In this document: positions 1 through 64,000 of the stretch, piece by piece
Layout: each line of letters opens with the position of its first letter
Numbering within the stretch: position 1 is the stretch's first letter
Origin: a virus
DNA: 64,000 nucleotides
IMG/VR virus record: IMGVR_UViG_3300028027_000001
Reading direction: 5' to 3' (one strand)
Program-made: the position numbers and the translations under genes
The notes under the pieces: model-generated
The model's input: the letters and a program-made list of their open reading frames with translations, nothing else
What the model was told of the DNA's origin: nothing
Databases searched by the model: none

Positions 1-254
1 GTTAAGATTTTATGCTCAGGTGTACATTGCAATTTAAATCCAGTTGACTCGTCCTCGATTTCCAACAATTCTGCGTCTGGGTGGGTCAAGCCAAAATTAG
101 TTACTAGTTTAAATTCTTGTGCATTGGTTGATTCATTGTAACTCAATATGTACACTTCTGGGTTAGTAGATAAATGGTATTCTAAGTTATGTATTTCTAC
201 ATCTTGTATTGCATCACCAATTTTAATGGTAATTTTAGTATCCCCAGTGACACA
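1..254 (-). mobile_element. Intein (N-terminal splicing region) inserted in NrdA
   Basis: After MTNI the frame reads CVTGDTKITIK (block A) and later LQCTPEHKILT (block B TxxH) instead of the expected C-x-E of the RNR N-x-C-x-E motif. Confidence 0.9.
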
Positions 255-1052
255 TATATTAGTCATCGATACGTTCAAGTTGAAGTTTTTGTATGCTTGT
301 GGGTTAGCGTTGTTTACATTGTCCTCAAACATAAGATACGGCTCACCCGTCTCAAGTCGCGTTTTTAAGATCTCGCCCCACAATTTTTGTGCTTGTGGGT
401 CTTTTGCCTCTACTCGATTCATGAACGTATCATCAATTACAACACATTGGTGTAAATTCAAACATTGTCTGTTTACATCTCCTTTTGGTCGTCTAATACC
501 AAGAAATTCTTCAATGTCTGGGTGGTTGATTGATAAGTTAACTGATGCCGCTCCACGTCTAACTGAACCTTGATTTGTTGCAAGTATTGTTGAGTCGTAT
601 ATTTTACACCATGGAACAACTCCTTCACTCACACCGTTCCCAGATATTTCTTTACCACGCCCACGAATTTTGGATACTCCAATACCAACACCACCCCCAG
701 AAGCACCCAAACGCATTAATTCTGCGTTAGCTAATGCAATTCCGTCGATTGAATCATGTGTATCAATACCGAAACATGAAATAGGCATACCACGTTCTGT
801 ACCTAAGTTGGATAATACTGGTGATGCTAAGCACAACCAATTTTTTTCCATTGCCTCGTAAAAATATTGCTGTAAATCTTTACGTTTAAGGCGACGGGAC
901 GCTGCTTTAGATACACGAGTGAATGCTTTAAACATGTTTTCGTGTGGTAAAAGATAACCTTGTGAGATGGTGGCCATACCAATTTGATCTAACCATATAG
1001 GATGATCTTTCCCCTTTATCCAATTAGAGGTATCTACATTTATTTTGCTCAT
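1..1052 (-). CDS. nrdA: Class I ribonucleotide reductase alpha subunit (N-terminal part; runs off window), intein-containing
   Basis: Not in the ORF track; translated by hand from ATG at 1052: MSKINVDTSNW...LASPVLSNLG..GMPISCF...GGGVGIG...NQGSVRRGAASVNLSINHPDI...ETGEPYLMF...SMTNI-C. Adjacent to nrdB. Confidence 0.95.
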   Translation of the reverse strand, partial: MSKINVDTSNWIKGKDHPIWLDQIGMATISQGYLLPHENMFKAFTRVSKAASRRLKRKDLQQYFYEAMEKNWLCLASPVLSNLGTERGMPISCFGIDTHDSIDGIALANAELMRLGASGGGVGIGVSKIRGRGKEISGNGVSEGVVPWCKIYDSTILATNQGSVRRGAASVNLSINHPDIEEFLGIRRPKGDVNRQCLNLHQCVVIDDTFMNRVEAKDPQAQKLWGEILKTRLETGEPYLMFEDNVNNANPQAYKNFNLNVSMTNICVTGDTKITIKIGDAIQDVEIHNLEYHLSTNPEVYILSYNESTNAQEFKLVTNFGLTHPDAELLEIEDESTGFKLQCTPEHKIL

Positions 1053-1077
1053 ATATTTGTTTTTGTTTTTTACTTAA

Positions 1078-2031
1078 TTATAAGTCACTCCAGTCCGCGG
1101 TGGATTTTGCGTATGCGGTTGGCCTTTGTGCAAAGAAATCTTGCTGCTCAACACCACTAGTTAAATGGCCGAACCATTCCATTTGTTTCAATAGGTTTGG
1201 ATCTATATCGTTGTATAGTGGTTTAAATCCAAGTTCAATTAGTTTTTGGTTGGCGCGTTCCTTGATGAAATTTTTCAATTGTGCCACTGATAAACCTTCA
1301 ATATCACCCATCTCAAACGCCTTATCAATGAAATCAAATTCCAACTGCACAGATGCACTACATGCGTCATATATTGCTTGGGATAGTTCTGGTGTGTTTA
1401 AATGTTTGTTTTCCTCAATTAGTGTTCTGAATAACCAGCATCCAGCTTGTGAATGGAGAGATTCATCACGCACAGACCATGCTACTATTTGCCCTGTTCC
1501 CTTCATTAAATTACGCAATTGAAATGACATGAGTACGGCAAATGATGAGAATAAATTTACCCCCTCAGTAAACGCCGAAAATACAGCCAATGACACGGCT
1601 TTATCGTGTAACGTTTCACCAGATGTTTCAACTAAATGGTCGATTTTGTTTTTTGCTGTTTCGTCTTCCAAAAATGCTGCAAAGTCATCTAAGCCGAGTT
1701 CCTCGTTTAAACGTGCATAAGCCTTAGAGTGCACAGACTCGAAGTCAGCGAATGCTCTAGCCATGGACTGGATTTCAAACACTGGGAACCATAACGATAC
1801 TTTGGTTGACCAATAATCGTTCACACATGTTTCAGTCTGGGCGAATGATTTTAATATGTTACCCAGCAAATTTTTCTCGCTTTCAGTTAGTTTACCATGC
1901 CAATCAGCTAAATCAGATGCTAATGGTACCTCGCTCGCTAACCAGTGTGCGGAGTGTTGTTTTTCAAAATAGTCATCTGCTATTTGATATTCAAATGGTT
2001 TGTAGTGTAAACGTGGTTCTGTTAATGCCAT
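1078..2031 (-). CDS. nrdB: Ribonucleotide reductase beta subunit
   Basis: YKPFEY, HW..SEVPL..D, ESVHSKAY, EGVNLFSSF, VRDESLH, DFFAQRPTAY di-metal ferritin-like motifs. Confidence 0.96.
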   Translation of the reverse strand: MALTEPRLHYKPFEYQIADDYFEKQHSAHWLASEVPLASDLADWHGKLTESEKNLLGNILKSFAQTETCVNDYWSTKVSLWFPVFEIQSMARAFADFESVHSKAYARLNEELGLDDFAAFLEDETAKNKIDHLVETSGETLHDKAVSLAVFSAFTEGVNLFSSFAVLMSFQLRNLMKGTGQIVAWSVRDESLHSQAGCWLFRTLIEENKHLNTPELSQAIYDACSASVQLEFDFIDKAFEMGDIEGLSVAQLKNFIKERANQKLIELGFKPLYNDIDPNLLKQMEWFGHLTSGVEQQDFFAQRPTAYAKSTADWSDL

Positions 2032-2035
2032 AATT

Positions 2036-3400
2036 TTACGTGTTTAATTCAAAAAATTTCTCTCTAAGTAATTGCTTGTCCAAATTGTCGAAATCCTCAA
2101 ATTTCTTGTTCTGTCTAGCGGGTACAGTATCTGCTTCTTCATCGTACGCGTCTCCAATTACTATTTGTCCTGTTTTAGTGTTAATGTCAACTTCGTAAGT
2201 CATACCATCACCACCATATCTGTTTTTCATGATGTGTAGTCGTCCAGTACCATTTACTTTGTCTTCTTTTTTTCTTGATAGCGACATACATAAGTCGGCT
2301 ACGGCCATTTTTGCATAACTACCTGCGGCTTTGTCGCCTTCAATAACACTATCTTTTGCACCAGCTCTATTCACCTGTGAAACCGACCAAATTGGTAGAT
2401 TCATTTGGCGAGCAAGACCTTTAGCGCTAGTATAAATATCGTCTATTTCTCCTTTAGTATCTGTGTTTCGTTTTTTACTTGCAAGTAGATCTAAGTAGTC
2501 AATGATAATTAAGTCTGGTTCAATTCCCATTTCCCTCACTTTATTAATATGCGATTCAATAGTGGACATGGTTGTTTTACCCATTGCAAATTCACGGATG
2601 ATTAATTCACCTGGTAATTGTGAAGTGATTTCCTCTACTTTTTCCTTGCTTTTATCTAATTGGTCAACATCAACACCTGTAAAGAAGGCATCGTAACGTC
2701 TACCAGTATATGCTTCGCTTAACTCTAGTGTGTAGTGAATAACGTTGTATCCCATTTTTACAGCCAATCCACCCATTGCTACTAGTGTCCACGATTTACC
2801 ACCACCAGGACCACCAAATATAAGTCCTAAATCACCATTACCAATACCACCTTGAATCAATTCGTTGATTTGTTCCCATGGGGTAGGTACAATTTTTCTA
2901 TGATCTTCACGATATCTAGATTCGGTATCTCGTTTATACTCGTGACCAATATTTTTGTCTTGTCCTGCCTTCATTGCTGATTCAATCATGTATTTGATTG
3001 ATTCGTAGTCACCGGCTTTAAGTAAATCAACACTAGATAGTAGTGCTTTTTTGAGTTGTTGGTTTTTGCAGAATGTGCTAAATTCTTCTTGAACATATGG
3101 TAAATCAGATACATCTGTTTTATACGCTTCACGAAGTTGTTCTTTGATAGATACTTTAAGTACCTCGTTGTCGAGTTTTTTCATTTCCACTTTCAACATA
3201 TCCATTGAAATGGTTGTATGATAGCGACCGTAGTACTTTAATATCTCATTGATTATCCAACGATGTGCCGGGTTAGAGAAGTGGTCTTCTGTAAGTACGT
3301 CGTGGATGTTTTGCAAAAATTCTTTGTGGTTGAGTAACGATGATATAACCTTCATTTGAAAAGGTACACCATACTCTTCCATCGATTGGAGTGCTGCCAT
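2036..3400 (-). CDS. DnaB/gp41-like replicative helicase
   Basis: Walker A GGPGGGKS, HYTLELSE, LIIIDYLDLL, WSVSQVNR, KNRYG. Confidence 0.93.
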   Translation of the reverse strand: MAALQSMEEYGVPFQMKVISSLLNHKEFLQNIHDVLTEDHFSNPAHRWIINEILKYYGRYHTTISMDMLKVEMKKLDNEVLKVSIKEQLREAYKTDVSDLPYVQEEFSTFCKNQQLKKALLSSVDLLKAGDYESIKYMIESAMKAGQDKNIGHEYKRDTESRYREDHRKIVPTPWEQINELIQGGIGNGDLGLIFGGPGGGKSWTLVAMGGLAVKMGYNVIHYTLELSEAYTGRRYDAFFTGVDVDQLDKSKEKVEEITSQLPGELIIREFAMGKTTMSTIESHINKVREMGIEPDLIIIDYLDLLASKKRNTDTKGEIDDIYTSAKGLARQMNLPIWSVSQVNRAGAKDSVIEGDKAAGSYAKMAVADLCMSLSRKKEDKVNGTGRLHIMKNRYGGDGMTYEVDINTKTGQIVIGDAYDEEADTVPARQNKKFEDFDNLDKQLLREKFFELNT

Positions 3401-3422
3401 ATTTTATAACTTTTATTTGTAT

Positions 3423-3453
3423 TAAATGTACGAATTGTCTATTGATTAACCAA
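3423..3453 (-). promoter_or_regulatory. Bacteroidota-type promoter upstream of the helicase
   Basis: TTG-N18-CGTACATTTA; the same spacing occurs at eight other sites. Confidence 0.7.
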
Positions 3454-4464
3454 CAAATCTTTGAAGGTATCGCGAATCCAATATTCTACGTTTCTAATTA
3501 ACCCACCAATTTGGTCTTCATTATACATTTCAATAAATGCTTCTGGGTGGAATTCTAGTGGGGTGTTTTTGATTAAGTGGTCAACGTCAAGTTTGTCTTG
3601 GTCGCTCATCATGGGGTTGGATAAATCCATTATTTTGTATTTGTTTTCAAGTAGTTCTATATCGTGTAGTACTCTTGCGTAAATTACGTGTTCTTTTATG
3701 TTGCGCTCGCTTATTTCAAGTATATCTTCGAATGTAAGTGGTTGTGTGCTTAGTTCAGGGAATAACTTGAATAGTTTCCCAGCACCTAATCCTTTAATAC
3801 CAGGTAATGCATCTGAAGCATCCCCCAATAGTGTTTTGTATAGGATAAAGTTATGTGGGTCTAGGTTGAATTTTTCTCGTACTGTATCTTCAGTGTAGAA
3901 TTCACGTTCAACAGGACGATAAACGATTACTTGGCGCGTAATCAATTGTAGATAATCTTTGTCGCTAGATACTATGAATACACGATCGTCTTCGTGTTTA
4001 GGCAGTGTACCTGCTAAATATGCGATAACATCATCCGCCTCTACATTACCCAAAGTGATTGTTTTCACAGGTAATGTTTTTAAGTATTGGATGATGCGAA
4101 CAATTTGACCTATTTTCGATTCATCTTCATCGTCTATGTTGTCAAACAATTCATGTTTGGTTACTCGAGTAACATTTCTTCCAGATTTGTATTCGGGGAT
4201 GATGTTTTTACGAGATGTTGATGAACCAATACCATCAAACACCATAATTACTTGGGTTGGTTGTATCTGGCGTATTAGTGCTCCCAATGAACGAAAAAAC
4301 CCACCTAACCCACCAATATGGGCTCCGTTTGAATTAACTGCGTTGATGGCGCTGAAGTTGCGGAAGAATAAGTTAAGTCCGTCGCAGAGTAGTATTCTCT
4401 CTGATTTTATTGGGGTGGTTTCCAATGTAATATTATCTAATATGTCTAGTAGTTGCTTACTCAT
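3439..4464 (-). CDS. 5'-3' exonuclease / flap endonuclease (T4 RNase H-like); probable start 4464 (MSKQLL)
   Basis: DGLNLFFR, VFDG, YKSGR, EADDVIAY, SSDKDYLQL, LLGDASDALPGIKGLG motifs. Confidence 0.92.
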   Translation of the reverse strand: MSKQLLDILDNITLETTPIKSERILLCDGLNLFFRNFSAINAVNSNGAHIGGLGGFFRSLGALIRQIQPTQVIMVFDGIGSSTSRKNIIPEYKSGRNVTRVTKHELFDNIDDEDESKIGQIVRIIQYLKTLPVKTITLGNVEADDVIAYLAGTLPKHEDDRVFIVSSDKDYLQLITRQVIVYRPVEREFYTEDTVREKFNLDPHNFILYKTLLGDASDALPGIKGLGAGKLFKLFPELSTQPLTFEDILEISERNIKEHVIYARVLHDIELLENKYKIMDLSNPMMSDQDKLDVDHLIKNTPLEFHPEAFIEMYNEDQIGGLIRNVEYWIRDTFKDLLVNQ

Positions 4465-4468
4465 AATT

Positions 4469-5311
4469 TTATTTTTTATACATCCATTTGTATCCTTTGG
4501 ATGTTTTATTTTTACCATTTAAACATAAATTTATACCAGCTATAGGAATGTTTAACTCAATACTAGCATGCGTTTGAGATTTCCATTCTTTGATGATATT
4601 ATTGTCCGTATCCAACTGGAATATGGGTTTTAGTCCTTTGCCTATTTTATTTTGGGCAATTTTGTCACTATGTTCTTTGGTGCGTTTCATTTTCTTACCA
4701 ACAGGTTCAATGTTCAACGGGATTGTTAATTCTTTGTATTTCCATTGAAACCCACCGGATGTTTTGTATCGTTGTTTAAGGCAATTATTTATGTCTACAT
4801 CCAAAATATTATATACATCTAGTTGAGATTTCCACTCTCTTATAAAATCACCATCCAAACTATACTGGAGAACGGGTTTGAGTCGTTTTTCTATAACATC
4901 CTGAGGGAGTGGTTTGCCTGAAAGAGGATGAGGTTTATCCATCCAATATTCTTTTATAGATTTAGAGCGCCTTTTATTAGATGTTTCAGTTTGGATATGT
5001 GGGCCACTTTCACCATCTACTAAATGACAAAATAAAGCTTTATCCCAGGTATATTCATTTATAAATTGCGTCTTATGATGGATTTCCCTTTCAATTAATA
5101 AGGTAACATCACACTCTTCTATAATATCAAATACATGGTTCTCAGGACCATACTTTTTGAGGGAATTATATATCTTTTGTTGTTTATGACATTTTAAGTG
5201 GAAATACTTATAGTACCTTGACAATATATTTTTACTTTTTCCTATATATACATTCCCTTTAGGGTTTGTTATTTTGTAAATTCCTACGATACCGTTCTCT
5301 GGCTTTTTCAT
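4469..5311 (-). CDS. GIY-YIG homing endonuclease with NUMOD1-like repeats; probable start 5311
   Basis: GIYKITNPKGNVYIGKS; two KPV/IxQ..LD...IREWKS...I..CL...KTS.G..W repeats. Confidence 0.88.
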   Translation of the reverse strand: MKKPENGIVGIYKITNPKGNVYIGKSKNILSRYYKYFHLKCHKQQKIYNSLKKYGPENHVFDIIEECDVTLLIEREIHHKTQFINEYTWDKALFCHLVDGESGPHIQTETSNKRRSKSIKEYWMDKPHPLSGKPLPQDVIEKRLKPVLQYSLDGDFIREWKSQLDVYNILDVDINNCLKQRYKTSGGFQWKYKELTIPLNIEPVGKKMKRTKEHSDKIAQNKIGKGLKPIFQLDTDNNIIKEWKSQTHASIELNIPIAGINLCLNGKNKTSKGYKWMYKK

Positions 5312-5408
5312 CTTGTTGTTCTTTGTTGGTCCAATAAAATTCTCGGGCACGTTGTCGTTTGACAGCCTGTTTTTCTTCTTCAGTTTGATATTTTTTTAAA
5401 CGTCCCAT
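5259..5408 (-). CDS. Unannotated 49-aa basic/charged ORF overlapping the GIY-YIG start
   Basis: Hand translation: MGRLKKYQTEEEKQAVKRQRAREFYWTNKEQQDEKARERYRRNLQNNKP*. An ATATGTATA motif lies just upstream. Confidence 0.55.
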   Translation of the reverse strand: MGRLKKYQTEEEKQAVKRQRAREFYWTNKEQQDEKARERYRRNLQNNKP

Positions 5409-5464
5409 ATCGGTTATACATATTAAAGGATCCAACAAAGATACAAGGTTTGTTGATATTGTTT

Positions 5465-6559
5465 TTAAATTATTGCATCAATTTCGTCTGGTGTAGGGTA
5501 ACTATCTTGTTTTTCTCCCCATTCTGAATCATCAGTGTCGATTCCATATGTTCCAGCGCCTAAAATATCTACCCATTCATGTGAATGTTCTTCTTTGTAT
5601 TTCTTAATTGCGTTCGGATCGTCCTTAATAAAACCATGAGCGGTTGAAATGATTGTGCCGGTTGTAGTGATACCATTGATGTGATTTTTATCACATGCAA
5701 TTTTAGTACGCAACGCGAATTCTACTTTTTTCTTGTCTTTTGTTGCGTTGATTTTGGATGTACCGGCATTAGTAATGTTACCAAATGTTAAACACAATGA
5801 TGCATCGTAGTAAAATGTATCTCCACCTTTATTGGTCATACGAGGTTGAGACATTGGTGTTAATGCAGGAGCAACACCTGTTTTATTGATGATCAAGAAT
5901 GTATTGGTGTATTTGGATGATTCCTTACGTGACAATACGATTTGTTGGTTAATGAAATTACCAAATTGTGTAGCGATAGCTCCACTATTCCACATTGGGT
6001 TGTTTGTACCTTTCTCAATACTCATATCACATGCAATAGATCCAACTGAATCCCATAAGAATAATAAGTCGTAAGGTAAATTGCCTTTTTTCTGTTCGTT
6101 TAATAAATCGATCATGAACGTAGCAATATCTTCAATTGAATTTAATGTACTGCGATCACGGTAGATAAAGAATCCAGTATGGTCAGTGATTTCACCCGTT
6201 GATTCATCGATAATATCTTCCATTTCGAACCCCATTTGGCGCCAATGTCCAAAATCGTGTTTCATTTCCGTGATAATTAGCACAGGCAATACACCCATCT
6301 TTTGTGCATTTACTGCTAGCTCAATTGATGTAGTACTTTTACCAGTATTTGAGCGACCACGCACCATCATGATATGCCCCATAGGACATCCAGGAATAGA
6401 CAATGCTTCTTGCAGGGCCGGAGAAAAAGGAATCCAACGTTGTTCTTTGAACTTTACGTTGGATGCCAATCCTTTACTCTGCTTAAATTTGTCTAAACTA
6501 AAATTTGCTTTAATTGCTTGGTCAGCTGCTGCTGACAGTGATTGTCTTCCTTTAGCCAT
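5465..6559 (-). CDS. RecA/UvsX-like recombinase
   Basis: GRSNTGKST Walker A, LFLWDSVGS Walker B, GG..FYYDAS, KNH. Confidence 0.9.
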   Translation of the reverse strand: MAKGRQSLSAAADQAIKANFSLDKFKQSKGLASNVKFKEQRWIPFSPALQEALSIPGCPMGHIMMVRGRSNTGKSTTSIELAVNAQKMGVLPVLIITEMKHDFGHWRQMGFEMEDIIDESTGEITDHTGFFIYRDRSTLNSIEDIATFMIDLLNEQKKGNLPYDLLFLWDSVGSIACDMSIEKGTNNPMWNSGAIATQFGNFINQQIVLSRKESSKYTNTFLIINKTGVAPALTPMSQPRMTNKGGDTFYYDASLCLTFGNITNAGTSKINATKDKKKVEFALRTKIACDKNHINGITTTGTIISTAHGFIKDDPNAIKKYKEEHSHEWVDILGAGTYGIDTDDSEWGEKQDSYPTPDEIDAII

Positions 6560-6595
6560 AACTTTATTTTAAGTAGTAAATAATTTGTGTTTGAA

Positions 6596-7423
6596 TTAGA
6601 ACGGCATGTCGTCGTCATCGTCTTCAAACAATTCGTCAAATTTGTCTGCTTTAGTTGTTTTTGCTGCAGGTTTAGCCGATACACTGTAATTTGATTTTGG
6701 TTCAGCTTTCTTTTCAGTTGTGAAAGTAATACTGTCCTCGTCTTCTTCACCAACAGGTGCTAACCATTCTTGCAATGCTGCTTTAATTTCATCAAATGGA
6801 AGTGGTTTGTATGTGTCTAGTGGATTTGATTGTTCTTCTAATAAACGCTCAATAACAGCTTCGTCATCATATAATGGTGATGTTTTAATAGCAACGGTGA
6901 TTGTTGTTTTATTGTATGCTGTTCCAGTTACATCTGGGCCTACAGTGTTTAATTTGATATCTCTACCAACCATGATGTCTGTGAAGTCACCAACTTCTTC
7001 GTCAGCAGCTAATTGTAAGAATGCTTCGTAAATTTCTTTACCAAATTCCCACATTTTCACTCCTTCTTCCTCGGCACCACGTACTACAATTGGAACTTGA
7101 ATACGAACTTTAGGGTCAAGCTTTTTAGCCAATTTCCAGTTCTCTTTGTCGTTTGTCCCACGTAATTGTTTTGCGAACTCAGCGATTGGGTCTTTTTCTC
7201 CCCAGTTTAATGGTGATGCGATTACCTTTTTATTACCGATATTGTAATAGAATTTCAACTCAGTAAATGGATTTTCTTTGTTGAATTTAAACGGTACTAC
7301 ACGAATAGATTGTTTACCAATTGTTGGTTTGAATTTTTCAGGGTAGTTGTTTTCGCTTTTTTTACCAGCGGACTTTGGAGTTTGCATTGCCTCCAACTTT
7401 TTCTTGATTGCATCAATGTTCAT
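6596..7423 (-). CDS. Single-stranded DNA-binding protein (T4 gp32-like); probable start 7423
   Basis: KPTIGKQSIRVVP, NPFTEL.FYY, GEKDPIAEF, VKMWEFGK, acidic tail DDDDDMPF; position next to the recombinase. Confidence 0.85.
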   Translation of the reverse strand: MNIDAIKKKLEAMQTPKSAGKKSENNYPEKFKPTIGKQSIRVVPFKFNKENPFTELKFYYNIGNKKVIASPLNWGEKDPIAEFAKQLRGTNDKENWKLAKKLDPKVRIQVPIVVRGAEEEGVKMWEFGKEIYEAFLQLAADEEVGDFTDIMVGRDIKLNTVGPDVTGTAYNKTTITVAIKTSPLYDDEAVIERLLEEQSNPLDTYKPLPFDEIKAALQEWLAPVGEEDEDSITFTTEKKAEPKSNYSVSAKPAAKTTKADKFDELFEDDDDDMPF

Positions 7424-7450
7424 ATATAACTTATTTATTTGTTTACAACT

Positions 7451-7481
7451 TAAATATACGTAACCTTTATTTGATAGACAA
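7451..7481 (-). promoter_or_regulatory. Bacteroidota-type promoter upstream of SSB
   Basis: TTG-N18-CGTATATTTA. Confidence 0.72.
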
Positions 7482-7490
7482 GTATTTTGT

Positions 7491-7964
7491 CTAAATTTCA
7501 ATAATTTTATAAATACGAGTTTGGAGTGTTTTAATTTGCCCCTCTTGCGTTAGTAAAATGCTGTTTTTGTAGTGTTGCCAATCAATTGGGAATTTTGGAT
7601 CAACTACACCTCCATTCAAACGTTTGATTAATTCGTTTAATGAGTTAATTGTATATAAAACGTTAAATTCTTTTTTTCGGTGAACCAATATTGTATTGTC
7701 TGGGATATCTGTTACATTACCTTGATCAATATTGTAAGTCACTACATACTCGTTGTTGCTTTTAATATGCAAAACGAACATTTTATTATATAATATATCG
7801 TACTTGTTTGAAAGACCACCAATTAAGTTGTCTAAGTCACCCAAAGAGGTGAAAGTACATAGTAAACGATTGTTCATGTTTAAGTCTGTATTCATAAATA
7901 GGTCATAGTCATAACTATGACTCGTATTATACGTATACAGAGTTTCTTCTAAGGTTTGATACAT
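7491..7964 (-). CDS. Conserved-looking hypothetical phage protein
   Basis: Clean ORF packed between the polymerase and SSB genes. Confidence 0.7.
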   Translation of the reverse strand: MYQTLEETLYTYNTSHSYDYDLFMNTDLNMNNRLLCTFTSLGDLDNLIGGLSNKYDILYNKMFVLHIKSNNEYVVTYNIDQGNVTDIPDNTILVHRKKEFNVLYTINSLNELIKRLNGGVVDPKFPIDWQHYKNSILLTQEGQIKTLQTRIYKIIEI

Positions 7965-7973
7965 AACTACTTT

Positions 7974-9221
7974 TTATTTGAAATTATATGTGGCACCCAC
8001 TTTGGCTTTCACATTAAGTTTTTGCTGTTTAAATATGTCTATTATTTGTGACATGGTGTCTGTTTCTGACTCATCTACATCAAATAAAAAACTATCATAT
8101 ACTGTCAATATTAGTTTTGTGTTTTTACCACGCAAAACCCTAAATATTTTCCACATCAACTTAACGTTGGTTGATGTTTCAAAATTTTGTAACACGTAGT
8201 TGAGTAGTTTTTGTGGATTCATTTCATCCAATTTATCTCGCTCAAATCGGTACTGTGATATCGGACATTCAATGTATCCTTGTGTATTAAATTGATACCA
8301 TAAATATTCAGTATATTTTTTTACCTTACTGAAATATACTAAATTTTCGTATTGTTTCCAAATCCCTCCATAAAGTTGCTGGAAAGTAATCTCTTTTGCT
8401 TTGCTGTAATCCACCCCATAAAGATTAGCAAACTCCTGATGAATATCACCATCCCCAAAATCATAGTCCACCAAATGAGATAAAAGCACAGGGTGATATG
8501 CACTAACATCCAACTCAACAAATACATCATTGTTCGGGATAAAACATTCTCGTTCGCCATTGTCTTTACTTAATGTGTTGAAATTAGTTCCACCAAATGT
8601 ATTTGATGGTCTAGTTGTTGTTGTATTTAAATTGTAGTGTGTGTATACACGTTGTATATCGTCTTTTCCAAAGCATCGTTTATACTCGCTTGTATTAACT
8701 GATATCCCGCTGCGTTCTATCATGTTATATACAATGGATGCTTTGTTATAGAAATGGGTGGTGTTTGTTTCGGGTAGTACCTTAAATCGCTGTTCAAACC
8801 ATTCATAGTGTTTTACAATTGGTATGATTGCGTTAACATCTGCTCGGTTTGGATATAAACGGTAAAAATATTCGTGTGTTGGGGTAGGTTCCGGTAATTT
8901 AACATGAATGCCCGGAACAGGACATGCTATGCTTTTGTGTGTGAAATAGTGGAGGAATTCTTTTTTGTCGTGTACGTGTATAGTTTCAATACTGTCTAGT
9001 ACTTCTTGAATTAACTCAATTGGTAAATTAATTGTATCGTTGTGATTTACCGGGAGAATATACCCTTTGTCGTTTTGTGTTGGTTTAAGATATAACGCGC
9101 ATATTTCGTTTTCTTGAGCGTGGTGGGTGTGGGATATAGGTAGGATGTCTACGTATACGTTCTTATGACGTATGCGACATAAAATGTCAATTTTATCTGT
9201 ATCCTCAATTAACCAAAACAT
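7974..9221 (-). CDS. Short family-A DNA polymerase; probable start 9221 (MFWLIE)
   Basis: TTTTRPSN, motif A ELDVSAYHP, motif B KAKEITFQQLYG, LLNYVLQ, motif C LILTVYDSFLFD. Confidence 0.85.
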   Translation of the reverse strand: MFWLIEDTDKIDILCRIRHKNVYVDILPISHTHHAQENEICALYLKPTQNDKGYILPVNHNDTINLPIELIQEVLDSIETIHVHDKKEFLHYFTHKSIACPVPGIHVKLPEPTPTHEYFYRLYPNRADVNAIIPIVKHYEWFEQRFKVLPETNTTHFYNKASIVYNMIERSGISVNTSEYKRCFGKDDIQRVYTHYNLNTTTTRPSNTFGGTNFNTLSKDNGERECFIPNNDVFVELDVSAYHPVLLSHLVDYDFGDGDIHQEFANLYGVDYSKAKEITFQQLYGGIWKQYENLVYFSKVKKYTEYLWYQFNTQGYIECPISQYRFERDKLDEMNPQKLLNYVLQNFETSTNVKLMWKIFRVLRGKNTKLILTVYDSFLFDVDESETDTMSQIIDIFKQQKLNVKAKVGATYNFK

Positions 9222-9225
9222 GGAT

Positions 9226-9256
9226 TGAATATACAAAGAAAGCCTGGTGGAGCCAA
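9226..9256 (-). promoter_or_regulatory. Bacteroidota-type promoter upstream of the polymerase, overlapping a terminator hairpin
   Basis: TTG-N18-TGTATATTCA. Confidence 0.68.
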
Positions 9257-9266
9257 GCTTTTTAAT
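9231..9266. repeat. 36-bp dispersed repeat, copy 1 (terminator hairpin)
   Basis: 34/36 identical to 14351-14386. Confidence 0.85.
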
Positions 9267-9284
9267 GATTATATTGGTGGGGGT

Positions 9285-9758
9285 TTAAATATAAAAAACA
9301 CCCCCAATGTTTCCTCCTTTATCTACAATCATTTTGTGAATTTCGTCTTCTGAATATTGTTTGGACAGTGGGGTATCACGCAAATGAAGACTACCCCCAA
9401 CCTTTAAATTGTTTGGGATGGATGAAATTTTAGTATCTGTAAAACTAAGACTATTCCCAACCGTTAAATCATCAGGGAGGGAGGTGATAGGGGTGTTGGA
9501 GATTTTTAGATCACTTCCAACTGTTAAACCCTTGGGAAGTGATGTAATTTGAGTGAACCTTAAATCAATAGTACCTTTAACTTTTAAACCATCAGGGATG
9601 GAGGATATTTTAGCACCATATAAAAGGAGATTATGAATAACTTTTAAATCCTTATTAGTGATTGATTCGGGATCATGTAAAAGTTTTAACTTTAATGGTG
9701 TCCGGTATTTTGGCCTATTAGATTCTATGAATTTAAATAGATTGTATAAATTAGTCAT
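9285..9758 (-). CDS. Leucine-rich-repeat protein (four 20-aa repeats)
   Basis: ISSIPDGLKVKGTIDLRFTQ / ITSLPKGLTVGSDLKISNTP / ITSLPDDLTVGNSLSFTDTK / ISSIPNNLKVGGSLHLRDTP. Confidence 0.8.
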   Translation of the reverse strand: MTNLYNLFKFIESNRPKYRTPLKLKLLHDPESITNKDLKVIHNLLLYGAKISSIPDGLKVKGTIDLRFTQITSLPKGLTVGSDLKISNTPITSLPDDLTVGNSLSFTDTKISSIPNNLKVGGSLHLRDTPLSKQYSEDEIHKMIVDKGGNIGGVFYI

Positions 9759-9759
9759 A

Positions 9760-10398
9760 TTAAATTATTGTGTTATCTTCTTTGTCCATAAATTGATTAC
9801 TATCATATGAAAATTGATATTTTTCATCAGATCCGGGTTTGATAAATATAAATAATGGACCTTTTGCAATATACTTATCAAAATACCTTCTGGTTTTACC
9901 AGTTGCTGTGCACCATTCTGTTCCACTTCCTAATTCACAAGAGGCACCATATAAATCTGTTCTTCCTTTTGGTAACTCATACACATCAAAACCATCAACT
10001 GAACCCATATAGAATTCTTTGTATTTGTCTGATCGAGCTACTCCTTTTTGTTTGGATGGATCCGCTTTTTCGGTATTTGCTATTTCAACCGATTTTTTGA
10101 TGAAATCAGATACATCTTGAGGTGATTTGTATGAGTTTATATCTGGGGAGGGGTATTGTCTTTTTTGTCTATCAAATATAGAGAAATAATTTTTGTATTT
10201 GTATATGTCTTCTCCTTTGATGGTTTTATCTGCTACTTTTTTCACTAGCCAAGTAGCGTATGCTGTTTTATTACCTGTGGCATCAACGATTTCTTTAAAT
10301 TCATCAGGTTGGATTTTTTTAGAATCTACAAATTGTGTTTTCAAGTCATTTAATGATACCTCTAGCAGTATTTCTTTTAATATAGTTAGTAATTTCAT
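9760..10398 (-). CDS. Hypothetical protein with LGSGTEWCTA motif; possible internal virion protein
   Basis: Late motif upstream; N-terminal LKEILLE; C-terminal ASCELGSGTEWCTA...GPLFIF...KYQF. Confidence 0.7.
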   Translation of the reverse strand: MKLLTILKEILLEVSLNDLKTQFVDSKKIQPDEFKEIVDATGNKTAYATWLVKKVADKTIKGEDIYKYKNYFSIFDRQKRQYPSPDINSYKSPQDVSDFIKKSVEIANTEKADPSKQKGVARSDKYKEFYMGSVDGFDVYELPKGRTDLYGASCELGSGTEWCTATGKTRRYFDKYIAKGPLFIFIKPGSDEKYQFSYDSNQFMDKEDNTII

Positions 10399-10422
10399 AA
10401 ATATAAATATATGTAAGTTACA

Positions 10423-11013
10423 TTAAACCGCAAAATATTTTGTATAGTCTTGTTTAAAGTATTGTGAGAAACCATACCATTTTTCATCCACTTCCACCAA
10501 GTTAACTATTGATTTGTTTATGTTGTATGTTTTTGCCACATCCCCAGTTATGTACCAATCTATAGATGTTGGAGTATATAAATCCCAAGCTATGGTTGAG
10601 TCTTTTGATGATAACTTACCGTATGTTGTTTGGTCTATTTCCATGTATTTCAACTCGTTGTTTTTCTTACAAAAATAACGTGTGAATAACCCATTTACAT
10701 AATCATCTGGTGTTGGTTGTGTGGGAACCGGTTGAGGGAGTAGGCGTGGTTTTGAATTTGAAGTATATTCGAATGATGGGACCACATAAATTTCAACAAG
10801 TTCTGGAGTTACTGAATTACTATTGAGTGATTGTTGAGGGATTATTGGTAATAAAAGTTGTGGGGTACCGTCTTGTGGGGTTTTGCCTGTATACCTCTCG
10901 TTTTTGTATGTTTCGAAATAGTATCCTGAATATATTTCACCAGTGGTAGCGATTTTGTATTCGTTACCATTGGTGAAAATGTTTGCTTTATATTGTGAGC
11001 TTGGTAGGTACAT
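10423..11013 (-). CDS. Hypothetical baseplate-region protein
   Basis: Clean ORF directly downstream of the hub/peptidase gene. Confidence 0.65.
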   Translation of the reverse strand: MYLPSSQYKANIFTNGNEYKIATTGEIYSGYYFETYKNERYTGKTPQDGTPQLLLPIIPQQSLNSNSVTPELVEIYVVPSFEYTSNSKPRLLPQPVPTQPTPDDYVNGLFTRYFCKKNNELKYMEIDQTTYGKLSSKDSTIAWDLYTPTSIDWYITGDVAKTYNINKSIVNLVEVDEKWYGFSQYFKQDYTKYFAV

Positions 11014-11026
11014 ATGTTATTGATTT

Positions 11027-14008
11027 TTATATTAATAAAGATATAAATGTATCTAGATATGGGGATGGGTCTGATGGGGTATTAGAATTTGATGAGATAT
11101 ACTCAACATGAAGATGATCCCCATAAGAATGTCCCGTGTTTCCTGTTAATCCTATGATAGTAGAAGGGGATATTGTTTGGTTATTTCGTACATTTACCCT
11201 ACTTAAATGAGCTAATGTGATAATTGAACCATCAGCGTTTCTTATTCTTACGTGGTTCCCCCATCCCCCACCACAATTTAAATCTCCCACCGCACACCCA
11301 CTATGGGTTTGAATTACTTTTCCCGTTCTGTTATATATAAGTTGTTGACCTGTTCTAGCTTGTATATCTGTACCTTTATGGGTGTACCCATTTCTAATTT
11401 CCCCATAAGGGTGGGTAATCTGAAGGCCTCCAGGGGTCATACGCCTACCGGATTGAGTGGTTATTTGTACACTAGTTTCACCCAATATTTTCAATACTTC
11501 ACTACGAAGTTCTTCGTATGGGATTTGTTTTTTATTTGTCCCATCACCATTAGCTATCACCACAGTTTCAATTGATGTTTCCCAATCACTATTGGATAAT
11601 TTGTGGTTTACACCTTTGATAATAAAATGTAAATTGTCTGGGTAGTTTTTTGGGAGGAATTTGGTTTCCACATTCAATTCGTTGTATATCTTGATACCAC
11701 CAATACCATCCATTGTTACACCCAATGAAATAGGAATAAATCCATTTGTTGGTGATGCATAACTACCACTATACCGTATTTGTATTTCGGATTGTATCGA
11801 TTTGTAAAATTCGGATACAATTGCTACGTTGTTTTCAATGATTTGTGGGTCTAATTCGATAGCTGAATCTTTCATACCAAATGCTGAATCGTGGGCCCAC
11901 CAGAATTTTTTTAAGTATGTTTCTTTTACTTCGTCTCTGCTACTGCTAAATCCAGTACTTATGGGTGCAGATACTTCTGGTTGTAAGCGGTCTGTTAATC
12001 CCCAGCACCATTTGGAAAACATAGTATTTTCTACTCCCTTAACATATCCACCAGCTGTGGAGCTGATACTAGCCATAGATGCAAAATCTGGGGTGATTTC
12101 GGTTTTAAGGTTAAAATTACGTACGAAATTGGATGTGTTATATGGTTTGTTGGTTGATGGGTTGTTGTTGGTGTTATAACCATATAATTCCAAACCATAT
12201 TTACGGGGTTGTTTTTCGTAATAGTGGGTGTCAATTATTCGAATAGTAGCTTCTTCAGCATCAATAATTGTTTCTAACCCGTTAACACCACCTAAAGCTT
12301 TGTTTAAACCAACACATATTGAGTTGAGGAAATTAAATATAGACAAATTTCCTTTTTCATCTAAATTTTCGTTCAAACAATTATCTATAAATTGGTGGTG
12401 GATATAAATGTTCATTATGAATGCCGCACCGGGTTTATTCGGATGTTTCCAACGTCGTAATTGGTTGTAGTATTTTTTGGTTCCTACTTCTTCATCTAAC
12501 CCATTCACTAAACACACTTGAGGATCAAGTGATACTTGAAATGGTATGTTATACATTAAATTTTCGAACACCTCACTATCTATTTTAAGAAGTTTTTGAT
12601 TTGCACCATTATCTGGAACGATTTCTGGGAGCACGTAGGTTCGGATGATTTCAATAAGGTGTTCAAATCTTATATAGTATCCAAAAGTATAGTCGTTTGG
12701 TGTAGAGTTTACGTAATTGATGAATGCTACGTCTTTTATTTCTTGGGATGTTGTTGTAAATGGTGAATTAACTGGGTTGGGTTGATAATAAACCATATCA
12801 TCAACAATATTATATTCATTTGGTTGTAATATTATTACAGGATTAGTGAATGAGGTGGTTCTTTCAACGGCTCCCGGATATAGTTCTTGTATTTTTCTTC
12901 TAGCTACATCTTCGGATGAATATGGCCCCAACTCTTTTACAGATTGTGGTATTTGTATTTCACCTTCAACTGGTTTAATGAAATGTCCTACTTGGGTGGA
13001 ATTACCTTGCACCTCAATATGGATTTTTTCTGTTGAATAGTTGGTTGGGTTGCTATTTAATATAGATTGATAATATAAATAGGAAGAAATAACATTAGAT
13101 GAGGGGGGGGTGATTTGTGTTTGGGGGGTTGATGTAGAGGTAGTTGATACATATGATTCATCTATTAATTCTAGTATATCTTTTCCAGGTGTAACATTGG
13201 TTTTTAGAGATTCGATAACATCACCAACACTAAGTAATTCTAATGTAATGTCATATGAACCATCTTGGGCAAATTGCCAACTAAAATTAACCACACGAGC
13301 TACTAATGCATCGTAGTTTCCAAATTTGTCTTTACGGTAACGTTTAATTTTTGGTAACATATCGTAATATGTCTTTACACTATCACTGAAGAAACCATCT
13401 TCTGCTTCAATTAATGTATACCCCATATTTTCCAGGGTCCCCGTATTATTGTTTAAATACAAACTGTTTCCCCACTCAAGTAACATTGTGTATCCTATAC
13501 GCAAATACAGCAAATCCAATATCTGGAATTGCTCAGGGGAGTAGCATTTGATTTTGATGGTAGCGCGTTTAATAGAACCACGGTTGAGGGATTTAATATC
13601 TGCACTTTCTATACCAGACATAGGTACGTAACCAAATTCACTCAATCCTGAATTGGTAGCGTTTACGTTATATTTTTGTGAAAATGTGTCTCTTTGTTCT
13701 AGTGGATTGTATTGGGTACCATTATTTGTGGTAATGGGATTTTGTGATAGGTTTGAGGTACCATTAAATAGCACATAATTTTTGGCTAGTTGTTTCCCAT
13801 TCAGTCCCGTTTTCAATAATTCATCACTGGCTCTCTTATCACTTATACTGATGCCAGAAGCTAACTTTACCCATGCTGTTTTTGAATTCAAATACATGAT
13901 TTCTTCTGGAGTTCGGTCTGTGGTAACACCGGAACCATGGGCATTTTGGCGTTTGTTTATTTGTTTTGCAACAAACTCTGGGATTTGTTCTCCTATTATA
14001 TTGGGCAT
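11027..14008 (-). CDS. Baseplate hub-like protein with C-terminal M23 peptidase
   Basis: C-terminal HKGTD...GGWGNHVRI...AHLS...GNTGHSYGDHLHVE (M23 HxxxD/HxH); follows a LysM-type baseplate gene. Confidence 0.82.
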   Translation of the reverse strand: MPNIIGEQIPEFVAKQINKRQNAHGSGVTTDRTPEEIMYLNSKTAWVKLASGISISDKRASDELLKTGLNGKQLAKNYVLFNGTSNLSQNPITTNNGTQYNPLEQRDTFSQKYNVNATNSGLSEFGYVPMSGIESADIKSLNRGSIKRATIKIKCYSPEQFQILDLLYLRIGYTMLLEWGNSLYLNNNTGTLENMGYTLIEAEDGFFSDSVKTYYDMLPKIKRYRKDKFGNYDALVARVVNFSWQFAQDGSYDITLELLSVGDVIESLKTNVTPGKDILELIDESYVSTTSTSTPQTQITPPSSNVISSYLYYQSILNSNPTNYSTEKIHIEVQGNSTQVGHFIKPVEGEIQIPQSVKELGPYSSEDVARRKIQELYPGAVERTTSFTNPVIILQPNEYNIVDDMVYYQPNPVNSPFTTTSQEIKDVAFINYVNSTPNDYTFGYYIRFEHLIEIIRTYVLPEIVPDNGANQKLLKIDSEVFENLMYNIPFQVSLDPQVCLVNGLDEEVGTKKYYNQLRRWKHPNKPGAAFIMNIYIHHQFIDNCLNENLDEKGNLSIFNFLNSICVGLNKALGGVNGLETIIDAEEATIRIIDTHYYEKQPRKYGLELYGYNTNNNPSTNKPYNTSNFVRNFNLKTEITPDFASMASISSTAGGYVKGVENTMFSKWCWGLTDRLQPEVSAPISTGFSSSRDEVKETYLKKFWWAHDSAFGMKDSAIELDPQIIENNVAIVSEFYKSIQSEIQIRYSGSYASPTNGFIPISLGVTMDGIGGIKIYNELNVETKFLPKNYPDNLHFIIKGVNHKLSNSDWETSIETVVIANGDGTNKKQIPYEELRSEVLKILGETSVQITTQSGRRMTPGGLQITHPYGEIRNGYTHKGTDIQARTGQQLIYNRTGKVIQTHSGCAVGDLNCGGGWGNHVRIRNADGSIITLAHLSRVNVRNNQTISPSTIIGLTGNTGHSYGDHLHVEYISSNSNTPSDPSPYLDTFISLLI

Positions 14009-14012
14009 AACT

Positions 14013-14324
14013 TTATATTCTGTTTAAGTTTGTGTATTCACTTAATATGGAAGGTATTCTTGATAGGGATGGGATTCTGATTTGTGCTCCGGTTACAGGA
14101 AATATAGAATCCGATGGTTGGGATGGGTTTGCTCTAGATATTACCCACCATATACTACCATCACCATAGTACACTTGGGATAGCAAATCATAGCGGTCAC
14201 CTTGTGTTACGTACACATAAATGTCTTCAAAATCTGGTTTGATTTCGGGATATTTAACGTTAATGTATCTACGTTTTGGGTTGTCTTGTGTTGTAAATGT
14301 AGGTGTTGATGAGTAACGAGCCAT
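14013..14324 (-). CDS. LysM/tail-X-like baseplate wedge protein
   Basis: QGDRYDLLSQVYYGDGSIWWVISRANP...GAQIRIP. Confidence 0.82.
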   Translation of the reverse strand: MARYSSTPTFTTQDNPKRRYINVKYPEIKPDFEDIYVYVTQGDRYDLLSQVYYGDGSIWWVISRANPSQPSDSIFPVTGAQIRIPSLSRIPSILSEYTNLNRI

Positions 14325-14350
14325 GGGTGTTTTGTTTATAAATATGGAAA

Positions 14351-14386
14351 ATACAAAGAAAGCCTGGCAGAGCCAAGCTTTTTAAT
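14351..14386. repeat. 36-bp dispersed repeat, copy 2 (terminator hairpin)
   Basis: 34/36 identical to 9231-9266; the differences fall in the hairpin loop. Confidence 0.85.
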
Positions 14387-14403
14387 AATATATTATATGG
14401 GGG

Positions 14404-16302
14404 TCAGGATTGATTAATGAATTTACCCGTTGTATTGTAACTAGGTCTAAAATCATGTATTGGGGTGAATTGGAATCCTGTTACTTTGATATAAAATGGC
14501 AATTGATTATCTGAAGTTATTTCCCAAGGTGACTCTTCAATTATATCATATGTTAATCCTGTAATTATACCATATTGATTTGCTACATAATTACCCACAG
14601 TTAATTTATGGATATTACCAGCCATATATCCGGCATGAGTATATGTTGGTGCCAAGGATGAAGCTAAAGTATTTAATTGATCATGCATATCATTCAAATG
14701 GTGCTCACCTTCAGCAGCTACTGTAAATCCAAGTGATATTTTACGATCAAATGAATTATATTTGTAGAATTTTTCACCACGCCCCATATATGTTTGTGAA
14801 TTCCATTCTGGGTTATATGAGTCGGAAAAATTGTCTATATATGCTCTGAATCGTAGTATTGTTGGTTGTTTATTGTTTGGGTCGATTATACTAATACTAA
14901 ATGCAATAAGGTCATTTTCAATTCCGAATTGTGTGGACTTGCGTTGATTATCTGATGTATAGTATATTCTATCAATTACTTTTTTGGCTTGGTCGTCTGT
15001 AAAGTAGTCACCATCCTTAATTACATCGCCTGTGGTTTTAGTGATATGATCATATGCATCCGGATAATCTACGAATCCACGTACTTTTCTGTCTACTTTT
15101 CTAAAGTCAGGACCAACATTTTTGGCAACCCCGTTAAATACTTGAGAATCATATATTAATTCACCTTGTTGGTTGGGGTACCACCCAACATTTTTGTTTA
15201 AGTTAGCTAAATAACCCCGGTTACCTTGGTTTAAAGTAACATATTTGGTAGAAGGTGAAGCGTCTGATGATGCTGGGTCTACCTGGATTGAATTGAATGA
15301 GGAGTATTCAATGTATTGGGATATTCGAGGTGACACATCAGAAAAACTTGTATTATTACCATAAGTAATTTTATCGGTTATTTCTCTTCCACTCCCGGCA
15401 TTTATTAGTTGATCATTGATGAATGAATGATATGAACCAGAAACAAGTAGGTTTCTTTCCTTAACGGAAGCATCATCATATATGGTTAAATTTGGTAAAT
15501 TGGGGGATTTAGATAATGATGTAGTAAATAATGGAAATTGGTTTTTGTTGGATAAACCAACACCCCCCTTAATTGAACGTGTTTCAACTATAGATGTCTT
15601 TAAAGGCACCAAATATGACTTAGGATCCAACCCGTTGGACCCCATTGACCTCAATGGTGTTTCTCCATCCCCAGCGGTAGCATAATTTATATATGTTTTA
15701 CCTAAGCCAAATAATGAACCTGGCCCCCCCTTATATGAATATAGAGTGGAAAGATTAAAAGCATCTGGGTTTTCAATAGATTCAAAGTGAAGATTAACTA
15801 GCCTATTATCTAAAGTGGTATTGGGGTTGAATTGTCCTTTCTCATATACGGTTTTCCCATATTTTTTAATAGACAATGATGTTAATCCTGTTGGGTCAAG
15901 TCCTTGTTTATTTAAGTGTATACCTAATATACCCACCCCAGCTTGTGCTAGTGTGGATAATGGTGTATATAGCCCTTCGTTTAAGAATTTTCCACTTGCT
16001 TCGGTTTCTGGAGATACACGGGAAAGAAGATTTTGTTTTAGGGTAAATTTAATACCGCTTGGGGAAGCCATATATTTGGTTAAACGAGTAACATCTTGTG
16101 CTGTTCGTTTAATAGATAACAATGAACCACGAGTTACTCCATCACTATATGCAGCTAATGAAGTTTCTGGTTTAGTTACTACTGTTGCATCACTTGGTAT
16201 TGGTGTTTGGATAAATGGCTCAGCTGTAAAGCTGTTGTCATTACCAAATTTAAGTGACTTAAGTTTAGTTCCGTTTTCAGTATATGATGATAATATACCC
16301 AT
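14404..16302 (-). CDS. Baseplate / tail-tube-initiator-like protein
   Basis: C-terminal FRAYIDNFSDSY..EW....YMGRGE..Y.Y..FDRKISLGF tube-like domain; lies between tape measure and LysM genes. Confidence 0.65.
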   Translation of the reverse strand: MGILSSYTENGTKLKSLKFGNDNSFTAEPFIQTPIPSDATVVTKPETSLAAYSDGVTRGSLLSIKRTAQDVTRLTKYMASPSGIKFTLKQNLLSRVSPETEASGKFLNEGLYTPLSTLAQAGVGILGIHLNKQGLDPTGLTSLSIKKYGKTVYEKGQFNPNTTLDNRLVNLHFESIENPDAFNLSTLYSYKGGPGSLFGLGKTYINYATAGDGETPLRSMGSNGLDPKSYLVPLKTSIVETRSIKGGVGLSNKNQFPLFTTSLSKSPNLPNLTIYDDASVKERNLLVSGSYHSFINDQLINAGSGREITDKITYGNNTSFSDVSPRISQYIEYSSFNSIQVDPASSDASPSTKYVTLNQGNRGYLANLNKNVGWYPNQQGELIYDSQVFNGVAKNVGPDFRKVDRKVRGFVDYPDAYDHITKTTGDVIKDGDYFTDDQAKKVIDRIYYTSDNQRKSTQFGIENDLIAFSISIIDPNNKQPTILRFRAYIDNFSDSYNPEWNSQTYMGRGEKFYKYNSFDRKISLGFTVAAEGEHHLNDMHDQLNTLASSLAPTYTHAGYMAGNIHKLTVGNYVANQYGIITGLTYDIIEESPWEITSDNQLPFYIKVTGFQFTPIHDFRPSYNTTGKFINQS

Positions 16303-16308
16303 ACTAAA

Positions 16309-16617
16309 TTAGTTTGGTAAATTATCTGAATAACGTTTACCTAGTGTTGAATCGTATTTTGTTGGAGCCGTTGGATCACCCATTTCCAATTTAGTTGATG
16401 GGGGTAAAGTGTTTGGCATACCATCGTTGTACTTAATGAATTCCGCATTAACTGCAGATTGGTTAGTACCATCTACAGAATAACCAGGTTGTTGTGTTGT
16501 TGGATTATAGTGTAGTGGTGATTGTTTTGTTGCTAGTGGGTTTGTTGCAATAGCACCACCATTTTTTTCGGCAGCAAATGGAGAACCCTGTGTTTCAAGC
16601 ATGTTTTTAATTCCCAT
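16309..16617 (-). CDS. Hypothetical tail-region protein
   Basis: Clean ORF with late motif at 16635-16643. Confidence 0.7.
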   Translation of the reverse strand: MGIKNMLETQGSPFAAEKNGGAIATNPLATKQSPLHYNPTTQQPGYSVDGTNQSAVNAEFIKYNDGMPNTLPPSTKLEMGDPTAPTKYDSTLGKRYSDNLPN

Positions 16618-16649
16618 GGTAAATTAGTTTTGTTTATAAATATTATTAA

Positions 16650-18977
16650 TTATTGAATTGAATAACCCGTTTTACGATTGCTTTGATTGGTGGCAGATGC
16701 TAATACATCGTTGTTTTCAGTTTTAACTACACTATGTACTACAACGGGTCTATTATTTAATTCATTACGCATTGCCCTTATTTCAGCAATTAATGCTGAA
16801 TTATCTTGGGTAGAAGAGGATTGTTGGTTACCTTTAAATAGACCTGTACCTGCTATTACGGTGTCTTGATTATTTAATTGGATTGCATCTTTACCCATTA
16901 ATAGAGTACGATTACCATATCCAGTTCCTTCACCGTGGGATATAACATCATTTCCGGTAGTTGTTGTACCACTTAATGAGGTTATTTGATTTTTAGATGA
17001 TGTTGTGAGATCTGTAAATCCTTTAAATAAATTGGTAGGAGATAAATCACTCATAGCTCCGTTTATATCAAGAGTTATCAATTTGACAATGCCGGATATG
17101 AGGGAACCAATTACCCTCAAAGTAGCCATAACCGGTTGGAGAATGACGTTTATTAAAGGTAATATTGTTGATACTAAATCCATAAATGGAGAAACAATCT
17201 GGAGTACGGGTTCGGCCAACTGGATGAAGAGGTCTTTGAGTTTAAGGATGGTTTGGTTGAATCTGTCTTGTATAGATTGTTGTTCAACTAATTTATCTAA
17301 TTGTCCTTCTTTCAACATTTTAGATGCCTGTTCAATACCATACTGTGCTTTAGCAGCCTCAAATGCACGTTGTTCATCCTCACTCAACGCTTTACCTACA
17401 GCACGAATTGCTTCCTGTTCAACTAACACATCCGCTAACTGATTAGCATTCATACCAACGGCTTTAGCCATAGCCTCTTGTTGGATTCGGTTCATTTTAC
17501 TGTATTCAGCCGCGGAACCTATTTGGTTAGTAATTTCCGATGCAACCGTAGCTAAATCGTTGTTTAACGCGGCTTGTCTCGCTTTTTCTAAAGTGATATC
17601 TTTACCGGTTAATAGTTCAGCTGATAATTCAGCCTCGATGGATGATTCAAAATTAAGCAATTGGTCGGCGATTGCAGCAACTTGTTCCAAATTACCACCC
17701 ATTAACTTAGCGTTAACGGCAGCTTTGGCTAAACCTGCAGCCCCACCTTCAATGGATAATTTTGTTTGATTTGAAACACTACCCATATCCACCATCAGTT
17801 GTTTGGTGTTAAGGGATACTTTATTTTGGTACGATAATATTTTGGATGTTGCCTGGAACGTTGTTATGTTGTCTTCCAAGGTGCCACCAGTAACCATGGT
17901 ATATTTTTGCATGGAAAACAACTGTTCATTGGTTAGTCCAGATTGTTCACGCAGTTTGGTAAATGTAATTAAGTCTTGTTGGGATAATTTTCCGTTGGTA
18001 CCTAGTTGTTGGTTAATATAACCTAATGATTCTTGTAAGCGTTCCGAGTTGATTGCAGCGTCTCCTGATATTCCAGCTATGGCACCTAACTCTCCTCTAA
18101 CTCTAAGGGATTCGGTATAGGTTATATTCATTGATTTAGCAAAGTCACCGGCACCCTTATCAACATCGTGAAGTGAATCTACTAATATTGTTAACGCTCC
18201 TTGTATTAAATTTGCTTTAGTGAATAAACTTCCAGCCCCACTAGTTAATTGTTTTAAGAAAGTAGGCATTGCCTCAAATTTATCATTAACCACCCCGGCA
18301 GCTTGTCCTAGCCTGTGGGTTTCTTCTAGGGCGTCACTTACCCCCAAATTAGGCAAACGCATGTGTTTTAACATTCTATCTAAACCAGATAATGCTTTTG
18401 GATAAAAACCAAGCTCTTTATTGATTTGGGCGTGCCTTTCTATAGTTTCATCTAATGTTTTTTCAGTATCATTTAATATACTATCTTGCTCAGTTAACAG
18501 GTGGTTTATTGTTGTTTGTAAGTTAAGGGCCTGTTGTCTTTGGGAGTTTGTTAGTGCTGCATTAGATGCTTGATCGGATAGGGATTTTTGGAGTTGTGTA
18601 ATAGAATCCCTCTCAATAGTATATTTTTTCTTTAGAAGGTTTAAATCTTCAACCGATAAAGTGTTAATCCCTTTATAATGATCTTTTAACTTATTAGCAA
18701 CATCAGCCAATGATGATAGAGATCGCTTAGAAGCATTTATTGAATTGTTATTTGCTTTAACCTCATCCAACATAGCGCGCCATGAACCGACCATTTCATT
18801 AACACCACCATCTAAATCATGTACCTCTTCTCTAACATCACGAAGAACATCAAGTAAAAAACGCATATCTTCAGTAGCAGGTTTTAGGGTACCAAAGGGA
18901 TTGTGTTGACCTAGTTTCTTATATAACTGTTCAATTTCATCTATGATTTTTCTCTTTTTTTCTAAATCGTCGGCCAT
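16650..18977 (-). CDS. Tail tape measure protein
   Basis: Long Ala/Gln/Leu-rich helical protein with a hydrophobic segment (LLNFESSIEAELSAELLTGK); downstream of tube and chaperone genes. Confidence 0.85.
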   Translation of the reverse strand: MADDLEKKRKIIDEIEQLYKKLGQHNPFGTLKPATEDMRFLLDVLRDVREEVHDLDGGVNEMVGSWRAMLDEVKANNNSINASKRSLSSLADVANKLKDHYKGINTLSVEDLNLLKKKYTIERDSITQLQKSLSDQASNAALTNSQRQQALNLQTTINHLLTEQDSILNDTEKTLDETIERHAQINKELGFYPKALSGLDRMLKHMRLPNLGVSDALEETHRLGQAAGVVNDKFEAMPTFLKQLTSGAGSLFTKANLIQGALTILVDSLHDVDKGAGDFAKSMNITYTESLRVRGELGAIAGISGDAAINSERLQESLGYINQQLGTNGKLSQQDLITFTKLREQSGLTNEQLFSMQKYTMVTGGTLEDNITTFQATSKILSYQNKVSLNTKQLMVDMGSVSNQTKLSIEGGAAGLAKAAVNAKLMGGNLEQVAAIADQLLNFESSIEAELSAELLTGKDITLEKARQAALNNDLATVASEITNQIGSAAEYSKMNRIQQEAMAKAVGMNANQLADVLVEQEAIRAVGKALSEDEQRAFEAAKAQYGIEQASKMLKEGQLDKLVEQQSIQDRFNQTILKLKDLFIQLAEPVLQIVSPFMDLVSTILPLINVILQPVMATLRVIGSLISGIVKLITLDINGAMSDLSPTNLFKGFTDLTTSSKNQITSLSGTTTTGNDVISHGEGTGYGNRTLLMGKDAIQLNNQDTVIAGTGLFKGNQQSSSTQDNSALIAEIRAMRNELNNRPVVVHSVVKTENNDVLASATNQSNRKTGYSIQ

Positions 18978-19019
18978 TTATAGGGATATTTTCGTTATAA
19001 ATATTGATTAAATATAACT

Positions 19020-19349
19020 TTATTGGTAACTAGTACGTTTAGCCATATGTTGTTTTAGATGTTCTGGTGCTTTAATAGTACCATCACTATCAATTACTGT
19101 GGTGGTGTTGCCTTGTGTTTGGGCATTTGCACGGTCACTTTCTTCACTATAGAATTTTTGTAATTGGTTGAAAGTAAAACGGCGGAGCCAGATTGGCATA
19201 TTGTATATAGTTTGCCAATCGTATCCGCCTTTACCATGAAATACTATCTCGTGAATTTGAGTATATATTGCTAATTTTGTTGCAGCTGCTGTTTCTGGTG
19301 TAAGGCCAAAAAATGCTAGTTGATGTCTTGTTTTGTCGCTGACGTCCAT
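19020..19349 (-). CDS. Tail/baseplate assembly chaperone, second component (gp51/gpT-like position)
   Basis: IHEIVFHGKGGYDWQTIYNMPIWLRRF; immediately upstream of the tape measure gene. Confidence 0.65.
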   Translation of the reverse strand: MDVSDKTRHQLAFFGLTPETAAATKLAIYTQIHEIVFHGKGGYDWQTIYNMPIWLRRFTFNQLQKFYSEESDRANAQTQGNTTTVIDSDGTIKAPEHLKQHMAKRTSYQ

Positions 19350-19355
19350 TTCATA

Positions 19356-20081
19356 TTACAATTCTGGCCAAAAGAAACTTAAGCCAATTGGGATATTAAC
19401 TTTATCACCATTATCTGGTGTAAAAGTTAGGTCAACATCTGGTTGGATTTCTCTAATATATTCGCGTAATGCGCGTGAATCTTTTGCGATCAAATAATTG
19501 TCAACAAACTCGCGGATATCTTTCTTATCGCGTCTACCTTCCACCGAAGTGATAATGTATTTCCAACGTGTAGATAATTCTGGGGATGAATCTTTGTTAA
19601 TTTTTTTCAAACCATCTAACTCACGTTGGATGTCTTGTTCGTCCTTGTGGGTTAATAATTTGAATGTAACTGTGTTTTTAGTGTATGGTAATGTGTATGT
19701 GAATTCATTTTTGTCTGAATTTTCAATTACCTCGTGTACTGGTTTATTGTCTAAAGCTGATAAATCAACGGTTTGTTCTTCTCCACCATATGTGAATTTG
19801 TATTCACTTCCATACCCTAACACACGTGCTGCAACCATGATTGCATTTTTATCACCAATCAATAAATCGTCGTAGTTGATTGGGGTAACAATTAATGCTT
19901 TAATTAACTTATCCAACACAGTACCGTTTTTAATATATGTTTGGTTAGTTAAGATATCTTCGTGAGCGGCAGTCATGTATTTTACTTCAACTACACCTTT
20001 AGCTAACTCGGAGTCTTTAGGATATAGCAATCCTTTTGATGGTAACTCTACTGTTTCAGTAGGGATTTTAAATTCACTCAT
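19356..20081 (-). CDS. Baseplate hub assembly chaperone (T4 gp26-like)
   Basis: VELPSKG..Y, VKYMTA.HEDIL, DLLIGDKNAIMVAARVLGYG, C-terminal IPIGLSFFWP. Confidence 0.8.
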   Translation of the reverse strand: MSEFKIPTETVELPSKGLLYPKDSELAKGVVEVKYMTAAHEDILTNQTYIKNGTVLDKLIKALIVTPINYDDLLIGDKNAIMVAARVLGYGSEYKFTYGGEEQTVDLSALDNKPVHEVIENSDKNEFTYTLPYTKNTVTFKLLTHKDEQDIQRELDGLKKINKDSSPELSTRWKYIITSVEGRRDKKDIREFVDNYLIAKDSRALREYIREIQPDVDLTFTPDNGDKVNIPIGLSFFWPEL

Positions 20082-20125
20082 ATACTTTATTTTGTTTATA
20101 ACTTTATTTGTCGGATATACATATA

Positions 20126-20497
20126 TTAGATAGGCGCGACAGTCTCAGAATTCATATTGAATCCCACTACTCCTTCTACTTTACGTATCTGTGCAGCTAT
20201 TTCACCCATTTTTTCACGGCTGAATCCTCCAGATTTCATGAATGGGTATCCATCTACTTTTACGGTTAATACTGCTTTGAAATTGCGTTTATCTTGCTCA
20301 TGGTAAGGCAATGTTTCTTTTTCGGATACTATGGTAACACCGGTAATTGCACGGATGCCAGATAATATCTCTTTTTGTGGTCTAATTTCCAAATTAGTAA
20401 CTAACCCACCTACCATTTTGTATTTGTCTTGGTATTCTTCGCTTAGTATACGTTTAATTTCCTCACGGATAATTGATTTGATTGGATTATTTTTCAT
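20126..20497 (-). CDS. Hypothetical protein with IIREEI leader; probable start 20497
   Basis: MKNNPIKSIIREEIKRILSEE; promoter motif at 20512-20520. Confidence 0.7.
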   Translation of the reverse strand: MKNNPIKSIIREEIKRILSEEYQDKYKMVGGLVTNLEIRPQKEILSGIRAITGVTIVSEKETLPYHEQDKRNFKAVLTVKVDGYPFMKSGGFSREKMGEIAAQIRKVEGVVGFNMNSETVAPI

Positions 20498-20550
20498 ATT
20501 ATAATATATGGTATAAATATACAATGGGTGGGACAAGTAGGCAAGAGAAG

Positions 20551-22404
20551 TTAATAAGTTTTAACCCACCTGTACGTGCCTGAATTATATAGTCGGTATA
20601 GACCCATTTGGTGGGTAATTTCAAATTCAGTGAGTTTTGGGTCGTACCCCATTTTGATTAGCTCGGATTTCCTATATGCGTACCTGTTGCGTAGTGTGGA
20701 TGTTTTGTTTTCATAGTACATATAGGATATGTTGGTGAATGAACCATCTTGAAAGTTTAACGACTTGTACAAATTGCCGCTGGAGTAATCATTGTCTGAA
20801 TAGCTTACTAGATATTGTGGTGTGTATGTTTTCTCAAAGTGTTTAAGTAGTCTGGATGCTCCTCCAACTATATTTGTGTGGAGTAAGGTGCAATATCTTA
20901 CTAGTTCATATTTACCACATGTTTGTTTGTTTCCTAAATTTACTCGTAGTTTACTGAATCCCATGCATGCTACTAATTGTCCATCGTGGTACAACCCTAG
21001 TTTAATTTGTGTAGGTGAATGTCCTTGTATATGGTTTAACGTGCAAAATTCTTTGTAGTCTTTACTAGATACAGACTGAATGGTACATTTACGGGCAAAT
21101 ATTTTGTTTGGGGTTAAATTCAGTTTGTTTAGTAACATGGATTTAACTATTTTTTGTTTAATTGGATTGGTCCACTGATGTTCCCAAATATGGAATATTT
21201 TAATACCGTGACCAGAATAAAAATCGGATTTTTGTTTGTGGAAGTTTGGTGTTTTAAATAAATGTGAATGCCAATAGCACCCATTTACCTCCAGCCCCAA
21301 ATTAAATTCGGGTAAAAATATGTCTATTTCCTTCCTACCCATAGTATGTCTAGGTATGATTTTAGTGGGTGAACATGATGATATGAAGTCAATTAATTCA
21401 TGTTCGTAGGATGATGAATAGTTTAAATGATCTGACGCGCATTGATTACATCCGCAACCTTGTAAATGATCACCAATGGTTTGCTCAAATTCACCATGTA
21501 CGGGACAAATGATTGTGGTTTTACTGAATCTACCGTTGTATGTGGATTTAGAGTAATCGTATTTGTTGTCGTGCATCAGTGGTGCCTTCTTTATGAATTC
21601 ACGGAAATATTTGTGGTTTTGGTCAGTTTTGGAACAATATGGACAACCATAACCTTGCAAATGATACGCTGGTTTGGTGGTAAAATCACCATGTTTTTTA
21701 CAAGTAATTATTACATCCTCTATATTACTGGTATATTGGGTTTTATTGTAGGTGTATTTGTTTGGGTGGGCTGATTGTGCTTTTGATATGAATTCGGAGG
21801 TAGTGGAACGTTTAACACATTTAGGACATCCACTACCATTCAAATGTGTGAATATTGTTTGTTTAAATGTATGGTTATTAGTACAAGTAATGGTGATTTT
21901 TTCCAACCCGTTCACGTATTCAAAGTTATCGTATGTGTATTTGTCGCCGTGTATTTCTTTAAATCTACCCAGCACAGTCTTCTTGTCTAAACGTATACTT
22001 GTTTTGGCGCACAATGGACACCCACGCTGTGACGATATATGTTCTTCAGGTGTTAGTTGGAAATCACCATGTTCAGGACACGTTATAGTAATAGGGGTGG
22101 AGTTGTTTATATATAATGAATTATTGTAGGTGTATTTGTTTGGGTGGATTATTTGTGACTTATATATGAAACCATCCAAGTTCGATATATTACCACCCAG
22201 TGTTTCTCTCCTGCATTTGGTGCATAAAGGTAAATTGTTTTTGAATAGTTTGTATGGTATGAATTTAAATTCACCATGTGTTGAACACACTATAGTAATA
22301 GCATTGTTTGAGTTTGTGTATGTTACTTTAGTTAAATCATAATTGTACGACCCATAGTGTTCTTGCAACTTATTTAATATATGTTCTTGTGTATGTGGTT
22401 TCAT
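20551..22404 (-). CDS. Homing-endonuclease-like protein: repeated CxxHGxF/CxxC zinc modules + Vsr/DUF559-like nuclease + C-terminal GNAT-like domain
   Basis: About 5 repeats of Y.Y....Y......I.C..HG.F.....H..G.GCP.C; EIDIFLPEFNLGLEVNGCYWH; IFARKC...NHIQG...YELVRYC...GGASRLL. Confidence 0.78.
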   Translation of the reverse strand: MKPHTQEHILNKLQEHYGSYNYDLTKVTYTNSNNAITIVCSTHGEFKFIPYKLFKNNLPLCTKCRRETLGGNISNLDGFIYKSQIIHPNKYTYNNSLYINNSTPITITCPEHGDFQLTPEEHISSQRGCPLCAKTSIRLDKKTVLGRFKEIHGDKYTYDNFEYVNGLEKITITCTNNHTFKQTIFTHLNGSGCPKCVKRSTTSEFISKAQSAHPNKYTYNKTQYTSNIEDVIITCKKHGDFTTKPAYHLQGYGCPYCSKTDQNHKYFREFIKKAPLMHDNKYDYSKSTYNGRFSKTTIICPVHGEFEQTIGDHLQGCGCNQCASDHLNYSSSYEHELIDFISSCSPTKIIPRHTMGRKEIDIFLPEFNLGLEVNGCYWHSHLFKTPNFHKQKSDFYSGHGIKIFHIWEHQWTNPIKQKIVKSMLLNKLNLTPNKIFARKCTIQSVSSKDYKEFCTLNHIQGHSPTQIKLGLYHDGQLVACMGFSKLRVNLGNKQTCGKYELVRYCTLLHTNIVGGASRLLKHFEKTYTPQYLVSYSDNDYSSGNLYKSLNFQDGSFTNISYMYYENKTSTLRNRYAYRKSELIKMGYDPKLTEFEITHQMGLYRLYNSGTYRWVKTY

Positions 22405-22431
22405 GTAGGTGTTTTTGAGGTAAAATTATGT

Positions 22432-22462
22432 ATAGTATACAAAAAATCCCTTGGGTAGCCAA
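22432..22462 (-). promoter_or_regulatory. Promoter upstream of endonuclease 20551..22404, overlapping the tube-gene terminator
   Basis: TTG-N18-TGTATACTAT. Confidence 0.55.
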
Positions 22463-22467
22463 GGGAT
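22441..22467 (-). terminator. Intrinsic terminator after the tail tube gene
   Basis: ATCCCTTGG-CTAC-CCAAGGGAT followed by a T-tract on the minus strand. Confidence 0.8.
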
Positions 22468-22481
22468 AATTAGAAGTATAT

Positions 22482-22970
22482 CTAAAAATTTAAGACGCAA
22501 TAATCAGGTCTGATCGTCATTTTAATGTTCACAGCAACTCCGTCGTCATCGTAGTTATAGTCACCAAAGTTAACATTTGTTGGAAATGCACCTTTAACAA
22601 CCCATTCACTAACGATATCACCTACTGGGCCAAGTACGTTGAATGTCAAGTCTTTCTTGTAGAAATCAGAATAACCATCTCTACCTGTTACTGATTCGTG
22701 GCCTAAACGAATCCATTCCATTACAGCTTGTGCTCCAGATGGGGTGATTGATTCAAACAATGTTAAGTCAATTGTATTCCATTTAGTTTTACCCTTAACG
22801 AAACGTTGAACGTTAATGTGATTTAATTCTACTGGTGTTTGATCTAATGATATAGCAGTTACTCCTTTTACTAGGTAAGCAGGTATACCATCAATATACA
22901 TTACGAATCGATTTGATTGTTTTGGCTCAAATGCAGTGTAGAATATCTCGCTTGAATTTAATATTGGCAT
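22482..22970 (-). CDS. Tail tube protein (T4 gp19-like)
   Basis: FEPKQSNRF, KGKTKWNTI.LT, MEWIRL.HESVTGRDGY.DFYKKD, GAFP; follows the sheath genes. Confidence 0.9.
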   Translation of the reverse strand: MPILNSSEIFYTAFEPKQSNRFVMYIDGIPAYLVKGVTAISLDQTPVELNHINVQRFVKGKTKWNTIDLTLFESITPSGAQAVMEWIRLGHESVTGRDGYSDFYKKDLTFNVLGPVGDIVSEWVVKGAFPTNVNFGDYNYDDDGVAVNIKMTIRPDYCVLNF

Positions 22971-22993
22971 GTTATGTAAGTTTTAATTTTGTT

Positions 22994-23002
22994 TATAAAT
23001 AT
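22994..23002 (-). promoter_or_regulatory. Putative late promoter ATATTTATA (representative of ~18 copies)
   Basis: Also at 10402, 14337, 16635, 18996, 20512, 24774, 26540, 26845, 32417, 33352, 41403, 44079, 44809, 46570, 52970, 58419 and 61198; nearly all lie within ~30 nt upstream of a start codon. Confidence 0.8.
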
Positions 23003-23017
23003 CACTTAATTCCCTCT

Positions 23018-24760
23018 TTATTGAGGGAATTCTGCTCCTGTTGGTAATACTACGAAGTCTAGTGAAATAAATTCTGCTGTTTTTGTTGGTTGGATGTAAA
23101 TTTGACCTACTAATTGGTTTCTGTCGATAACATCTGGTCCATTATTAGTATCATCCATCACAATTCTAAATGCATATAAACCTTGTTTTTGTTGGATGTT
23201 TTCTAGGTATGGATTAACTTTAGCTAAGAATGAAAATCTAGTTACAGCTGTGTTTTGTTCAAATACGATGTTGTCTGCTAATTGACCAATATATCCTTTT
23301 AATTCAATCAATAAACGTCTAACATTTACTCTGTCTAGAGCAGAAGCACCTTTTTGGAGTGTTTTCTGACCGTATACAGCCACACCCACTTTAGGCATTG
23401 TTGCTAACGGGTTGATGTTGTTTGTATATAGATCGTCTTTATTTGATTGTGTTAATTTATATTGAGCACGTGCTACATTGTTTAATCCACCTCTGTTAAT
23501 ACCAGCTGGTGCGAACCAAGGAGCAGCAATTTTATCGTTGTTTGCGTATACACCTGGGATTAATGTAGATGCAGGTACCCAAACATATTTTCCAGTTGCT
23601 GGGTCAATTATGTTACACCATGGCCAGTAAGCGGCAGCATATGAAGTGTCTCTTGACTGTGCTTGAGAAATTGCGTCTGTTACGGTTGAATTATAATCAG
23701 TTAAATCTACTACATATAAATTATCTCCACGGTTTTGGGTGTTGGTGATAATTGTAGATATTGTTGATGTATGTAAATCGTTAGTTAATCCTGGTGTAGT
23801 TAATATGTTAAATCTATATTCGTCTTTGTTTGCTAATAGGTTAATCATGTTAACATAATTATCAGCAACTAAACCTTGTGTATTTGATGAATTGAGGGCC
23901 TCGTAGAAATTAGCACCTCCTTTAATTGTACCAGTAGCACCACCAAATAAACATTGTTGAGCAACGGGAATTTTATCAGCATATCCGGCTTTTGGTAAAC
24001 CGTTTGCGTCTAAATAATCAGGTGTTGTAACGTTAACTGCTGATACTCTAACATATTTTGATGCGTTAGGGAAAGAACCACTGAATTCCATTTGTTGTGT
24101 TGATGGGTTGTAATTCAATTTAGTATCTCCAATTACACGTGCAATATAGTTTGGTGATTTTGGATCTAAGTTTACACCGTTAAATGATTCAAGTACTATT
24201 TTCTTGTTTGTCGTGTCGTTACCTTGACGAATAACTACGTTAAATGTACCTGATGATGTGTTTGGTGAAGTGATTTCAAATCTAATGTTGTCTGCAGTAC
24301 CTGATGTTAAACTACCGTTAGTACCTGTTGTTGTATTGTTTTGATCAACACCTTCACTAAGTGTTTCAAGTTCAAATATATTTACACCACCTCCAGTAAC
24401 GTATGATGAGCTAACATAACCATCAAACACGTATGATGAATCGTCGGCAACAACCGATGAAGTTGCTGGGGAGTAAGAACCAGATACTACTCTTGCAACT
24501 AATAATGAATTTCCACCGTAGTTGAAATAATTGTATGCTGCAATTGATGTCAAATAAGAATAAACATCACTTCCACTTGTGATGATGTCACCGAATATGT
24601 TTTTATATTCTGAATAAGATGTAACTACCGTTGGAACTTCAACTGGGCCTTTTACTGTTGGGCCTATAATAGCTGCACCAACTTGGATAGGTTGACCCGA
24701 TAGATATGATTTATCTACCTCGTTTAATGTTACTCCTGGAGATATTGAAAAGTTTCCCAT
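23018..24760 (-). CDS. Tail sheath protein (copy 2)
   Basis: SPGV, AIIGPTVKGPV, PWFAPAGINRG, GQKTLQ, LDRVNVRRLL, VFEQN, PTKTAEFI. Confidence 0.95.
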   Translation of the reverse strand: MGNFSISPGVTLNEVDKSYLSGQPIQVGAAIIGPTVKGPVEVPTVVTSYSEYKNIFGDIITSGSDVYSYLTSIAAYNYFNYGGNSLLVARVVSGSYSPATSSVVADDSSYVFDGYVSSSYVTGGGVNIFELETLSEGVDQNNTTTGTNGSLTSGTADNIRFEITSPNTSSGTFNVVIRQGNDTTNKKIVLESFNGVNLDPKSPNYIARVIGDTKLNYNPSTQQMEFSGSFPNASKYVRVSAVNVTTPDYLDANGLPKAGYADKIPVAQQCLFGGATGTIKGGANFYEALNSSNTQGLVADNYVNMINLLANKDEYRFNILTTPGLTNDLHTSTISTIITNTQNRGDNLYVVDLTDYNSTVTDAISQAQSRDTSYAAAYWPWCNIIDPATGKYVWVPASTLIPGVYANNDKIAAPWFAPAGINRGGLNNVARAQYKLTQSNKDDLYTNNINPLATMPKVGVAVYGQKTLQKGASALDRVNVRRLLIELKGYIGQLADNIVFEQNTAVTRFSFLAKVNPYLENIQQKQGLYAFRIVMDDTNNGPDVIDRNQLVGQIYIQPTKTAEFISLDFVVLPTGAEFPQ

Positions 24761-24813
24761 TTTTGATTTTTATTATAAATATAGTGATTACTGATTAAAT
24801 TCGATATGGTATA

Positions 24814-26514
24814 TTAAAGTATAGCTCCTGTAGGTAATACATTAAATTCAAGTATAATGAATTCTGCTGTTTTTGTTGGTTTTAAATATATTTGACCCAC
24901 CAATTGATTATTGTCTATTACTGTTGGTGTATTGTTTGTTTCGTCCATTACTACTTTATACTCATATAAACCTTGTTGTTGTTGCACAGTAGCTAGGTAT
25001 GGGTTAACTTGTGCCAAAAATCTATTACGTGTATTAGATGTATTTTGTTCAAACACTAAAGTGTTTGCAATTTGGCCAATATAATTATTTAATTCAACTA
25101 ACAATCTTCTAACGTTTACACGATCCAAAGCATTTGCTTTTTTCTGTAGTGTTTTTTGACCAAATACAACTACACCAGTTCCTGGTATTGTTGATATTGG
25201 GTTAATGTTTGCTTCATATAGTGAATCTCTATTGCCTTGGGTTAATACACGTTCAACACGTGTTACGTTTGACATTACACCGCGATTAATGCCGGCTGGT
25301 GCTATCCAAGGATAAGATATGTTGTCGTTAAATGCATATACCCCAGGAATCAATGTGGAAGCAGGTACCCAAACGTTTTGTCCTGTTGATGGGTCGACGG
25401 TTTGAGCCCAAGGCCAATATGAAGCTACAAATGATGTATCAAATGAAGATGCTTTATTTACAGTAGTTGCTATGTTTTGATTGAATTGTACTAAATCTAC
25501 TATAGCCATCGTATCGCCACGCTCTGTTACCATTGGTATCAATTTAGTATTGATTACATTAAAATGGTCTACAAATGAATTATTGCCTATAAGTCCAGGT
25601 ACTGTGATAAAATTGTATTTGTATGAATCTTTATTAGCTAATAATGCTATTGATTCAACATATGAAGATGCTGGGATACCTTGTGAATCTGAATTGGTAA
25701 TTGCTTCGTAGTAGTTTGCAGCATATCCTGTTGGGATATTTTTTCCAGTTGCTCCTCCAAATGCACCACTAGTAGCTGTTGGAATCGAACTAGTATATTG
25801 TGGTTTTGCAATATCGTTATTGTCTAAATAATTTGGTGTTGGAGTGTTTACTTGTTTTACACGAACATACTTTGAGTTGTTTGGATAACTACCAGTTAAC
25901 TCAAGGTAGTATTCACCATTATCAGAACGTAAATTTTCAGTTGTATTACCAATTATTTTTTCAATATAGTTTGGTGAAAATGGATCCAGGGATAAATTAG
26001 AAAATGTTTCAAGTACAGATGGGGAATTTGTTGTATCATTACCTTGTCTAATTAATAATGAAAATGTTCCAGATGATGTATTAGGTGATGTGATTTGGTA
26101 TCTGAAATTATCAGCAGATCCACTATCTAAAGCACCATTTACTTCATTGCTAACACTATTCATGATTTCACCTTCTGATAATGTTTCTAATACGAATGAG
26201 GATTGAATAGATGCTGTAGCAGGGGTGAATGAACCGCTTACAACGCGAGTTACCAAAAGTGAAGTACCTCCGTTGTTGAAATAATTATACGCGGATATTG
26301 ACGTTAAGTATGAGTATGTTTGAGATCCACTTACTAAAACATCACCAAATTTGTTTTGATATTCACTATATGTAGTAACTATGGTTGGGATGTTGACAGG
26401 ACCTTTTACGGTTGGGCCTATAATGGCTGCTCCAGCTTGTGCAGGTTGTTGTTGTACTGCTGATTGATCGTTTACATTAATAACTACACCTGGTGATACA
26501 ATGGATGTTGACAT
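24814..26514 (-). CDS. Tail sheath protein (copy 1)
   Basis: Same sheath motifs as 23018..24760. Confidence 0.95.
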   Translation of the reverse strand: MSTSIVSPGVVINVNDQSAVQQQPAQAGAAIIGPTVKGPVNIPTIVTTYSEYQNKFGDVLVSGSQTYSYLTSISAYNYFNNGGTSLLVTRVVSGSFTPATASIQSSFVLETLSEGEIMNSVSNEVNGALDSGSADNFRYQITSPNTSSGTFSLLIRQGNDTTNSPSVLETFSNLSLDPFSPNYIEKIIGNTTENLRSDNGEYYLELTGSYPNNSKYVRVKQVNTPTPNYLDNNDIAKPQYTSSIPTATSGAFGGATGKNIPTGYAANYYEAITNSDSQGIPASSYVESIALLANKDSYKYNFITVPGLIGNNSFVDHFNVINTKLIPMVTERGDTMAIVDLVQFNQNIATTVNKASSFDTSFVASYWPWAQTVDPSTGQNVWVPASTLIPGVYAFNDNISYPWIAPAGINRGVMSNVTRVERVLTQGNRDSLYEANINPISTIPGTGVVVFGQKTLQKKANALDRVNVRRLLVELNNYIGQIANTLVFEQNTSNTRNRFLAQVNPYLATVQQQQGLYEYKVVMDETNNTPTVIDNNQLVGQIYLKPTKTAEFIILEFNVLPTGAIL

Positions 26515-26566
26515 ATTTTGGTTTGGGGTTTTATTTAATTATAAATATGATGCAGGTCAATAGAAA

Positions 26567-26830
26567 TTAAATGGGTTTTGTTATTTCACCGGTTTCTGGG
26601 TTGAGGTTAATTTGACCGTATTTGTTGTATAAGGACTGGTTGAATTGGGATTCAAGGTTACTTAATTCGGTTAGTTTGGTTTTTGCTTCGGCGTGTCTAT
26701 CATCTAATTGTAAACGCATCAACTCAATTTCCCCTAGTTCAAGAACTAGGGATTGAGTTTGTTTTTGTATGTCGCGAAGTGATTGAAGTTCATCTGTTGA
26801 TAAAACTGGGTTGGTTGTAACTGTTTCCAT
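26567..26830 (-). CDS. Small coiled-coil protein (possible fibre assembly chaperone)
   Basis: Heptad-like helix ending KYGQINLNPETGEI; own late motif at 26845. Confidence 0.65.
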   Translation of the reverse strand: METVTTNPVLSTDELQSLRDIQKQTQSLVLELGEIELMRLQLDDRHAEAKTKLTELSNLESQFNQSLYNKYGQINLNPETGEITKPI

Positions 26831-26861
26831 GTTTATATTTTATATATAAATATAGGGTGGA

Positions 26862-28559
26862 TTATGCAAGAGACGAAGAACGCCAAGTCCCCCCAATATA
26901 AACGTAAATATAGTAATTACCTCCGTTAGATACTGGTACTATTTCTCCTTCTGTTCCTGTGTATGATGGGGCAGATGATTGGGTTGCTACTACTATAGTA
27001 TCTCTGCCAGTTACTTTAAAGGCATCTTTACGTGATGAATCACTGGATCCACCACCAACTATAAATGAGGAAACTACATCGTCGTGTGTGTTATAAGCAC
27101 CAACTACGGTTTGAAATGAACCTGAAGCTATGGTGCCAAGGCCCCCGGCATGTGAATAATCACCTAGAGCTACTGTGTCTTGACCTTCAGCATGTGAATT
27201 ACTCCCACTAGCTATGGTTCTAAAACCTTCAGCATGTGAAGCATATCCATGTGATATTGATGCTTGCCCTTCAGCGTGTGAATATGCTCCATTAGATGTA
27301 GTTCCTGCCCCTTCAGCATGTGATGATTGACCAACGGCGGATGTGGCGTTACCTTCAGCATGGGAACCAAATCCTGTGGTAGATGTTTGTTGACCTTCAG
27401 CATGTGAATAATCACCATTAGCAACACTTAAATACCCTTCAGCATGGGAACCGGTACCAGATGTTACTGTAAAATACCCCTCAACATGTGAACCAACCCC
27501 ATCAGCAGTTGTTCGGATACCTTCGGCATGAGAACCACTACCGTTTGCTGTACCTCCGGAGTTTGATGTAGAATCATATCCTCCTTCGGCATGAGAAAAG
27601 GGACCGTTAGCTCTAGACCCAACCCCCTCAGCATGTGACCCATTACCAGAAGATACAGTAAGTGCCCCCTCAGCATGTGAACCTATACCGGTTGATTTTC
27701 CACCTATTAACATCCCATCTATCCCTCCTTCAGCATGTGAATAATTACCGATAGTGGTAGATAGATACCCTTCAGCATGTGAAAATGAACCAGTGGTAGA
27801 GGTAACATACCCTTCAGCATGAGACCATGAACCACTAGCTCTTGTTTGGTTACCTTCAGCATGAGATCCATTACCAATGGCTCTGGTTAGTTGTCCTTCG
27901 GCATGTGAGTGTGACCCACTAGATATTGTTTGGTAACCTTCAGCATGAGAATAATTACCGCTAGCAGTGGTGGATTGACCTTCAGAATGGGATGCTATGC
28001 CGGATGCAAGTGTAGATATACCTTCTGAATGGGCTGCCGGACTTGTGGCTCTGGTGCTTCCACCCTCGGCATGTGCACTTTGGGCGGATGCCGTTGTTAA
28101 TTGACCTTCAGCATGTGAACCATATCCAGTGGCTAATGTTCTTTCACCTTCAGCGTGGGAATACAACCCAGTTGGGAGACTTCCGGTTCCTTGAGAAAAT
28201 GCTCCGAAAAATTCTACTGTACTTCCATTTGGTATTGTTAGTACACGTGGGGTAGACATAGGTACAGATAGATTTGAATTGCCTATATTAGTATCAACAC
28301 CCCCAAATGCACTGGATGCTGTGTAGAATAGTTGCCCTGTTGTTGTGTTGATTGTTACTATATTAGTTTGTGATACTTCGGTTAATGTTTTAACGAATGT
28401 ACTACCTGATAGTATTGTAGAGCCAGTAACTTGGAAGGAACCTGATATGTTAATATCGTATGCGCTTAATCCTGTAAGTGCATCTACGGATTGCGATACG
28501 TGATAAGGTCTTACTATATTAAGTGAAACTATATCAGTTTTGTCGAGACGTTTTGCCAT
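26862..28559 (-). CDS. Tail fibre/adhesin with YadA-head-like SHAEG repeats
   Basis: More than 20 copies of a ~14-aa T.A.G..SHAEG repeat. Confidence 0.82.
   Translation of the reverse strand: MAKRLDKTDIVSLNIVRPYHVSQSVDALTGLSAYDINISGSFQVTGSTILSGSTFVKTLTEVSQTNIVTINTTTGQLFYTASSAFGGVDTNIGNSNLSVPMSTPRVLTIPNGSTVEFFGAFSQGTGSLPTGLYSHAEGERTLATGYGSHAEGQLTTASAQSAHAEGGSTRATSPAAHSEGISTLASGIASHSEGQSTTASGNYSHAEGYQTISSGSHSHAEGQLTRAIGNGSHAEGNQTRASGSWSHAEGYVTSTTGSFSHAEGYLSTTIGNYSHAEGGIDGMLIGGKSTGIGSHAEGALTVSSGNGSHAEGVGSRANGPFSHAEGGYDSTSNSGGTANGSGSHAEGIRTTADGVGSHVEGYFTVTSGTGSHAEGYLSVANGDYSHAEGQQTSTTGFGSHAEGNATSAVGQSSHAEGAGTTSNGAYSHAEGQASISHGYASHAEGFRTIASGSNSHAEGQDTVALGDYSHAGGLGTIASGSFQTVVGAYNTHDDVVSSFIVGGGSSDSSRKDAFKVTGRDTIVVATQSSAPSYTGTEGEIVPVSNGGNYYIYVYIGGTWRSSSLA
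27140..28170 (-). repeat. Degenerate ~42-bp coding tandem repeat (SHAEG)
   Basis: Recurring plus-strand ccttcagcatgtga; boundaries approximate. Confidence 0.85.
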
Positions 28560-28561
28560 AT

Positions 28562-28765
28562 TTAATTAATTATTTCGTTTACTGTTAATATTGTTATATC
28601 ATATGTTTCATTTTCTGTATTTTTATCAATGTAGTATTGAATTAATTTGGAAGTAGCGTCATCAATATCGATAGCATCAATTATGTGGACATCATTGTTG
28701 GATGTTCTTTGGTTTGGAGATGATGAACGAGTAGTTGTTTTTTGGATTGTAGTTATATATAACAT
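28562..28765 (-). CDS. Small hypothetical protein between fibre genes
   Basis: ORF fills the gap between two fibre genes. Confidence 0.55.
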   Translation of the reverse strand: MLYITTIQKTTTRSSSPNQRTSNNDVHIIDAIDIDDATSKLIQYYIDKNTENETYDITILTVNEIIN

Positions 28766-28776
28766 GTGTTTAAATT

Positions 28777-31700
28777 TTAATAATTAGGGAAAAAACGTTC
28801 AACTAATACACTTATATTCCCTCCATAGGTTGTATTGCTTCGATATGCTGTGATTTTGTAGAATGGATAATTTGGGTCTAATCCCGCATGTACAGTTATT
28901 TCTAATCTACTGTCAGAACTTATACCGTTTGGGTATATGTCTGTGGTAACACTGGCTACTATAAGATCTGAGGTTGCTGTTACTGTGGTTGCTGTGGTTG
29001 AAAATGCATGTACTTGCACCCTACCAGAAACTGGGTCAGTATTGATGTCCATTTCAAAATCATTTCCTGAAGAATCATATCCTAAATTAATATAATCATC
29101 TTGATACACCGGGCGAGTGGTGGTTAGATAACTAAATTGTTTATATTTGGTTAAGGGGACATTATATGATATAGATGAAGACCCTGATGGTAAATTTATG
29201 GATATAGAGGATGTTGTTTGGGAAAGTGATGAGGTTATAAATAATGAACCAGATATCAATGCAGAACCCGTATAAGGGAATGTTGGGGATGATGGGGCCC
29301 AAGATGAAGATAATGCTTGAGATGAGTATGATGCTGTGCCCAATAATGAGCCAGTAATTCCACCTTGTACAGATAAACTACCTGTTATTGTAGTAGTTAA
29401 TGATGAATTAACTTGAATGATTGGTGTTGAACCGGTCCATACTGTAAATAGGGGACCTGATATTACATCGGTTACATCAAATAATGGGCCGTTTGATCCA
29501 CTAACAGCAAATGCTGTTGAGCCAGATTGATATATGGACACACTACCTGTTGCATTTATTGAACCTGATATATATACTGCTTGGTTTAATTGGTTAATGT
29601 ATGATGATGTGGATGCAAATGATGCTGATACAGCGTTTAATACATACGATGCCGTTTGTGATAAGGCAACATACGAAGCTGTTTGTGCTAGGGTAATGAA
29701 TGATGCAGTTACTGCATTTGTTGCCCACGATGATGTACCAAATAATGAACTAGTGACGCCATTTTGTACGTTTAAACTACCAGTAATTGTAGTAACCAAT
29801 GACGAATCAACCACTAATATGTTCGTGGATCCAGTTGATACCGTTAATAATGGGCCTGAATTATTATCTGTTATTGATAATAAGGGTCCAACTGATCCAC
29901 TTATTGTTACTACTGTGGATCCTGATTTGTATACAGATACACTTCCGGTTGTGTTTAATGAGCCGGATATGTTTACTGTTTGGTTTAGTTGGTTAACATA
30001 TGATGCCGTAGATGAAAATGATGCACTAACGGCATTTGTGACATAGCTTGCGGTTTGTGCTAGGGTAACAAATGATGCCGTATTTGAATTTTGGGCCCAT
30101 GATGAAGTACCGAATAGTGAACCAGTAATACCGTTTTGCACTGTTAAACTACCGGTGATTGTTGCTGAACCACTTAATGTCATTATACGATTTGATGATA
30201 CATCAAATATTGGTGATGATCCAGTATATATGGTCCATAGCGAACCAGATACAGCATCTGTAACTTCAAATAATGTGCCTTGTGATCCACTAATTATAAG
30301 TGGGGATGAACCTGACTTGTATATGTTTACACTACCGGTTGCGTTAAGCGAACCGGAAATGTTTACTGCTTGATTTAATTGGTTAACGTATGATGCAGTT
30401 GATGAATATGAAGCGGATACTGCGCTTAGCACGTAGCTAGATGTCTGAGCCGTTGCAACATAGCTAGCGGTTTGTGCTAGTGTAACGAATGATGCTGTAG
30501 CTGCTTGTATTGAGTATGATGATGTACCATTTAATGAACCTGTGAATGATGTTGCATTTAATGAACCCGTTAAACCATATGAACCTGTTAATTGTTTTGA
30601 ATTAACCCATACACTACCAGATTTAATTAACATATCGCCATACGATGTGGTAGTTGTTGTGTCTGTTATGTCGTGCAATTCGCCAATTTCGTATCCGTTG
30701 TCGATACGAATATGTATGGAACCATTGTTTGATTGTTGGCGGATAACTTGACCTAAACGTACTGTATGTAGTGGTGCTTGTGGTGCAGAACCGGTGATTG
30801 AACCACCAGCACCTAAAAATACCAATTGACCTGAAATATAGTTGGTTGTGTCAATTCCTGTTAATACACCTTCAGTAATAACAAATCCTTGTGACCCATT
30901 TGTAATTTGTTGTGTAGCTATACCTAACGTATTTGCTGATACATGGTCTGTTTCATAAGACGCAGTGGTAATACGTGGTATATCGCTAGAATTGTTTGAG
31001 CCAGTAATACGTACAACCATTCCTTTTTCAATTGTGAAACCAGTTTGGTTAATAGCGAGTATATCGGTTTGAGTTGTGCGTTCTGAAAGTGATGATGTAG
31101 AAGCATATGATGCAGATAATGCATTAAGTGCATAACTAGCCGTTATAGCATACGATGATGATAATGCTTGTGTAGCATATGATGCAGTACCAGTAAATGA
31201 ATCTGCTGTTATACTACCACTAATATATAAACTACCAGTAAATTGGTGTGTATCGTCTGATGTATCTCCGAATTTGGTTGAACCAGATGCATAAATAATT
31301 GACGATGAATTGTATATAGTGTGGAATACGTTAAATGATGCCGTACCGTTTACCACTAAATCACCATTGATTGTAGCACTACCCGTTACACCTAACGATC
31401 CAGTAATTTGAGCGGACCCTGTAAATGGGAATGGTGAAATGTATCCTTCTAGGTACGATGCAGTTAATGCATACGATGAAGTTGTGGAATTGTTTGAATA
31501 GGATGAGGTTTCAACATATGAAGCTGTTTGGGATAGTGTAACATATGATGCTGTTTGTGCGTTTTCTATATATGAAGCCGTTTGAGCATTTTCTACGTAG
31601 CTAGCTGTTTGAGCATTTTCGACATATGATGCAGTGTCTGCTAAATCGGCATGTGAAGCGCTTACAGCGTATGATGCGGATATGGCGTCTTGTGCAAATG

Positions 31701-32403
31701 ATGATGTAGTTGAGTAACTCGCAGATATAGCGCTATCAGCAATGGATGAACTTACAGCATACGATGCGCTTAATACATAACTAGCGGTTTGAGCCGTTTC
31801 AACATACGATGCAGTTTGTGCATTTTCTACATAGCTTGCTGTTTGAGCGTTTTCAACGTATGATGCTGTGAATGAATACGAAGCAGATATTGATTGGTTA
31901 ACATATGAAGCCGTTTGTGCATTTTCTACATATGAAGCCGTTTGTGCTAGTGCAACATACGATGCAGTTTGTGCATTTTCAATATATGAAGCTGTAACCG
32001 CATTAAATGCCCAAGATGCCGTAGCAACATATGAAGCAGTTTGTGCATTTTCTACATATGAAGCCGTTGAGGAATATGATGCGCTTATAGCGTTTGAAGA
32101 TGTTGCAGGAGCAATAGCATTGGATGCAGTATAGTAGAATTGACCGTTAATTGGATTATATGTTACTACATCTGATTGTGCGGTATTGGTTAAATTAGGT
32201 ACAACTACATTACCATATATGGTAGTAGGCCCATCTACGTTCAATTCACCTTCTATTGATGTGGAACCAGTTACAGTGAATGAACCTGATATGGTTATAT
32301 CGTAGTTATCGGCGCCGGTAAAGGCATCTACGGATTGGGATACGTGTTGAGGGTAAATTGTTTGGTTTAGAACTATGCCGTTGTTCGATAGGTTTTTTGC
32401 CAT
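28777..32403 (-). CDS. Long Ser/Thr-rich tail fibre protein
   Basis: TASYVENAQ nonapeptide repeats and three ~130-aa ...NQLNQ.V.ISGS repeats; N-terminus shared with 26862..28559. Confidence 0.8.
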   Translation of the reverse strand: MAKNLSNNGIVLNQTIYPQHVSQSVDAFTGADNYDITISGSFTVTGSTSIEGELNVDGPTTIYGNVVVPNLTNTAQSDVVTYNPINGQFYYTASNAIAPATSSNAISASYSSTASYVENAQTASYVATASWAFNAVTASYIENAQTASYVALAQTASYVENAQTASYVNQSISASYSFTASYVENAQTASYVENAQTASYVETAQTASYVLSASYAVSSSIADSAISASYSTTSSFAQDAISASYAVSASHADLADTASYVENAQTASYVENAQTASYIENAQTASYVTLSQTASYVETSSYSNNSTTSSYALTASYLEGYISPFPFTGSAQITGSLGVTGSATINGDLVVNGTASFNVFHTIYNSSSIIYASGSTKFGDTSDDTHQFTGSLYISGSITADSFTGTASYATQALSSSYAITASYALNALSASYASTSSLSERTTQTDILAINQTGFTIEKGMVVRITGSNNSSDIPRITTASYETDHVSANTLGIATQQITNGSQGFVITEGVLTGIDTTNYISGQLVFLGAGGSITGSAPQAPLHTVRLGQVIRQQSNNGSIHIRIDNGYEIGELHDITDTTTTTSYGDMLIKSGSVWVNSKQLTGSYGLTGSLNATSFTGSLNGTSSYSIQAATASFVTLAQTASYVATAQTSSYVLSAVSASYSSTASYVNQLNQAVNISGSLNATGSVNIYKSGSSPLIISGSQGTLFEVTDAVSGSLWTIYTGSSPIFDVSSNRIMTLSGSATITGSLTVQNGITGSLFGTSSWAQNSNTASFVTLAQTASYVTNAVSASFSSTASYVNQLNQTVNISGSLNTTGSVSVYKSGSTVVTISGSVGPLLSITDNNSGPLLTVSTGSTNILVVDSSLVTTITGSLNVQNGVTSSLFGTSSWATNAVTASFITLAQTASYVALSQTASYVLNAVSASFASTSSYINQLNQAVYISGSINATGSVSIYQSGSTAFAVSGSNGPLFDVTDVISGPLFTVWTGSTPIIQVNSSLTTTITGSLSVQGGITGSLLGTASYSSQALSSSWAPSSPTFPYTGSALISGSLFITSSLSQTTSSISINLPSGSSSISYNVPLTKYKQFSYLTTTRPVYQDDYINLGYDSSGNDFEMDINTDPVSGRVQVHAFSTTATTVTATSDLIVASVTTDIYPNGISSDSRLEITVHAGLDPNYPFYKITAYRSNTTYGGNISVLVERFFPNY
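31500..32100 (-). repeat. Degenerate 27-bp coding repeat (TASYVENAQ)
   Basis: Recurring gtttgtgcattttctacatatgaagc variants; boundaries approximate. Confidence 0.8.
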
Positions 32404-32436
32404 CTTGTATTTTAATTATAAATATGGTTGAAACTA

Positions 32437-33345
32437 TTAAATATTTGGGGATCCTGGGTAGTATGTTTCAGTGCTTACTATTACTTGTGCCTTACTATTG
32501 AATTTACGATGTGCCGTGATTTCCTTCTGGATATTGTCTGGGATGATATATCCTGATAATTTGAGGGTGAATGTGGCTTTCACTATACGATCCATACCAT
32601 CGTTCAATTCTGTGGTTGTATTGAATGTGTCAATGGTGGTTTTGAATTTGAAGCGTTCTGGGTCTCCCCAATATGCATTTGATGCGTAATTGACTGCTTC
32701 AACTATTTTGTTAAGTTGATCCACGTAGTATGTTTGTATAGTACAACTATATGTTAAATCCACATAGTCAGGTATTACTATGAGTTGATACGTTTTAACG
32801 GGTTTACGGTTATTTAGTAAATCGAAATTTGAATATGAATTTTTAGCGTTGTATGTAGTAGCCCAGGCTGCATATAGGTGTGGTTGATTGGCATCTAGTT
32901 TATTAGTGATTGAAGTGTTTTTACTTACAGTATCACGTTTGAACATAATTATAGGCGCCATGATCTTGCCGTTCTTGTCTTTGTAGTACCCGTCCTTTTG
33001 TGCCGATTTCCAACGTTCAGGGGAACCATATATTACTGGCACCGCAATACGTTGTCCGTTTTGTTGAACAGAGGGACGTATTACTTCATTGAAGTAATAG
33101 AATATGGATTCGTCCATGTCCTGAATCCCAATGGTGAAGGGTTTGGTTGTGTCGTTACGGAAGGATATTTTTTCTGAGCGATTGAATTCATTCCCGGATT
33201 GTTCGGTTTTGGTAAATTGCTCGAACGAGTTTAGTTGATTTGGGTTACCTAACGTTTCACCAGTTTCTTGGTTAACATATGGTTCAACTTGCTCGTTTGA
33301 GATTTGTCGCTGTGACTTTGGGTTGGGTTTTCTTGTTTTTGCCAT
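32437..33345 (-). CDS. Tail terminator / sheath stabiliser (T4 gp15-like)
   Basis: VPVIYGSPERW, P.IMFKR, PDYVDLTY.C.I.T.YVDQLNKIVE, FTLKLSGYI. Confidence 0.72.
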   Translation of the reverse strand: MAKTRKPNPKSQRQISNEQVEPYVNQETGETLGNPNQLNSFEQFTKTEQSGNEFNRSEKISFRNDTTKPFTIGIQDMDESIFYYFNEVIRPSVQQNGQRIAVPVIYGSPERWKSAQKDGYYKDKNGKIMAPIIMFKRDTVSKNTSITNKLDANQPHLYAAWATTYNAKNSYSNFDLLNNRKPVKTYQLIVIPDYVDLTYSCTIQTYYVDQLNKIVEAVNYASNAYWGDPERFKFKTTIDTFNTTTELNDGMDRIVKATFTLKLSGYIIPDNIQKEITAHRKFNSKAQVIVSTETYYPGSPNI

Positions 33346-33371
33346 ATCGTGTATAAATATGAATGGGGGTG

Positions 33372-33400
33372 AAAAAAATAGCCACCTGTAAGGGTGGCTA
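33372..33400 (-). terminator. Intrinsic terminator
   Basis: TAGCCACC/GGTGGCTA stem followed by a T-tract. Confidence 0.8.
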
Positions 33401-33427
33401 AATTTGATTACCAGGTTGTGGTTTAAA

Positions 33428-33646
33428 TTACATTGGTAATTCGCTTACAACTGGGTTATAAGTGATTTCTGGTAAATTATGGATCCACTCAAATGCACCA
33501 TTTTCATGGGTGCATCCGTTTACTTCTTCATTTGAGATGAACCAGTTTCCATCTGCATCTTGGGTTGGGTTGAAATATGTTATGCCATTCCATGTTTGGC
33601 CAACTAATTGGTCTTTTTGTTCGGTTGTTAATTTATATACGTTCAT
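33428..33646 (-). CDS. Small hypothetical protein (fibre-associated)
   Basis: YFNPTQDADGNWFISNEE; follows the lectin gene and precedes a terminator. Confidence 0.65.
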   Translation of the reverse strand: MNVYKLTTEQKDQLVGQTWNGITYFNPTQDADGNWFISNEEVNGCTHENGAFEWIHNLPEITYNPVVSELPM

Positions 33647-33656
33647 AATTATTTAA

Positions 33657-34388
33657 TTAAAAAGTTGGATAAAATTTACCTGTACCTGAATTGTATAGAC
33701 TACTAACACTGGATGGGGATAATACACCTGTGTATACATATACTTCATCAATAAGACCGTTAAATACACTGCCAACACCTGATGGTGATGAGTTTATAGC
33801 CCCTATATTTGTTCTATTAGATCCAACCGCATATAAAATTGAAGAAGCGGCTGCATTTGTGTAGGTATCAGATAATACATTATTAATATATAATTTCCAA
33901 GTTGTATTTACCTTATCCCATAATATGACTATATGGTTCCACTGATTATTTGATAAAGTTAAGGTTGAGTTAAATCCTACTCCTACAGACCCCGTTCCTA
34001 GAGCAAATACTTGTACTTTATTTGTATTTGTTACACCAAATGTATACCCATGGTCAGATGTACCATAATAATAGTCTCCAAACAGTCCCTTAAGAGCACT
34101 TTGATTTGCTGTAGTGTAAGTCCACATTGATACAGAGAACGAGTTAGTAAATCTCATTGAATTTTGAGGCAATAATATATAGCTATTAGTACCATTAAAT
34201 GAAAATGCATTTCCACTTTTTCCTGATGTGTAAGTTAAACCACCATATGCTGTGCCATTATACAAACCTAAACTATCGTTTGCATTACTCTCAGCTTTAT
34301 ATACTGCGTATAAGTTTGCACTTAATGATGAGGTGGATGGAATGGATGCACTACGCCATCCAACCTGACCATAAGATAAAATTGCCAT
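33657..34388 (-). CDS. LamG / concanavalin-A-like lectin domain protein
   Basis: GKSGNAFSFNG, FSVSMW, NQWNHIV, LYINN, FNGLIDEV.VY..VLS. Confidence 0.85.
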   Translation of the reverse strand: MAILSYGQVGWRSASIPSTSSLSANLYAVYKAESNANDSLGLYNGTAYGGLTYTSGKSGNAFSFNGTNSYILLPQNSMRFTNSFSVSMWTYTTANQSALKGLFGDYYYGTSDHGYTFGVTNTNKVQVFALGTGSVGVGFNSTLTLSNNQWNHIVILWDKVNTTWKLYINNVLSDTYTNAAASSILYAVGSNRTNIGAINSSPSGVGSVFNGLIDEVYVYTGVLSPSSVSSLYNSGTGKFYPTF

Positions 34389-34465
34389 ATTTAATTATTT
34401 AAAATTATTACTATCATACATATTACAACGTTTTGGAAGAATATGTATCACCAAAACATAACTAC

Positions 34466-35044
34466 ATGAACGATAAATTAAAACAACTCGAAATACAGAA
34501 ATTACTGCAAGAATACAATTATTTGCTACTAGATGATGAGTACAAGCAGGAGTTGATTGCTGAAGGGAAAACACCTTTTCTTGAGCAAGTGCATGAGTTT
34601 ATGAAGACGCTAAATATGTCTCCACCCCCACCAATGCCCCCTTCGCAAGAGAAAGAAGGGAAAAAGAAAAAACGCATTGATCCAAACACAATAGATGAAT
34701 ATATACGCAACAAAGTGAAAAAATTGTATCGCGATATAGTTAAGCTAACACATCCGGATAAAGCCAAAACCGATGAACATAATGATTTGTATGTTGCGGC
34801 TACTACCGCTATGGAAACATATGATTTATTTGAATTATATAACATATGCGTTAAACTAAATATAGCGCACACCATTGATGCAACGGATAAGCCGATAATT
34901 GAAATGCGGGTGCAAGCAAAGAAAGATGAGTTAGCCAATATTGAGCGTTCATATGTTTGGTTATGGTATCACGCAGTGACAGAGGCCGATAAGTTGTTAT
35001 ACATACGAAATTTTGTTGAGAACCATGGTGGTTCATTCATATGA
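34466..35044 (+). CDS. J-domain (DnaJ-like) protein; probable start 34466
   Basis: VKKLYRDIVKLTHPDK (HPD motif); ATATGTATC promoter motif on the + strand at 34441. Confidence 0.8.
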   Translation: MNDKLKQLEIQKLLQEYNYLLLDDEYKQELIAEGKTPFLEQVHEFMKTLNMSPPPPMPPSQEKEGKKKKRIDPNTIDEYIRNKVKKLYRDIVKLTHPDKAKTDEHNDLYVAATTAMETYDLFELYNICVKLNIAHTIDATDKPIIEMRVQAKKDELANIERSYVWLWYHAVTEADKLLYIRNFVENHGGSFI

Positions 35045-35051
35045 CAAAGAC

Positions 35052-35078
35052 AAAAAAAGGGGCGCAAAAGCGCCCCTT
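35052..35078 (-). terminator. Terminator between the convergent fibre and J-domain genes
   Basis: GGGGCGC-TTTT-GCGCCCC followed by T7 on the minus strand. Confidence 0.85.
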
Positions 35079-35097
35079 CCTATATTCTATTTACTGA

Positions 35098-38000
35098 TTA
35101 TAAACCAGCGTTAGATATATTAGTTAATGTACCATATACACCGTAGAACATAAGTTTATCTTCAGTTGCTGGGGCAGCCGTGAAGGTAACTCCTGTAACT
35201 ACTCCACCTGCAACTGTAGTTGTGTAGTCGCCGTCTGTATCAAGTAATTGACCGTTCAAGTAAACTTGTTCAGATCCAACTTTAACAGCGTTAGTGAATG
35301 TAAATGCAGTTGTTGTACCATTTGGAGCAGCAGTAACTGTGTTTTTCTTAGCATATACCGCGTCGAAGTTAGCAGCGTTAACTGTGTTGATGTTGTTGAT
35401 TACTTCTTTGAACGAGTCAATAGCAGTAATATCAGTATTAGCTAATATATCAGCAACATTTTGTGTTAATGTAGCATCAGCAGCCTCACGTGCCGCAATT
35501 TCAGCAGCTAAAGCTGATTCGAAAGATGCAGATAACAATGTTACATCAGCACTACTTGAGAAGTTCAACGCAGCAATAGAAGCAGACAATGTCGCTTCAG
35601 CAGCTAATGCTCTTGTTTCTTCAGCCGCTAAAGCAGCGTCGTTAGATAAAACATATCCAGCAAACGCTGTATCGTTTGTAGTATCAACTGAGTTGATTAA
35701 AGCAACGATTTCAGCGAATGTATCTTTGTCAGCAGTTGAAGCAGATAAGATAGCATCGATACGTCCTTTTTCTGTTGCGATTGCAGCAGCAGCTGATGCA
35801 CTTAATGCAGTATCAGCAGCGGTACGAGCATTTGCTTCAGTAACGATAGCAGCAGCTAATGATGCACTGTTTGCAGTACGAGTTGTGATTTCAGTAGCTA
35901 AACCAGCAGCTAATGATGCAGAAATTGCAGTATCATTATCAAATGCCAATTTACGTGTGATTAATGTTAAATCACCATATCCACCAAATGTAGATGGTTG
36001 AGCACCAACGTTGATTAATCCATTGAATGTACGAACACCCGCTGAACCAGATGCAACTGTGTCCATCAATCTAACTGTACTTCCAGTTACCTCGATAGTA
36101 ACACCATCAACTAATGGTAATGCAGCAATTGATTGAGATAAAGATGCAGATAATGCTAAGTCAGCAGCAACACGAGATGCAGATTCTGCAGTTAATGCAG
36201 TTGCAGCAGATGCACTGTTGTTTGTATCAGCAGTAGTACGTGCTGTGATTTCAGCAGCTAAACCAGCAGCTAAAGATGCACTATTTGCAGTACGAGTTGT
36301 GATTTCATTTGCTAAGTTAAGAGCTAATGATGCACTGTTTGCAAGACGAGTTGTTGTTTCTGTAGATAAAGATGCACTTAAAGCAGCATCACCCGCAATA
36401 CGAGCAGTTTCTTCTGCAGTTACGGCAGCAATACGAGCAGTTTCTTCAGCATCAACGTCTGCAATTCTTGCAGCAACCTCAGCAACTAATGAAGCAGATA
36501 AAGCAGCTTCAGCAGCTAATGCACGAGTTTCTTCAGCATCAACGTCAGCAATACGAGCCGAGATTTCAGCAACCAATGAAGCAGACAAAGCAGCTTCAGC
36601 AGCTAATGCTCTTGTTTCTTCAGCAGAATCACCAGCGATACGTGCAGCAATTTCTGTTGCTAAATCAGCAGTAAACACATTATCAGCAGCCTGTGAACGT
36701 GAAGTTTCAGTATCGATATTTGCTTGTAATACTTGTTCAGCATTTAATGAACGAGTAATCTCTGTGTTTAAGTTTGATTGTAATGTAGCGTCACCTGAAA
36801 TTCTATTTGAAATTTCAGTATCTAGTGATGCAGAAATGGAAACGTCAAATGATGTTGCTCTTTCAATTTCATTAACTAATGAAGCAGAAATTGCAGCTTC
36901 AGCAGCCATTGCTCTAACAATCTCAGCATCTAATGAAGCAGAAATAGCAGTGTCTAATGCAGTACGAGCAGCTGTTTCAGCAGCTAAAGCAGCATCGTTA
37001 GATAATACATAAGAAGCGAATGCTGTATCATTAGTAGTATCAACTGAGTTGATTAAAGCAACGATTTCAGCAAATGTATTAGCGTCAGCAGTAGATGCAG
37101 ATAGGATAGCGTCAATACGACCTTTTTCTGTGTTGATGTTTCCTTGTAATACCCCCTCAGCAGCTAATGCACGAGTTTGTTCAGCAACGATAGACCCAGA
37201 TAATACTGCCTCAGCAGCCAACGCTCTTGTTTCTTCAGCGTTAACATCTGAAATGCGGTCAGCAATTTCTGTAGCTAGGTTAGCAGCGATCACAGCTTCA
37301 GCAGCTTGAGAACGAGATACCTCAGTATCAATGTTTGCTTGTAATGTGATATCTGCGTTAGCGCGAGCTGTTGCTTCAGCATCTATGTTATCTTGCAACA
37401 TTTCATCACCTGCAATACGGTCAGCAACCTCAGCAGCATCTGCAGCTAAACGTGCTGTAATTTCAGCAGCTAAAGAAGCAGACAGTGCAGTATCACCAGC
37501 GATGCGAGCAGTAGCTTCGTTAGATACAGCTAATTCACGTGCAGCAATTTCTGTTGCAACAGAAGCGCTCAATACAGCTTCAGCAGCTAATGCACGAGTT
37601 TCTTCAGCATCAACGTCTGCAATTCTTGCAGCAACCTCAGTAGCTAAAGATGCACTTAATACTGCCTCAGCAGCCAATGCTCTTGTTTCTTCAGCGTTAA
37701 CGTCAGCAATTCTTGCGTTTGTTTCAGTAGCGATAGAAGCACTCAATGCTGCTTCAGCAGCCAATGCACGAGTTTCTTCAGCATCAACATCTGCTATACG
37801 AGCAGCAACCTCAGCATCCAATGAAGCCGATAATTGGGTATCACCAGAAATACGTGCAGCCTCTTCAGCGTCAACGTCTGCGATACGAGCAGCAACCTCA
37901 GTAGCTAAAGATGCAGATAATGCTAAGTCACCGGCAATGCGGGCAGCAGCTTCATCTTCATCAGCAGTAACTAAGTTTGCTAAATCTGTAACTAATCCAG

Positions 38001-38100
38001 CAACGTCGCTTTTTACAAGACCTTGAGGTGTTGTCAACGTGGCATTAGTTAAGATCAAATCGGACTGTTTGTCCAATACAATTTTAGTAATTTTACTCAT
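35098..38100 (-). CDS. Long Ala-rich coiled-coil fibre protein
   Basis: Many E.AARIADVDAEETRALAAEA.LSASL repeats; C-terminal GSEQVYLNG beta domain. Confidence 0.8.
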   Translation of the reverse strand: MSKITKIVLDKQSDLILTNATLTTPQGLVKSDVAGLVTDLANLVTADEDEAAARIAGDLALSASLATEVAARIADVDAEEAARISGDTQLSASLDAEVAARIADVDAEETRALAAEAALSASIATETNARIADVNAEETRALAAEAVLSASLATEVAARIADVDAEETRALAAEAVLSASVATEIAARELAVSNEATARIAGDTALSASLAAEITARLAADAAEVADRIAGDEMLQDNIDAEATARANADITLQANIDTEVSRSQAAEAVIAANLATEIADRISDVNAEETRALAAEAVLSGSIVAEQTRALAAEGVLQGNINTEKGRIDAILSASTADANTFAEIVALINSVDTTNDTAFASYVLSNDAALAAETAARTALDTAISASLDAEIVRAMAAEAAISASLVNEIERATSFDVSISASLDTEISNRISGDATLQSNLNTEITRSLNAEQVLQANIDTETSRSQAADNVFTADLATEIAARIAGDSAEETRALAAEAALSASLVAEISARIADVDAEETRALAAEAALSASLVAEVAARIADVDAEETARIAAVTAEETARIAGDAALSASLSTETTTRLANSASLALNLANEITTRTANSASLAAGLAAEITARTTADTNNSASAATALTAESASRVAADLALSASLSQSIAALPLVDGVTIEVTGSTVRLMDTVASGSAGVRTFNGLINVGAQPSTFGGYGDLTLITRKLAFDNDTAISASLAAGLATEITTRTANSASLAAAIVTEANARTAADTALSASAAAAIATEKGRIDAILSASTADKDTFAEIVALINSVDTTNDTAFAGYVLSNDAALAAEETRALAAEATLSASIAALNFSSSADVTLLSASFESALAAEIAAREAADATLTQNVADILANTDITAIDSFKEVINNINTVNAANFDAVYAKKNTVTAAPNGTTTAFTFTNAVKVGSEQVYLNGQLLDTDGDYTTTVAGGVVTGVTFTAAPATEDKLMFYGVYGTLTNISNAGL

Positions 38101-38159
38101 TCTTTGTAAATTTAAAGAAATTAATTAAATAGTTAACTAGTGAACTATCTATGAAATTA

Positions 38160-38390
38160 CTACCTATTGAATAGCAAATTCTTCAAGTTCTTTATAGCAT
38201 TGGTAAATGCTAAGGGTTCGCACGAACCTGTTTCCGTTAAATATTCATCTACATGTAATAGTAAATCGGGTGTTTGGTTAAACATGAATGTGGACTTCTT
38301 TGCAGATTTTTCCACAGTGAAACGATGCCCCTTAATTTTAAGGTAGGCTGTTAAATATAAATCTGATGTTGAATATGTTTCAAGACTCAT
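38160..38390 (-). CDS. Small DUF5659-like protein
   Basis: YSTSDLYLTAYLKIKGH pattern; late motif variant at ~38411-38419. Confidence 0.6.
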   Translation of the reverse strand: MSLETYSTSDLYLTAYLKIKGHRFTVEKSAKKSTFMFNQTPDLLLHVDEYLTETGSCEPLAFTNAIKNLKNLLFNR

Positions 38391-38475
38391 TGTGTAGGGA
38401 TATTTTTAATTATACATATAGCGATTTCCCGTAAAGGAAATAAAATATTAGAAATATTGTAAGATAATTTAATTA

Positions 38476-39264
38476 TTACACATCATAATAATATGTGCAA
38501 CGAAGCCTTGTATCAATATCGGGGGGGTATACAAACACAATTGTATTTCCTGTTAAGGTATAGTCGTTCCCGCTACCCTCTTGCAATAAACCATTTAAGT
38601 AAATATGTTCACTACCTAATACAGGATCATGGGCTAGATGGAATGTAGTGTTTTCACCGTTTATGAGACCATATGGGGCTTCTTTATCTGCAAACAGACG
38701 TACTATTGTTTCGGTAGCATAGTAATATGTACAGTGGAGTTTTGCTCCTTCCCACAGCGGCTCACTAAATGTGATTGTAGAACCAGATATGATATAGTCT
38801 GTTTGGGAACCTTCCTCAATTAATAAACCATTTAAATATAAATGCTCACTTCCGTTTACAGGAATGTTGCGCAAAATAAACGTTGAATTTGTTCCATCGA
38901 TAGAACCGATGGGAATTTCTTTGTTTACGTGTATGTTGGTTGATTTTGTGTTGGATAACGCTAAATCTTCAATAGTGGATAACATTACTGACTGACTAGC
39001 CATGGTTAATGTAAATGAATCGATGGATTGGGATAACGTGGTAGTTACTTGTGATAATGATTGAGATACATTGGTGTTGGTTGTACCTATTGATTGGGAA
39101 AGATTTGTATAATTGTTGGTTACGGTATTACCCAATACTGTTGTTGTATTATTGATAGTAGATACGGCATCATTAACGATGATATCAGCATATTTAATTG
39201 AAACGGAACCATTTCTAAATTGGTTCATTTTACGTAACGGGGTCGAGCTTGGTCTTTCAGCCAT
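38476..39264 (-). CDS. Virion structural protein with two P.G.I.G.N..F.L...P..GSEH.YLNGLL repeats
   Basis: Internal duplication visible in the translation; follows the neck genes. Confidence 0.72.
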   Translation of the reverse strand: MAERPSSTPLRKMNQFRNGSVSIKYADIIVNDAVSTINNTTTVLGNTVTNNYTNLSQSIGTTNTNVSQSLSQVTTTLSQSIDSFTLTMASQSVMLSTIEDLALSNTKSTNIHVNKEIPIGSIDGTNSTFILRNIPVNGSEHLYLNGLLIEEGSQTDYIISGSTITFSEPLWEGAKLHCTYYYATETIVRLFADKEAPYGLINGENTTFHLAHDPVLGSEHIYLNGLLQEGSGNDYTLTGNTIVFVYPPDIDTRLRCTYYYDV

Positions 39265-39268
39265 ATGT

Positions 39269-39775
39269 TTAACGTTCTCTAGTTATTTGCACACGATCCG
39301 CAGATGTAAGATGTGCTTTGACAATGATAGATAAATTAGTACCAAATTCTTCCAATCCTGGATTAAGTGGGTTTTGGTTGTATGGGTATTCTGGGTCTTT
39401 ACCAACAAATAATTGGTTATCGTTTATGTTATCTACTTCAAAGTAGCTTTCTTGGTACAGAATGATATCACCCACCTCAGGAACTAGATTTGCTTCTACT
39501 AAGTCATCACGGAAGAAACGGAACTCCATTTCACGGAATGAATCTACCCCCATATCTCCAGATGTTTGGGATTTGTCACCACGTTGGATTAGTGCATTAA
39601 CTAATACCGGGTCAAAATAAAAACGATCACCGGATGCCTCCCCATATATGTTTATTTTGGTTTGGTTTAGTTTAAGTTTGTACACAGCACATTGTTGTGT
39701 AACCACATCCCACAATAATTCACGGTTAATGTGTCTGAAAAATGAAATATCTCTTTGCGATCCAAAAATTGCCAT
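39269..39775 (-). CDS. Neck / head-closure protein (T4 gp14-like)
   Basis: NIYGEA, PEVGDIILY...FEV; follows a gp13-like gene. Confidence 0.75.
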   Translation of the reverse strand: MAIFGSQRDISFFRHINRELLWDVVTQQCAVYKLKLNQTKINIYGEASGDRFYFDPVLVNALIQRGDKSQTSGDMGVDSFREMEFRFFRDDLVEANLVPEVGDIILYQESYFEVDNINDNQLFVGKDPEYPYNQNPLNPGLEEFGTNLSIIVKAHLTSADRVQITRER

Positions 39776-39786
39776 AACTTAATGTA

Positions 39787-40938
39787 TTACCCGATAAATA
39801 TATTCATTGGTACCTGTGCTATTGTGTCGTTTTGGAATTTTGCTTCGTTTGCTTTTTTCTCCATTAAGTTAGTACGTGATGTTGAATCTAAATAGGCACG
39901 TAAACGTTCAATCAATGCATTTTTCTCTGCAGTAGCCGCGTTAATCAAATCACTTTGATTTAATGTCACTTCAGCTCCTGGTATTGGTGTGGTTGAATAT
40001 TTTCCTCTAACGTATCCTAGTATTTCTTTAACTATTGCTAATGCATATTCGAATATCCATTGTCTACCAATTGAGTTAATTTGGGAGTAATTTGGATTAT
40101 TATATGGTACATTAGATACGTTAGTAATTATGCTAGTACCATTCCTATCAACATATGGTTGATTGCGATCATTAGTTAATATATAGTGGAAGAATAATGA
40201 ATGGAACCCTGTTGTTGTAGGTATAGGAAATACCCTTAATTTATTGTTTACTAATTCAAATGTATATTGGGACTTACGAATTTGATCATTTAGTTCAATT
40301 GCTTGAATTTTTTGCATATCATAATTCATAGGCATCAATAGAAAGTTGATAGCAGGTGAATATCCACCCCAACCAAAACTATCCATCATTTGCATCATAC
40401 CAGTACCCGTACCGGCGTAAGGATCAAAATAACGAGTAATTGCTGGGGATGCTTCATAAAACACACGTTTGATTTCAATAGGGCTGGTTATACCCTTTTG
40501 TTTTGCCCACTCATTTAAATCATACGTCTGCTGACTTGCATTAAGTGCAATCGAACCCGTATGATATTCAACAGTTCCACCAACACCTGCTTCTGTTCCA
40601 TACTGGTTTGAAAGGCGAACCATAGAAGCCAAATTATCCTGTACCAATTCATTATTTCCTGGGTTTATAGTTGTGGGCGCTCCTTGGAATGATAATAGAT
40701 TTTCAGCAACTTGGTAGGCATATAACTCGTTTCCGTATGTGGTAATGGCTTCTTCAAAAGCCGCGTAAAAGTTCAAATCTTGCAATTCTACTTCCATAAT
40801 CGGATAACCTAATCTACGTGAAGCAAATGTAGTAAATTTGTCCGAATCGGTTTGGAATTGGAAATCCGCATCGTAGAAACCAAATGGTGTTTTGCCAGGT
40901 GAGAAGGAGGAACTTCCTCCGTAAATTGGGATATTCAT
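39787..40938 (-). CDS. Neck protein (T4 gp13-like)
   Basis: RRLGYPIMEVELQD, WIFEYALAIVKEILG.VRGKY, IPG.EVTLN, C-terminal P..IFIG. Confidence 0.85.
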   Translation of the reverse strand: MNIPIYGGSSSFSPGKTPFGFYDADFQFQTDSDKFTTFASRRLGYPIMEVELQDLNFYAAFEEAITTYGNELYAYQVAENLLSFQGAPTTINPGNNELVQDNLASMVRLSNQYGTEAGVGGTVEYHTGSIALNASQQTYDLNEWAKQKGITSPIEIKRVFYEASPAITRYFDPYAGTGTGMMQMMDSFGWGGYSPAINFLLMPMNYDMQKIQAIELNDQIRKSQYTFELVNNKLRVFPIPTTTGFHSLFFHYILTNDRNQPYVDRNGTSIITNVSNVPYNNPNYSQINSIGRQWIFEYALAIVKEILGYVRGKYSTTPIPGAEVTLNQSDLINAATAEKNALIERLRAYLDSTSRTNLMEKKANEAKFQNDTIAQVPMNIFIG

Positions 40939-40942
40939 GGCG

Positions 40943-41389
40943 TTATGCGTTAATTAGTGTATATTCTATATCTGCATTACCTGTCATAGCATATGCTGAA
41001 ACGGATTGAATTGTATCACCGAATGAGCTTGAGAACATACTTGAGGTAATGTTTGGTGAAACAATAAATATGGATGATACAGGTAGCAATTCTTGTGTGT
41101 ATCCACCCTTCGATCCACTAACGGTAATAGCGATAGATGTTGCGTCGTCTAAATTAGATATACGCGCGTATTTTAAACTACTAGATGGGAATACACCCGC
41201 TCCCGGATTCACACCATTTAAATTGAATAAATCAACCGAAGTGGTAGCGGGGCAAGTAAGTATCCTGTGGTCAACGTTGCTTACGTTTGGAATAATGTAA
41301 GTGAGTTCGTTTTTGTTTACGCTGTTTCTTACTATTTGCTCCTCGATGATGTGTATCTTGAATGTAGTAGGTGTTAAGGTAGATGCCAT
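40943..41389 (-). CDS. Hypothetical virion protein
   Basis: KYARISNLDD; late motif at 41403. Confidence 0.65.
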   Translation of the reverse strand: MASTLTPTTFKIHIIEEQIVRNSVNKNELTYIIPNVSNVDHRILTCPATTSVDLFNLNGVNPGAGVFPSSSLKYARISNLDDATSIAITVSGSKGGYTQELLPVSSIFIVSPNITSSMFSSSFGDTIQSVSAYAMTGNADIEYTLINA

Positions 41390-41415
41390 TTTATTGTTTG
41401 TGTATAAATATAGAC

Positions 41416-41441
41416 AAAAATGGGCTCAGTTAAGAGCCCAT
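41416..41441 (-). terminator. Intrinsic terminator after the paralogous fibre pair
   Basis: ATGGGCTC/GAGCCCAT stem followed by a T-tract. Confidence 0.78.
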
Positions 41442-41444
41442 ATT

Positions 41445-42761
41445 TTATTGGTAATATTCGATTATGAAACGGAATTTGAAATCTGGTATTGTACCGTAGT
41501 CAAATTCCCCTCCAAATGGTCTGATATAGAATGATATATTTGATCCATATGCTAATTCAACTGGGTCATTTTCAAGTATATCTATTGTATCGCCGTTTGA
41601 GTTTACATAGCTAGTATCAAATGGGATTGGGTATGCTGGGTCTAGTGTTTTTTTACCTACAAGTGTACCATAACCTGATATGGCTGCATCTACGCTCATT
41701 CCAGGTCCAGCTGAAATTTCACCCCACAATGTACCTGGGTCGCCTATGTTTGTTGATGTATATGCTGTACTACCAGTTGATGGTGTTCCTGTAATTACAT
41801 TAGATGGGCTCAATTCATACATCGTATCACTACTCATATGGTTAAAACCTAAATATACTAATGGATCAGCAGGTGCGTAGTATTGAGCTGTACCTAATCC
41901 GTTTAATCGGATATATGTTTGGGTTCCGTTGTATGAATTGATGATGTTAGTATACACCTTAATTTTGCTGATGCCTTTCCACGATATGTCTGGGCAATAT
42001 CCTATATTAGCATATATACCAGATGTTTCGTATACTAATGGAGGGAAATTTTTGAAGTCTTCTCGGAAATCACCAGTAGGTAATCCTGAAACTATACCTA
42101 CATGAGTCCCATCCCACCCAATAACATATGGGTTAAATCCATCTTTGGATAACGCATCAATAGATATGGTTATATCTCCACTGTCATATTGTGCGGTAGC
42201 AGGAGCGGAAAATGTCCATTCACCTGGTAATGGGTTCTCAATGCAAATAAACTCATATGGCATTCCATCTGGTGGTAATATAGCAGGTGTATCTACCGGG
42301 TAATTGTTGATTTTACCACCAACATTGGATGGATAAACTGACAAAAATGAATTACTATTGTTTACAACGCGTACACTTTTACCAGTTGTTGGTTGTGGTA
42401 GTTTAGTTGCTCTGTTTGTTGTTGTTACATATTCAAACACGTTTACACCATACGAACATATGGATGTAGTTGCGGATGAAGTTGTACTTGCACTCAACGC
42501 AGCATTGACTGTATACAACGTGTCTGAAATGTTTAGTGACGCTGTTTGTGTTGTAGTTACAAATGATGCAGTGTCTGCACTAGTGATAAATGAACCTGTG
42601 TCTGTGCTAGATACGAATGAAGATGTATCCGCGCTGGTTAGGAATGAACCCGTTACCGCAATTAATGCGTTAACGGACCCAGTAAGGTATTCGAAATTAC
42701 CATCCAACTCATCGTGAGTTAATGGGGCTCCTTTGGTTGAGCGTAATGTTAAATTAGCCAT
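41445..42761 (-). CDS. Fibre/decoration protein, paralog B
   Basis: MANLTLRSTKGAPLTHDELDGNF N-terminus; paralog of 42765..44063. Confidence 0.72.
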   Translation of the reverse strand: MANLTLRSTKGAPLTHDELDGNFEYLTGSVNALIAVTGSFLTSADTSSFVSSTDTGSFITSADTASFVTTTQTASLNISDTLYTVNAALSASTTSSATTSICSYGVNVFEYVTTTNRATKLPQPTTGKSVRVVNNSNSFLSVYPSNVGGKINNYPVDTPAILPPDGMPYEFICIENPLPGEWTFSAPATAQYDSGDITISIDALSKDGFNPYVIGWDGTHVGIVSGLPTGDFREDFKNFPPLVYETSGIYANIGYCPDISWKGISKIKVYTNIINSYNGTQTYIRLNGLGTAQYYAPADPLVYLGFNHMSSDTMYELSPSNVITGTPSTGSTAYTSTNIGDPGTLWGEISAGPGMSVDAAISGYGTLVGKKTLDPAYPIPFDTSYVNSNGDTIDILENDPVELAYGSNISFYIRPFGGEFDYGTIPDFKFRFIIEYYQ

Positions 42762-42764
42762 AGT

Positions 42765-44063
42765 TTATTGGTAATATTCAATTATGAATCTGAATTTGAA
42801 GTCTGGGATGGTGTCGTAGTCAACATATTCTAGAGGGCATATCTGAAATGATATGTAAGATGAGTAGAATTTTTCTACTGTTGTGCCAACATATACAGGG
42901 TTAGAAAATGGGTAAAGTAAAGTACCCAATGATTTATTACCTATAAGAGTACCTTGCTCAGTATCTAAATTGACATTAGCTTCAACGTCTGAAAATGCTA
43001 CTTGCTCTCCCCACATTGTACCAGCATCACCTATATTTGCTGATGTATATGCTGTACTACCTGTTGATGGGGTTCCAGATATTGTATTGTTTAAATAGAG
43101 TCTAAATAAATTAATATTAAGTGCACTAGCACCATTAGTTATTATTGAACCGTCGGATATTTTGTAGTAATCTGCTTCCCCATTCCCTAACAATCTAACT
43201 TCAGTATATCCTACAGGGTCACCACCTTCATCCACTGTTGCTAATATATTTGTGTATACTTTGATTTTGCTAATACCTTTCCATGCGGTATCTGGTCTGA
43301 ATGCTAGGTAATAGTATCCGCCAGATGTTCTTTGTTGGATAGTACCTTTGTTTTTCCCATTGTACCCCCAAGTCTCACTATTAAAGCTATTTGCTAATCC
43401 AACATGAGATGCATCATATGCAGTAACAACGGGGTTGTATCCCTCTAATGTACCTGCAGTAACAGATATTTCTATTTCTCCACTATCGTATTGTCCAGTA
43501 GCGGGAGTTGAGAATGTCCATGCTCCTGGTAATGGGTTCTTGATACATATGAATTCATATGGCTTACCATCTGGAGGTAATATTGCTGGAGTATCTACCG
43601 GGTAGTTGTTAATGTTACCGCCAATATTAGATGGGTAAACATATAACAATGATGTGCTATTGTTGATTACAGTAACGCTTTTACCTGTGGTTGGTTGTGG
43701 TAATTTAGTAGCGAAATTAGTTGGAGTTACGTATTCAAATACGTTTACACCATATGAGCACACTGACGTAGTTGCTGATGATGTTATACTCGCGCTCAAC
43801 GCAGAATTAACTGTGTATAACGCGTTAGATATGTTTAACGATGCCGTTTGTGATGTGGTGACAAATGAACCTGTATCCGCGCTAGTAATAAATGATGCAG
43901 TGTCTGCACTGGTTAGGAATGATGATGTATCGGCACTAGTGATAAATGAACCGGTTGCAGCATTGATTGTATTAATTGAGCCCGTAAAGTACTCAAAGTT
44001 GCCGTCTAGTTCCTCGTGGGTTAATGGGGCTCCTTTTACAGAGCGAAGGGTTAGGTTTGCCAT
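42765..44063 (-). CDS. Fibre/decoration protein, paralog A
   Basis: MANLTLRSVKGAPLTHEELDGNF N-terminus; late motif at 44079. Confidence 0.72.
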   Translation of the reverse strand: MANLTLRSVKGAPLTHEELDGNFEYFTGSINTINAATGSFITSADTSSFLTSADTASFITSADTGSFVTTSQTASLNISNALYTVNSALSASITSSATTSVCSYGVNVFEYVTPTNFATKLPQPTTGKSVTVINNSTSLLYVYPSNIGGNINNYPVDTPAILPPDGKPYEFICIKNPLPGAWTFSTPATGQYDSGEIEISVTAGTLEGYNPVVTAYDASHVGLANSFNSETWGYNGKNKGTIQQRTSGGYYYLAFRPDTAWKGISKIKVYTNILATVDEGGDPVGYTEVRLLGNGEADYYKISDGSIITNGASALNINLFRLYLNNTISGTPSTGSTAYTSANIGDAGTMWGEQVAFSDVEANVNLDTEQGTLIGNKSLGTLLYPFSNPVYVGTTVEKFYSSYISFQICPLEYVDYDTIPDFKFRFIIEYYQ

Positions 44064-44098
44064 ATTTTAATGTTTACGTATAAATATGGACGAACATG

Positions 44099-44794
44099 TT
44101 AATCACGAAATTCTTCGTATATTTTAAGTATATCCTCTACTGCTTCGTGGCGATGGTTTTTCTTAAGAGTGACCACTTTAACGGTAGGTGTGCGTTCTTC
44201 TAGGCGATTGAAGAATGATATACCGGATTCTTTTTTGGAACGTAAATCTACCTGGGATATATCACCACAAAATACCATTTTTCCACCTTTACCCAAACGG
44301 CCTAAAATCATTTCGGTTTGTGGGTGAGTGATGTTCTGGCATTCGTCTACAATTACAAATGAATTTGGGAATGTACGGCCTCGCATGAATGCAAATGGTA
44401 CTACCTCAATTATACCGTCCGCAATTAACTTGTCGATTTTTTCCTTATCGTACAGCATGTATAGGTTGGCGTATATTGGTGCTAACCACGGGTCCATTTT
44501 TTCCTTTAAGTCGCCAGGAAGGAAACCAATGTCCTCTTTTGCTACGGTAGGTCGGGTGATGATTAGTTTTTCCATTTCCTTACGGAACACTAAATCGAGT
44601 GCTATTTGACACGCTAGTAATGTTTTACCTGAACCGGCCATACCCTTAATTAGGGTAACGGGTGTGTTTAGGATGATGTCTTTTGCTTCTTTTTGTTCCT
44701 CGTTAAGGGACATTTTGAATTTGATGGGTCCCTTAGGTTTGCGTTTTTCCTTGAATACATCTTGTGCTTCAGGAGTACGGTTATAGTCAGTCAT
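44099..44794 (-). CDS. phoH: PhoH-family ATPase
   Basis: GMAGSGKT, ITRP, IGFLPGDLKEKMDPW, FMRGRTF, IVDECQN, GDISQVD. Confidence 0.95.
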   Translation of the reverse strand: MTDYNRTPEAQDVFKEKRKPKGPIKFKMSLNEEQKEAKDIILNTPVTLIKGMAGSGKTLLACQIALDLVFRKEMEKLIITRPTVAKEDIGFLPGDLKEKMDPWLAPIYANLYMLYDKEKIDKLIADGIIEVVPFAFMRGRTFPNSFVIVDECQNITHPQTEMILGRLGKGGKMVFCGDISQVDLRSKKESGISFFNRLEERTPTVKVVTLKKNHRHEAVEDILKIYEEFRD

Positions 44795-44808
44795 ATAACT
44801 TGTTTTGG

Positions 44809-44841
44809 TATAAATATACTAAATGGTTGGTGGGTAGCCAA
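44809..44841 (-). promoter_or_regulatory. Composite host-type + late promoter upstream of phoH
   Basis: TTG-N18-AGTATATTTA overlapping ATATTTATA. Confidence 0.65.
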
Positions 44842-44843
44842 AT

Positions 44844-46547
44844 TTAAAGCACCATTTCAAATCTAGTAACACCACAATCCCATACTCGGTGGTAACCCAT
44901 GTTTCGCATTAGTTCTACCTCGGTATGGTTGTCAGTGTCCATACCCATTTTTTTGAGTACACCTTTATTGTAATTGAACCGGTGTTCCCTACTCATATAG
45001 TCTTTGGTATACCAGTAACCATGTTGTGATGTTGATACATGTTTAAAACCACAAGTTAAATATAAATTGTTTACAGGTGATGACCATCGGTTATCTGCAA
45101 ATGAATATATGTGTTGTGGGTTTACTTCACGGATAAAATGTTTGAGTAAACGCGATGCAGCACCAATTACATTGGTGTATTTTTTGTTACAGAATCGAAT
45201 GAGTTCCCATGTATCGCCATTGTTTACGTTTGTTTTACCTATTGCGGTACGTGGTTTTCTGAATGTCATTATGGATACCAGTTCGTTCTGGTAGTATAGT
45301 CCGTATTTGTAGAATGCTTGGTCGCGCCCCTGAATGTGGTTTTGGTCGAGGAATGTGTTTTTAATGTTTGGTGCCACATCACGTATTTCACATTTACGAG
45401 CAAATATAGTGGTGGTGTTTGCTTTTAGTTCGTTTTGTATTCGTGAATACACAATGTCTTTTTTGTTTAGTAATTCGTCCGAGAATATTTGTATGAGTTT
45501 AATGTTTAACTGGCTATATTTGGTATATAAATTGCGGGTATAGTTTTTTTCATATAACGTGCTGTCCTTCAAATCAACTACGTTGATACCCAATCCTAAA
45601 TCAGGTATATATATGTCTATTTCGCTATTGTAATTATGTAATATACTCCCGACATATAGACTGGATATATAGGATGTTAATTTAAATATATTTGGTTTAT
45701 GTTTGGTTAGTTCATGTTTGTATTGATTATGGATATGTTTTTGTGTTTCAATGTGGTTTAAATCATATTCTTTGATGGTGTTCTCTATTAATGATGTACC
45801 GTATTGCCATTTGTACCCACCACATGTTTTCTGTTTACCATTACAACATGCTCGAATGTCGGTGGAGTTAATGCGTATGCCTTGTTTAGCGTATTCTTTT
45901 TCGGCATAGTAGCTATTTGGGTATTCACGTATGAATGTACCTTCCAAGTCGTATTGCAATACGGTTTGTTGTTTGATTTTCACATTGTTTTGAAGTCCAG
46001 CTAGTATTTGTTGTATGTTGTCGTCATCCGACCACTGGAATATACAACCACGGAATGTTTTTTGTTTGGATTGATTGCATGACTGAATGATACCACCTGT
46101 GGTGTCTTTGATGTCCGGGAATAATATGGTTTTGGCTTGGGAGGGTGAATCGAATTTAGCTATGAATGTACCATCCAGTTTGTATACATTTACCGCACGT
46201 GTGTTTTTAATGGATGAAATGGACATTTTTTGTTTAGTAGTGGTTGATTTGTTGCCACCTTTACCGTCGTTTAACATGGTAAACATAGCTGAATCCCATC
46301 CGTATTGGTCTACGTGGGTTTGTTTATGATGTGCTTCACGTTCATCTAGTATGTCTGGGCTGCATTGTTCGAGTATCTCAAATGTGTGGTTAGCGATACC
46401 ATGATGTATGAGTGAATTATATAGTTGTGGTTGACCTTTGCAACGCAAATTTTGGTAGTGGTACCAACGTTTATCTATGTCAAGTGATTGACCGATATAT
46501 ATTTTATTGGTTGGTGATGTGATTTTATATATGCCTATTTTCTTCAT
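44844..46547 (-). CDS. GIY-YIG endonuclease + NUMOD1 repeats + degenerate Vsr-like domain + C-terminal GNAT-like domain
   Basis: GIYKITSPTNKIYIGQS; two NUMOD1-like repeats; EIDIYIPDLGLGIN; IFARKC...NHIQG...WELIRFC...GAASRLL...SFADNRW. Confidence 0.8.
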   Translation of the reverse strand: MKKIGIYKITSPTNKIYIGQSLDIDKRWYHYQNLRCKGQPQLYNSLIHHGIANHTFEILEQCSPDILDEREAHHKQTHVDQYGWDSAMFTMLNDGKGGNKSTTTKQKMSISSIKNTRAVNVYKLDGTFIAKFDSPSQAKTILFPDIKDTTGGIIQSCNQSKQKTFRGCIFQWSDDDNIQQILAGLQNNVKIKQQTVLQYDLEGTFIREYPNSYYAEKEYAKQGIRINSTDIRACCNGKQKTCGGYKWQYGTSLIENTIKEYDLNHIETQKHIHNQYKHELTKHKPNIFKLTSYISSLYVGSILHNYNSEIDIYIPDLGLGINVVDLKDSTLYEKNYTRNLYTKYSQLNIKLIQIFSDELLNKKDIVYSRIQNELKANTTTIFARKCEIRDVAPNIKNTFLDQNHIQGRDQAFYKYGLYYQNELVSIMTFRKPRTAIGKTNVNNGDTWELIRFCNKKYTNVIGAASRLLKHFIREVNPQHIYSFADNRWSSPVNNLYLTCGFKHVSTSQHGYWYTKDYMSREHRFNYNKGVLKKMGMDTDNHTEVELMRNMGYHRVWDCGVTRFEMVL

Positions 46548-46650
46548 GTAAATATACCTTATGTTCCGGTATAAATATACTAAAGGAACATAGGGGGGGC
46601 AAATATAAAGGGAAAATCAGTGATTATATGTGTGGATGAAGAGTAACGGG

Positions 46651-46685
46651 AAAAAAGAAGGGCGCCGAAACCGGCGCCCTTTTTA
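46651..46685 (-). terminator. Intrinsic terminator after the major capsid gene
   Basis: AAGGGCGCCG-GTTT-CGGCGCCCTT followed by CTTTTTT. Confidence 0.88.
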
Positions 46686-46712
46686 GCGTGAAATCTGCGA
46701 TTTTACGCGCGA

Positions 46713-48374
46713 TTAGATGCTTGCTAAGTCAGAAACAAACACTCTTCCGTAGAATTCCGGACGGATCATTTTCTTCGCGTAACGAGTCAATAGACCTTTT
46801 CTTGGTGTAAATGTTTCAGGATCGTATACAAGTGGCGTCATGATTAATGGAACGTAAGGCGCAAATACAGCTCCTGTTTCTAAGAATTGAGCACCTCTAT
46901 AACCCATCAAGATAACGTTTTCAGTCATGTATGGGTTTTTGTATACTGTGTAACGGTTGTTCAAGTTACCTGCTTTTTGGATACCAAAAGCGTAGCTTGC
47001 TTTAGTTACATCACCATCAGAAGATGAAGCAAATCCTGGGATTGACTCAAGGATTGTTGCTACAGCTGGAGAACATACCATGAAGTTAGCGCCACCTCTT
47101 AAAGTCTTTTGGTGAATTTTGTTAGATACTTTTTGGAATTTCGTTCCTAAAGTTTGGAACCATTGTCCTTGTGTGTTGTAGAAACCTAAGTTATCGTATC
47201 CAGTTTTAGCTGAATTTAATGACTTGTTGTTTACTGCTGACCAATACTCATCTGCTGCAGAAGCGTCTTGAATCAACATATCTAAGTTTTCTAAATCGAT
47301 TTCTAATGCGATGTACTCAGACATGATTGATGTTAATTCTGCTTCAGCATCTAATGATTGGTAAGCATTTAAATCTTGTGCGAACTCTGGAGTCCATTGT
47401 GCTTTCAACTTACGTGTTTTAGCAACGATAGCTTCTGATTTCAATTTGATATCGATAGATGGGATAGCTAATGTATCAGCAGCTTGTGCGTTTGCATATC
47501 CTCCACCAGCTTGGTCTTCGAAATCACCTCTGTTGTTATCAACTGGTTGTTGGTTGTACCATACAACGTTTCCAGCACCTGCAGCAGGAACGTCAGCTGA
47601 AGCTACAGCACCTACATAGATGAATGAAATGTTTGTTCCGTCTGTTTTAGTGAATTGAGGTAATACTTTAGCGTTTGTGTTTGGAGTCAATGTTGATCCA
47701 GAAGCTAATGTAAATGCTCTAACACCTTTCAAATCAGGACGTGTTAATGCAGAAGCAGCAACAGATACTTTTGTATAAGCACCAGCAGCAATAGATGCAG
47801 ATAATTCAGCAGCATAGTTAACGTCTGCCCAAGATGCAGTAGCAACTGTAGTTGCAGCAGAAGCTGAGAATTGATTAATTGTGTATCCGAAACGACCAGC
47901 ACCATATAAACCACCATTTGGATCGTTTGCAGCACCTGGGTTAGTAACACCGTATAATGAACCTGTTCCGTAGATATCACCTGCTGGTCCGAAGTTCAAT
48001 TTTTTGTTTTGTCCGAATGCGAAATCCAAGAAGAAAACTAGACCTGAAGGTAAGTTCATTGGTTGAACTGACATGAATTCTTTAGTTGATAAAGAACCGA
48101 ATACTTTACGTACTAATGGTAAAGCTACTCCTGCCCATTGCTCACCTTGTCCTACTGAAAATGTAGCACCACCTTGGTTTGTTGAGTTAGATTCCATAAC
48201 CAATTGTTTAGCTTGGTTTTCAAGAATCATTGCCATGTTGTTTTTTTCAATTTCTGAGTTAACACCCTCTAAAAGGCCTGTTTTACCCCATTTTGCAGCC
48301 ATTCTTGCTGCATCACTTTGCAAGTTTTTCCAACCTGCAGCTGAACTTTCTAATAAGTCGTTAATTGTTGACAT
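46713..48374 (-). CDS. Major capsid protein (T4 gp23-like)
   Basis: PLVRKVF, SVQPMNLPSGLVFFLD, AKTRKLKAQWTPEFAQDL.AY, FAPYVPL, FTPRKGLLTRY. Confidence 0.97.
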   Translation of the reverse strand: MSTINDLLESSAAGWKNLQSDAARMAAKWGKTGLLEGVNSEIEKNNMAMILENQAKQLVMESNSTNQGGATFSVGQGEQWAGVALPLVRKVFGSLSTKEFMSVQPMNLPSGLVFFLDFAFGQNKKLNFGPAGDIYGTGSLYGVTNPGAANDPNGGLYGAGRFGYTINQFSASAATTVATASWADVNYAAELSASIAAGAYTKVSVAASALTRPDLKGVRAFTLASGSTLTPNTNAKVLPQFTKTDGTNISFIYVGAVASADVPAAGAGNVVWYNQQPVDNNRGDFEDQAGGGYANAQAADTLAIPSIDIKLKSEAIVAKTRKLKAQWTPEFAQDLNAYQSLDAEAELTSIMSEYIALEIDLENLDMLIQDASAADEYWSAVNNKSLNSAKTGYDNLGFYNTQGQWFQTLGTKFQKVSNKIHQKTLRGGANFMVCSPAVATILESIPGFASSSDGDVTKASYAFGIQKAGNLNNRYTVYKNPYMTENVILMGYRGAQFLETGAVFAPYVPLIMTPLVYDPETFTPRKGLLTRYAKKMIRPEFYGRVFVSDLASI

Positions 48375-48405
48375 TTGTGTGTTTTTGTTTTAGTTTAAAA
48401 TTAAA

Positions 48406-49401
48406 TTAAGCCAATCCTGCTAATTTACGCATTCTATCGAATACTGCGTTTGATTCAACGATTGGATGTTTAGTTGTTGTAACTGGTGTAGTAGTTGATC
48501 TTGATGCTCTACCTAAGTTTTCGCGAATTGGGTTAGTTTTAACTTTTAATCCCTCGTTTAAAGTTGAATAAACTAATTTTACTTCTTTAACTGTAGTAGC
48601 TTTGTCAAATGAACTCAATACTTTCACTTTTTGCTCTTCGTTTAATGATTTTGCTTTGAAGATTTTATTTGTGTAAAGAAGTTTAGCGTTTAACAAGTTG
48701 ATCTCGTTTAATTCTGAACGTAGTGTTTCGATTGTAGAGTAAGCATTTTCTAATTCTGTTGTTAATGATGTAGTGTCTACTGTTGTTTCAGTAACTGTTT
48801 CTTCTTCGATTTCTCTTAACAATTCAGCTAAGTCTACATCTTCTTCTTCACTGTTGTCCAAGTCTAAGTCAATTTCTTCGTCGCCTTCTTCCTCTTCACC
48901 TTCTTCGCCATGTCCTGCTTCTAATTCTCCATCTTTAACCATATCCGCAATTACGTCTTCGATCATTGATTTCAAATCTTCGTCAGTCATGTCTTCTAAT
49001 TTCATCGGTTCTTCCTCTTCTTCTTCCTCCTCTTCGGATTCACCAGCTTCTTCAGCTTCGTTTAAAGTTTCGTCGATTTCTTCTTCGCTTTCAATCTCTG
49101 CAAGTAACTCTTCTAAGTCGATTTCTTCTTCGTCTAGGGCCTTTTTACCCATTTCTCCGAATCCTGTATTTTCAGGTGTATCGAACTCACCAAATCCTTC
49201 TTCTACTTCATCATACGTTTCTTCAATTGATTCTTCTGACAAATCTTCGTCAGCCATTTCTTGAAGTTTTAACGATAACATAGATTTTAATTGTGGTGTG
49301 AATGCTTCTTCCAGAGCTGCTTTTGCGTTTGCTATAGCCATATCTTTTACAGATTTAGCGTCAGCGATTGCTTCTGCAAGCATGTCTCTGTTTGTTGCCA
49401 T
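48406..49401 (-). CDS. Prohead core scaffold protein
   Basis: Highly acidic coiled-coil (EAIADAK, ALEEAFTP, LNEINLLNAKLLY) between the protease and capsid genes. Confidence 0.85.
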   Translation of the reverse strand: MATNRDMLAEAIADAKSVKDMAIANAKAALEEAFTPQLKSMLSLKLQEMADEDLSEESIEETYDEVEEGFGEFDTPENTGFGEMGKKALDEEEIDLEELLAEIESEEEIDETLNEAEEAGESEEEEEEEEEPMKLEDMTDEDLKSMIEDVIADMVKDGELEAGHGEEGEEEEGDEEIDLDLDNSEEEDVDLAELLREIEEETVTETTVDTTSLTTELENAYSTIETLRSELNEINLLNAKLLYTNKIFKAKSLNEEQKVKVLSSFDKATTVKEVKLVYSTLNEGLKVKTNPIRENLGRASRSTTTPVTTTKHPIVESNAVFDRMRKLAGLA

Positions 49402-49518
49402 TTTTCCTAAATTATGTTTTTTGTTGGGAAAATACGTTTATTGGAAACGTAATAGAATATAAATTAATTGGATACCATATAATATATTGAGGGGATGGTA
49501 TATTCGGAGTATACGTAT
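49402..49518 (-). ncRNA. Candidate structured 5' leader of the scaffold/capsid operon
   Basis: Stems ATACCAT/ATGGTAT, TACGTTT/AAACGTA and TTTTCC/GGAAAA between a late-like motif and the ATG. Confidence 0.5.
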
Positions 49519-49604
49519 GTGTGGAGGTAGTCAAAGTCGCATAGGACAAAAAAAGCCCCCAAAAGAGGGAGCGATTTTTGACCGGTTTGCAATCTTAAAT
49601 ATTT

Positions 49605-50240
49605 TTAAAATATAGGGCATGTGCCTTTAGCACATAGTATTTCGGTAACTAGTGAATTAACTTTATTGTATGGGTTTAATTGTGTAGTTCTAGATTCGTT
49701 AAGTTGACCAGGTTGGGTAAACCATGAATTTGGATTTGATGGGTTGCTTACAAAATCGAAACAAAGCAATTCGAAATCATCTTGTACCTCCATGACTTCA
49801 CCTACTTGTTTGAGTGAACCCATACCACGAGATGACATACCAACGTTCAAGCCATTCTTAATCAATGCCCCAACAATACGTCCAGAAGATGTTCCCTTTT
49901 CACCCATGTCCGAGAATATTTCTATTAACCCCATAATTTTATCCCCATCCCACCATATCTTTCGAATAGCATGAGATACGTTTTTAAGGTTGATAATTTG
50001 TGAATCTGGATGGTCTAACTCACCACATACTTCTGTAGTTTTTTTCTGGATATGTTGTTGGAATTTATCTATTTCACGTTCCCATAGTTCACGTGGGTAG
50101 TAGCGGCCATTTCCATTTTTTACTTCAACGGTTGCTAAGATACCTTCTACAAATACATTACCACCATTTCCCTGTCCTTCTACTAGAAGGACAGGTGATG
50201 GGTTAAAGTATCGTGTTTCAATTAATAATTGTTTGTTCAT
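49605..50240 (-). CDS. Prohead protease (T4 gp21-like)
   Basis: KNGNGRYYP, GELDHP, SHAI, GMSSRGMGSL, DFVSNPS. Confidence 0.95.
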   Translation of the reverse strand: MNKQLLIETRYFNPSPVLLVEGQGNGGNVFVEGILATVEVKNGNGRYYPRELWEREIDKFQQHIQKKTTEVCGELDHPDSQIINLKNVSHAIRKIWWDGDKIMGLIEIFSDMGEKGTSSGRIVGALIKNGLNVGMSSRGMGSLKQVGEVMEVQDDFELLCFDFVSNPSNPNSWFTQPGQLNESRTTQLNPYNKVNSLVTEILCAKGTCPIF

Positions 50241-50258
50241 GGGGGGTAAATATATTTT

Positions 50259-51395
50259 TTAGTAATCCATTCCTTCAAACCCACCAATTATATCGTTGTA
50301 TAATTCGCGTTTGAATTGTGGGTAATCAGCCATAATTGAGTCGATGTCTTCTCCTTCATTATAACGATCTTCTGCGTCTTGCTTAGCAGCCATATATTCT
50401 GGTGATGCTTCGTCTGTGTTTTCAGTTTCGTCAAGTACTTCTTTTTTCTTACCCTTCATGGATTTCTCCAATTTTGCTTTTGCTTTTTCTAGCAACTTGA
50501 TTTCTTTTTGAAGTGCTTTAATTTTCTTACCATCTGTCAAGTCTTTCAAGTCTTCGTTTTCGTCTAACATATTTAATTGTGCTTGACGTTTTTCGATTTC
50601 TTCTTGTACTTTGTTAAGTTTTGATTGTGTTACTTCGTTTGCTACTTCACCATCAATTTCTTTTAAACGTTTATGTACATTTTCGTTTAATGGTGTTTTA
50701 CTCATTTCTTCAGCAATGATTGAGCGAATAATACCGCGTAACTTTGATTCGTTGATTGACATATCTTTTGTTTGTTTATTTTCGTTCAATTTAACTGCTT
50801 CCATTCCAGATGAAGCATATTTTCCTTTTGCTTCTTTTGGTGTACCTAAGCCTGGGTGTTCAGTTGTATAGCCTAATTCTTTAACACCAAATTGTCCTTC
50901 TTTAGTGTAGTGGATAGGATCTTTTTGTAGGTTTTTAAGCACAATGGATTTTAATTCTTCCATTGTTTTATCACAATTCTTAGGGTCTTTCATTTCCGCG
51001 TAATAACCCATCATTACTTGGTCGAATATAACGTTGTCGATATTTTTCTCGTCTGCGTTATCGTGCGCGTGTTCTTGCTTGTCTTCAACCGATTTAGATA
51101 CGGTTTTTGCTTCTGCTTTATCCGCCGATTCTTTCTTTTTTGCTTCTTTCAAAAATGAATCAAACGCAGTTTCAAATGACTCTTTTTTAGTTGGAGTTAA
51201 CTGATTTATTGCTTGTAAACCAACTATGTTCTCACTAATAACATTTTTGTCTTTTAAGATACGTGTAGTTAATTCAATATCAGCATTAACCGGAATAAGA
51301 TTTGGAAATTGACGTTTTGCTTCAGTTAAGAATACACCTTTATGTCCTTTTCCCTCTTTGATTAGTAAATATTGGTCTTGTAGTGTTTTTTTCAT
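50259..51395 (-). CDS. Hypothetical prohead core protein
   Basis: Charged protein with repeated (L/I)xE sites, located between portal and protease. Confidence 0.65.
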   Translation of the reverse strand: MKKTLQDQYLLIKEGKGHKGVFLTEAKRQFPNLIPVNADIELTTRILKDKNVISENIVGLQAINQLTPTKKESFETAFDSFLKEAKKKESADKAEAKTVSKSVEDKQEHAHDNADEKNIDNVIFDQVMMGYYAEMKDPKNCDKTMEELKSIVLKNLQKDPIHYTKEGQFGVKELGYTTEHPGLGTPKEAKGKYASSGMEAVKLNENKQTKDMSINESKLRGIIRSIIAEEMSKTPLNENVHKRLKEIDGEVANEVTQSKLNKVQEEIEKRQAQLNMLDENEDLKDLTDGKKIKALQKEIKLLEKAKAKLEKSMKGKKKEVLDETENTDEASPEYMAAKQDAEDRYNEGEDIDSIMADYPQFKRELYNDIIGGFEGMDY

Positions 51396-52093
51396 TTGTT
51401 TGCAGTTAATAGTGTTTCGATGTTTTTTAGGTAATCTAAAATCATCTCGGTTGGTTTATATATATCGTATGATCCGGGATGTTCATTATAGTAATCTGCG
51501 GTTTCGTTTTTTGCGTTAGATACAAGTGGATGTAGCGCGTTTAAACGCGTTTCTATGTCGTCGAATGCAGATATGCGCTCACGTTGGAAATCGCTGGTTT
51601 CGTTAATGGGTTCTACTTCAAATAGTTGTTTTACTTCTAAACCAGATCCCTTAATTTTATTAGGAACAGCTTTATATCCTAGTTTGTAGTAGAATTTAGT
51701 GGCAGCACCTTTAGCATTTTTATTTTTGTTAAATGCTTTAGGTGTAGCATATTGCTCACCAGCACCCGGTAAAAAGGAGGCACCACCCTGGGAAGTAGTT
51801 GAATCTTCTTCTAGGTGGCCTTTTGAAATTTTAAATTGATATAATTTTTGGCGGATTATTTTTCCTATTTTAATAATATCTTTTAATTTAGAATCATCAT
51901 ATTTAGCAGATGCATTTTCTAATTGCTTGACAACATCTACTACGGCTCTATAAGTTTTGTCTAAATCAGGAGCATATTCCACATCCCACTCTGATGAGTG
52001 GGTTTCGGGGTCGTCCGTTACATGTTTCGTTGAGAAAAAATGTTGATGGACTTCTTGGAATAATTGAATAGAATTCTTTTTTAGATTATCCAT
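51392..52093 (-). CDS. Hypothetical head-assembly protein; probable start 52093
   Basis: GAGEQYATPKAF motif; translationally coupled to its neighbours. Confidence 0.65.
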   Translation of the reverse strand: MDNLKKNSIQLFQEVHQHFFSTKHVTDDPETHSSEWDVEYAPDLDKTYRAVVDVVKQLENASAKYDDSKLKDIIKIGKIIRQKLYQFKISKGHLEEDSTTSQGGASFLPGAGEQYATPKAFNKNKNAKGAATKFYYKLGYKAVPNKIKGSGLEVKQLFEVEPINETSDFQRERISAFDDIETRLNALHPLVSNAKNETADYYNEHPGSYDIYKPTEMILDYLKNIETLLTANK

Positions 52094-52949
52094 TAGCTTG
52101 TTCAAGTTCTTTTACTAAATCGTAATATTGTAATAGGTCAACTATATTGTTGTCTTTAATTTTATGTGTTTTACCAGGTATAGTAATCATGTTGATTATT
52201 TCATCAATTTTGATTTTAGTTACTTGGTTTTTTGTATGTTTGTTTATTTCTGTTAGTTGGGACTTGATTTCGTTTGTTTTATCAATATAAAATTCACGTA
52301 AGCGGGTACTGTTGTCTACTGAATTGATATATTCTTTAAGTACTGCTTTTTGATTTGAGTCGAAATTATTATATTTACTGTTAAATTTATCTAATGACAT
52401 TCTATATGCTAACAAACGTACATCTTTATCTGAATCGATAAATGCTTCCATTACGTCATCCTTTACTTTTTTCTCGGTAATAGGTGCAGCTGTTAAATGT
52501 TCAAGTATAGTTACTTTGTTATTTATTATTTGTTCAGGATTAACAGTATTTGGTGGGATATTATATGTTTCTAATAATGTATAAAACGCAGCAAATACTT
52601 TGTAATTAGGTAGTTTGTGATTAAAGAATTTTTCTAAATCGTAGTGTTCCTTAATTTCTTTAATTAAATTATACTTTTGGCGTTTAATAGCACCACGATT
52701 TAAAGTCTTGGAAGATTCAGCTAATGCATTTACTACTATATTTGCCTTAGTTTCAGTTAATGAAGTTTTTTTCAATAACGTTTCATATAGTTTATACTCA
52801 CGCCCTAACTCGGTTTTTACGAAATATTTTTTTAGTAGGCCTTTTACTGGTGAATCTTTTCCGTCTAAAGTGTCAGAGGTGATTTGGCGAACCAACAATT
52901 CAAATAATATTCCTGTATTTTTATACTTCGAATGTTTTATGAGATTCAT
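52086..52949 (-). CDS. Hypothetical head-assembly protein
   Basis: IKHSKYKNTGILFELLVRQI N-terminus; late motif at 52970; directly downstream of portal. Confidence 0.7.
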   Translation of the reverse strand: MNLIKHSKYKNTGILFELLVRQITSDTLDGKDSPVKGLLKKYFVKTELGREYKLYETLLKKTSLTETKANIVVNALAESSKTLNRGAIKRQKYNLIKEIKEHYDLEKFFNHKLPNYKVFAAFYTLLETYNIPPNTVNPEQIINNKVTILEHLTAAPITEKKVKDDVMEAFIDSDKDVRLLAYRMSLDKFNSKYNNFDSNQKAVLKEYINSVDNSTRLREFYIDKTNEIKSQLTEINKHTKNQVTKIKIDEIINMITIPGKTHKIKDNNIVDLLQYYDLVKELEQANG

Positions 52950-52989
52950 TCTATATAGTTTAGTTTAATTATAAATATGGTAAAATATG

Positions 52990-54888
52990 TTACTCTCGTA
53001 TTTGTGACTCATCTAGTAGCGAATTTCCGTTAATATCTGATTCAAATATGATACGTTTTTTATTTTGATTTATTTGGTTAAATAAAGCCGCGTTGCGTTT
53101 TGGGTGTTTTTTTGATTCAAGTGCTAACGGAGATCCACCTTTGTAGTTTGGTTTAATTGAATCTGAGGAGTCATTATCTTTTTTCATACCCATAACACCA
53201 AGTAAATCTTTACCAAATGCACTATCTTGAGTATTACGATTGGTTACTTTTTCTTCAGGTCGTCCAAGTGGATTTTTCTCATCGTATCCATCAGGTAATT
53301 GGGTATCTTCGTATCTTCCTCTACCATACAATGATGCTAAATCGTGTGGAGTACCATATGATTTACCAGTTTCAAGTGGATCGTTTCCTTCGTTTTCAAT
53401 TTGAGCTAATCTAAATTTACGCTTAGCATCTTGCATTATCAAGTCTTTATATTCATCAAATTTATCTTCACTAAACTGGAATATATGCTCATAAATAAAA
53501 TCGGATGGTAATAATTTATTTTCCATCATAGAGTTGGCTAATTCTACTTTTTCTTTAAGTAATGCAATTTTTTCTTGTTCGAATATGATTGATGGGTTGG
53601 TTAATGATAATTCAAAGTTTGTTAAATTTTCATCAGTATAACCTTGTGAATACAAATGCACTAATGCTATCTTAGTTAATTCAGATACCATAATGCTTTG
53701 TATGCGGGAAATGGTACGAGCAAAACGAATATCTTCAGCAGCTAAAGTTGCTTTACCCGTTAAATCTTTTTCATAACCCATAAATGCTTTTGGGACCTTT
53801 AAAGCAGCAAATAATTTGTCACGCAAATATTCAACATCCTGGATCCCATCATATTGTAAACCACCTAAATTATCTATTTTGGTTGCTTGATCATTACCGC
53901 GTACTGGGATGTAGAAATCTTCAAGCAGGTTTTGCATGTTATATTTCAAGTTATAATCACCAGTTTGTTGGTCAATATATGGAGTACGTTTCATTTTAGA
54001 AATGGTTTTCTGCATGAAATTTTCTACTTCTGTTGGTGCAATATTACCTACGTTGATATAGAATATACGTTTTTCAGGTGCCCTTACAATCCTATGAATT
54101 AACATAGCATCTTCCATCATCGTATACTGTTTAAACAATTTACGCCCTGGTTCTAAGTATGATCTACCATATGGTAAAAAGTTAGTATCAGTTAATAAGC
54201 GGAAATGAGCCATTTCGTAGTTATCAAAGTATACATCGTTTGCTTGATTAGCTGAATTAGGCACATTGTAATAACCATAGTTAGATGGGGATGAAACGCC
54301 ATCTGGTTGGAATTTATATCGCACCCCTGATGGGTTATCTCTATCATATCCGTCTTGTCTTTCAATATGGAATGCGTTAAATGGTATTACGTTATACACA
54401 CCAAACTTTTCAGATATTTCTAGTTTAAGGAAAAAGTCACCGTATTTGCACATACCTCTAACCCACGGCCATAAATTAAATTCAACGTTTAGAACGTCGT
54501 AGAACAAATTATATAGTATCTTTTGAATATCTTCATCTGAGCTGCGGATTTGAAGTATTTCCCCCATATCGTTTTTCAATGTACTTTCATCAGCAATGAT
54601 ATCTAATGCTGATGCTACAATAGCATCGGTATCCATTGCATCATATTCAGAATACAATGTAGGGCGTAATGTTTGGTAGTTAAAACTACTTTGATAACCA
54701 TATATTGAAGTATGAGTATTTGTCCATATTCTACTGAATCTATCTACCAATGAATTGGTTTCGTATTTTCCAGATTGTTGAATTTTATTTACATCCATCA
54801 CCTTCAATCCAGCTCCACCCTCATTACGAATGATGACATCTGTTGAAAATAATCGTTTTAATCGAGGTAATAAATTTGTGTTAGCCAT
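52990..54888 (-). CDS. Portal protein (T4 gp20-like)
   Basis: ALDIIADE, PYGRSYLE, MEDAMLIHRIVRAPEKRIFYINVGN, EDFYIPVRG, LFAALKVPK. Confidence 0.96.
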   Translation of the reverse strand: MANTNLLPRLKRLFSTDVIIRNEGGAGLKVMDVNKIQQSGKYETNSLVDRFSRIWTNTHTSIYGYQSSFNYQTLRPTLYSEYDAMDTDAIVASALDIIADESTLKNDMGEILQIRSSDEDIQKILYNLFYDVLNVEFNLWPWVRGMCKYGDFFLKLEISEKFGVYNVIPFNAFHIERQDGYDRDNPSGVRYKFQPDGVSSPSNYGYYNVPNSANQANDVYFDNYEMAHFRLLTDTNFLPYGRSYLEPGRKLFKQYTMMEDAMLIHRIVRAPEKRIFYINVGNIAPTEVENFMQKTISKMKRTPYIDQQTGDYNLKYNMQNLLEDFYIPVRGNDQATKIDNLGGLQYDGIQDVEYLRDKLFAALKVPKAFMGYEKDLTGKATLAAEDIRFARTISRIQSIMVSELTKIALVHLYSQGYTDENLTNFELSLTNPSIIFEQEKIALLKEKVELANSMMENKLLPSDFIYEHIFQFSEDKFDEYKDLIMQDAKRKFRLAQIENEGNDPLETGKSYGTPHDLASLYGRGRYEDTQLPDGYDEKNPLGRPEEKVTNRNTQDSAFGKDLLGVMGMKKDNDSSDSIKPNYKGGSPLALESKKHPKRNAALFNQINQNKKRIIFESDINGNSLLDESQIRE

Positions 54889-54910
54889 ATATATTTTAAT
54901 TATTTTTTAT

Positions 54911-56491
54911 TCAAAGCAACCATGATATATCTTCGGTGCCATTTCCGTATGGGTTAGGTATGTTGAATTGGTTTTGGTTTGAACCATTCATATAACCACC
55001 AGCATATGGGTTTGATGTTGTATTAATACTATTTAATATACTTCGAGACATATCCATACCTTGTTGTCTCATTTTAAATGTTGTGTCTCTTAAATAACAC
55101 CCAATAGAAAAGGCCATTACTAGGTCATCATTATATCCTGTCTGTGCTTCAGCACGGCCATTTTTCCAAACAAACACTTTCATTTCCTCAAATAACCTAG
55201 ATGAATATATGATTCCACTTTTGTCTCTCACAGCTTCTTGGAACTTTCCTATAGCTACTGGTCGATTTTGTTGGTTAAGGTTAAATCCCGCTACCATTTT
55301 ACTACTATCCATTACTGGATCAAAATATGAATTAACGCTAGATCCTTTTGGTGTATAGTATAAGTTAGGATACCCACGATCAATTATAGTCTGGATGGTT
55401 GACCAGCCAATAGATGCGTTTTCTACGGCTAATAAAGCATTATTATATTCGGTTGCTATACCAACAAGTAAATGTCCAAATTCAGTGGTGGTTAATTGCC
55501 CCCTATATTCACCCACTTGTTTAAATGATTCAACATCAAATATATGGAATGTTGAAAAATCCTTTCCATCACCTCTAGCAACGTCTGCCGCTACCATGTA
55601 ATTGCGAGAATAATCAGCAGGTTCCCATATCCATAAATTTTGGTCAACACCTCGTTTTTCCAATGGTTCTCGAATATATGTTTGAGATATAAAATCCATA
55701 TCTTCTGGGGTGAATACAGTATCACCGGATGTTGAGAAATCACAATCACACTCTTGTGCCGCCATACGAATACCTAAATCCGCGTCCTGTTTATCTCTCC
55801 AATTTTGGTCTCGTTCAGGGTGGACACTCCAAGGTAATTTGATTGGCAAGAATGAATTATCACCCATTTCAGCACCTAACCATGTTTTATGGAACCAGTT
55901 ACCTGTACCATATGGTGTGGATAATGCGATGCAGCCCCCACCAGTTGCTAGGGTTTGTTGAGCAGATGCCCATATCTCACCAATGTTGTTGATGAATGCA
56001 GCCTCATCAATTAGTAGCAAAGATACTGCTTCTGATCGACCTGCATCAGATGATGCTGATGTTGCTTTAATTTGGGAACCGTTGTTGAGACGTAGGGTTA
56101 ATTTGTTATCTTCAACTGGTTTGTCTTTTTCACGTAACCATGTAGGTAAATTGTCGTACATGAATTTTACCTTGGTTACAATATTTTTTGCAGTATCCTG
56201 TTTAGTGGCAATACAAAGTATGTTTTTATCTTGATGGAATAACATTAACCATACCGCATAACCTGATGCTAATGTAGATATACCTAACTGCCTGGATTTA
56301 AGTACGATTGAATACGGGTTTTCTTGGAATAATTGAAGTACCTTTTCCTGGAATGGGTATAATTGGAATTGGATGCGTCCGCGTTTAGGGTGTTGGATAT
56401 AACAATATTTCTTCATGAAATATGCTGGAGATTGGGAGCATTTAATGTATTCTTCCCTGATTACTTGGCGTAGGCTTTTATTTGATTCCAT
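54911..56491 (-). CDS. Terminase large subunit (T4 gp17-like)
   Basis: LYPFQ, LKSRQLGIST, LLIDEAAF, LSTPYG, AADVARGDGKDFS, NDDLVMA. Confidence 0.97.
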   Translation of the reverse strand: MESNKSLRQVIREEYIKCSQSPAYFMKKYCYIQHPKRGRIQFQLYPFQEKVLQLFQENPYSIVLKSRQLGISTLASGYAVWLMLFHQDKNILCIATKQDTAKNIVTKVKFMYDNLPTWLREKDKPVEDNKLTLRLNNGSQIKATSASSDAGRSEAVSLLLIDEAAFINNIGEIWASAQQTLATGGGCIALSTPYGTGNWFHKTWLGAEMGDNSFLPIKLPWSVHPERDQNWRDKQDADLGIRMAAQECDCDFSTSGDTVFTPEDMDFISQTYIREPLEKRGVDQNLWIWEPADYSRNYMVAADVARGDGKDFSTFHIFDVESFKQVGEYRGQLTTTEFGHLLVGIATEYNNALLAVENASIGWSTIQTIIDRGYPNLYYTPKGSSVNSYFDPVMDSSKMVAGFNLNQQNRPVAIGKFQEAVRDKSGIIYSSRLFEEMKVFVWKNGRAEAQTGYNDDLVMAFSIGCYLRDTTFKMRQQGMDMSRSILNSINTTSNPYAGGYMNGSNQNQFNIPNPYGNGTEDISWLL

Positions 56492-56492
56492 A

Positions 56493-56921
56493 TTATTTAA
56501 TGTAAAGGAAAATTGATATAATAGCTACAGTACCTATTAAACCCGCAGATAAATATTTTGTTGTTGCCCTATAAATATCTAGTTGGTTTTGTTTATTTTC
56601 ATTATCTGATTTGAGTTCAGCTACCATATATTTTTGAAGGGATATAGTAGTATCACGTAAAGATAATTCTTGAACATATGTTGATGTTTTATCGCGATAT
56701 ATTTTAATTACGCTATCACGTTCAACTAATGATTTTCTATACTGCTCCATAAGAACATGGGTATATTTCAATTCAGCAATTGCTGAGTCTCCTTTAACTA
56801 GATCAATGACTATGTGTTTTGCTGTTGGGTATGGGAAACAAATTTTATTTGTATCGATTTGTGAAAAAACTATAGAGTTGAGTAGAAGTATAACGGTTAA
56901 TATCCTTAATTTTAGTATCAT
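56493..56921 (-). CDS. Secreted/membrane coiled-coil protein (possible spanin component)
   Basis: N-terminal signal-like segment, coiled coil, C-terminal hydrophobic helix. Confidence 0.55.
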   Translation of the reverse strand: MILKLRILTVILLLNSIVFSQIDTNKICFPYPTAKHIVIDLVKGDSAIAELKYTHVLMEQYRKSLVERDSVIKIYRDKTSTYVQELSLRDTTISLQKYMVAELKSDNENKQNQLDIYRATTKYLSAGLIGTVAIISIFLYIK

Positions 56922-57198
56922 AATATGAACGTGTGTCGATTATTTGTTGTTGGGTGTTTTGAATGGCATTATTTAGTGAGTCTATATTTCGAGTATGGTA
57001 GATTAAAGTGCCATCTAATTTATGTTGTTTTAACTGTAGTTGTTTGATAACCCCAGATATACTGTCTATTTGTGTTTGTTGTTTGGTTAAATCTATTGGT
57101 TTTGAACCGCATGATTTAGTTGATATAAATAAAACAACAAGGGCAATACATAATAGTATTACCGTTGATAAATTAATATGAATTACCCTGTCGTTCAT
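56845..57198 (-). CDS. Membrane-anchored coiled-coil protein (possible i-spanin)
   Basis: N-terminal transmembrane LSTVILLCIALVVLFI then coiled coil; overlaps the next gene by 77 nt. Confidence 0.55.
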   Translation of the reverse strand: MNDRVIHINLSTVILLCIALVVLFISTKSCGSKPIDLTKQQTQIDSISGVIKQLQLKQHKLDGTLIYHTRNIDSLNNAIQNTQQQIIDTRSYYDTKIKDINRYTSTQLYSFFTNRYK

Positions 57199-57204
57199 GT
57201 ATTA

Positions 57205-58401
57205 TTACATTTTTACTTGTTTCAATTTTTCAATTGCTGCTTCAATACGCATTTTTTCAGCAGTTAATGCTTTACGTTTTTCCATATCAGGTGAACCAAC
57301 CATTGCTTTAAGTTCAGCTGTCTTAGCGTCCAACGCTTTTTTTAATTTACCATATTTGTCACCAGCGTTTATTGCACCACCTTTAACACTAGCTGCCATT
57401 TTCATTGCTGCTGCGTCTTCTTTGTCTACTGGTTCAGTTTTAGCTGTTGTAGGTTTTTCTGCTTTAGGTTTTTCTGTTTTGGAAGAGGGGGTTGATTTTG
57501 GTTTTGTTGATTTAGGTTCAACTGCAGGTTTTTCAGTTGATTTACGTCCACGTTGTCCTGGTTCATATTCACCTAGTGCTTTTGCTACTGCTTTTTCTGT
57601 TTGAGGACCACCTAAATTAGATGTGTATTTTGGGTCGTCACCATATTTTTCTTCTTGTGCCATTAACGCATCCTCTACTTCTGGGGCAAATTCAGGGCGT
57701 TTCTTTTTACTTAATATGATTTTTGAGATATCTTTTGCTGTTGCATCTGGGAATTTATCTTTTAATTTTTCAGATGCAGACTTAATTGCATTGAATAGTT
57801 CTGTGCCTTTCTCACCACCGATGAAGGGCATTTCATTTAATGTTTCTTCGTCAAGTTGATTACTTTCATCTAATCCTTGCTTTTCTGCATTAACTTTTCG
57901 TAAAAAGTCAATGTAAATATTTTCATCTTTACCATTCAGTCCATAAACGCGTGCGTGGTAAAGGTTCGGGTCATCTTCATTCCATGAAATTTTAACTCCA
58001 TCATTAAACTTAGTAATTACTCTACCTAAACCCATATCCTCCCAATCAGATCCAGAAATAGAAATCTCATTATCTTCATTCAATGACGTGCCTGGTTTAG
58101 ATAATTCTTGTTTAGTTTTATTTAACGCGGTAATTTTTTTATCAATAGCCATGCGTTGAGCATCTGCTGCTGCCTTATTTGCGGCTGCGTCTTCGTTTAC
58201 ATTGAAAGTATTAGCAGTTGCTTCTAATTGTGCTATTTGAGCATCTAGATTATCACGCAATTGTTTCAATTGTTCTACTTGATCTAATAATTTATTCATT
58301 TCACGTTGTTGTGTTTGTGGTGAATCATACATTTGTTCATTCTCACCTAAATAATTAGATATTTCTTCGCGGATAATGCCCATTAAGTAATTTTGTTTCA
58401 T
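57205..58401 (-). CDS. Hypothetical internal/prohead protein with IIREEI leader
   Basis: MKQNYLMGIIREEISNYLGE; several (L/V)NE sites; late motif at 58419. Confidence 0.7.
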   Translation of the reverse strand: MKQNYLMGIIREEISNYLGENEQMYDSPQTQQREMNKLLDQVEQLKQLRDNLDAQIAQLEATANTFNVNEDAAANKAAADAQRMAIDKKITALNKTKQELSKPGTSLNEDNEISISGSDWEDMGLGRVITKFNDGVKISWNEDDPNLYHARVYGLNGKDENIYIDFLRKVNAEKQGLDESNQLDEETLNEMPFIGGEKGTELFNAIKSASEKLKDKFPDATAKDISKIILSKKKRPEFAPEVEDALMAQEEKYGDDPKYTSNLGGPQTEKAVAKALGEYEPGQRGRKSTEKPAVEPKSTKPKSTPSSKTEKPKAEKPTTAKTEPVDKEDAAAMKMAASVKGGAINAGDKYGKLKKALDAKTAELKAMVGSPDMEKRKALTAEKMRIEAAIEKLKQVKM

Positions 58402-58417
58402 TTGAATATATTTTTAA

Positions 58418-58960
58418 TTATAAATATGCGGGGAATATTGTCTGTTTAACTTTGAGTACCCTTTCCTCAACGGAACCCGTTAATTCTGCGTAATTTTTCA
58501 TTTGATATGAATGTTTACGACATATACTTCTGATTTCATCATCCACAGACATTCTATATTCTGGGTCTATGGTTCGCACTCCATTATCTTCGATTGCTAC
58601 CCCATCAGGTGATATGTAGAATATATAGTCGTATTCGGATATTAAACCATATGCTAAATTGCGGAAATCTGATTTTAGATAGAATGGGATAGATTTGGAT
58701 AGTTCAGTAAATGCAATTACATCAATTATTGTACGGTCAGTGATAATATTAGTACACATTAATTCACTAGCACGTTCAGCAGCAAATATAATTTGCCCCT
58801 TAATAGTTGAATCAGTATTGAGTGGTACTCCCAAATCACGCAAGTATTTTGAACGTTCTGTGGTGAATGTATATCCTTCAAATTCAGGTAATTGTTTGAG
58901 TGCATTTACGAGTGTAGTTTTGCCTACCGAAACACTGCCTGTGAAACCTATTTTAGCCAT
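58418..58960 (-). CDS. NadR/Ttd14-like P-loop (AAA_28) nucleotide kinase
   Basis: IGFTGSVSVGKTTLV, ITDRTIIDV, YDYIFY, EDNGVR. Confidence 0.82.
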   Translation of the reverse strand: MAKIGFTGSVSVGKTTLVNALKQLPEFEGYTFTTERSKYLRDLGVPLNTDSTIKGQIIFAAERASELMCTNIITDRTIIDVIAFTELSKSIPFYLKSDFRNLAYGLISEYDYIFYISPDGVAIEDNGVRTIDPEYRMSVDDEIRSICRKHSYQMKNYAELTGSVEERVLKVKQTIFPAYL

Positions 58961-58978
58961 ATAATTTATTATTTAATG

Positions 58979-59009
58979 TGAATATATGAAGCCCCGATTG
59001 GGGCTCCAA
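58979..59009 (-). promoter_or_regulatory. Bacteroidota-type promoter upstream of the NadR-like kinase
   Basis: TTG-N18-CATATATTCA; the spacer forms hairpin GCCCC-AATC-GGGGC. Confidence 0.65.
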
Positions 59010-59020
59010 ATATTGTTTAA

Positions 59021-59062
59021 CTAGAACTCGATAGTATCGCCTTGTTCCCATTCATTTTCCAT
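59021..59062 (-). CDS. Candidate 13-aa micro-ORF MENEWEQGDTIEF
   Basis: ATG at 59062 to TAG at 59021; preceded by a late-like motif (59089-59097) and followed by a hairpin. Confidence 0.3.
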   Translation of the reverse strand: MENEWEQGDTIEF

Positions 59063-59096
59063 AACACAATTATTTGAGGGGTTATGGAGATAAATA

Positions 59097-60404
59097 TTAT
59101 TTAATTAATGAATCTGCGATATAGATACCATGTAATGCTGAAATGTATATTCCTCTAGCCCCAGCAGCATCTCCTTGTAAGTGGATATTTGGATATTTTG
59201 GTAGAGATAAATTGTGTTTGTTTAGTACTATTTCATTGGTTAAGAATTTTACTTCAGGACAATAGAATATATAATTGTCGTCAATACCAAATGTTGAATT
59301 TAAATCAGATATAAACTCCATAATATAGTCGGCATATTTACCGAATCCTTCTTTGAATTTGTCCAAAGTGATTTTATATCCAGGTACGGATCCACCTTGA
59401 TCAGTTTGGGATGGTTCTCTATCTGTTGGTGAGTAGTATGCTGCTTTACCTTCGGATTGGAAGAATTCCACTAATTGTTTACTGAATGTAAATGGATCTT
59501 CAATACCACGCGCCTCAAGTAATATACCGAAATTGGTTAAATCATTGAATTTGTCTGGGTCTTTATGAGCATGACCATTAAATGATTTCATCCCGTATGT
59601 TTCTTCTTCTGCTACGAATGCAGCGAAATTGTTTGTGCAAAATGAACGGGCGCTATCGTCGCCAAATTTCTTGTACAATTTAAAATCGTATGCTATTTTG
59701 TTTAGTTCGGTGAAATATTTTCCGTCTGTTTCGTAACGCACACCAATTTGTGCTGGTTTAGGTGTAGTGTCTAGTTGGTATTCTTCGATTAAATCCGACA
59801 AGAAGTCCATTCCCGATTTACCTGTACCAACAATTAACACATCATAGTCAGTATAATTATGTACGGTTTCCCCAGCGTATTGAGTATCAAATATAACGCG
59901 ATTATGTTGTGCATCTATACTAGTAACATTGGCATTGTATACCTGGTATACACCACATTGCTCAAAGTACTCGAATATAGCTTTAACTTGTTGCTGACCA
60001 AAATCAGTACCCAAGTGATAACATGGTGATTGGCGCAACTCAAATGGTGAATCCTTGATGTATTGTGGTTTATCCGTTGGTTCAGTATACATTATTTTAG
60101 ATGCATCTGGGTGGTATTCTACAATATAGTCATACAATTGTTTGGATAATTGTTCAGCATATTCTTGGTTAGTACAATAGTGTGGGTAAAATATACCGCC
60201 TTGGTTGAATGATGGGATTACTTTAAAGTCACTCCATGTACCACAACCACCGGCCCCGGTCATAACATCCTCTGGTAATCTGTTGTGGATGTCTTTTCCC
60301 TTATCTATGATGGTGATTTTAGTAGCATCATAACCATTTTTAAGTAAGTGTAGTACAGCATATTGGGTAGATACCCCTGCACCAATGTATACTATTCTTT
60401 TCAT
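59097..60404 (-). CDS. FAD-dependent oxidoreductase (COG2509-like)
   Basis: IVYIGAGVS Rossmann motif, IDKG, GAGGCGTWSD.K, HLGTD, GVRYE, RSFCTN, NFGIL, GDAAG.RGI..SA..G. Confidence 0.85.
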   Translation of the reverse strand: MKRIVYIGAGVSTQYAVLHLLKNGYDATKITIIDKGKDIHNRLPEDVMTGAGGCGTWSDFKVIPSFNQGGIFYPHYCTNQEYAEQLSKQLYDYIVEYHPDASKIMYTEPTDKPQYIKDSPFELRQSPCYHLGTDFGQQQVKAIFEYFEQCGVYQVYNANVTSIDAQHNRVIFDTQYAGETVHNYTDYDVLIVGTGKSGMDFLSDLIEEYQLDTTPKPAQIGVRYETDGKYFTELNKIAYDFKLYKKFGDDSARSFCTNNFAAFVAEEETYGMKSFNGHAHKDPDKFNDLTNFGILLEARGIEDPFTFSKQLVEFFQSEGKAAYYSPTDREPSQTDQGGSVPGYKITLDKFKEGFGKYADYIMEFISDLNSTFGIDDNYIFYCPEVKFLTNEIVLNKHNLSLPKYPNIHLQGDAAGARGIYISALHGIYIADSLIK

Positions 60405-60423
60405 ATATAAATTTTAATTTAGT

Positions 60424-60454
60424 TGAATATACGTAAAATAAAAAGTGGCTCCAA
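60424..60454 (-). promoter_or_regulatory. Bacteroidota-type promoter upstream of the FAD oxidoreductase
   Basis: TTG-N18-CGTATATTCA. Confidence 0.7.
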
Positions 60455-60476
60455 ATACTTTCGTATAAGGAGCCAC
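60435..60476 (-). terminator. Terminator with GAAA tetraloop upstream of the FAD oxidoreductase
   Basis: GTGGCTCC..ATAC-GAAA-GTAT..GGAGCCAC followed by TTTTTATTTT. Confidence 0.8.
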
Positions 60477-60520
60477 AGCTTCCATAATTTTATTGAATCG
60501 ACAGGCTATGAATCTATCTA
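60435..60520 (-). ncRNA. Candidate H-type pseudoknot RNA overlapping a terminator
   Basis: P1 GAUAG/CUGUC; loop CAUAGC pairs with GCUGUG, which overlaps the terminator 5' arm. Confidence 0.4.
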
Positions 60521-60533
60521 CATGTTTGGCTAA

Positions 60534-60842
60534 TTAATCACCGGTGTATGCTGAACCCATATGTCCTTTTCCTTTTCCTAAATCAACATATTTGGTGGAT
60601 TTAGGAGATGTTGGTTTTGGGTTAATTTTAATGCTTAAATCGTAAAGTTGTTCAAGTGATAGATCGGATAATGATTCTACATTATTTTTGTCTAAAAACA
60701 CATTGATTATAGATTCACGGTTTGTTTTAGCAGCAACATTTTTAATCCCACGAATCATCATTGATTTATCACGAGATTCATTTTCATTAATTACACGGGA
60801 TATTTCTTCCTTAATGATGCGACGGATGTCTGTTTTATTCAT
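60534..60842 (-). CDS. Small protein with IIKEEI leader
   Basis: MNKTDIRRIIKEEISRVINE. Confidence 0.7.
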   Translation of the reverse strand: MNKTDIRRIIKEEISRVINENESRDKSMMIRGIKNVAAKTNRESIINVFLDKNNVESLSDLSLEQLYDLSIKINPKPTSPKSTKYVDLGKGKGHMGSAYTGD

Positions 60843-60857
60843 GTTTATATGTTTTTG

Positions 60858-61133
60858 TTACCCTACCCAAGACCTTTTTGTCCTCCTATTAAAATATATA
60901 GGACGGCCATTTTTCCTTCCCATTATAGTTATTTCGTCATTATCATCACTTTTACCTAATATTTCATTATATTCACTATCGTCTAATTCACGACCTAAAT
61001 ATTTTTCAACTTCAGATTTGTTATTTGGATTAACACCAGCTGCTTTTAAGTCCCTTAAAGTATCATACGATTCTTCGTTTAGTACTTTTTTAATTTCTTC
61101 TTTGATAATGTTACGTAAATCAGATTTTTTCAT
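60858..61133 (-). CDS. Small protein with IIKEEI leader
   Basis: MKKSDLRNIIKEEIKKVLNE. Confidence 0.7.
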   Translation of the reverse strand: MKKSDLRNIIKEEIKKVLNEESYDTLRDLKAAGVNPNNKSEVEKYLGRELDDSEYNEILGKSDDNDEITIMGRKNGRPIYFNRRTKRSWVG

Positions 61134-61389
61134 GTTTATGTATTTTTATTTTTAATGTACCATCACCTTTAATTAATCGGTGATATATATGTTTCGGTAT
61201 AAATATATGTTCTTTTAGTGAGGTAGGCAAATTATTGTCTAACTGGATTTGCCAGTTTGTGTCTTCTAGGATTTCTATAGTGCGATCTTCAGCATCCCTG
61301 TGCCAAAGCATTTCGATTGGATCTACATTTTCGTTGAAGTTACGGATGATATAGGTATCGGTTATCTCTATGTCGGTGTATGGGGTCAT
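61120..61389 (-). CDS. Small cupin-like protein; probable start 61389 (TAATG overlap)
   Basis: WHRD.EDR.IEI...W..Q.D..LP.....IFIPK..YHRLIKG cupin-type motif. Confidence 0.65.
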   Translation of the reverse strand: MTPYTDIEITDTYIIRNFNENVDPIEMLWHRDAEDRTIEILEDTNWQIQLDNNLPTSLKEHIFIPKHIYHRLIKGDGTLKIKIHKHEKI

Positions 61390-62066
61390 TACCAAAATCC
61401 TGTAAACGTTGTGTTGATACCAAGTGCTTTGGCAAATTTTGGAAGGCGACATGACCAATAACGCGCACTAGTTTTTGGTTCGCCAGTACCACATTTATGT
61501 CGTTTAGCGAATGCTCGGCGTGCCTCTGGGTTGTTTATTTTTGCTTTAAGTCCACCAGCATCACCAAATGACACTTTTTTGATATTTTTGGTTTTTGGAT
61601 TGCGAACATAAACATAGTATTTTTTACCACCAGCACCACCACGTTTTGGTTTTCCAATTGGTGGGTCTTTTTTGTCTGCTTCGTTAATATCTTCATCAAC
61701 CATAGGCATATCTAATGGTACTTTTTTACCTTCAAACATACCATACTCACCTAAATTGGTTTCGGTAAGTATTTCTTTGTCCAAATCGTTTACATGGATA
61801 GCTTCACGAACATATAAATAACGAGCTTCTGCCCATAAATCGAGGAATGATTTTGAACCATAGCGGAATGTGTTTTCGGTTAGTGGTAATTTATTTTCCA
61901 CATGATATCGCAGATTTTCCGTCATTAACACTGGTGTATTAAGTGACTCATTTATTACCACGCCAGGGTTTCCAACATTGTCACAATCGTGACACCCACA
62001 ATTACATTTGTCTTGTTTTGGTGGTGTGGATAGTGCTTCGCGAATAAGTTTTTCTAGTCTGTTCAT
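61389..62066 (-). CDS. Hypothetical protein with basic C-terminal domain
   Basis: KKYYVYV.NPK...KKVSFG...ARRAFAKRHKC...ARYWSC; Cys-rich N-terminal CNCGCHDC. Confidence 0.7.
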   Translation of the reverse strand: MNRLEKLIREALSTPPKQDKCNCGCHDCDNVGNPGVVINESLNTPVLMTENLRYHVENKLPLTENTFRYGSKSFLDLWAEARYLYVREAIHVNDLDKEILTETNLGEYGMFEGKKVPLDMPMVDEDINEADKKDPPIGKPKRGGAGGKKYYVYVRNPKTKNIKKVSFGDAGGLKAKINNPEARRAFAKRHKCGTGEPKTSARYWSCRLPKFAKALGINTTFTGFW

Positions 62067-62077
62067 GTAGATAAATA

Positions 62078-63539
62078 TTACGATATTTTAGCGAATACTG
62101 AACTTGATTTGGTTGAAGATGAAGCATATCTAATTATATCTGAAATGATTTCATTTTTAATATCATCAGATTGAGATTCAATGATACTTGCTAAGCTGGT
62201 AGATAAATATTTGGATACTAGCCAGTTTAAGTCTTTTTCATCTACTATTTGGTTAAATTCTTCTCGGGATATTTTTCCAACTATTTTAATATAATTAGCA
62301 TAAAAATCATCCAATAAATTGGAATCATTTGATTTGAATTTTGTTTGTAATTCTGAGGTTGATGGTAAGGTTTTAAGGTTAAGGGAATTCAATACATCAT
62401 TGATGGCACCATGTCCTATTTTACCATGAGCGGCAGTTTTACCTTTTATTTCACCTGCAAAATTCCCAGCAAAATTAAATGTTCTAAATGTAATAGAACC
62501 ATCATTATATAATATTACCGTATTATTGTTGGTAGGTCTTGAATCTGCTCCTTCATATGTGTATCCGGCTTTATCTTCTTTACTTAAGTTATAAGTACCT
62601 AGCTTGGCTTCAGCACCTGTTTTTTTCAGGGATACTCCTATCAATTTATTACTAGAATATAAATCGGCAAGGGTTGCGTTTAATTCATTTAGTTCTGTTG
62701 GAAATTCCATTCCCAAAATGGATATATCTACCATCCAAATATCAGATGGATTCCATTTATCAGATTGCATAGATACACCTGATTTTTTCTTAGCTATGGC
62801 AAACGCTCCGTATATTTTATTAACAAATTCGGAACCTCGGTGTTGTTGGAAATTAGGATTGGGGTAATTGGATAATAATATATTAGCGGATAAAATAAAG
62901 GTATTTGTCCAACTATTTTGGTTTTTAATGAAATCTTTAACTTCATCCAAAGTACTAGAAACATCACTCAACCCATATGCCTTATCAATATTACCATCAG
63001 TTAAATCTTCTGGGGATATATTTCCTTTTTTTTATTTTGTATGCTATAGAGTTAACAACACTTTGAGATGATTCTTGGATTGCCGTACTAGCGGCCCCAC
63101 CACCTTGTCCGGCCCCACTACCAAATTCTTCTGTTTTTTTAAACGAAGTGATCCCATATGCTTTACCATTAGTGTCAATTAATACTTTAGCACCCTTATT
63201 TAAAATACTGTATTGTTTTTTCTTCAGGGCATCTATTAAGTCAGATGATGATTTGGGATCAATTACAATAGTAGAACCATCATTTAATTCAAATTCACCA
63301 CCTTGTAGTATTTTTTCTAAAAATCTTTCACCACGGTCAGAATATTTACTTGAAAATTCATTTCGGGGTGGGTATGGTTTTTCTAATTCTTTAGGGGACA
63401 ATGAACTTTCTGTTATATTAATACCTAATTTGCTTAACTCGTTTTCCAATAACGTAACGTCTTGTGGATTATTTACGTCTGGGTATCCCTTATGGAATTT
63501 GTATGATATTCTACGTAAAAATTGTTCAATGATATCCAT
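62078..63539 (-). pseudogene. PD-(D/E)xK-like nuclease gene split by a frameshift in an A8 tract (track ORFs 62997..63539 and 62078..62971)
   Basis: Removing one A at 63026-63033 joins ...AYKIKK to GNISPEDLTDG...; the downstream part has DKWNPSDIW...LIGVSLKK. Confidence 0.7.
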
Positions 63540-64000
63540 TACGCTTCAGGTGTTTCTGGTTCAGTTGGTGTTTCTTCTTTTGATGGTTTTTCATCGGGGA
63601 AATTCTCAAAACCATCGTTGTCTTCGCTTGCCACTTCTTTAGTACCATATCTTAATATACGGGCAATAGATTCGGCCGCGCGTTCTTCTTCGGGGAGGTT
63701 AGCTAAGTAGTAGCGTTTACCTTCAATTTGAGCCATCCAACTACGTGTACCGTAGATGAGGTAAAATTCTTGGTTGTTCTTTAAATTAATACGAAATGTA
63801 GTTGGGCGTGGTGCTACCCAATCAATTGATGAGAGGAAATTATCGTATTCGTTAGTCAATAAATCAACCAAAACCGATTTAAGTTCAGGGAATTTGGTTA
63901 GTTCATCGTATTCGACAACATCAGGCAGTACATCTTGTTGTTTTGATTTATATACCTGTTTTGCTAGTTCACGAATGCGGGATTTGAAATCGTCTATTGT
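63539..64000 (-). CDS. Hypothetical protein, 5' end outside the window
   Basis: The frame stays open to the window end (TIDDFKSRIRELAK...FPELKSVLVDLLT...PRPTTFRINLKN). Confidence 0.75.
   Translation of the reverse strand, partial: TIDDFKSRIRELAKQVYKSKQQDVLPDVVEYDELTKFPELKSVLVDLLTNEYDNFLSSIDWVAPRPTTFRINLKNNQEFYLIYGTRSWMAQIEGKRYYLANLPEEERAAESIARILRYGTKEVASEDNDGFENFPDEKPSKEETPTEPETPEA

Follow-up and report, generated by a model that had tools for sequence, protein, structure and literature searches.

Two Hef-type homing endonuclease genes with a Mom-like domain in a 64,000-nucleotide viral sequence

Two genes in a viral sequence of 64,000 nucleotides (IMG/VR record IMGVR_UViG_3300028027_000001, the whole of which is called the window here) are free-standing homing endonucleases of the Hef type, belonging to PHROG 559/3339. 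Their products, referred to as copy 1 and copy 2, were each shown to combine a variable N-terminal targeting part with a constant C-terminal effector module, in which a Vsr-like nuclease domain is packed against a GNAT domain of the Mom family. This fusion of a Mom-like domain with a nuclease is normal for a very large phage family, and was previously noted in jumbo phages by Iyer, Anantharaman, Krishnan, Burroughs and Aravind in 2021 (PMC7824862). A sequence-only reading of the window had taken copy 1 to be something other than a plain homing endonuclease, a distinction that was not supported, as Hef-like enzymes as a rule combine a nuclease with a Mom-like domain and both genes are mobile insertions. 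For this window the outcome is mostly annotation, of two ordinary family members, one with an informative nuclease swap; the Mom-like domain is nonetheless the best conserved part of the family, and its possible role is considered below. Table 1 lists the features.

Table 1. Features of the window discussed in the text
Feature	Position	Strand	Basis
Insertion block with copy 1, 1,930 bp	20546..22475	(-)	blastn breakpoints against L002, junction alignment
Terminator-like hairpin between tail tube gene and copy 1	22446..22467	(-)	9-bp stem then T run; consensus match only
Copy 1, P0001, 617 aa; Hef-type free-standing homing endonuclease gene	20551..22404	(-)	ORF, PHROG, tblastn
Five zinc ribbons, copy 1 residues 1-327	21424..22404	(-)	Pfam DUF723 and DUF4379; regex for repeats
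Vsr-like / EDxHD nuclease domain, copy 1 residues 328-432	21109..21423	(-)	Foldseek, Pfam, family conservation
Mom-family GNAT domain with helical insertion between last strands, copy 1 residues 433-617	20554..21108	(-)	PHROG, hhalign, Foldseek, VIA
Copy 2, P0002, 567 aa; GIY-YIG/NUMOD endonuclease with Hef-type C-terminal module	44844..46547	(-)	ORF, PHROG, Pfam
GIY-YIG nuclease and NUMOD-type DNA-binding region, copy 2 residues 1-277	45717..46547	(-)	Pfam
Decayed Vsr-like domain, copy 2 residues 278-378	45414..45716	(-)	Family alignment columns
Mom-family GNAT domain, copy 2 residues 379-567	44847..45413	(-)	PHROG, Foldseek, residue columns
Stand-alone GIY-YIG/NUMOD endonuclease gene, 293 aa	4469..5350	(-)	tblastn, BLASTP, Pfam

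Family membership, insertion sites and selection

The reading frame of copy 1 was located exactly where the sequence-only reading had placed it, and its product matches PHROG 559 (E 8.8e-128) and PHROG 3339 (E 3.5e-85) along its full length; for copy 2 the values are E 2.3e-60 and E 4.5e-76. Phage proteins matched by copy 1 in tblastn bear the annotation "Hef-like homing endonuclease", and 929 phage records were matched in such searches, many of them annotated Hef-like. The Hef-like family amounts to at least 15,000 protein clusters and 397 phage genomes; the domain was found in 15,461 representative clusters, the best 150 of which all have it C-terminally, mostly in proteins of 400-800 amino acids.

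Both genes were shown to be discrete, free-standing mobile insertions, lying between genes at sites that stand empty in close relatives. Where the window has the copy 1 block, locus L002 has 53 bp, next to a tail tube protein that is 98% identical, and in L003 the site is filled by a copy 1 with 95% amino acid identity (tblastn survey of 80 related loci). Copy 2 lies between the MCP and PhoH genes, and in most related loci where both of these genes were found they are 85-130 bp apart and copy 2 is absent; in L082 copy 2 is present together with a second Hef-type gene in tandem. In L160 an apparent 57-residue remnant of a Hef-type C-terminus was seen. The two sites were also considered as hot spots specific for endonucleases, which was rejected: other inserts found there are a secreted-looking protein of 657 amino acids, a phosphatidylserine-decarboxylase-like pair and unknown ORFs, and the sites are therefore termed variable only.

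All domains of both copies are under strong purifying selection, with dN/dS of about 0.06. The ratio is 0.066 for copy 1 and 0.03 for its Mom-like part, 0.063 for copy 2 and 0.095 for its decayed Vsr-like domain (against L082); for comparison, it is 0.036 for the tail tube gene and 0.08 for the major capsid gene.

Domain architecture of the two proteins

The C-terminal modules of copy 1 and copy 2 share 35% identity over 283 amino acids (BLASTP, E 1e-40), a likeness far beyond chance. That the second protein carries the same terminal domain as the first had been recognized from the letters alone, and the common C-terminus stands; the shared block is not just the last 180 residues, as then described, and begins about 100 residues earlier, at residue 336 of P0001 and residue 289 of P0002, taking in the Vsr-like domain and then the GNAT domain. 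In both copies the two domains are predicted to form a single rigid module (pTM 0.91 and 0.90).

Ahead of this module the two proteins differ in kind. The "zinc repeats" remarked on earlier in copy 1 proved to be five C-x2-H...C-x2-C units (regular-expression search; residues 40-64, 109-132, 174-196, 235-257 and 300-322), in a region matching Pfam DUF723 (E 3e-10) and DUF4379, a treble-clef zinc finger (E 2e-9); there was also a weak CapR-homology match. These repeats are presumed to be sequence-specific DNA-binding modules. Copy 2 instead starts with a GIY-YIG domain (PF01541, 23.0 bits with a cut-off of 22.6) and a NUMOD1 element (23.1 bits, cut-off 22.8), and it matches TIGR01453 with E 1.5e-13 and 51.3 bits, which is under the 56.05 cut-off of that model. 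The product of the stand-alone gene at 4469..5350, with Pfam matches to GIY-YIG and I-HmuI NUMOD-like models, is a paralog of this N-terminal half without the Hef-type module (tblastn E 2e-36; BLASTP 33% identity, E 2e-40).

In copy 1, the modeled nuclease domain was matched by Foldseek to the catalytic domain of I-Bth0305I (3r3p_B; TMt 0.78, rmsd 3.1 over 100 columns, 21% identity), with an acidic and histidine active-site pattern common to both; the Pfam matches, to Vsr and MTES_1575, are both weak. Taylor et al. (2011, PMC3239194) had already placed Hef-type enzymes in the Vsr-like family of I-Bth0305I. By the family alignment, the active site of copy 1 appears nearly intact: E334, E359, D361, E372, N374, H379, H389, K392 and E408 are retained, and D409 of the family is replaced by H, as it also is in close relatives of copy 1. 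Copy 2, in contrast, reads E-D-N-V-gap-T-L-S-D at nine positions where the family consensus is E-D-E-N-H-H-K-E-D; only three of the nine scored positions are retained, namely the E-x-D pair and the last D, and equivalents of E372, N374, H379, H389, K392 and E408 are lacking. The fold of this decayed domain is still predicted (pLDDT about 96), with secondary-structure elements in the same order as in copy 1, and 3r3p was absent among the Foldseek matches listed for the copy 2 model. With its own Vsr-like site lost, copy 2 presumably cuts with its GIY-YIG domain.

The C-terminal domain adopts a GNAT fold (model pLDDT 96) that is specifically Mom-like, as the sequence-only reading had proposed from motifs. 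All of the motifs that it quoted in copy 1 (NHIQG, LGLY, YELVRYC, GGASRLL, SYSD and GNLY) were found, and residue 435, at the start of IFARKC, falls at nucleotide 21102 as it had stated. PHROG 1384, "Mom-like DNA modification protein", is matched by copy 1 (E 3.4e-9) and copy 2 (E 5.8e-7), and alignment to the Mu Mom family with hhalign gave 85.6% probability and E 5.6e-6 over 125 columns, with the catalytic motifs in register. Mu Mom (8bv8_A) is the top Foldseek match of both copies (E 8.7e-8 and 1.3e-7 for copies 1 and 2). In VIA-align, copy 1 aligned with Mom at Z 13.2 over 165 residues (model residues 110-290), the longest aligned stretch, most other listed GNATs reaching 124-137; RimI, Ard1/Naa10 and Naa50 gave Z 13-14 with rmsd 2.1-3.0. 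Model helices at residues 247-272, between strands, correspond to the helical insertion of Mom.

Detection of this homology required an alignment of Mom relatives. With the single Mom sequence hhalign was weak, and pairwise BLASTP of Mu Mom with copy 2 was not significant. A profile search of PDB sequences did not recover Mom and gave one weak GNAT match only, to glyphosate N-acetyltransferase; phmmer with the module against PDB sequences found chance matches only, and the C-terminal domain alone gave nothing informative against Pfam and NCBIfam. The Pfam Mom model, PF25680, matched neither P0001 nor P0002 even at E up to 10, but homologs about 40% identical pass its cut-off of 27.1 bits (P0072 with 36.8 bits, P0130 36.3, P0073 31.6 and P0124 27.3).

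Equivalents of Mom H58, E108, R111, S124, D149, R151 and Y159 are present in copy 2. Across 152 family members, H458 of copy 1 (Mom H58), E500 and R503 (E108 and R111) and Y546 (Y159) are invariant, and S517 (S124) is kept in 130; R111 and S124 align with R451 and S465 of copy 2. Both of these residues are essential in Mu Mom (PMC13219725), and R111 is confined to the Mom clade, not shared by GNATs in general (Karambelkar 2020). At least 137 of the 152 have a G-G-A loop ahead of helix 3; judged from the model, G514-G515-A516 at this strand-to-helix junction would be GNAT motif A. R574, K579 and E593 of the helical insertion are each retained in at least 146 members. Other Mom positions are less constant: the R151 column holds D in 50, R in 50 and S in 34 of the 152 (Asp in copy 1, with no adjoining basic residue, and Arg in copy 2), D149 is Asp in both copies but in only 95 members, and by hhalign neither Y59 nor the dimer residue W48 is retained.

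Possible roles of the Mom-like domain

Free-standing homing endonucleases leave their target uninterrupted, and it is understood only in part how the genome that carries one avoids being cut by it. The reading preferred here, to which we give somewhat less than an even chance, is that of a single-chain homing element that both cuts and protects, the Mom-like domain being a working enzyme, not a passenger, that marks the resident target. It would bind a donor, either acyl-CoA or, as for Mu Mom, an aminoacyl-tRNA, and modify a flipped-out base, most likely adenine at N6, in the DNA gripped by the N-terminal modules. Marked in this way, the target on the resident genome would be spared by the nuclease of the element itself, and co-infecting genomes without the mark would be cut and converted. 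For the window genes this is plausible, and it is not a new idea, because Iyer et al. (2021, PMC7824862) proposed it. If correct, a built-in, site-directed modifier of the Mom type would be a neat answer to self-cleavage of the carrier, and the family would supply adenine-modifying enzymes that are programmable and targeted by sequence.

Besides the enzyme-like conservation of its residues and the purifying selection, members in which the neighboring nuclease has degenerated speak for a function of the domain itself. The Vsr-like domain is decayed or missing in 15 of the 152, nearly all of which keep every Mom-like invariant, and among ten of these that were checked three have another nuclease-type domain upstream (T5orf172, GIY-YIG or a second REase-like domain). 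That the GNAT domain outlives decay of the Vsr-like domain, and that the GIY-YIG paralog does without the module, suggests that the module adds something beyond cutting or targeting. Several points count against a modifier: the split of the R151 column among D, R and S, the loss of Y59 and W48, the partial retention of D149 and the lack of a PF25680 match. A polypeptide that cuts and protects one and the same site must also win a kinetic race, which was counted against the cut-and-protect reading. In vitro, Hef reportedly cut both DNA lacking the homing endonuclease gene and the DNA of its own phage, which would argue against full self-protection.

A wider form of the idea, which we hold only tentatively and think doubtful, is that Hef-type enzymes in general, in more than ten thousand clusters, may be single-chain "homing restriction-modification" elements that mark a single adenine within their own target site with a bulky acyl or aminoacyl group, drawn from acyl-CoA or a charged tRNA. 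Self-cleavage, a problem for free-standing homing genes, would be solved by such a mark, which would also explain why the domain can outlive its original nuclease, as in copy 2. Type IIG/IIC restriction-modification enzymes, for example MmeI, unite cutting and protecting in one chain with one recognition part; they use SAM-dependent methyltransferase domains, serve cell defence and are cited as an analogy, with no homology to the window genes claimed.

A non-catalytic role was weighed against cut-and-protect and appears somewhat less likely: the Mom-like domain would dimerize or clamp DNA to position the nuclease, perhaps flipping a base at the center of the target, with its pocket kept for binding. 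Mu Mom forms a tight dimer and I-Bth0305I is dimeric on a pseudopalindromic site, the module is predicted to be rigid, and the helical insertion, thought to sit in the DNA major groove in Mom, is among the very well conserved parts; R151, essential in Mom, and Y59 are also not conserved, copy 1 having no basic residue at the former. Against this stands what is invariant: H58, E108/R111, S124, Y159 and the glycine-rich loop all line the pocket for donor and acceptor in Mom as in other GNATs, and a pure scaffold would have no use for them. Nor is the dimer residue W48 of Mom retained, and the domain is unchanged where the adjacent nuclease has decayed and another nuclease is present with its own NUMOD region. 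A mere relic on its way to being lost is very improbable. Homing endonuclease genes often decay once fixed, of which the 57-residue remnant in L160 may be an example, but the selection data contradict this for the window (30.5 synonymous against 4.5 non-synonymous changes in the Mom-like part of copy 1), as does the retention of some 20 positions in at least 130 of the 152 members, six of them invariant, in proteins only about 40% identical overall.

Exclusion of foreign DNA in the manner of restriction-modification is also improbable, if less so than a relic. Here the Mom domain would modify adenines throughout the genome, the nuclease would attack unmodified DNA of the host or of superinfecting phages, and homing would be incidental. 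Iyer et al. (2021, PMC7824862) predicted such a system for jumbo phages, the closest phage record by tblastn is that of a Tenacibaculum jumbo phage, and Mu Mom itself guards its entire genome against restriction. Against this, the N-terminal halves vary and are built as modular arrays for DNA binding, as in site-specific homing enzymes, up to 10-11 different Hef-like copies occur in one genome, and the genes are insertions, present or absent as discrete units, adjoining conserved structural genes. PADLOC returned only "homing endonuclease" models and no defence-system model, and Hef of phage U5 cuts one specific gene, nrdB (Edgell 2010, PMC2988022).

Comparison with known systems

Mu Mom modifies N6 of adenine in double-stranded DNA and depends on Gly-tRNA(Gly) to do so, its use of charged tRNA being a finding of 2026, and it shields the whole phage genome from restriction. 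Mom (PF25680, PDB 8BV8) and the domains of both copies have in common a GNAT core with a helical insertion before the last strand, the residues H58, E108/R111, S124, Y159 and in part D149, and the motifs S-[FY]-[AS]-D and G-x-x-Y. They differ in that identity is only 13-16% and that R151, Y59 and W48 are not conserved across Hef-type GNAT domains; the loop leading into helix 3 is glycine-rich, G-G-A-S, like that of CoA-using GNATs, in place of the P-R-N-S-E-S of Mom, so that the donor may differ from that of Mom. Mom also stands alone, whereas the Hef-type GNAT domain is always fused to nuclease and targeting domains.

I-Bth0305I, the EDxHD prototype (PDB 3R3P), resembles copy 1 in the fold of the nuclease domain, but it is intron-encoded, has that domain at its C-terminus and NUMOD repeats, and is without a GNAT domain. 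Free-standing GIY-YIG/NUMOD endonucleases of the Seg type (T4 SegA-G and relatives of I-TevI) resemble residues 1-277 of copy 2 and the paralog at 4469..5350; Seg enzymes stop after the DNA-binding region, whereas copy 2 runs on into the Hef-type module. The fusions of Iyer et al. (2021, PMC7824862), of a Mom-family GNAT with a restriction-endonuclease-fold domain predicted to protect and attack, are evidently the same kind of protein, framed there as a restriction-like conflict system; no link to the Hef homing endonucleases was found in that paper, and none of the literature searched brings Mom, GNAT and homing endonuclease together.

The nearest relatives are Hef of phage U5 and the Hef-like enzymes of T4-like, Campylobacter, Klebsiella, Xanthomonas and jumbo phages, within which site-specific cleavage and homing in mixed infection are known only for U5 Hef. 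These enzymes and both copies share the order of variable N-terminal DNA-binding part, Vsr-like nuclease and conserved C-terminal domain, and are encoded by free-standing, polymorphic insertions adjoining conserved genes. Copy 1 departs from the family in having H in place of D409, and copy 2 in having its working nuclease swapped for GIY-YIG, with the Vsr-like domain kept as a decayed fold.

Two genes with a common effector module

The window is a piece of a tailed phage, with neighbouring genes for tail sheath, tail tube, baseplate hub, major head protein and PhoH, and with Tenacibaculum phage PTm1 as its nearest named phage match by tblastn. The motifs quoted in the sequence-only reading were all found in copy 1 (residue 435, at IFARKC, corresponds to nucleotide 21102), and the C-terminal domain it had described as common to copies 1 and 2 is real (35% identity over 283 aligned residues, E 1e-40). 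Its extent had been underestimated, since the alignment starts at residue 336 of P0001 and residue 289 of P0002, so that the common block is about 100 residues longer and comprises two domains.

The proteins combine a variable targeting part with a constant nuclease-plus-Mom-like effector module. Copy 1 begins with five C-x2-H...C-x2-C zinc-ribbon units (residues 40-322, matching Pfam DUF723 and DUF4379). AlphaFold modelling of residues 328-617 (62-sequence alignment, pLDDT 96.1, pTM 0.91) yielded a nuclease part that matches the I-Bth0305I catalytic domain 3r3p_B (TMt 0.78, rmsd 3.1) and a GNAT fold for residues ~437-617 (Z 13-14 to RimI, Ard1 and Naa50). The Mu Mom crystal structure, 8BV8, was the top overall Foldseek match (E 8.7e-8) and gave the longest structural alignment among the listed GNATs (165 residues vs 124-137 for most others), because a helical insertion before the last strand is common to Mom and copy 1. 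Copy 2 has a GIY-YIG domain and NUMOD-type motifs, followed by the same two-domain module (pLDDT 93.9, pTM 0.90), with 8BV8 again the best match (E 1.3e-7). A third endonuclease gene of the window encodes a product 33% identical to the N-terminal half of copy 2. Elsewhere, two adjacent genes of 580 and 566 aa are cross-similar (~70% DNA identity across ~600 bp) and look like tandem sheath-like paralogs.

Coordinates of features in the window and in related viral contigs (L-numbers)
Feature	Location	Strand	Product (aa)	Remark
GIY-YIG/NUMOD homing endonuclease gene	4469..5350	minus	293	stand-alone, without Hef-type module
orf136	20126..20536	minus	136	directly downstream of copy 1; without PHROG match
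Copy 1 insertion	20546..22475			blastn breakpoints
Copy 1 (P0001)	20551..22404	minus	617	
Vsr-like nuclease domain, copy 1	residues 328-432			predicted-structure match to 3r3p_B
Neighbouring gene	23018..24760	minus	580	
Neighbouring gene	24814..26514	minus	566	tail sheath match (PHROG 23)
Copy 2 (P0002)	44844..46547	minus	567	
Hef-type gene	L082:6901-8271	plus	456	directly upstream of copy 2 ortholog; 4-base overlap
Match to last 57 residues of copy 2	L160:7037-7207			tblastn, 46% identity; no long ORF
Gene at tube-to-orf136 site	L004:5607-7580	plus	657	signal-peptide-like start
Gene pair between head gene and phoH	L113:2568-4201		304; 239-249	

The Mom-like domain: kinship, conservation and selection

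Sequence evidence accords with the fold. Both copies match PHROG 1384, 'Mom-like DNA modification protein' (E 3.4e-9 for copy 1, 5.8e-7 for copy 2), and a profile of 49 family C-terminal domains aligned with one of 33 Mu Mom relatives (85.6% probability, E 5.6e-6, 125 columns) with Mom's key residues in register: H58, E108, R111, S124, D149 and Y159 of Mu Mom correspond to H458, E500, R503, S517, D537 and Y546 of copy 1, and R151 to position 539, which is Asp in copy 1 and Arg in copy 2. The importance of these residues in Mom has been described (Silva et al. 2026, PMC13219725; Karambelkar et al. 2020, PMC7261163), R111 being particular to Mom relatives, not general among GNATs (Karambelkar et al. 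2020). The Pfam model PF25680 gave no score for either window protein in a Pfam scan but scores their ~40%-identical homologs above its cut-off; the last domain therefore belongs to the Mom clade of GNATs, though distantly, and is not Pfam Mom strictly. With structure search and profile comparison both leading to Mom, the earlier observation and its GNAT/Mom-like fold assignment were both right.

The Mom-like pocket residues are the family's most conserved part, and they remain where the neighbouring nuclease has been lost or replaced. When 152 family members were aligned over their C-terminal 300 residues, each of the nuclease positions E359, D361, E372, N374, H379, H389, K392, E408 and D409 was conserved in ~85-93%, and the Mom-like positions R438, F453, H458, Q460, E500, R503, G514, Y546, Y561, R574 and K579 in 97-100%. 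Copy 1 retains every nuclease position except D409, replaced by His there, in its L003 ortholog and in one 63%-identical relative; copy 2 retains three of the nine, the E-x-D pair and the final D. The Vsr-like domain is decayed or missing in 15 of the 152 members, nearly all of which retain every Mom-like invariant, and in three of the ten checked among these, the part upstream holds another domain of nuclease type (T5orf172, GIY-YIG or a second REase-like domain). The dN/dS of copy 1 against L003 is 0.066 for the whole gene (zinc ribbons 0.09, nuclease domain 0.05, Mom-like domain 0.03), and that of copy 2 against L082 is 0.063 (decayed nuclease domain 0.095), with tail tube (0.036) and major head (0.08) genes as reference.

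Insertion sites in related contigs

Copies 1 and 2 are mobile insertions under selection. Among 80 related viral contigs found via the tail tube protein, L003 carries copy 1 (95% amino-acid identity), and in L002 (tube 98% identical) the tube gene runs directly to an orf136 homolog without it; the blastn breakpoints are exact, with 1,930 bp in the window vs 53 bp in L002. A terminator-like hairpin lies between the tube gene and copy 1. For copy 2, most related contigs with both the major head gene and phoH identified have a gap of 85-130 bp between the two. L082, whose head protein is 97% identical, carries copy 2 in tandem with a further Hef-type gene; a different Hef-type gene is present in L156, and the L160 match possibly represents what is left of a decayed one. 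Unrelated cargo occupies these sites in other relatives; both are variable regions, not endonuclease-only hot spots.

L082 is the closest relative where the major head gene is concerned; its further protein combines a different zinc-finger N-terminus with a Vsr-like domain that looks intact and a Mom-like domain (Pfam Mom, 25.3 bits). orf136 occurs in some relatives only (L002, L004, L008, L010, L019, L020, L036 and others), and in most the tube gene adjoins the baseplate hub gene directly. At the tube-to-orf136 site, the L004 protein ends in what by eye looks like a type IX secretion sorting domain of Bacteroidota, and L045 has a 733-aa ORF. More distant relatives (L113, L119, L142, L146, L159) have a conserved pair between head gene and phoH, an ORF of no known family and a phosphatidylserine-decarboxylase-like protein.

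Function and comparison with known systems

The module may be an enzymatic cut-and-protect device, the favoured but tentative reading. The Mom-like domain would bind an acyl donor and modify a flipped base, probably at adenine N6, at a site picked by the N-terminal modules, and this modification would keep the element's nuclease from cutting the genome in which it resides. At the start of helix 3, the glycine-rich G-G-A-S loop resembles the pyrophosphate loop of CoA-using GNATs more closely than it does Mom's P-R-N-S-E-S, and a donor other than Gly-tRNA is conceivable. Against cut-and-protect count the non-conservation of Mom's essential R151 (Asp in copy 1), the absence of Mom Y59 and W48, and the finding, reportedly made by Sandegren and colleagues in 2005, that Hef also cut the DNA of its own phage in vitro. 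A non-catalytic Mom-like domain, serving as clamp or in dimerisation, is rather unlikely, and a genome-wide restriction-modification-like role is quite improbable; a relic is contradicted by the selection data.

The earlier proposal of something other than a plain homing endonuclease was not borne out, both whole proteins being regular Hef-like homing endonucleases (for copy 1, PHROG 559, E 1e-128, and PHROG 3339, E 1e-85). Matches by tblastn extend to 929 phage records, many labelled 'Hef-like homing endonuclease', and a search with the Mom-like domain as sole query gave 397 phage records and 895 places, some Campylobacter phages having 10-11 copies; the label 'putative nuclease/acetyltransferase' has already been used by one GenBank annotator. 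Searched exhaustively, 1.8 billion representatives yielded 15,461 clusters with the domain (E up to 0.001), C-terminal in all of the best 150, in proteins mostly of 400-800 residues.

What the window contributes is limited: empty sites are cleanly documented for both copies, copy 2 is a clear instance of a nuclease replaced with the Mom-like domain retained, and single residues point to the Mom pocket as the unchanging core of the Hef-like family. None of the papers covered by a literature search combined 'Mom', 'GNAT' and 'homing endonuclease', and the link between the Hef homing and Mom-fusion literatures may not yet be explicit. The family is huge and already named: Hef of phage U5 is an endonuclease by experiment, with nrdB as target (Edgell et al. 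2010, PMC2988022), and Hef-type enzymes were assigned to the Vsr-like EDxHD family by Taylor et al. 2011 (PMC3239194). The nuclease-Mom fusion is likewise in print for jumbo phages, with 'momylation' predicted to protect and the paired nuclease to attack (Iyer et al. 2021, PMC7824862).

Follow-up and report, generated by a model that had tools for sequence, protein, structure and literature searches.

The tripeptide [ST]-[GASQ]-S occurs in the outer virion proteins of this phage above the level that their composition predicts, and the excess is real, protein-level and lineage-specific. We propose that it is probably, in the main, the footprint of several short structural fibre repeats, with conserved positions in the capsid and sheath proteins adding the rest. 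The window (the whole stretch of 64,000 nucleotides that was analysed) carries the structural genes of a distantly T4-like myovirus; among cultured phages, Flavobacterium phage immuto is the closest to it. The lineage, with immuto, Mel-JY01 and many uncultured relatives, is described as aquatic.

Table 1. Features of the window, with motif counts as observed vs expected (h, hydrophobic).
Feature	Coordinates	Strand	Support	Motif
Tail sheath, paralog 1	23018..24760	-	PHROG 23, E = 2.9e-67	7 vs 2.2
Tail sheath, paralog 2	24814..26514	-	PHROG 23, E = 7.3e-69	7 vs 2.8
565-aa fibre, S-G-S-x-S-H-A-E-G-type repeats (YadA-head-like)	26862..28559	-		17 vs 11.1
1208-aa fibre	28777..32403	-		100 vs 27.8
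Ala-rich fibre, predicted helical, 1000 aa, L-S-A-S-L every 29, 18 or 11 residues	35098..38100	-		29 vs 6.6
262-aa protein, N-terminal h-S-Q-S-h every 11-12 residues (nt 38980-39117)	38476..39264	-	weak PHROG matches	5 vs 1.4
Neck protein (head-tail adaptor, T4 gp13-like)	39787..40938	-	PHROG 211, E = 9.8e-13	2 vs 0.9
Small Ser-rich protein, 148 aa, upstream of neck genes	40943..41389	-		4 vs 1.3
Fibre-like protein paralog B, 438 aa	41445..42761	-	288 metagenomic homologs	9 vs about 2.9
Paralog B nonapeptide repeat stalk, residues ~27-100	42462..42683	-	motif repeats	
Fibre-like protein paralog A, 432 aa, N-terminal 9-residue repeats then beta-sandwich head	42765..44063	-	62% identical to paralog B	9 vs about 2.9
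Paralog A nonapeptide repeat stalk, residues ~27-100, unit T-[GAS]-S-F-[ILV]-T-S-A-D	43764..43985	-	motif spacing 9, four times	
Major capsid protein (T4 gp23-like), 553 aa, 6 motif sites	46713..48374	-	PHROG 138, E = 1.9e-64	6 vs 2.0
Lineage-specific extra capsid domain, residues ~137-290, 5/6 motif sites	47505..47966	-	alignment	

Extent and specificity of the tripeptide excess

The motif was counted per protein against whole-protein shuffles and shuffles within 20- and 10-residue blocks, and it rises above the composition expectation under all three controls (Table 1). The excess is restricted to virion proteins exposed on the outside (capsid, sheath, neck and fibres); the tube, hub, tail lysin, portal and enzymes lack it, and the remaining window proteins hold, pooled, 21 versus 28.2. 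The initial annotation had proposed a sequon for decoration of the virion, rare in replication enzymes, terminase and portal. Its quoted tripeptides are all present (VVSGS in both sheaths; GTGS, FSAS, ATAS, LSAS and ASGS in the capsid protein; LSQS, VSQS and ASQS in the 262-aa protein; LSASL in the helical fibre), the rarity elsewhere is borne out, and the excess exceeds Ser/Thr composition and stays confined to exposed virion proteins, so the sequon idea survives the shuffles. The further claim that the motif saturates unrelated proteins holds for the excess itself, which beats the shuffles, and overstates its breadth: 166 of the 202 sites (82%) lie within repeat-bearing fibre segments, and the carriers include two paralog pairs.

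This share of repeats and these paralog pairs, together with a motif class that was set after the sequence had been read, speak for an artefact in which a post hoc motif is counted in paralogs and repeats as though they were independent. We regard such an artefact as hardly probable at all, and it is largely refuted by three observations. First, with repeats and paralogs taken out, the count is still 28 versus 15.3 (p = 0.0014, the motif having been picked post hoc), and the non-repeat, non-fibre proteins keep a 1.8-fold excess. Second, when all residue pairs at i, i+2 were scanned without bias in the non-repeat outer proteins, S-x-S ranked second (z = 3.2). Third, capsid representatives at most 50% identical to one another hold 374 versus 192.5. 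Moreover, the counterparts of the outer proteins in T4 and cyanophage S-CAM4, which share their folds, show no excess.

The codons of the motif are varied, and this diversity points to selection at the protein level. The excess is asymmetric, with S-small-S at 2.6-4.2x and T-small-S at 1.5-3.1x the expectation, x-small-T at 0.3-1.75x and S-large-S at 0.65-0.8x. Ser and Thr together make up 17-31% of most outer proteins versus about 8-18% of enzymes and internal proteins, and orthologs of the portal, terminase and protease are depleted in S-small-S (0.11-0.64x); both would fit a lineage in which exposed surfaces are covered by small hydroxylated residues on physical grounds (such as low charge, low stickiness or hydration), the tripeptide itself having no specific role. 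We consider this quite improbable, as the excess survives the 10- and 20-residue block shuffles, and neither the strong preference for S-small-S over S-small-T nor the positional conservation would be expected from it.

Hydrophobic flanks lift the enrichment to about 10-fold in the sheaths and the capsid protein, and this would place the motif inside ordered elements. It is predicted to lie in helix, strand and turn, with hydrophobic residues on either side, in agreement with the helical and beta contexts first described. In the capsid, sheath and small Ser-rich families the excess comes down to a few conserved columns, the rest being close to expectation; in the neck family an about 2-fold excess persists outside such columns. 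Four repeat types and four protein families, none related to one another, converge on the one tripeptide.

Fibre repeats and conserved capsid and sheath positions

What the data show directly is the statistics and the repeat units, together with how far these units are conserved and how their copy number varies. The repeat region of the 1208-aa fibre (nt ~29179-32130) consists of 9-residue T-A-S-Y-V-x-N-A-Q and 6-residue [ST]-G-S-h-x-h units, its motif sites being spaced by 9 residues 34 times and by 6 residues 30 times. The repeat is common to more than 1250 metagenomic proteins, has no real match in Pfam and matches no PDB chain. Seven of the nine positions of T-A-S-Y-V-x-N-A-Q are conserved (2915 units, 119 proteins); anchoring the units on Y-V-x-N-A alone gives, for the three residues before it, T/S in 96%, A/S in 98% and S in 97%, with Thr at the third in less than 1%. 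Several repeat-bearing homologs (P0299, P0301, P0316) end in a Peptidase_S74 chaperone domain; Pfam finds this domain in none of the window's own fibres, the 1208-aa fibre included. We suggest that the 9- and 6-residue repeats adopt a trimeric beta-helical fold.

Nonapeptides recur in the fibre-like paralogs, where 8 of the 9 sites of paralog A fall within residues 27-96. Paralog B belongs to no family in Pfam or PHROG. Its AlphaFold2 monomer model is a confident beta-sandwich in the C-terminal part (~190-438), with no significant fold match in the PDB, and leaves residues 1-130, the stalk, unmodelled (pLDDT <50). In homologs of paralog B, the number of repeat units runs from 2 to 9 and the C-terminal beta-sandwich (~330 aa) is conserved; some homologs also carry PF05658. 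Across 120 of them, the N-terminal part holds 480 versus 194 motifs and the C-terminal 330 aa 204 versus 167.

Two further proteins show longer periods. The Ala-rich fibre is probably helical, judging from its 25% Ala and its repeat pattern. Its motif sites lie 29 residues apart in six cases, 18 in four and 11 in two, hydrophobic residues stand at -1, +3, +7, +11 and +14 relative to the tripeptide, and both these periodicities and the resulting 4-4-4-3 core spacing fit a non-heptad (hendecad/pentadecad) coiled coil. The 262-aa protein has four SQS sites spaced by 11, 11 and 12 residues, and its weak PHROG matches are to tail fibre and virion structural proteins. In the 565-aa fibre, PHROG 25468 matches in 6 stretches; membership in the YadA-head beta-roll (PF05658) was rejected, as YadA_head scores 20.4 bits, under the 25-bit gathering cut-off.

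Away from the fibres, the sites gather in lineage-specific outer parts. The capsid protein is 60% identical to that of immuto, and its extra domain is a gap in T4 gp23 and in the S-CAM4 capsid protein and is present in immuto, Mel-JY01 and Rhodothermus phage RM378. In 75 diverse capsid representatives, 258 of the 316 motif instances lie at window residues 150-300, with conserved motif columns at 170, 192, 225 and 254; the capsid model is good only for residues ~168-280 (pLDDT ~70-88). In sheath paralog 1, 6 of 7 sites fall within residues 62-229, outside the conserved sheath core that aligns to residues ~337-578, and in paralog 2 all 7 fall within residues 62-243; the two sheaths have four motif sites in common. 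Orthologs of the neck protein (45) hold 158 versus 47.1 motifs, and those of the small Ser-rich protein 59 versus 17.0, mainly at 4 conserved columns.

We therefore favour, as the probable explanation, a structural origin, the fibre tripeptide being an invariable element within a longer conserved unit that differs by repeat type. There are four such units: T-A-S-Y-V-x-N-A-Q with period 9, [ST]-G-S-h-x-h with period 6, L-S-A-S-L in the predicted coiled coil with periods 11, 18 and 29, and YadA-head-like 14-mers of the type S-x-S-H-A-E-G. The remainder would come from a few conserved hydrophobic-S-[A/G]-S-hydrophobic positions in the lineage-specific outer domains of capsid and sheath. The small side chains and hydroxyls may be kept for tight packing and for hydrogen-bonded Ser/Thr stacks. 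In beta-type shafts, the motif would lie at the turns of a trimeric shaft, next to a stack of aromatic residues (Tyr/Phe) and a ladder of Asn; its place in the coiled coil would be the two positions flanking the hydrophobic core. The tripeptide would then not be a recognition signal. This structural origin is supported by the concentration of sites in fibre repeats, by the conservation of the 9-residue unit, by the copy-number variation of the stalks, set against the little excess in the heads of the paralog B family, and by Peptidase_S74, an intramolecular chaperone domain known from trimeric fibres, in homologs. The core spacing around the tripeptide in the helical fibre, the effect of hydrophobic flanks, the few conserved columns in the capsid, sheath and small Ser-rich families and the varied codons speak for it as well. 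Several points count against it: the residual excess, including that of the neck outside conserved columns; the asymmetry between S-small-S and S-small-T, which simple amphipathic strands do not predict; the convergence of families and repeat types; and the restriction to exposed virion proteins together with its absence from the T4 and S-CAM4 homologs. None of these repeats has a solved structure in the PDB.

Possible virion glycosylation as an alternative

Instead, hydrophobic-[S/T]-[A/G/S]-S-hydrophobic may be the acceptor for cytoplasmic O-glycosylation of capsid, sheath, neck and fibres by a phage glycan island, the proposed enzymes being a GT4 pair, GT2 enzymes and the products of amino-sugar synthesis genes. 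We hold this to be unlikely, although the lineage-specific excess on exposed proteins would suit it. A glycan-synthesis island with GT2 and GT4 genes is present in 3 of 3 relatives with complete genomes, namely immuto and two from IMG/VR, the GT4-like genes of relatives forming an adjacent pair of ~480 and 436 aa, and the immuto island further encodes two WecE-type aminotransferases, a NeuD/PglB/VioB-type acetyltransferase, an epimerase and a methyltransferase. In the cultured-phage comparison set of 50,697 records, the 480-aa GT4 occurs only in lineages that share the capsid type (immuto, Mel-JY01, LR756508, RM378), and Mel-JY01, which has this GT4, shows a motif excess in its sheath (11 versus 3.6) and neck protein (5 versus 1.1). 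In the DNA of immuto, dA, dC and dT are canonical, fdPreQ1 takes the place of all dG, and glycosylated nucleosides are absent (10.1101/2023.04.13.536721); thus, the target of the island there is apparently not DNA. A precedent is virion O-glycosylation by phage enzymes, demonstrated in mycobacteriophages according to the account of Freeman 2023 in PMC11652166.

However, nothing ties the island enzymes to the tripeptide. As the initial annotation had it, the window holds no visible modifying enzyme: Pfam and PHROGs detect no glycosyltransferase in the ORFs scanned. A relative lacking glycosyltransferases was looked for and none was found, so the co-occurrence of enzymes and motif is fully confounded with phylogeny. 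RM378 has a GT4 homolog and no motif excess, and the immuto capsid holds only 3 versus 2.0. Conservation of seven of nine repeat positions goes far beyond the needs of an acceptor site; the sites, located in outer domains, yet have hydrophobic flanks, and these, with the predicted helix, strand and turn contexts, would be difficult to reconcile with a single enzyme that modifies folded proteins; and the excess in capsid, sheath and small Ser-rich families sits at conserved columns, not at sites that turn over. The phage GT4s are also not of the GtfA/GtfB type: the immuto pair matches only the generic Glycos_transf_1 and no GtfA/GtfB model in NCBIfam or Pfam, and such a system was rejected. We consider even less likely that the whole aquatic lineage (immuto, Mel-JY01 and uncultured relatives) glycosylates its own virions on the motif Ser through the lineage-specific GT4 pair and amino-sugar island; equally doubtful is the corresponding coverage, in which sugars would lie on the capsid extra domain, outer sheath domains, neck and fibre repeat stalks.

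If the structural origin is correct, T-A-S-Y-V-x-N-A-Q and its 6-residue companion would be a very widespread and so far undescribed phage fibre repeat, and a model for it, given the number of metagenomic carriers outside any Pfam model or solved structure, would better annotate receptor-binding proteins in aquatic viromes. If glycosylation is correct, virion protein glycosylation would extend beyond mycobacteriophages, the one case cited above, to a large environmental lineage with a readable acceptor motif; this would matter for recognition between phage and host, for the stability of the particle and for its recognition by grazers or immune systems.

Comparison with known systems

Gram-positive serine-rich-repeat adhesins are glycosylated in the cytoplasm by GtfA/GtfB. 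They likewise have many S-A-S type repeats, and the relatives here have an adjacent GT4-like pair; cytoplasmic modification would be required here too, because virions assemble in the cytoplasm. The adhesins, however, have long S-x dipeptide tracts where the phage proteins have 9- and 6-residue units with conserved aromatic and aliphatic positions, and the phage GT4s match neither GtfA nor GtfB models. Bacteroidota general O-glycosylation also uses a Ser/Thr acceptor, in the same likely host phylum, and acts on exported proteins outside the cytoplasm, the compartment of virion assembly; its sequon D-(S/T)-(A/I/L/V/M/T) is not enriched in twelve outer proteins (33 versus 26.8 +/- 4.8). The mycobacteriophage system, as described in PMC11652166, shares phage-encoded glycosyltransferases (here in relatives) and a proposed target at the virion surface; modification is demonstrated in mycobacteriophages and a candidate here, host phylum and phage type differ, and the candidate sites here are internal to folded domains and repeats.

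Like trimeric autotransporter adhesins with their YadA-head beta-roll, the 565-aa fibre has 14-residue S/A/G-rich repeats, its YadA_head match being weak, and the helical fibre has the 11/18/29-residue periodicity of their non-heptad coiled-coil stalks; the proteins here are phage fibres, not autotransporters. Compared with trimeric phage fibre shafts (triple beta-helix; T4 gp5 C-terminal octapeptides, pre-Peptidase_S74 stalks), the unit sequence found here has no counterpart among Pfam models or solved chains, and the S74 chaperone domain is present in several homologs, unlike in the window's 1208-aa fibre. Such shafts likewise have a fixed short unit, here of 9 and 6 residues, with fixed small, aromatic and Asn/Thr positions and a copy number that varies between homologs.

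Late genes and the distribution of the tripeptide

The tripeptide [ST]-[GASQ]-S was put forward in the initial annotation as a candidate modification sequon of the virion, and all the tripeptides quoted there are found in the window proteins. In each protein it named, the motif exceeds the expectation from Ser/Thr composition, both in whole-protein shuffles and in shuffles within 20- and 10-residue blocks; the remaining window proteins, pooled, hold 21 instances against 28.2 expected. We propose that the excess is probably due to structural repeats plus conserved structural positions. PHROG matches recognise a T4-type late module in the window, every gene of which lies on the minus strand, and several fibre-like genes occupy the interval between the neck and sheath genes.

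Coordinates and assignments of late-module and fibre genes in the window
Feature	Coordinates	Strand	Basis
993-aa tail protein with C-terminal metallo-endopeptidase domain (residues ~867-987)	11027-14008	-	PHROG 7767
Tail sheath paralogs, tandem	23018-24760 and 24814-26514	-	PHROG 23
1208-aa fibre	28777-32403	-	
243-aa protein with lectin domain	33657-34388	-	Laminin_G_3
Ala-rich 1000-aa fibre	35098-38100	-	
Neck protein	39787-40938	-	PHROG
Stalk-bearing paralogs 41445 and 42765	41445-42761 and 42765-44063	-	
Major capsid protein	46713-48374	-	PHROG
Prohead protease	49605-50240	-	PHROG
Portal	52990-54888	-	PHROG
Terminase	54911-56491	-	PHROG
Homing endonuclease, PhoH, tail tube, baseplate hub	window	-	PHROG

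The 993-aa protein is probably a cell-wall-digesting tail tip protein. The lectin domain of the 243-aa protein, within the fibre gene block, is concanavalin-A-like (E = 3.6e-23). Most myoviruses have one sheath gene; here two full-length paralogs stand in tandem (23018-26514), both matching PHROG 23 at about 1e-67, and two are also present in at least one related contig (L011). Relatives of the capsid protein are encoded on at least 600 IMG/VR stretches. The top viral-contig match (97%) is on a 10.5-kb contig. The nearest cultured relative is Flavobacterium phage immuto, which is grown on Flavobacterium sp. LMO8; more remote full-length relatives come from Microcystis phage Mel-JY01, an uncultured 484-kb phage and Rhodothermus phage RM378.

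Counts taken from 80 related loci extend the pattern to orthologs: the motif is in excess in those of the capsid (468 vs 221 expected), sheath (93 vs 40), neck (158 vs 47) and the 148-aa protein 40943 (59 vs 17), and is depleted in those of the portal (12 vs 43), terminase (18 vs 51) and protease (13 vs 30). In the latter three, [ST]-small-S stands at about 0.3-0.4 times the composition expectation, a mirror of the outer-protein excess. Capsid representatives at most 50% mutually identical still give 374 vs 192.5. The proposed split between virion and non-virion proteins holds for the outer virion proteins, which are enriched, but not for the internal parts: in the window, the tube, hub, 775-aa protein, 632-aa protein and tail lysin have no excess. 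Thus, the divide is between exposed and not exposed, rather than between virion and non-virion.

A surface composition effect could be read into this divide, yet we consider it quite improbable, as the excess survives the block shuffles, which also rule out local composition alone. T4 has no excess (gp23, 0 vs 1.0; gp18, 4 vs 2.1; fibres, about 1.3-1.5-fold), nor has the aquatic cyanophage S-CAM4, and these two phages rule out the gp23 and gp18 folds themselves as the source. The preference is specific: S-small-S is enriched 2.6-4.2-fold and T-small-S 1.5-3.1-fold, with x-small-T forms at only 0.3-1.75-fold and S-large-S at 0.65-0.8-fold. Amphipathic beta-strand alternation was therefore rejected as the sole cause, since the middle residue is small, not hydrophobic, and x-small-T is enriched far less or not at all. 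The motif is written in many codon combinations, and the same codon twice in S-x-S is not above expectation; this means that the constraint acts at the protein level, and a DNA-level cause, such as a nucleotide motif or slippage, is ruled out.

Repeat units of the fibres

The excess noticed initially is real, but it is driven by repeats: repeat-bearing fibre segments hold 166 of the 202 motif instances (82%). In the 1208-aa fibre, arrays of a 9-residue unit alternate with arrays of a 6-residue unit. Nonapeptide arrays occur in upwards of 1250 metagenomic proteins, 664-2114 aa in length, with the consensus T-A-S-Y-V-x-N-A-Q over 2915 units. With Y-V-x-N-A as the only anchor, the three residues before it are T/S (96%), A/S (98%) and S (97%), the last being almost never Thr. 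Several of these proteins end in Peptidase_S74, the domain that serves trimeric fibres as an intramolecular chaperone. For the nonapeptide repeat there is neither a matching Pfam model nor a matching solved structure, a literature search for it found nothing, and an Atlas search likewise returned nothing; the nonapeptide and its 6-residue companion constitute a very large fibre repeat family without description. On these repeats Pfam gives only mis-hits, to Plasmodium_HRP. A bactofilin-like beta-helix, the JGI name of a few homologs, was dropped because Pfam supports it only at E = 0.38, and the 'Chlorovirus glycoprotein repeat' (PF06598) of two homologs was set aside, since it lies in short segments separate from the nonapeptide arrays.

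The paralogs 41445 and 42765 carry the same 9-residue unit in an N-terminal stalk, as T-[GAS]-S-F-[ILV]-T-S-A-D. Their family has two to nine stalk units, followed by a conserved beta-sandwich head with little excess; a fold search with the predicted 41445 model gave no significant PDB match. Members occur in multiple copies, as many as three on a single 167.8-kb contig, and their conserved N-terminal start contains L-T-x-x-E-L-D-G-N-F; some members have YadA_head repeats in place of the nonapeptide stalk.

Other fibres place the motif in different repeats. In the 1000-aa fibre, L-S-A-S-L recurs at 29-, 18- or 11-residue intervals, and the hydrophobic residues at -1, +3, +7, +11 and +14 around the tripeptide suggest that both Ser may lie beside a coiled-coil core, with Ala facing outward. 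Protein 38476 has h-S-Q-S-h (h, hydrophobic) at 11-12-residue intervals, and a 565-aa fibre has YadA-head-type 14-mers whose Pfam score is under the cut-off.

Conserved positions in capsid and sheath

Once the repeats are set aside and each paralog pair is counted through a single member, the motif still stands at 28 vs 15.3 expected (p = 0.0014, the motif having been defined after inspection), and an unbiased scan of all i, i+2 residue pairs in the non-repeat outer proteins ranks S-x-S second. An artefact is accordingly very hard to credit as the source of the excess. In the capsid, five of the six sites fall at residues 137-290 (47505-47966). About 150 residues long, this additional domain is shared with immuto, Mel-JY01 and RM378 but lacking in T4 gp23 and the S-CAM4 capsid. 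This domain holds 82% of motif instances among 75 diverse capsids. About six recurrent columns explain the capsid excess, the strongest being L-S-A-S at residue 192 (94% of close and 49% of distant orthologs). The AlphaFold2 model of the capsid is weak overall (pLDDT 53) and confident only at residues ~168-280, where the conserved sites are predicted to occupy a strand, the end of one, a helix and a position following a strand. The sheath excess also consists of conserved columns, and 13 of 14 sites are at residues 62-243, which do not include the conserved core at the C-terminal end. Adding hydrophobic flanks to the motif raises enrichment to about 10-fold.

Possible glycosylation and the glycan island

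Could the motif be a glycosylation sequon on virion proteins? All three complete relatives encode glycosyltransferases of families GT2 and GT4, and among cultured phages a 480-aa GT4 occurs only in lineages with the window's capsid type; however, this association is confounded with phylogeny, RM378 has a GT4 enzyme without the motif excess, and the immuto capsid has the motif at only 3 vs 2.0. Because the placeable repeat-bearing contigs are all of one capsid clade and mostly fragments without the distant island, they give no usable correlation between motif and glycosyltransferase. Moreover, the motif is deeply embedded in conserved repeat units, which is more in keeping with a role in packing than with one as an acceptor. 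We therefore regard glycosylation as unlikely, and prefer repeats and conserved structural positions.

As the initial annotation stated, the window has no visible modifying enzyme; a glycosyltransferase was looked for with Pfam and PHROGs among its scanned ORFs and not found. The clade's glycan island (49-60 kb in immuto) has two large GT4 genes (about 480 and 440 aa), GT2 genes and amino-sugar synthesis genes, and no polyprenol-linked export genes are annotated in it. In immuto it also encodes two WecE-type aminotransferases, a NeuD/PglB/VioB-type acetyltransferase, an epimerase and a methyltransferase. No relationship between the GT4 pair and GtfA/GtfB was found.

The motif is indeed unlike the Bacteroidota sequon, which on a cross-check is not enriched. 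A published nucleoside analysis of immuto DNA gave canonical dA, dC and dT, with fdPreQ1 wholly in place of dG and no sugars on the DNA (10.1101/2023.04.13.536721); thus, DNA is apparently not the target of the island there, and glycosylation of the virion stays plausible. Mycobacteriophages provide a precedent for it, by the account of Freeman et al. 2023 given in PMC11652166.
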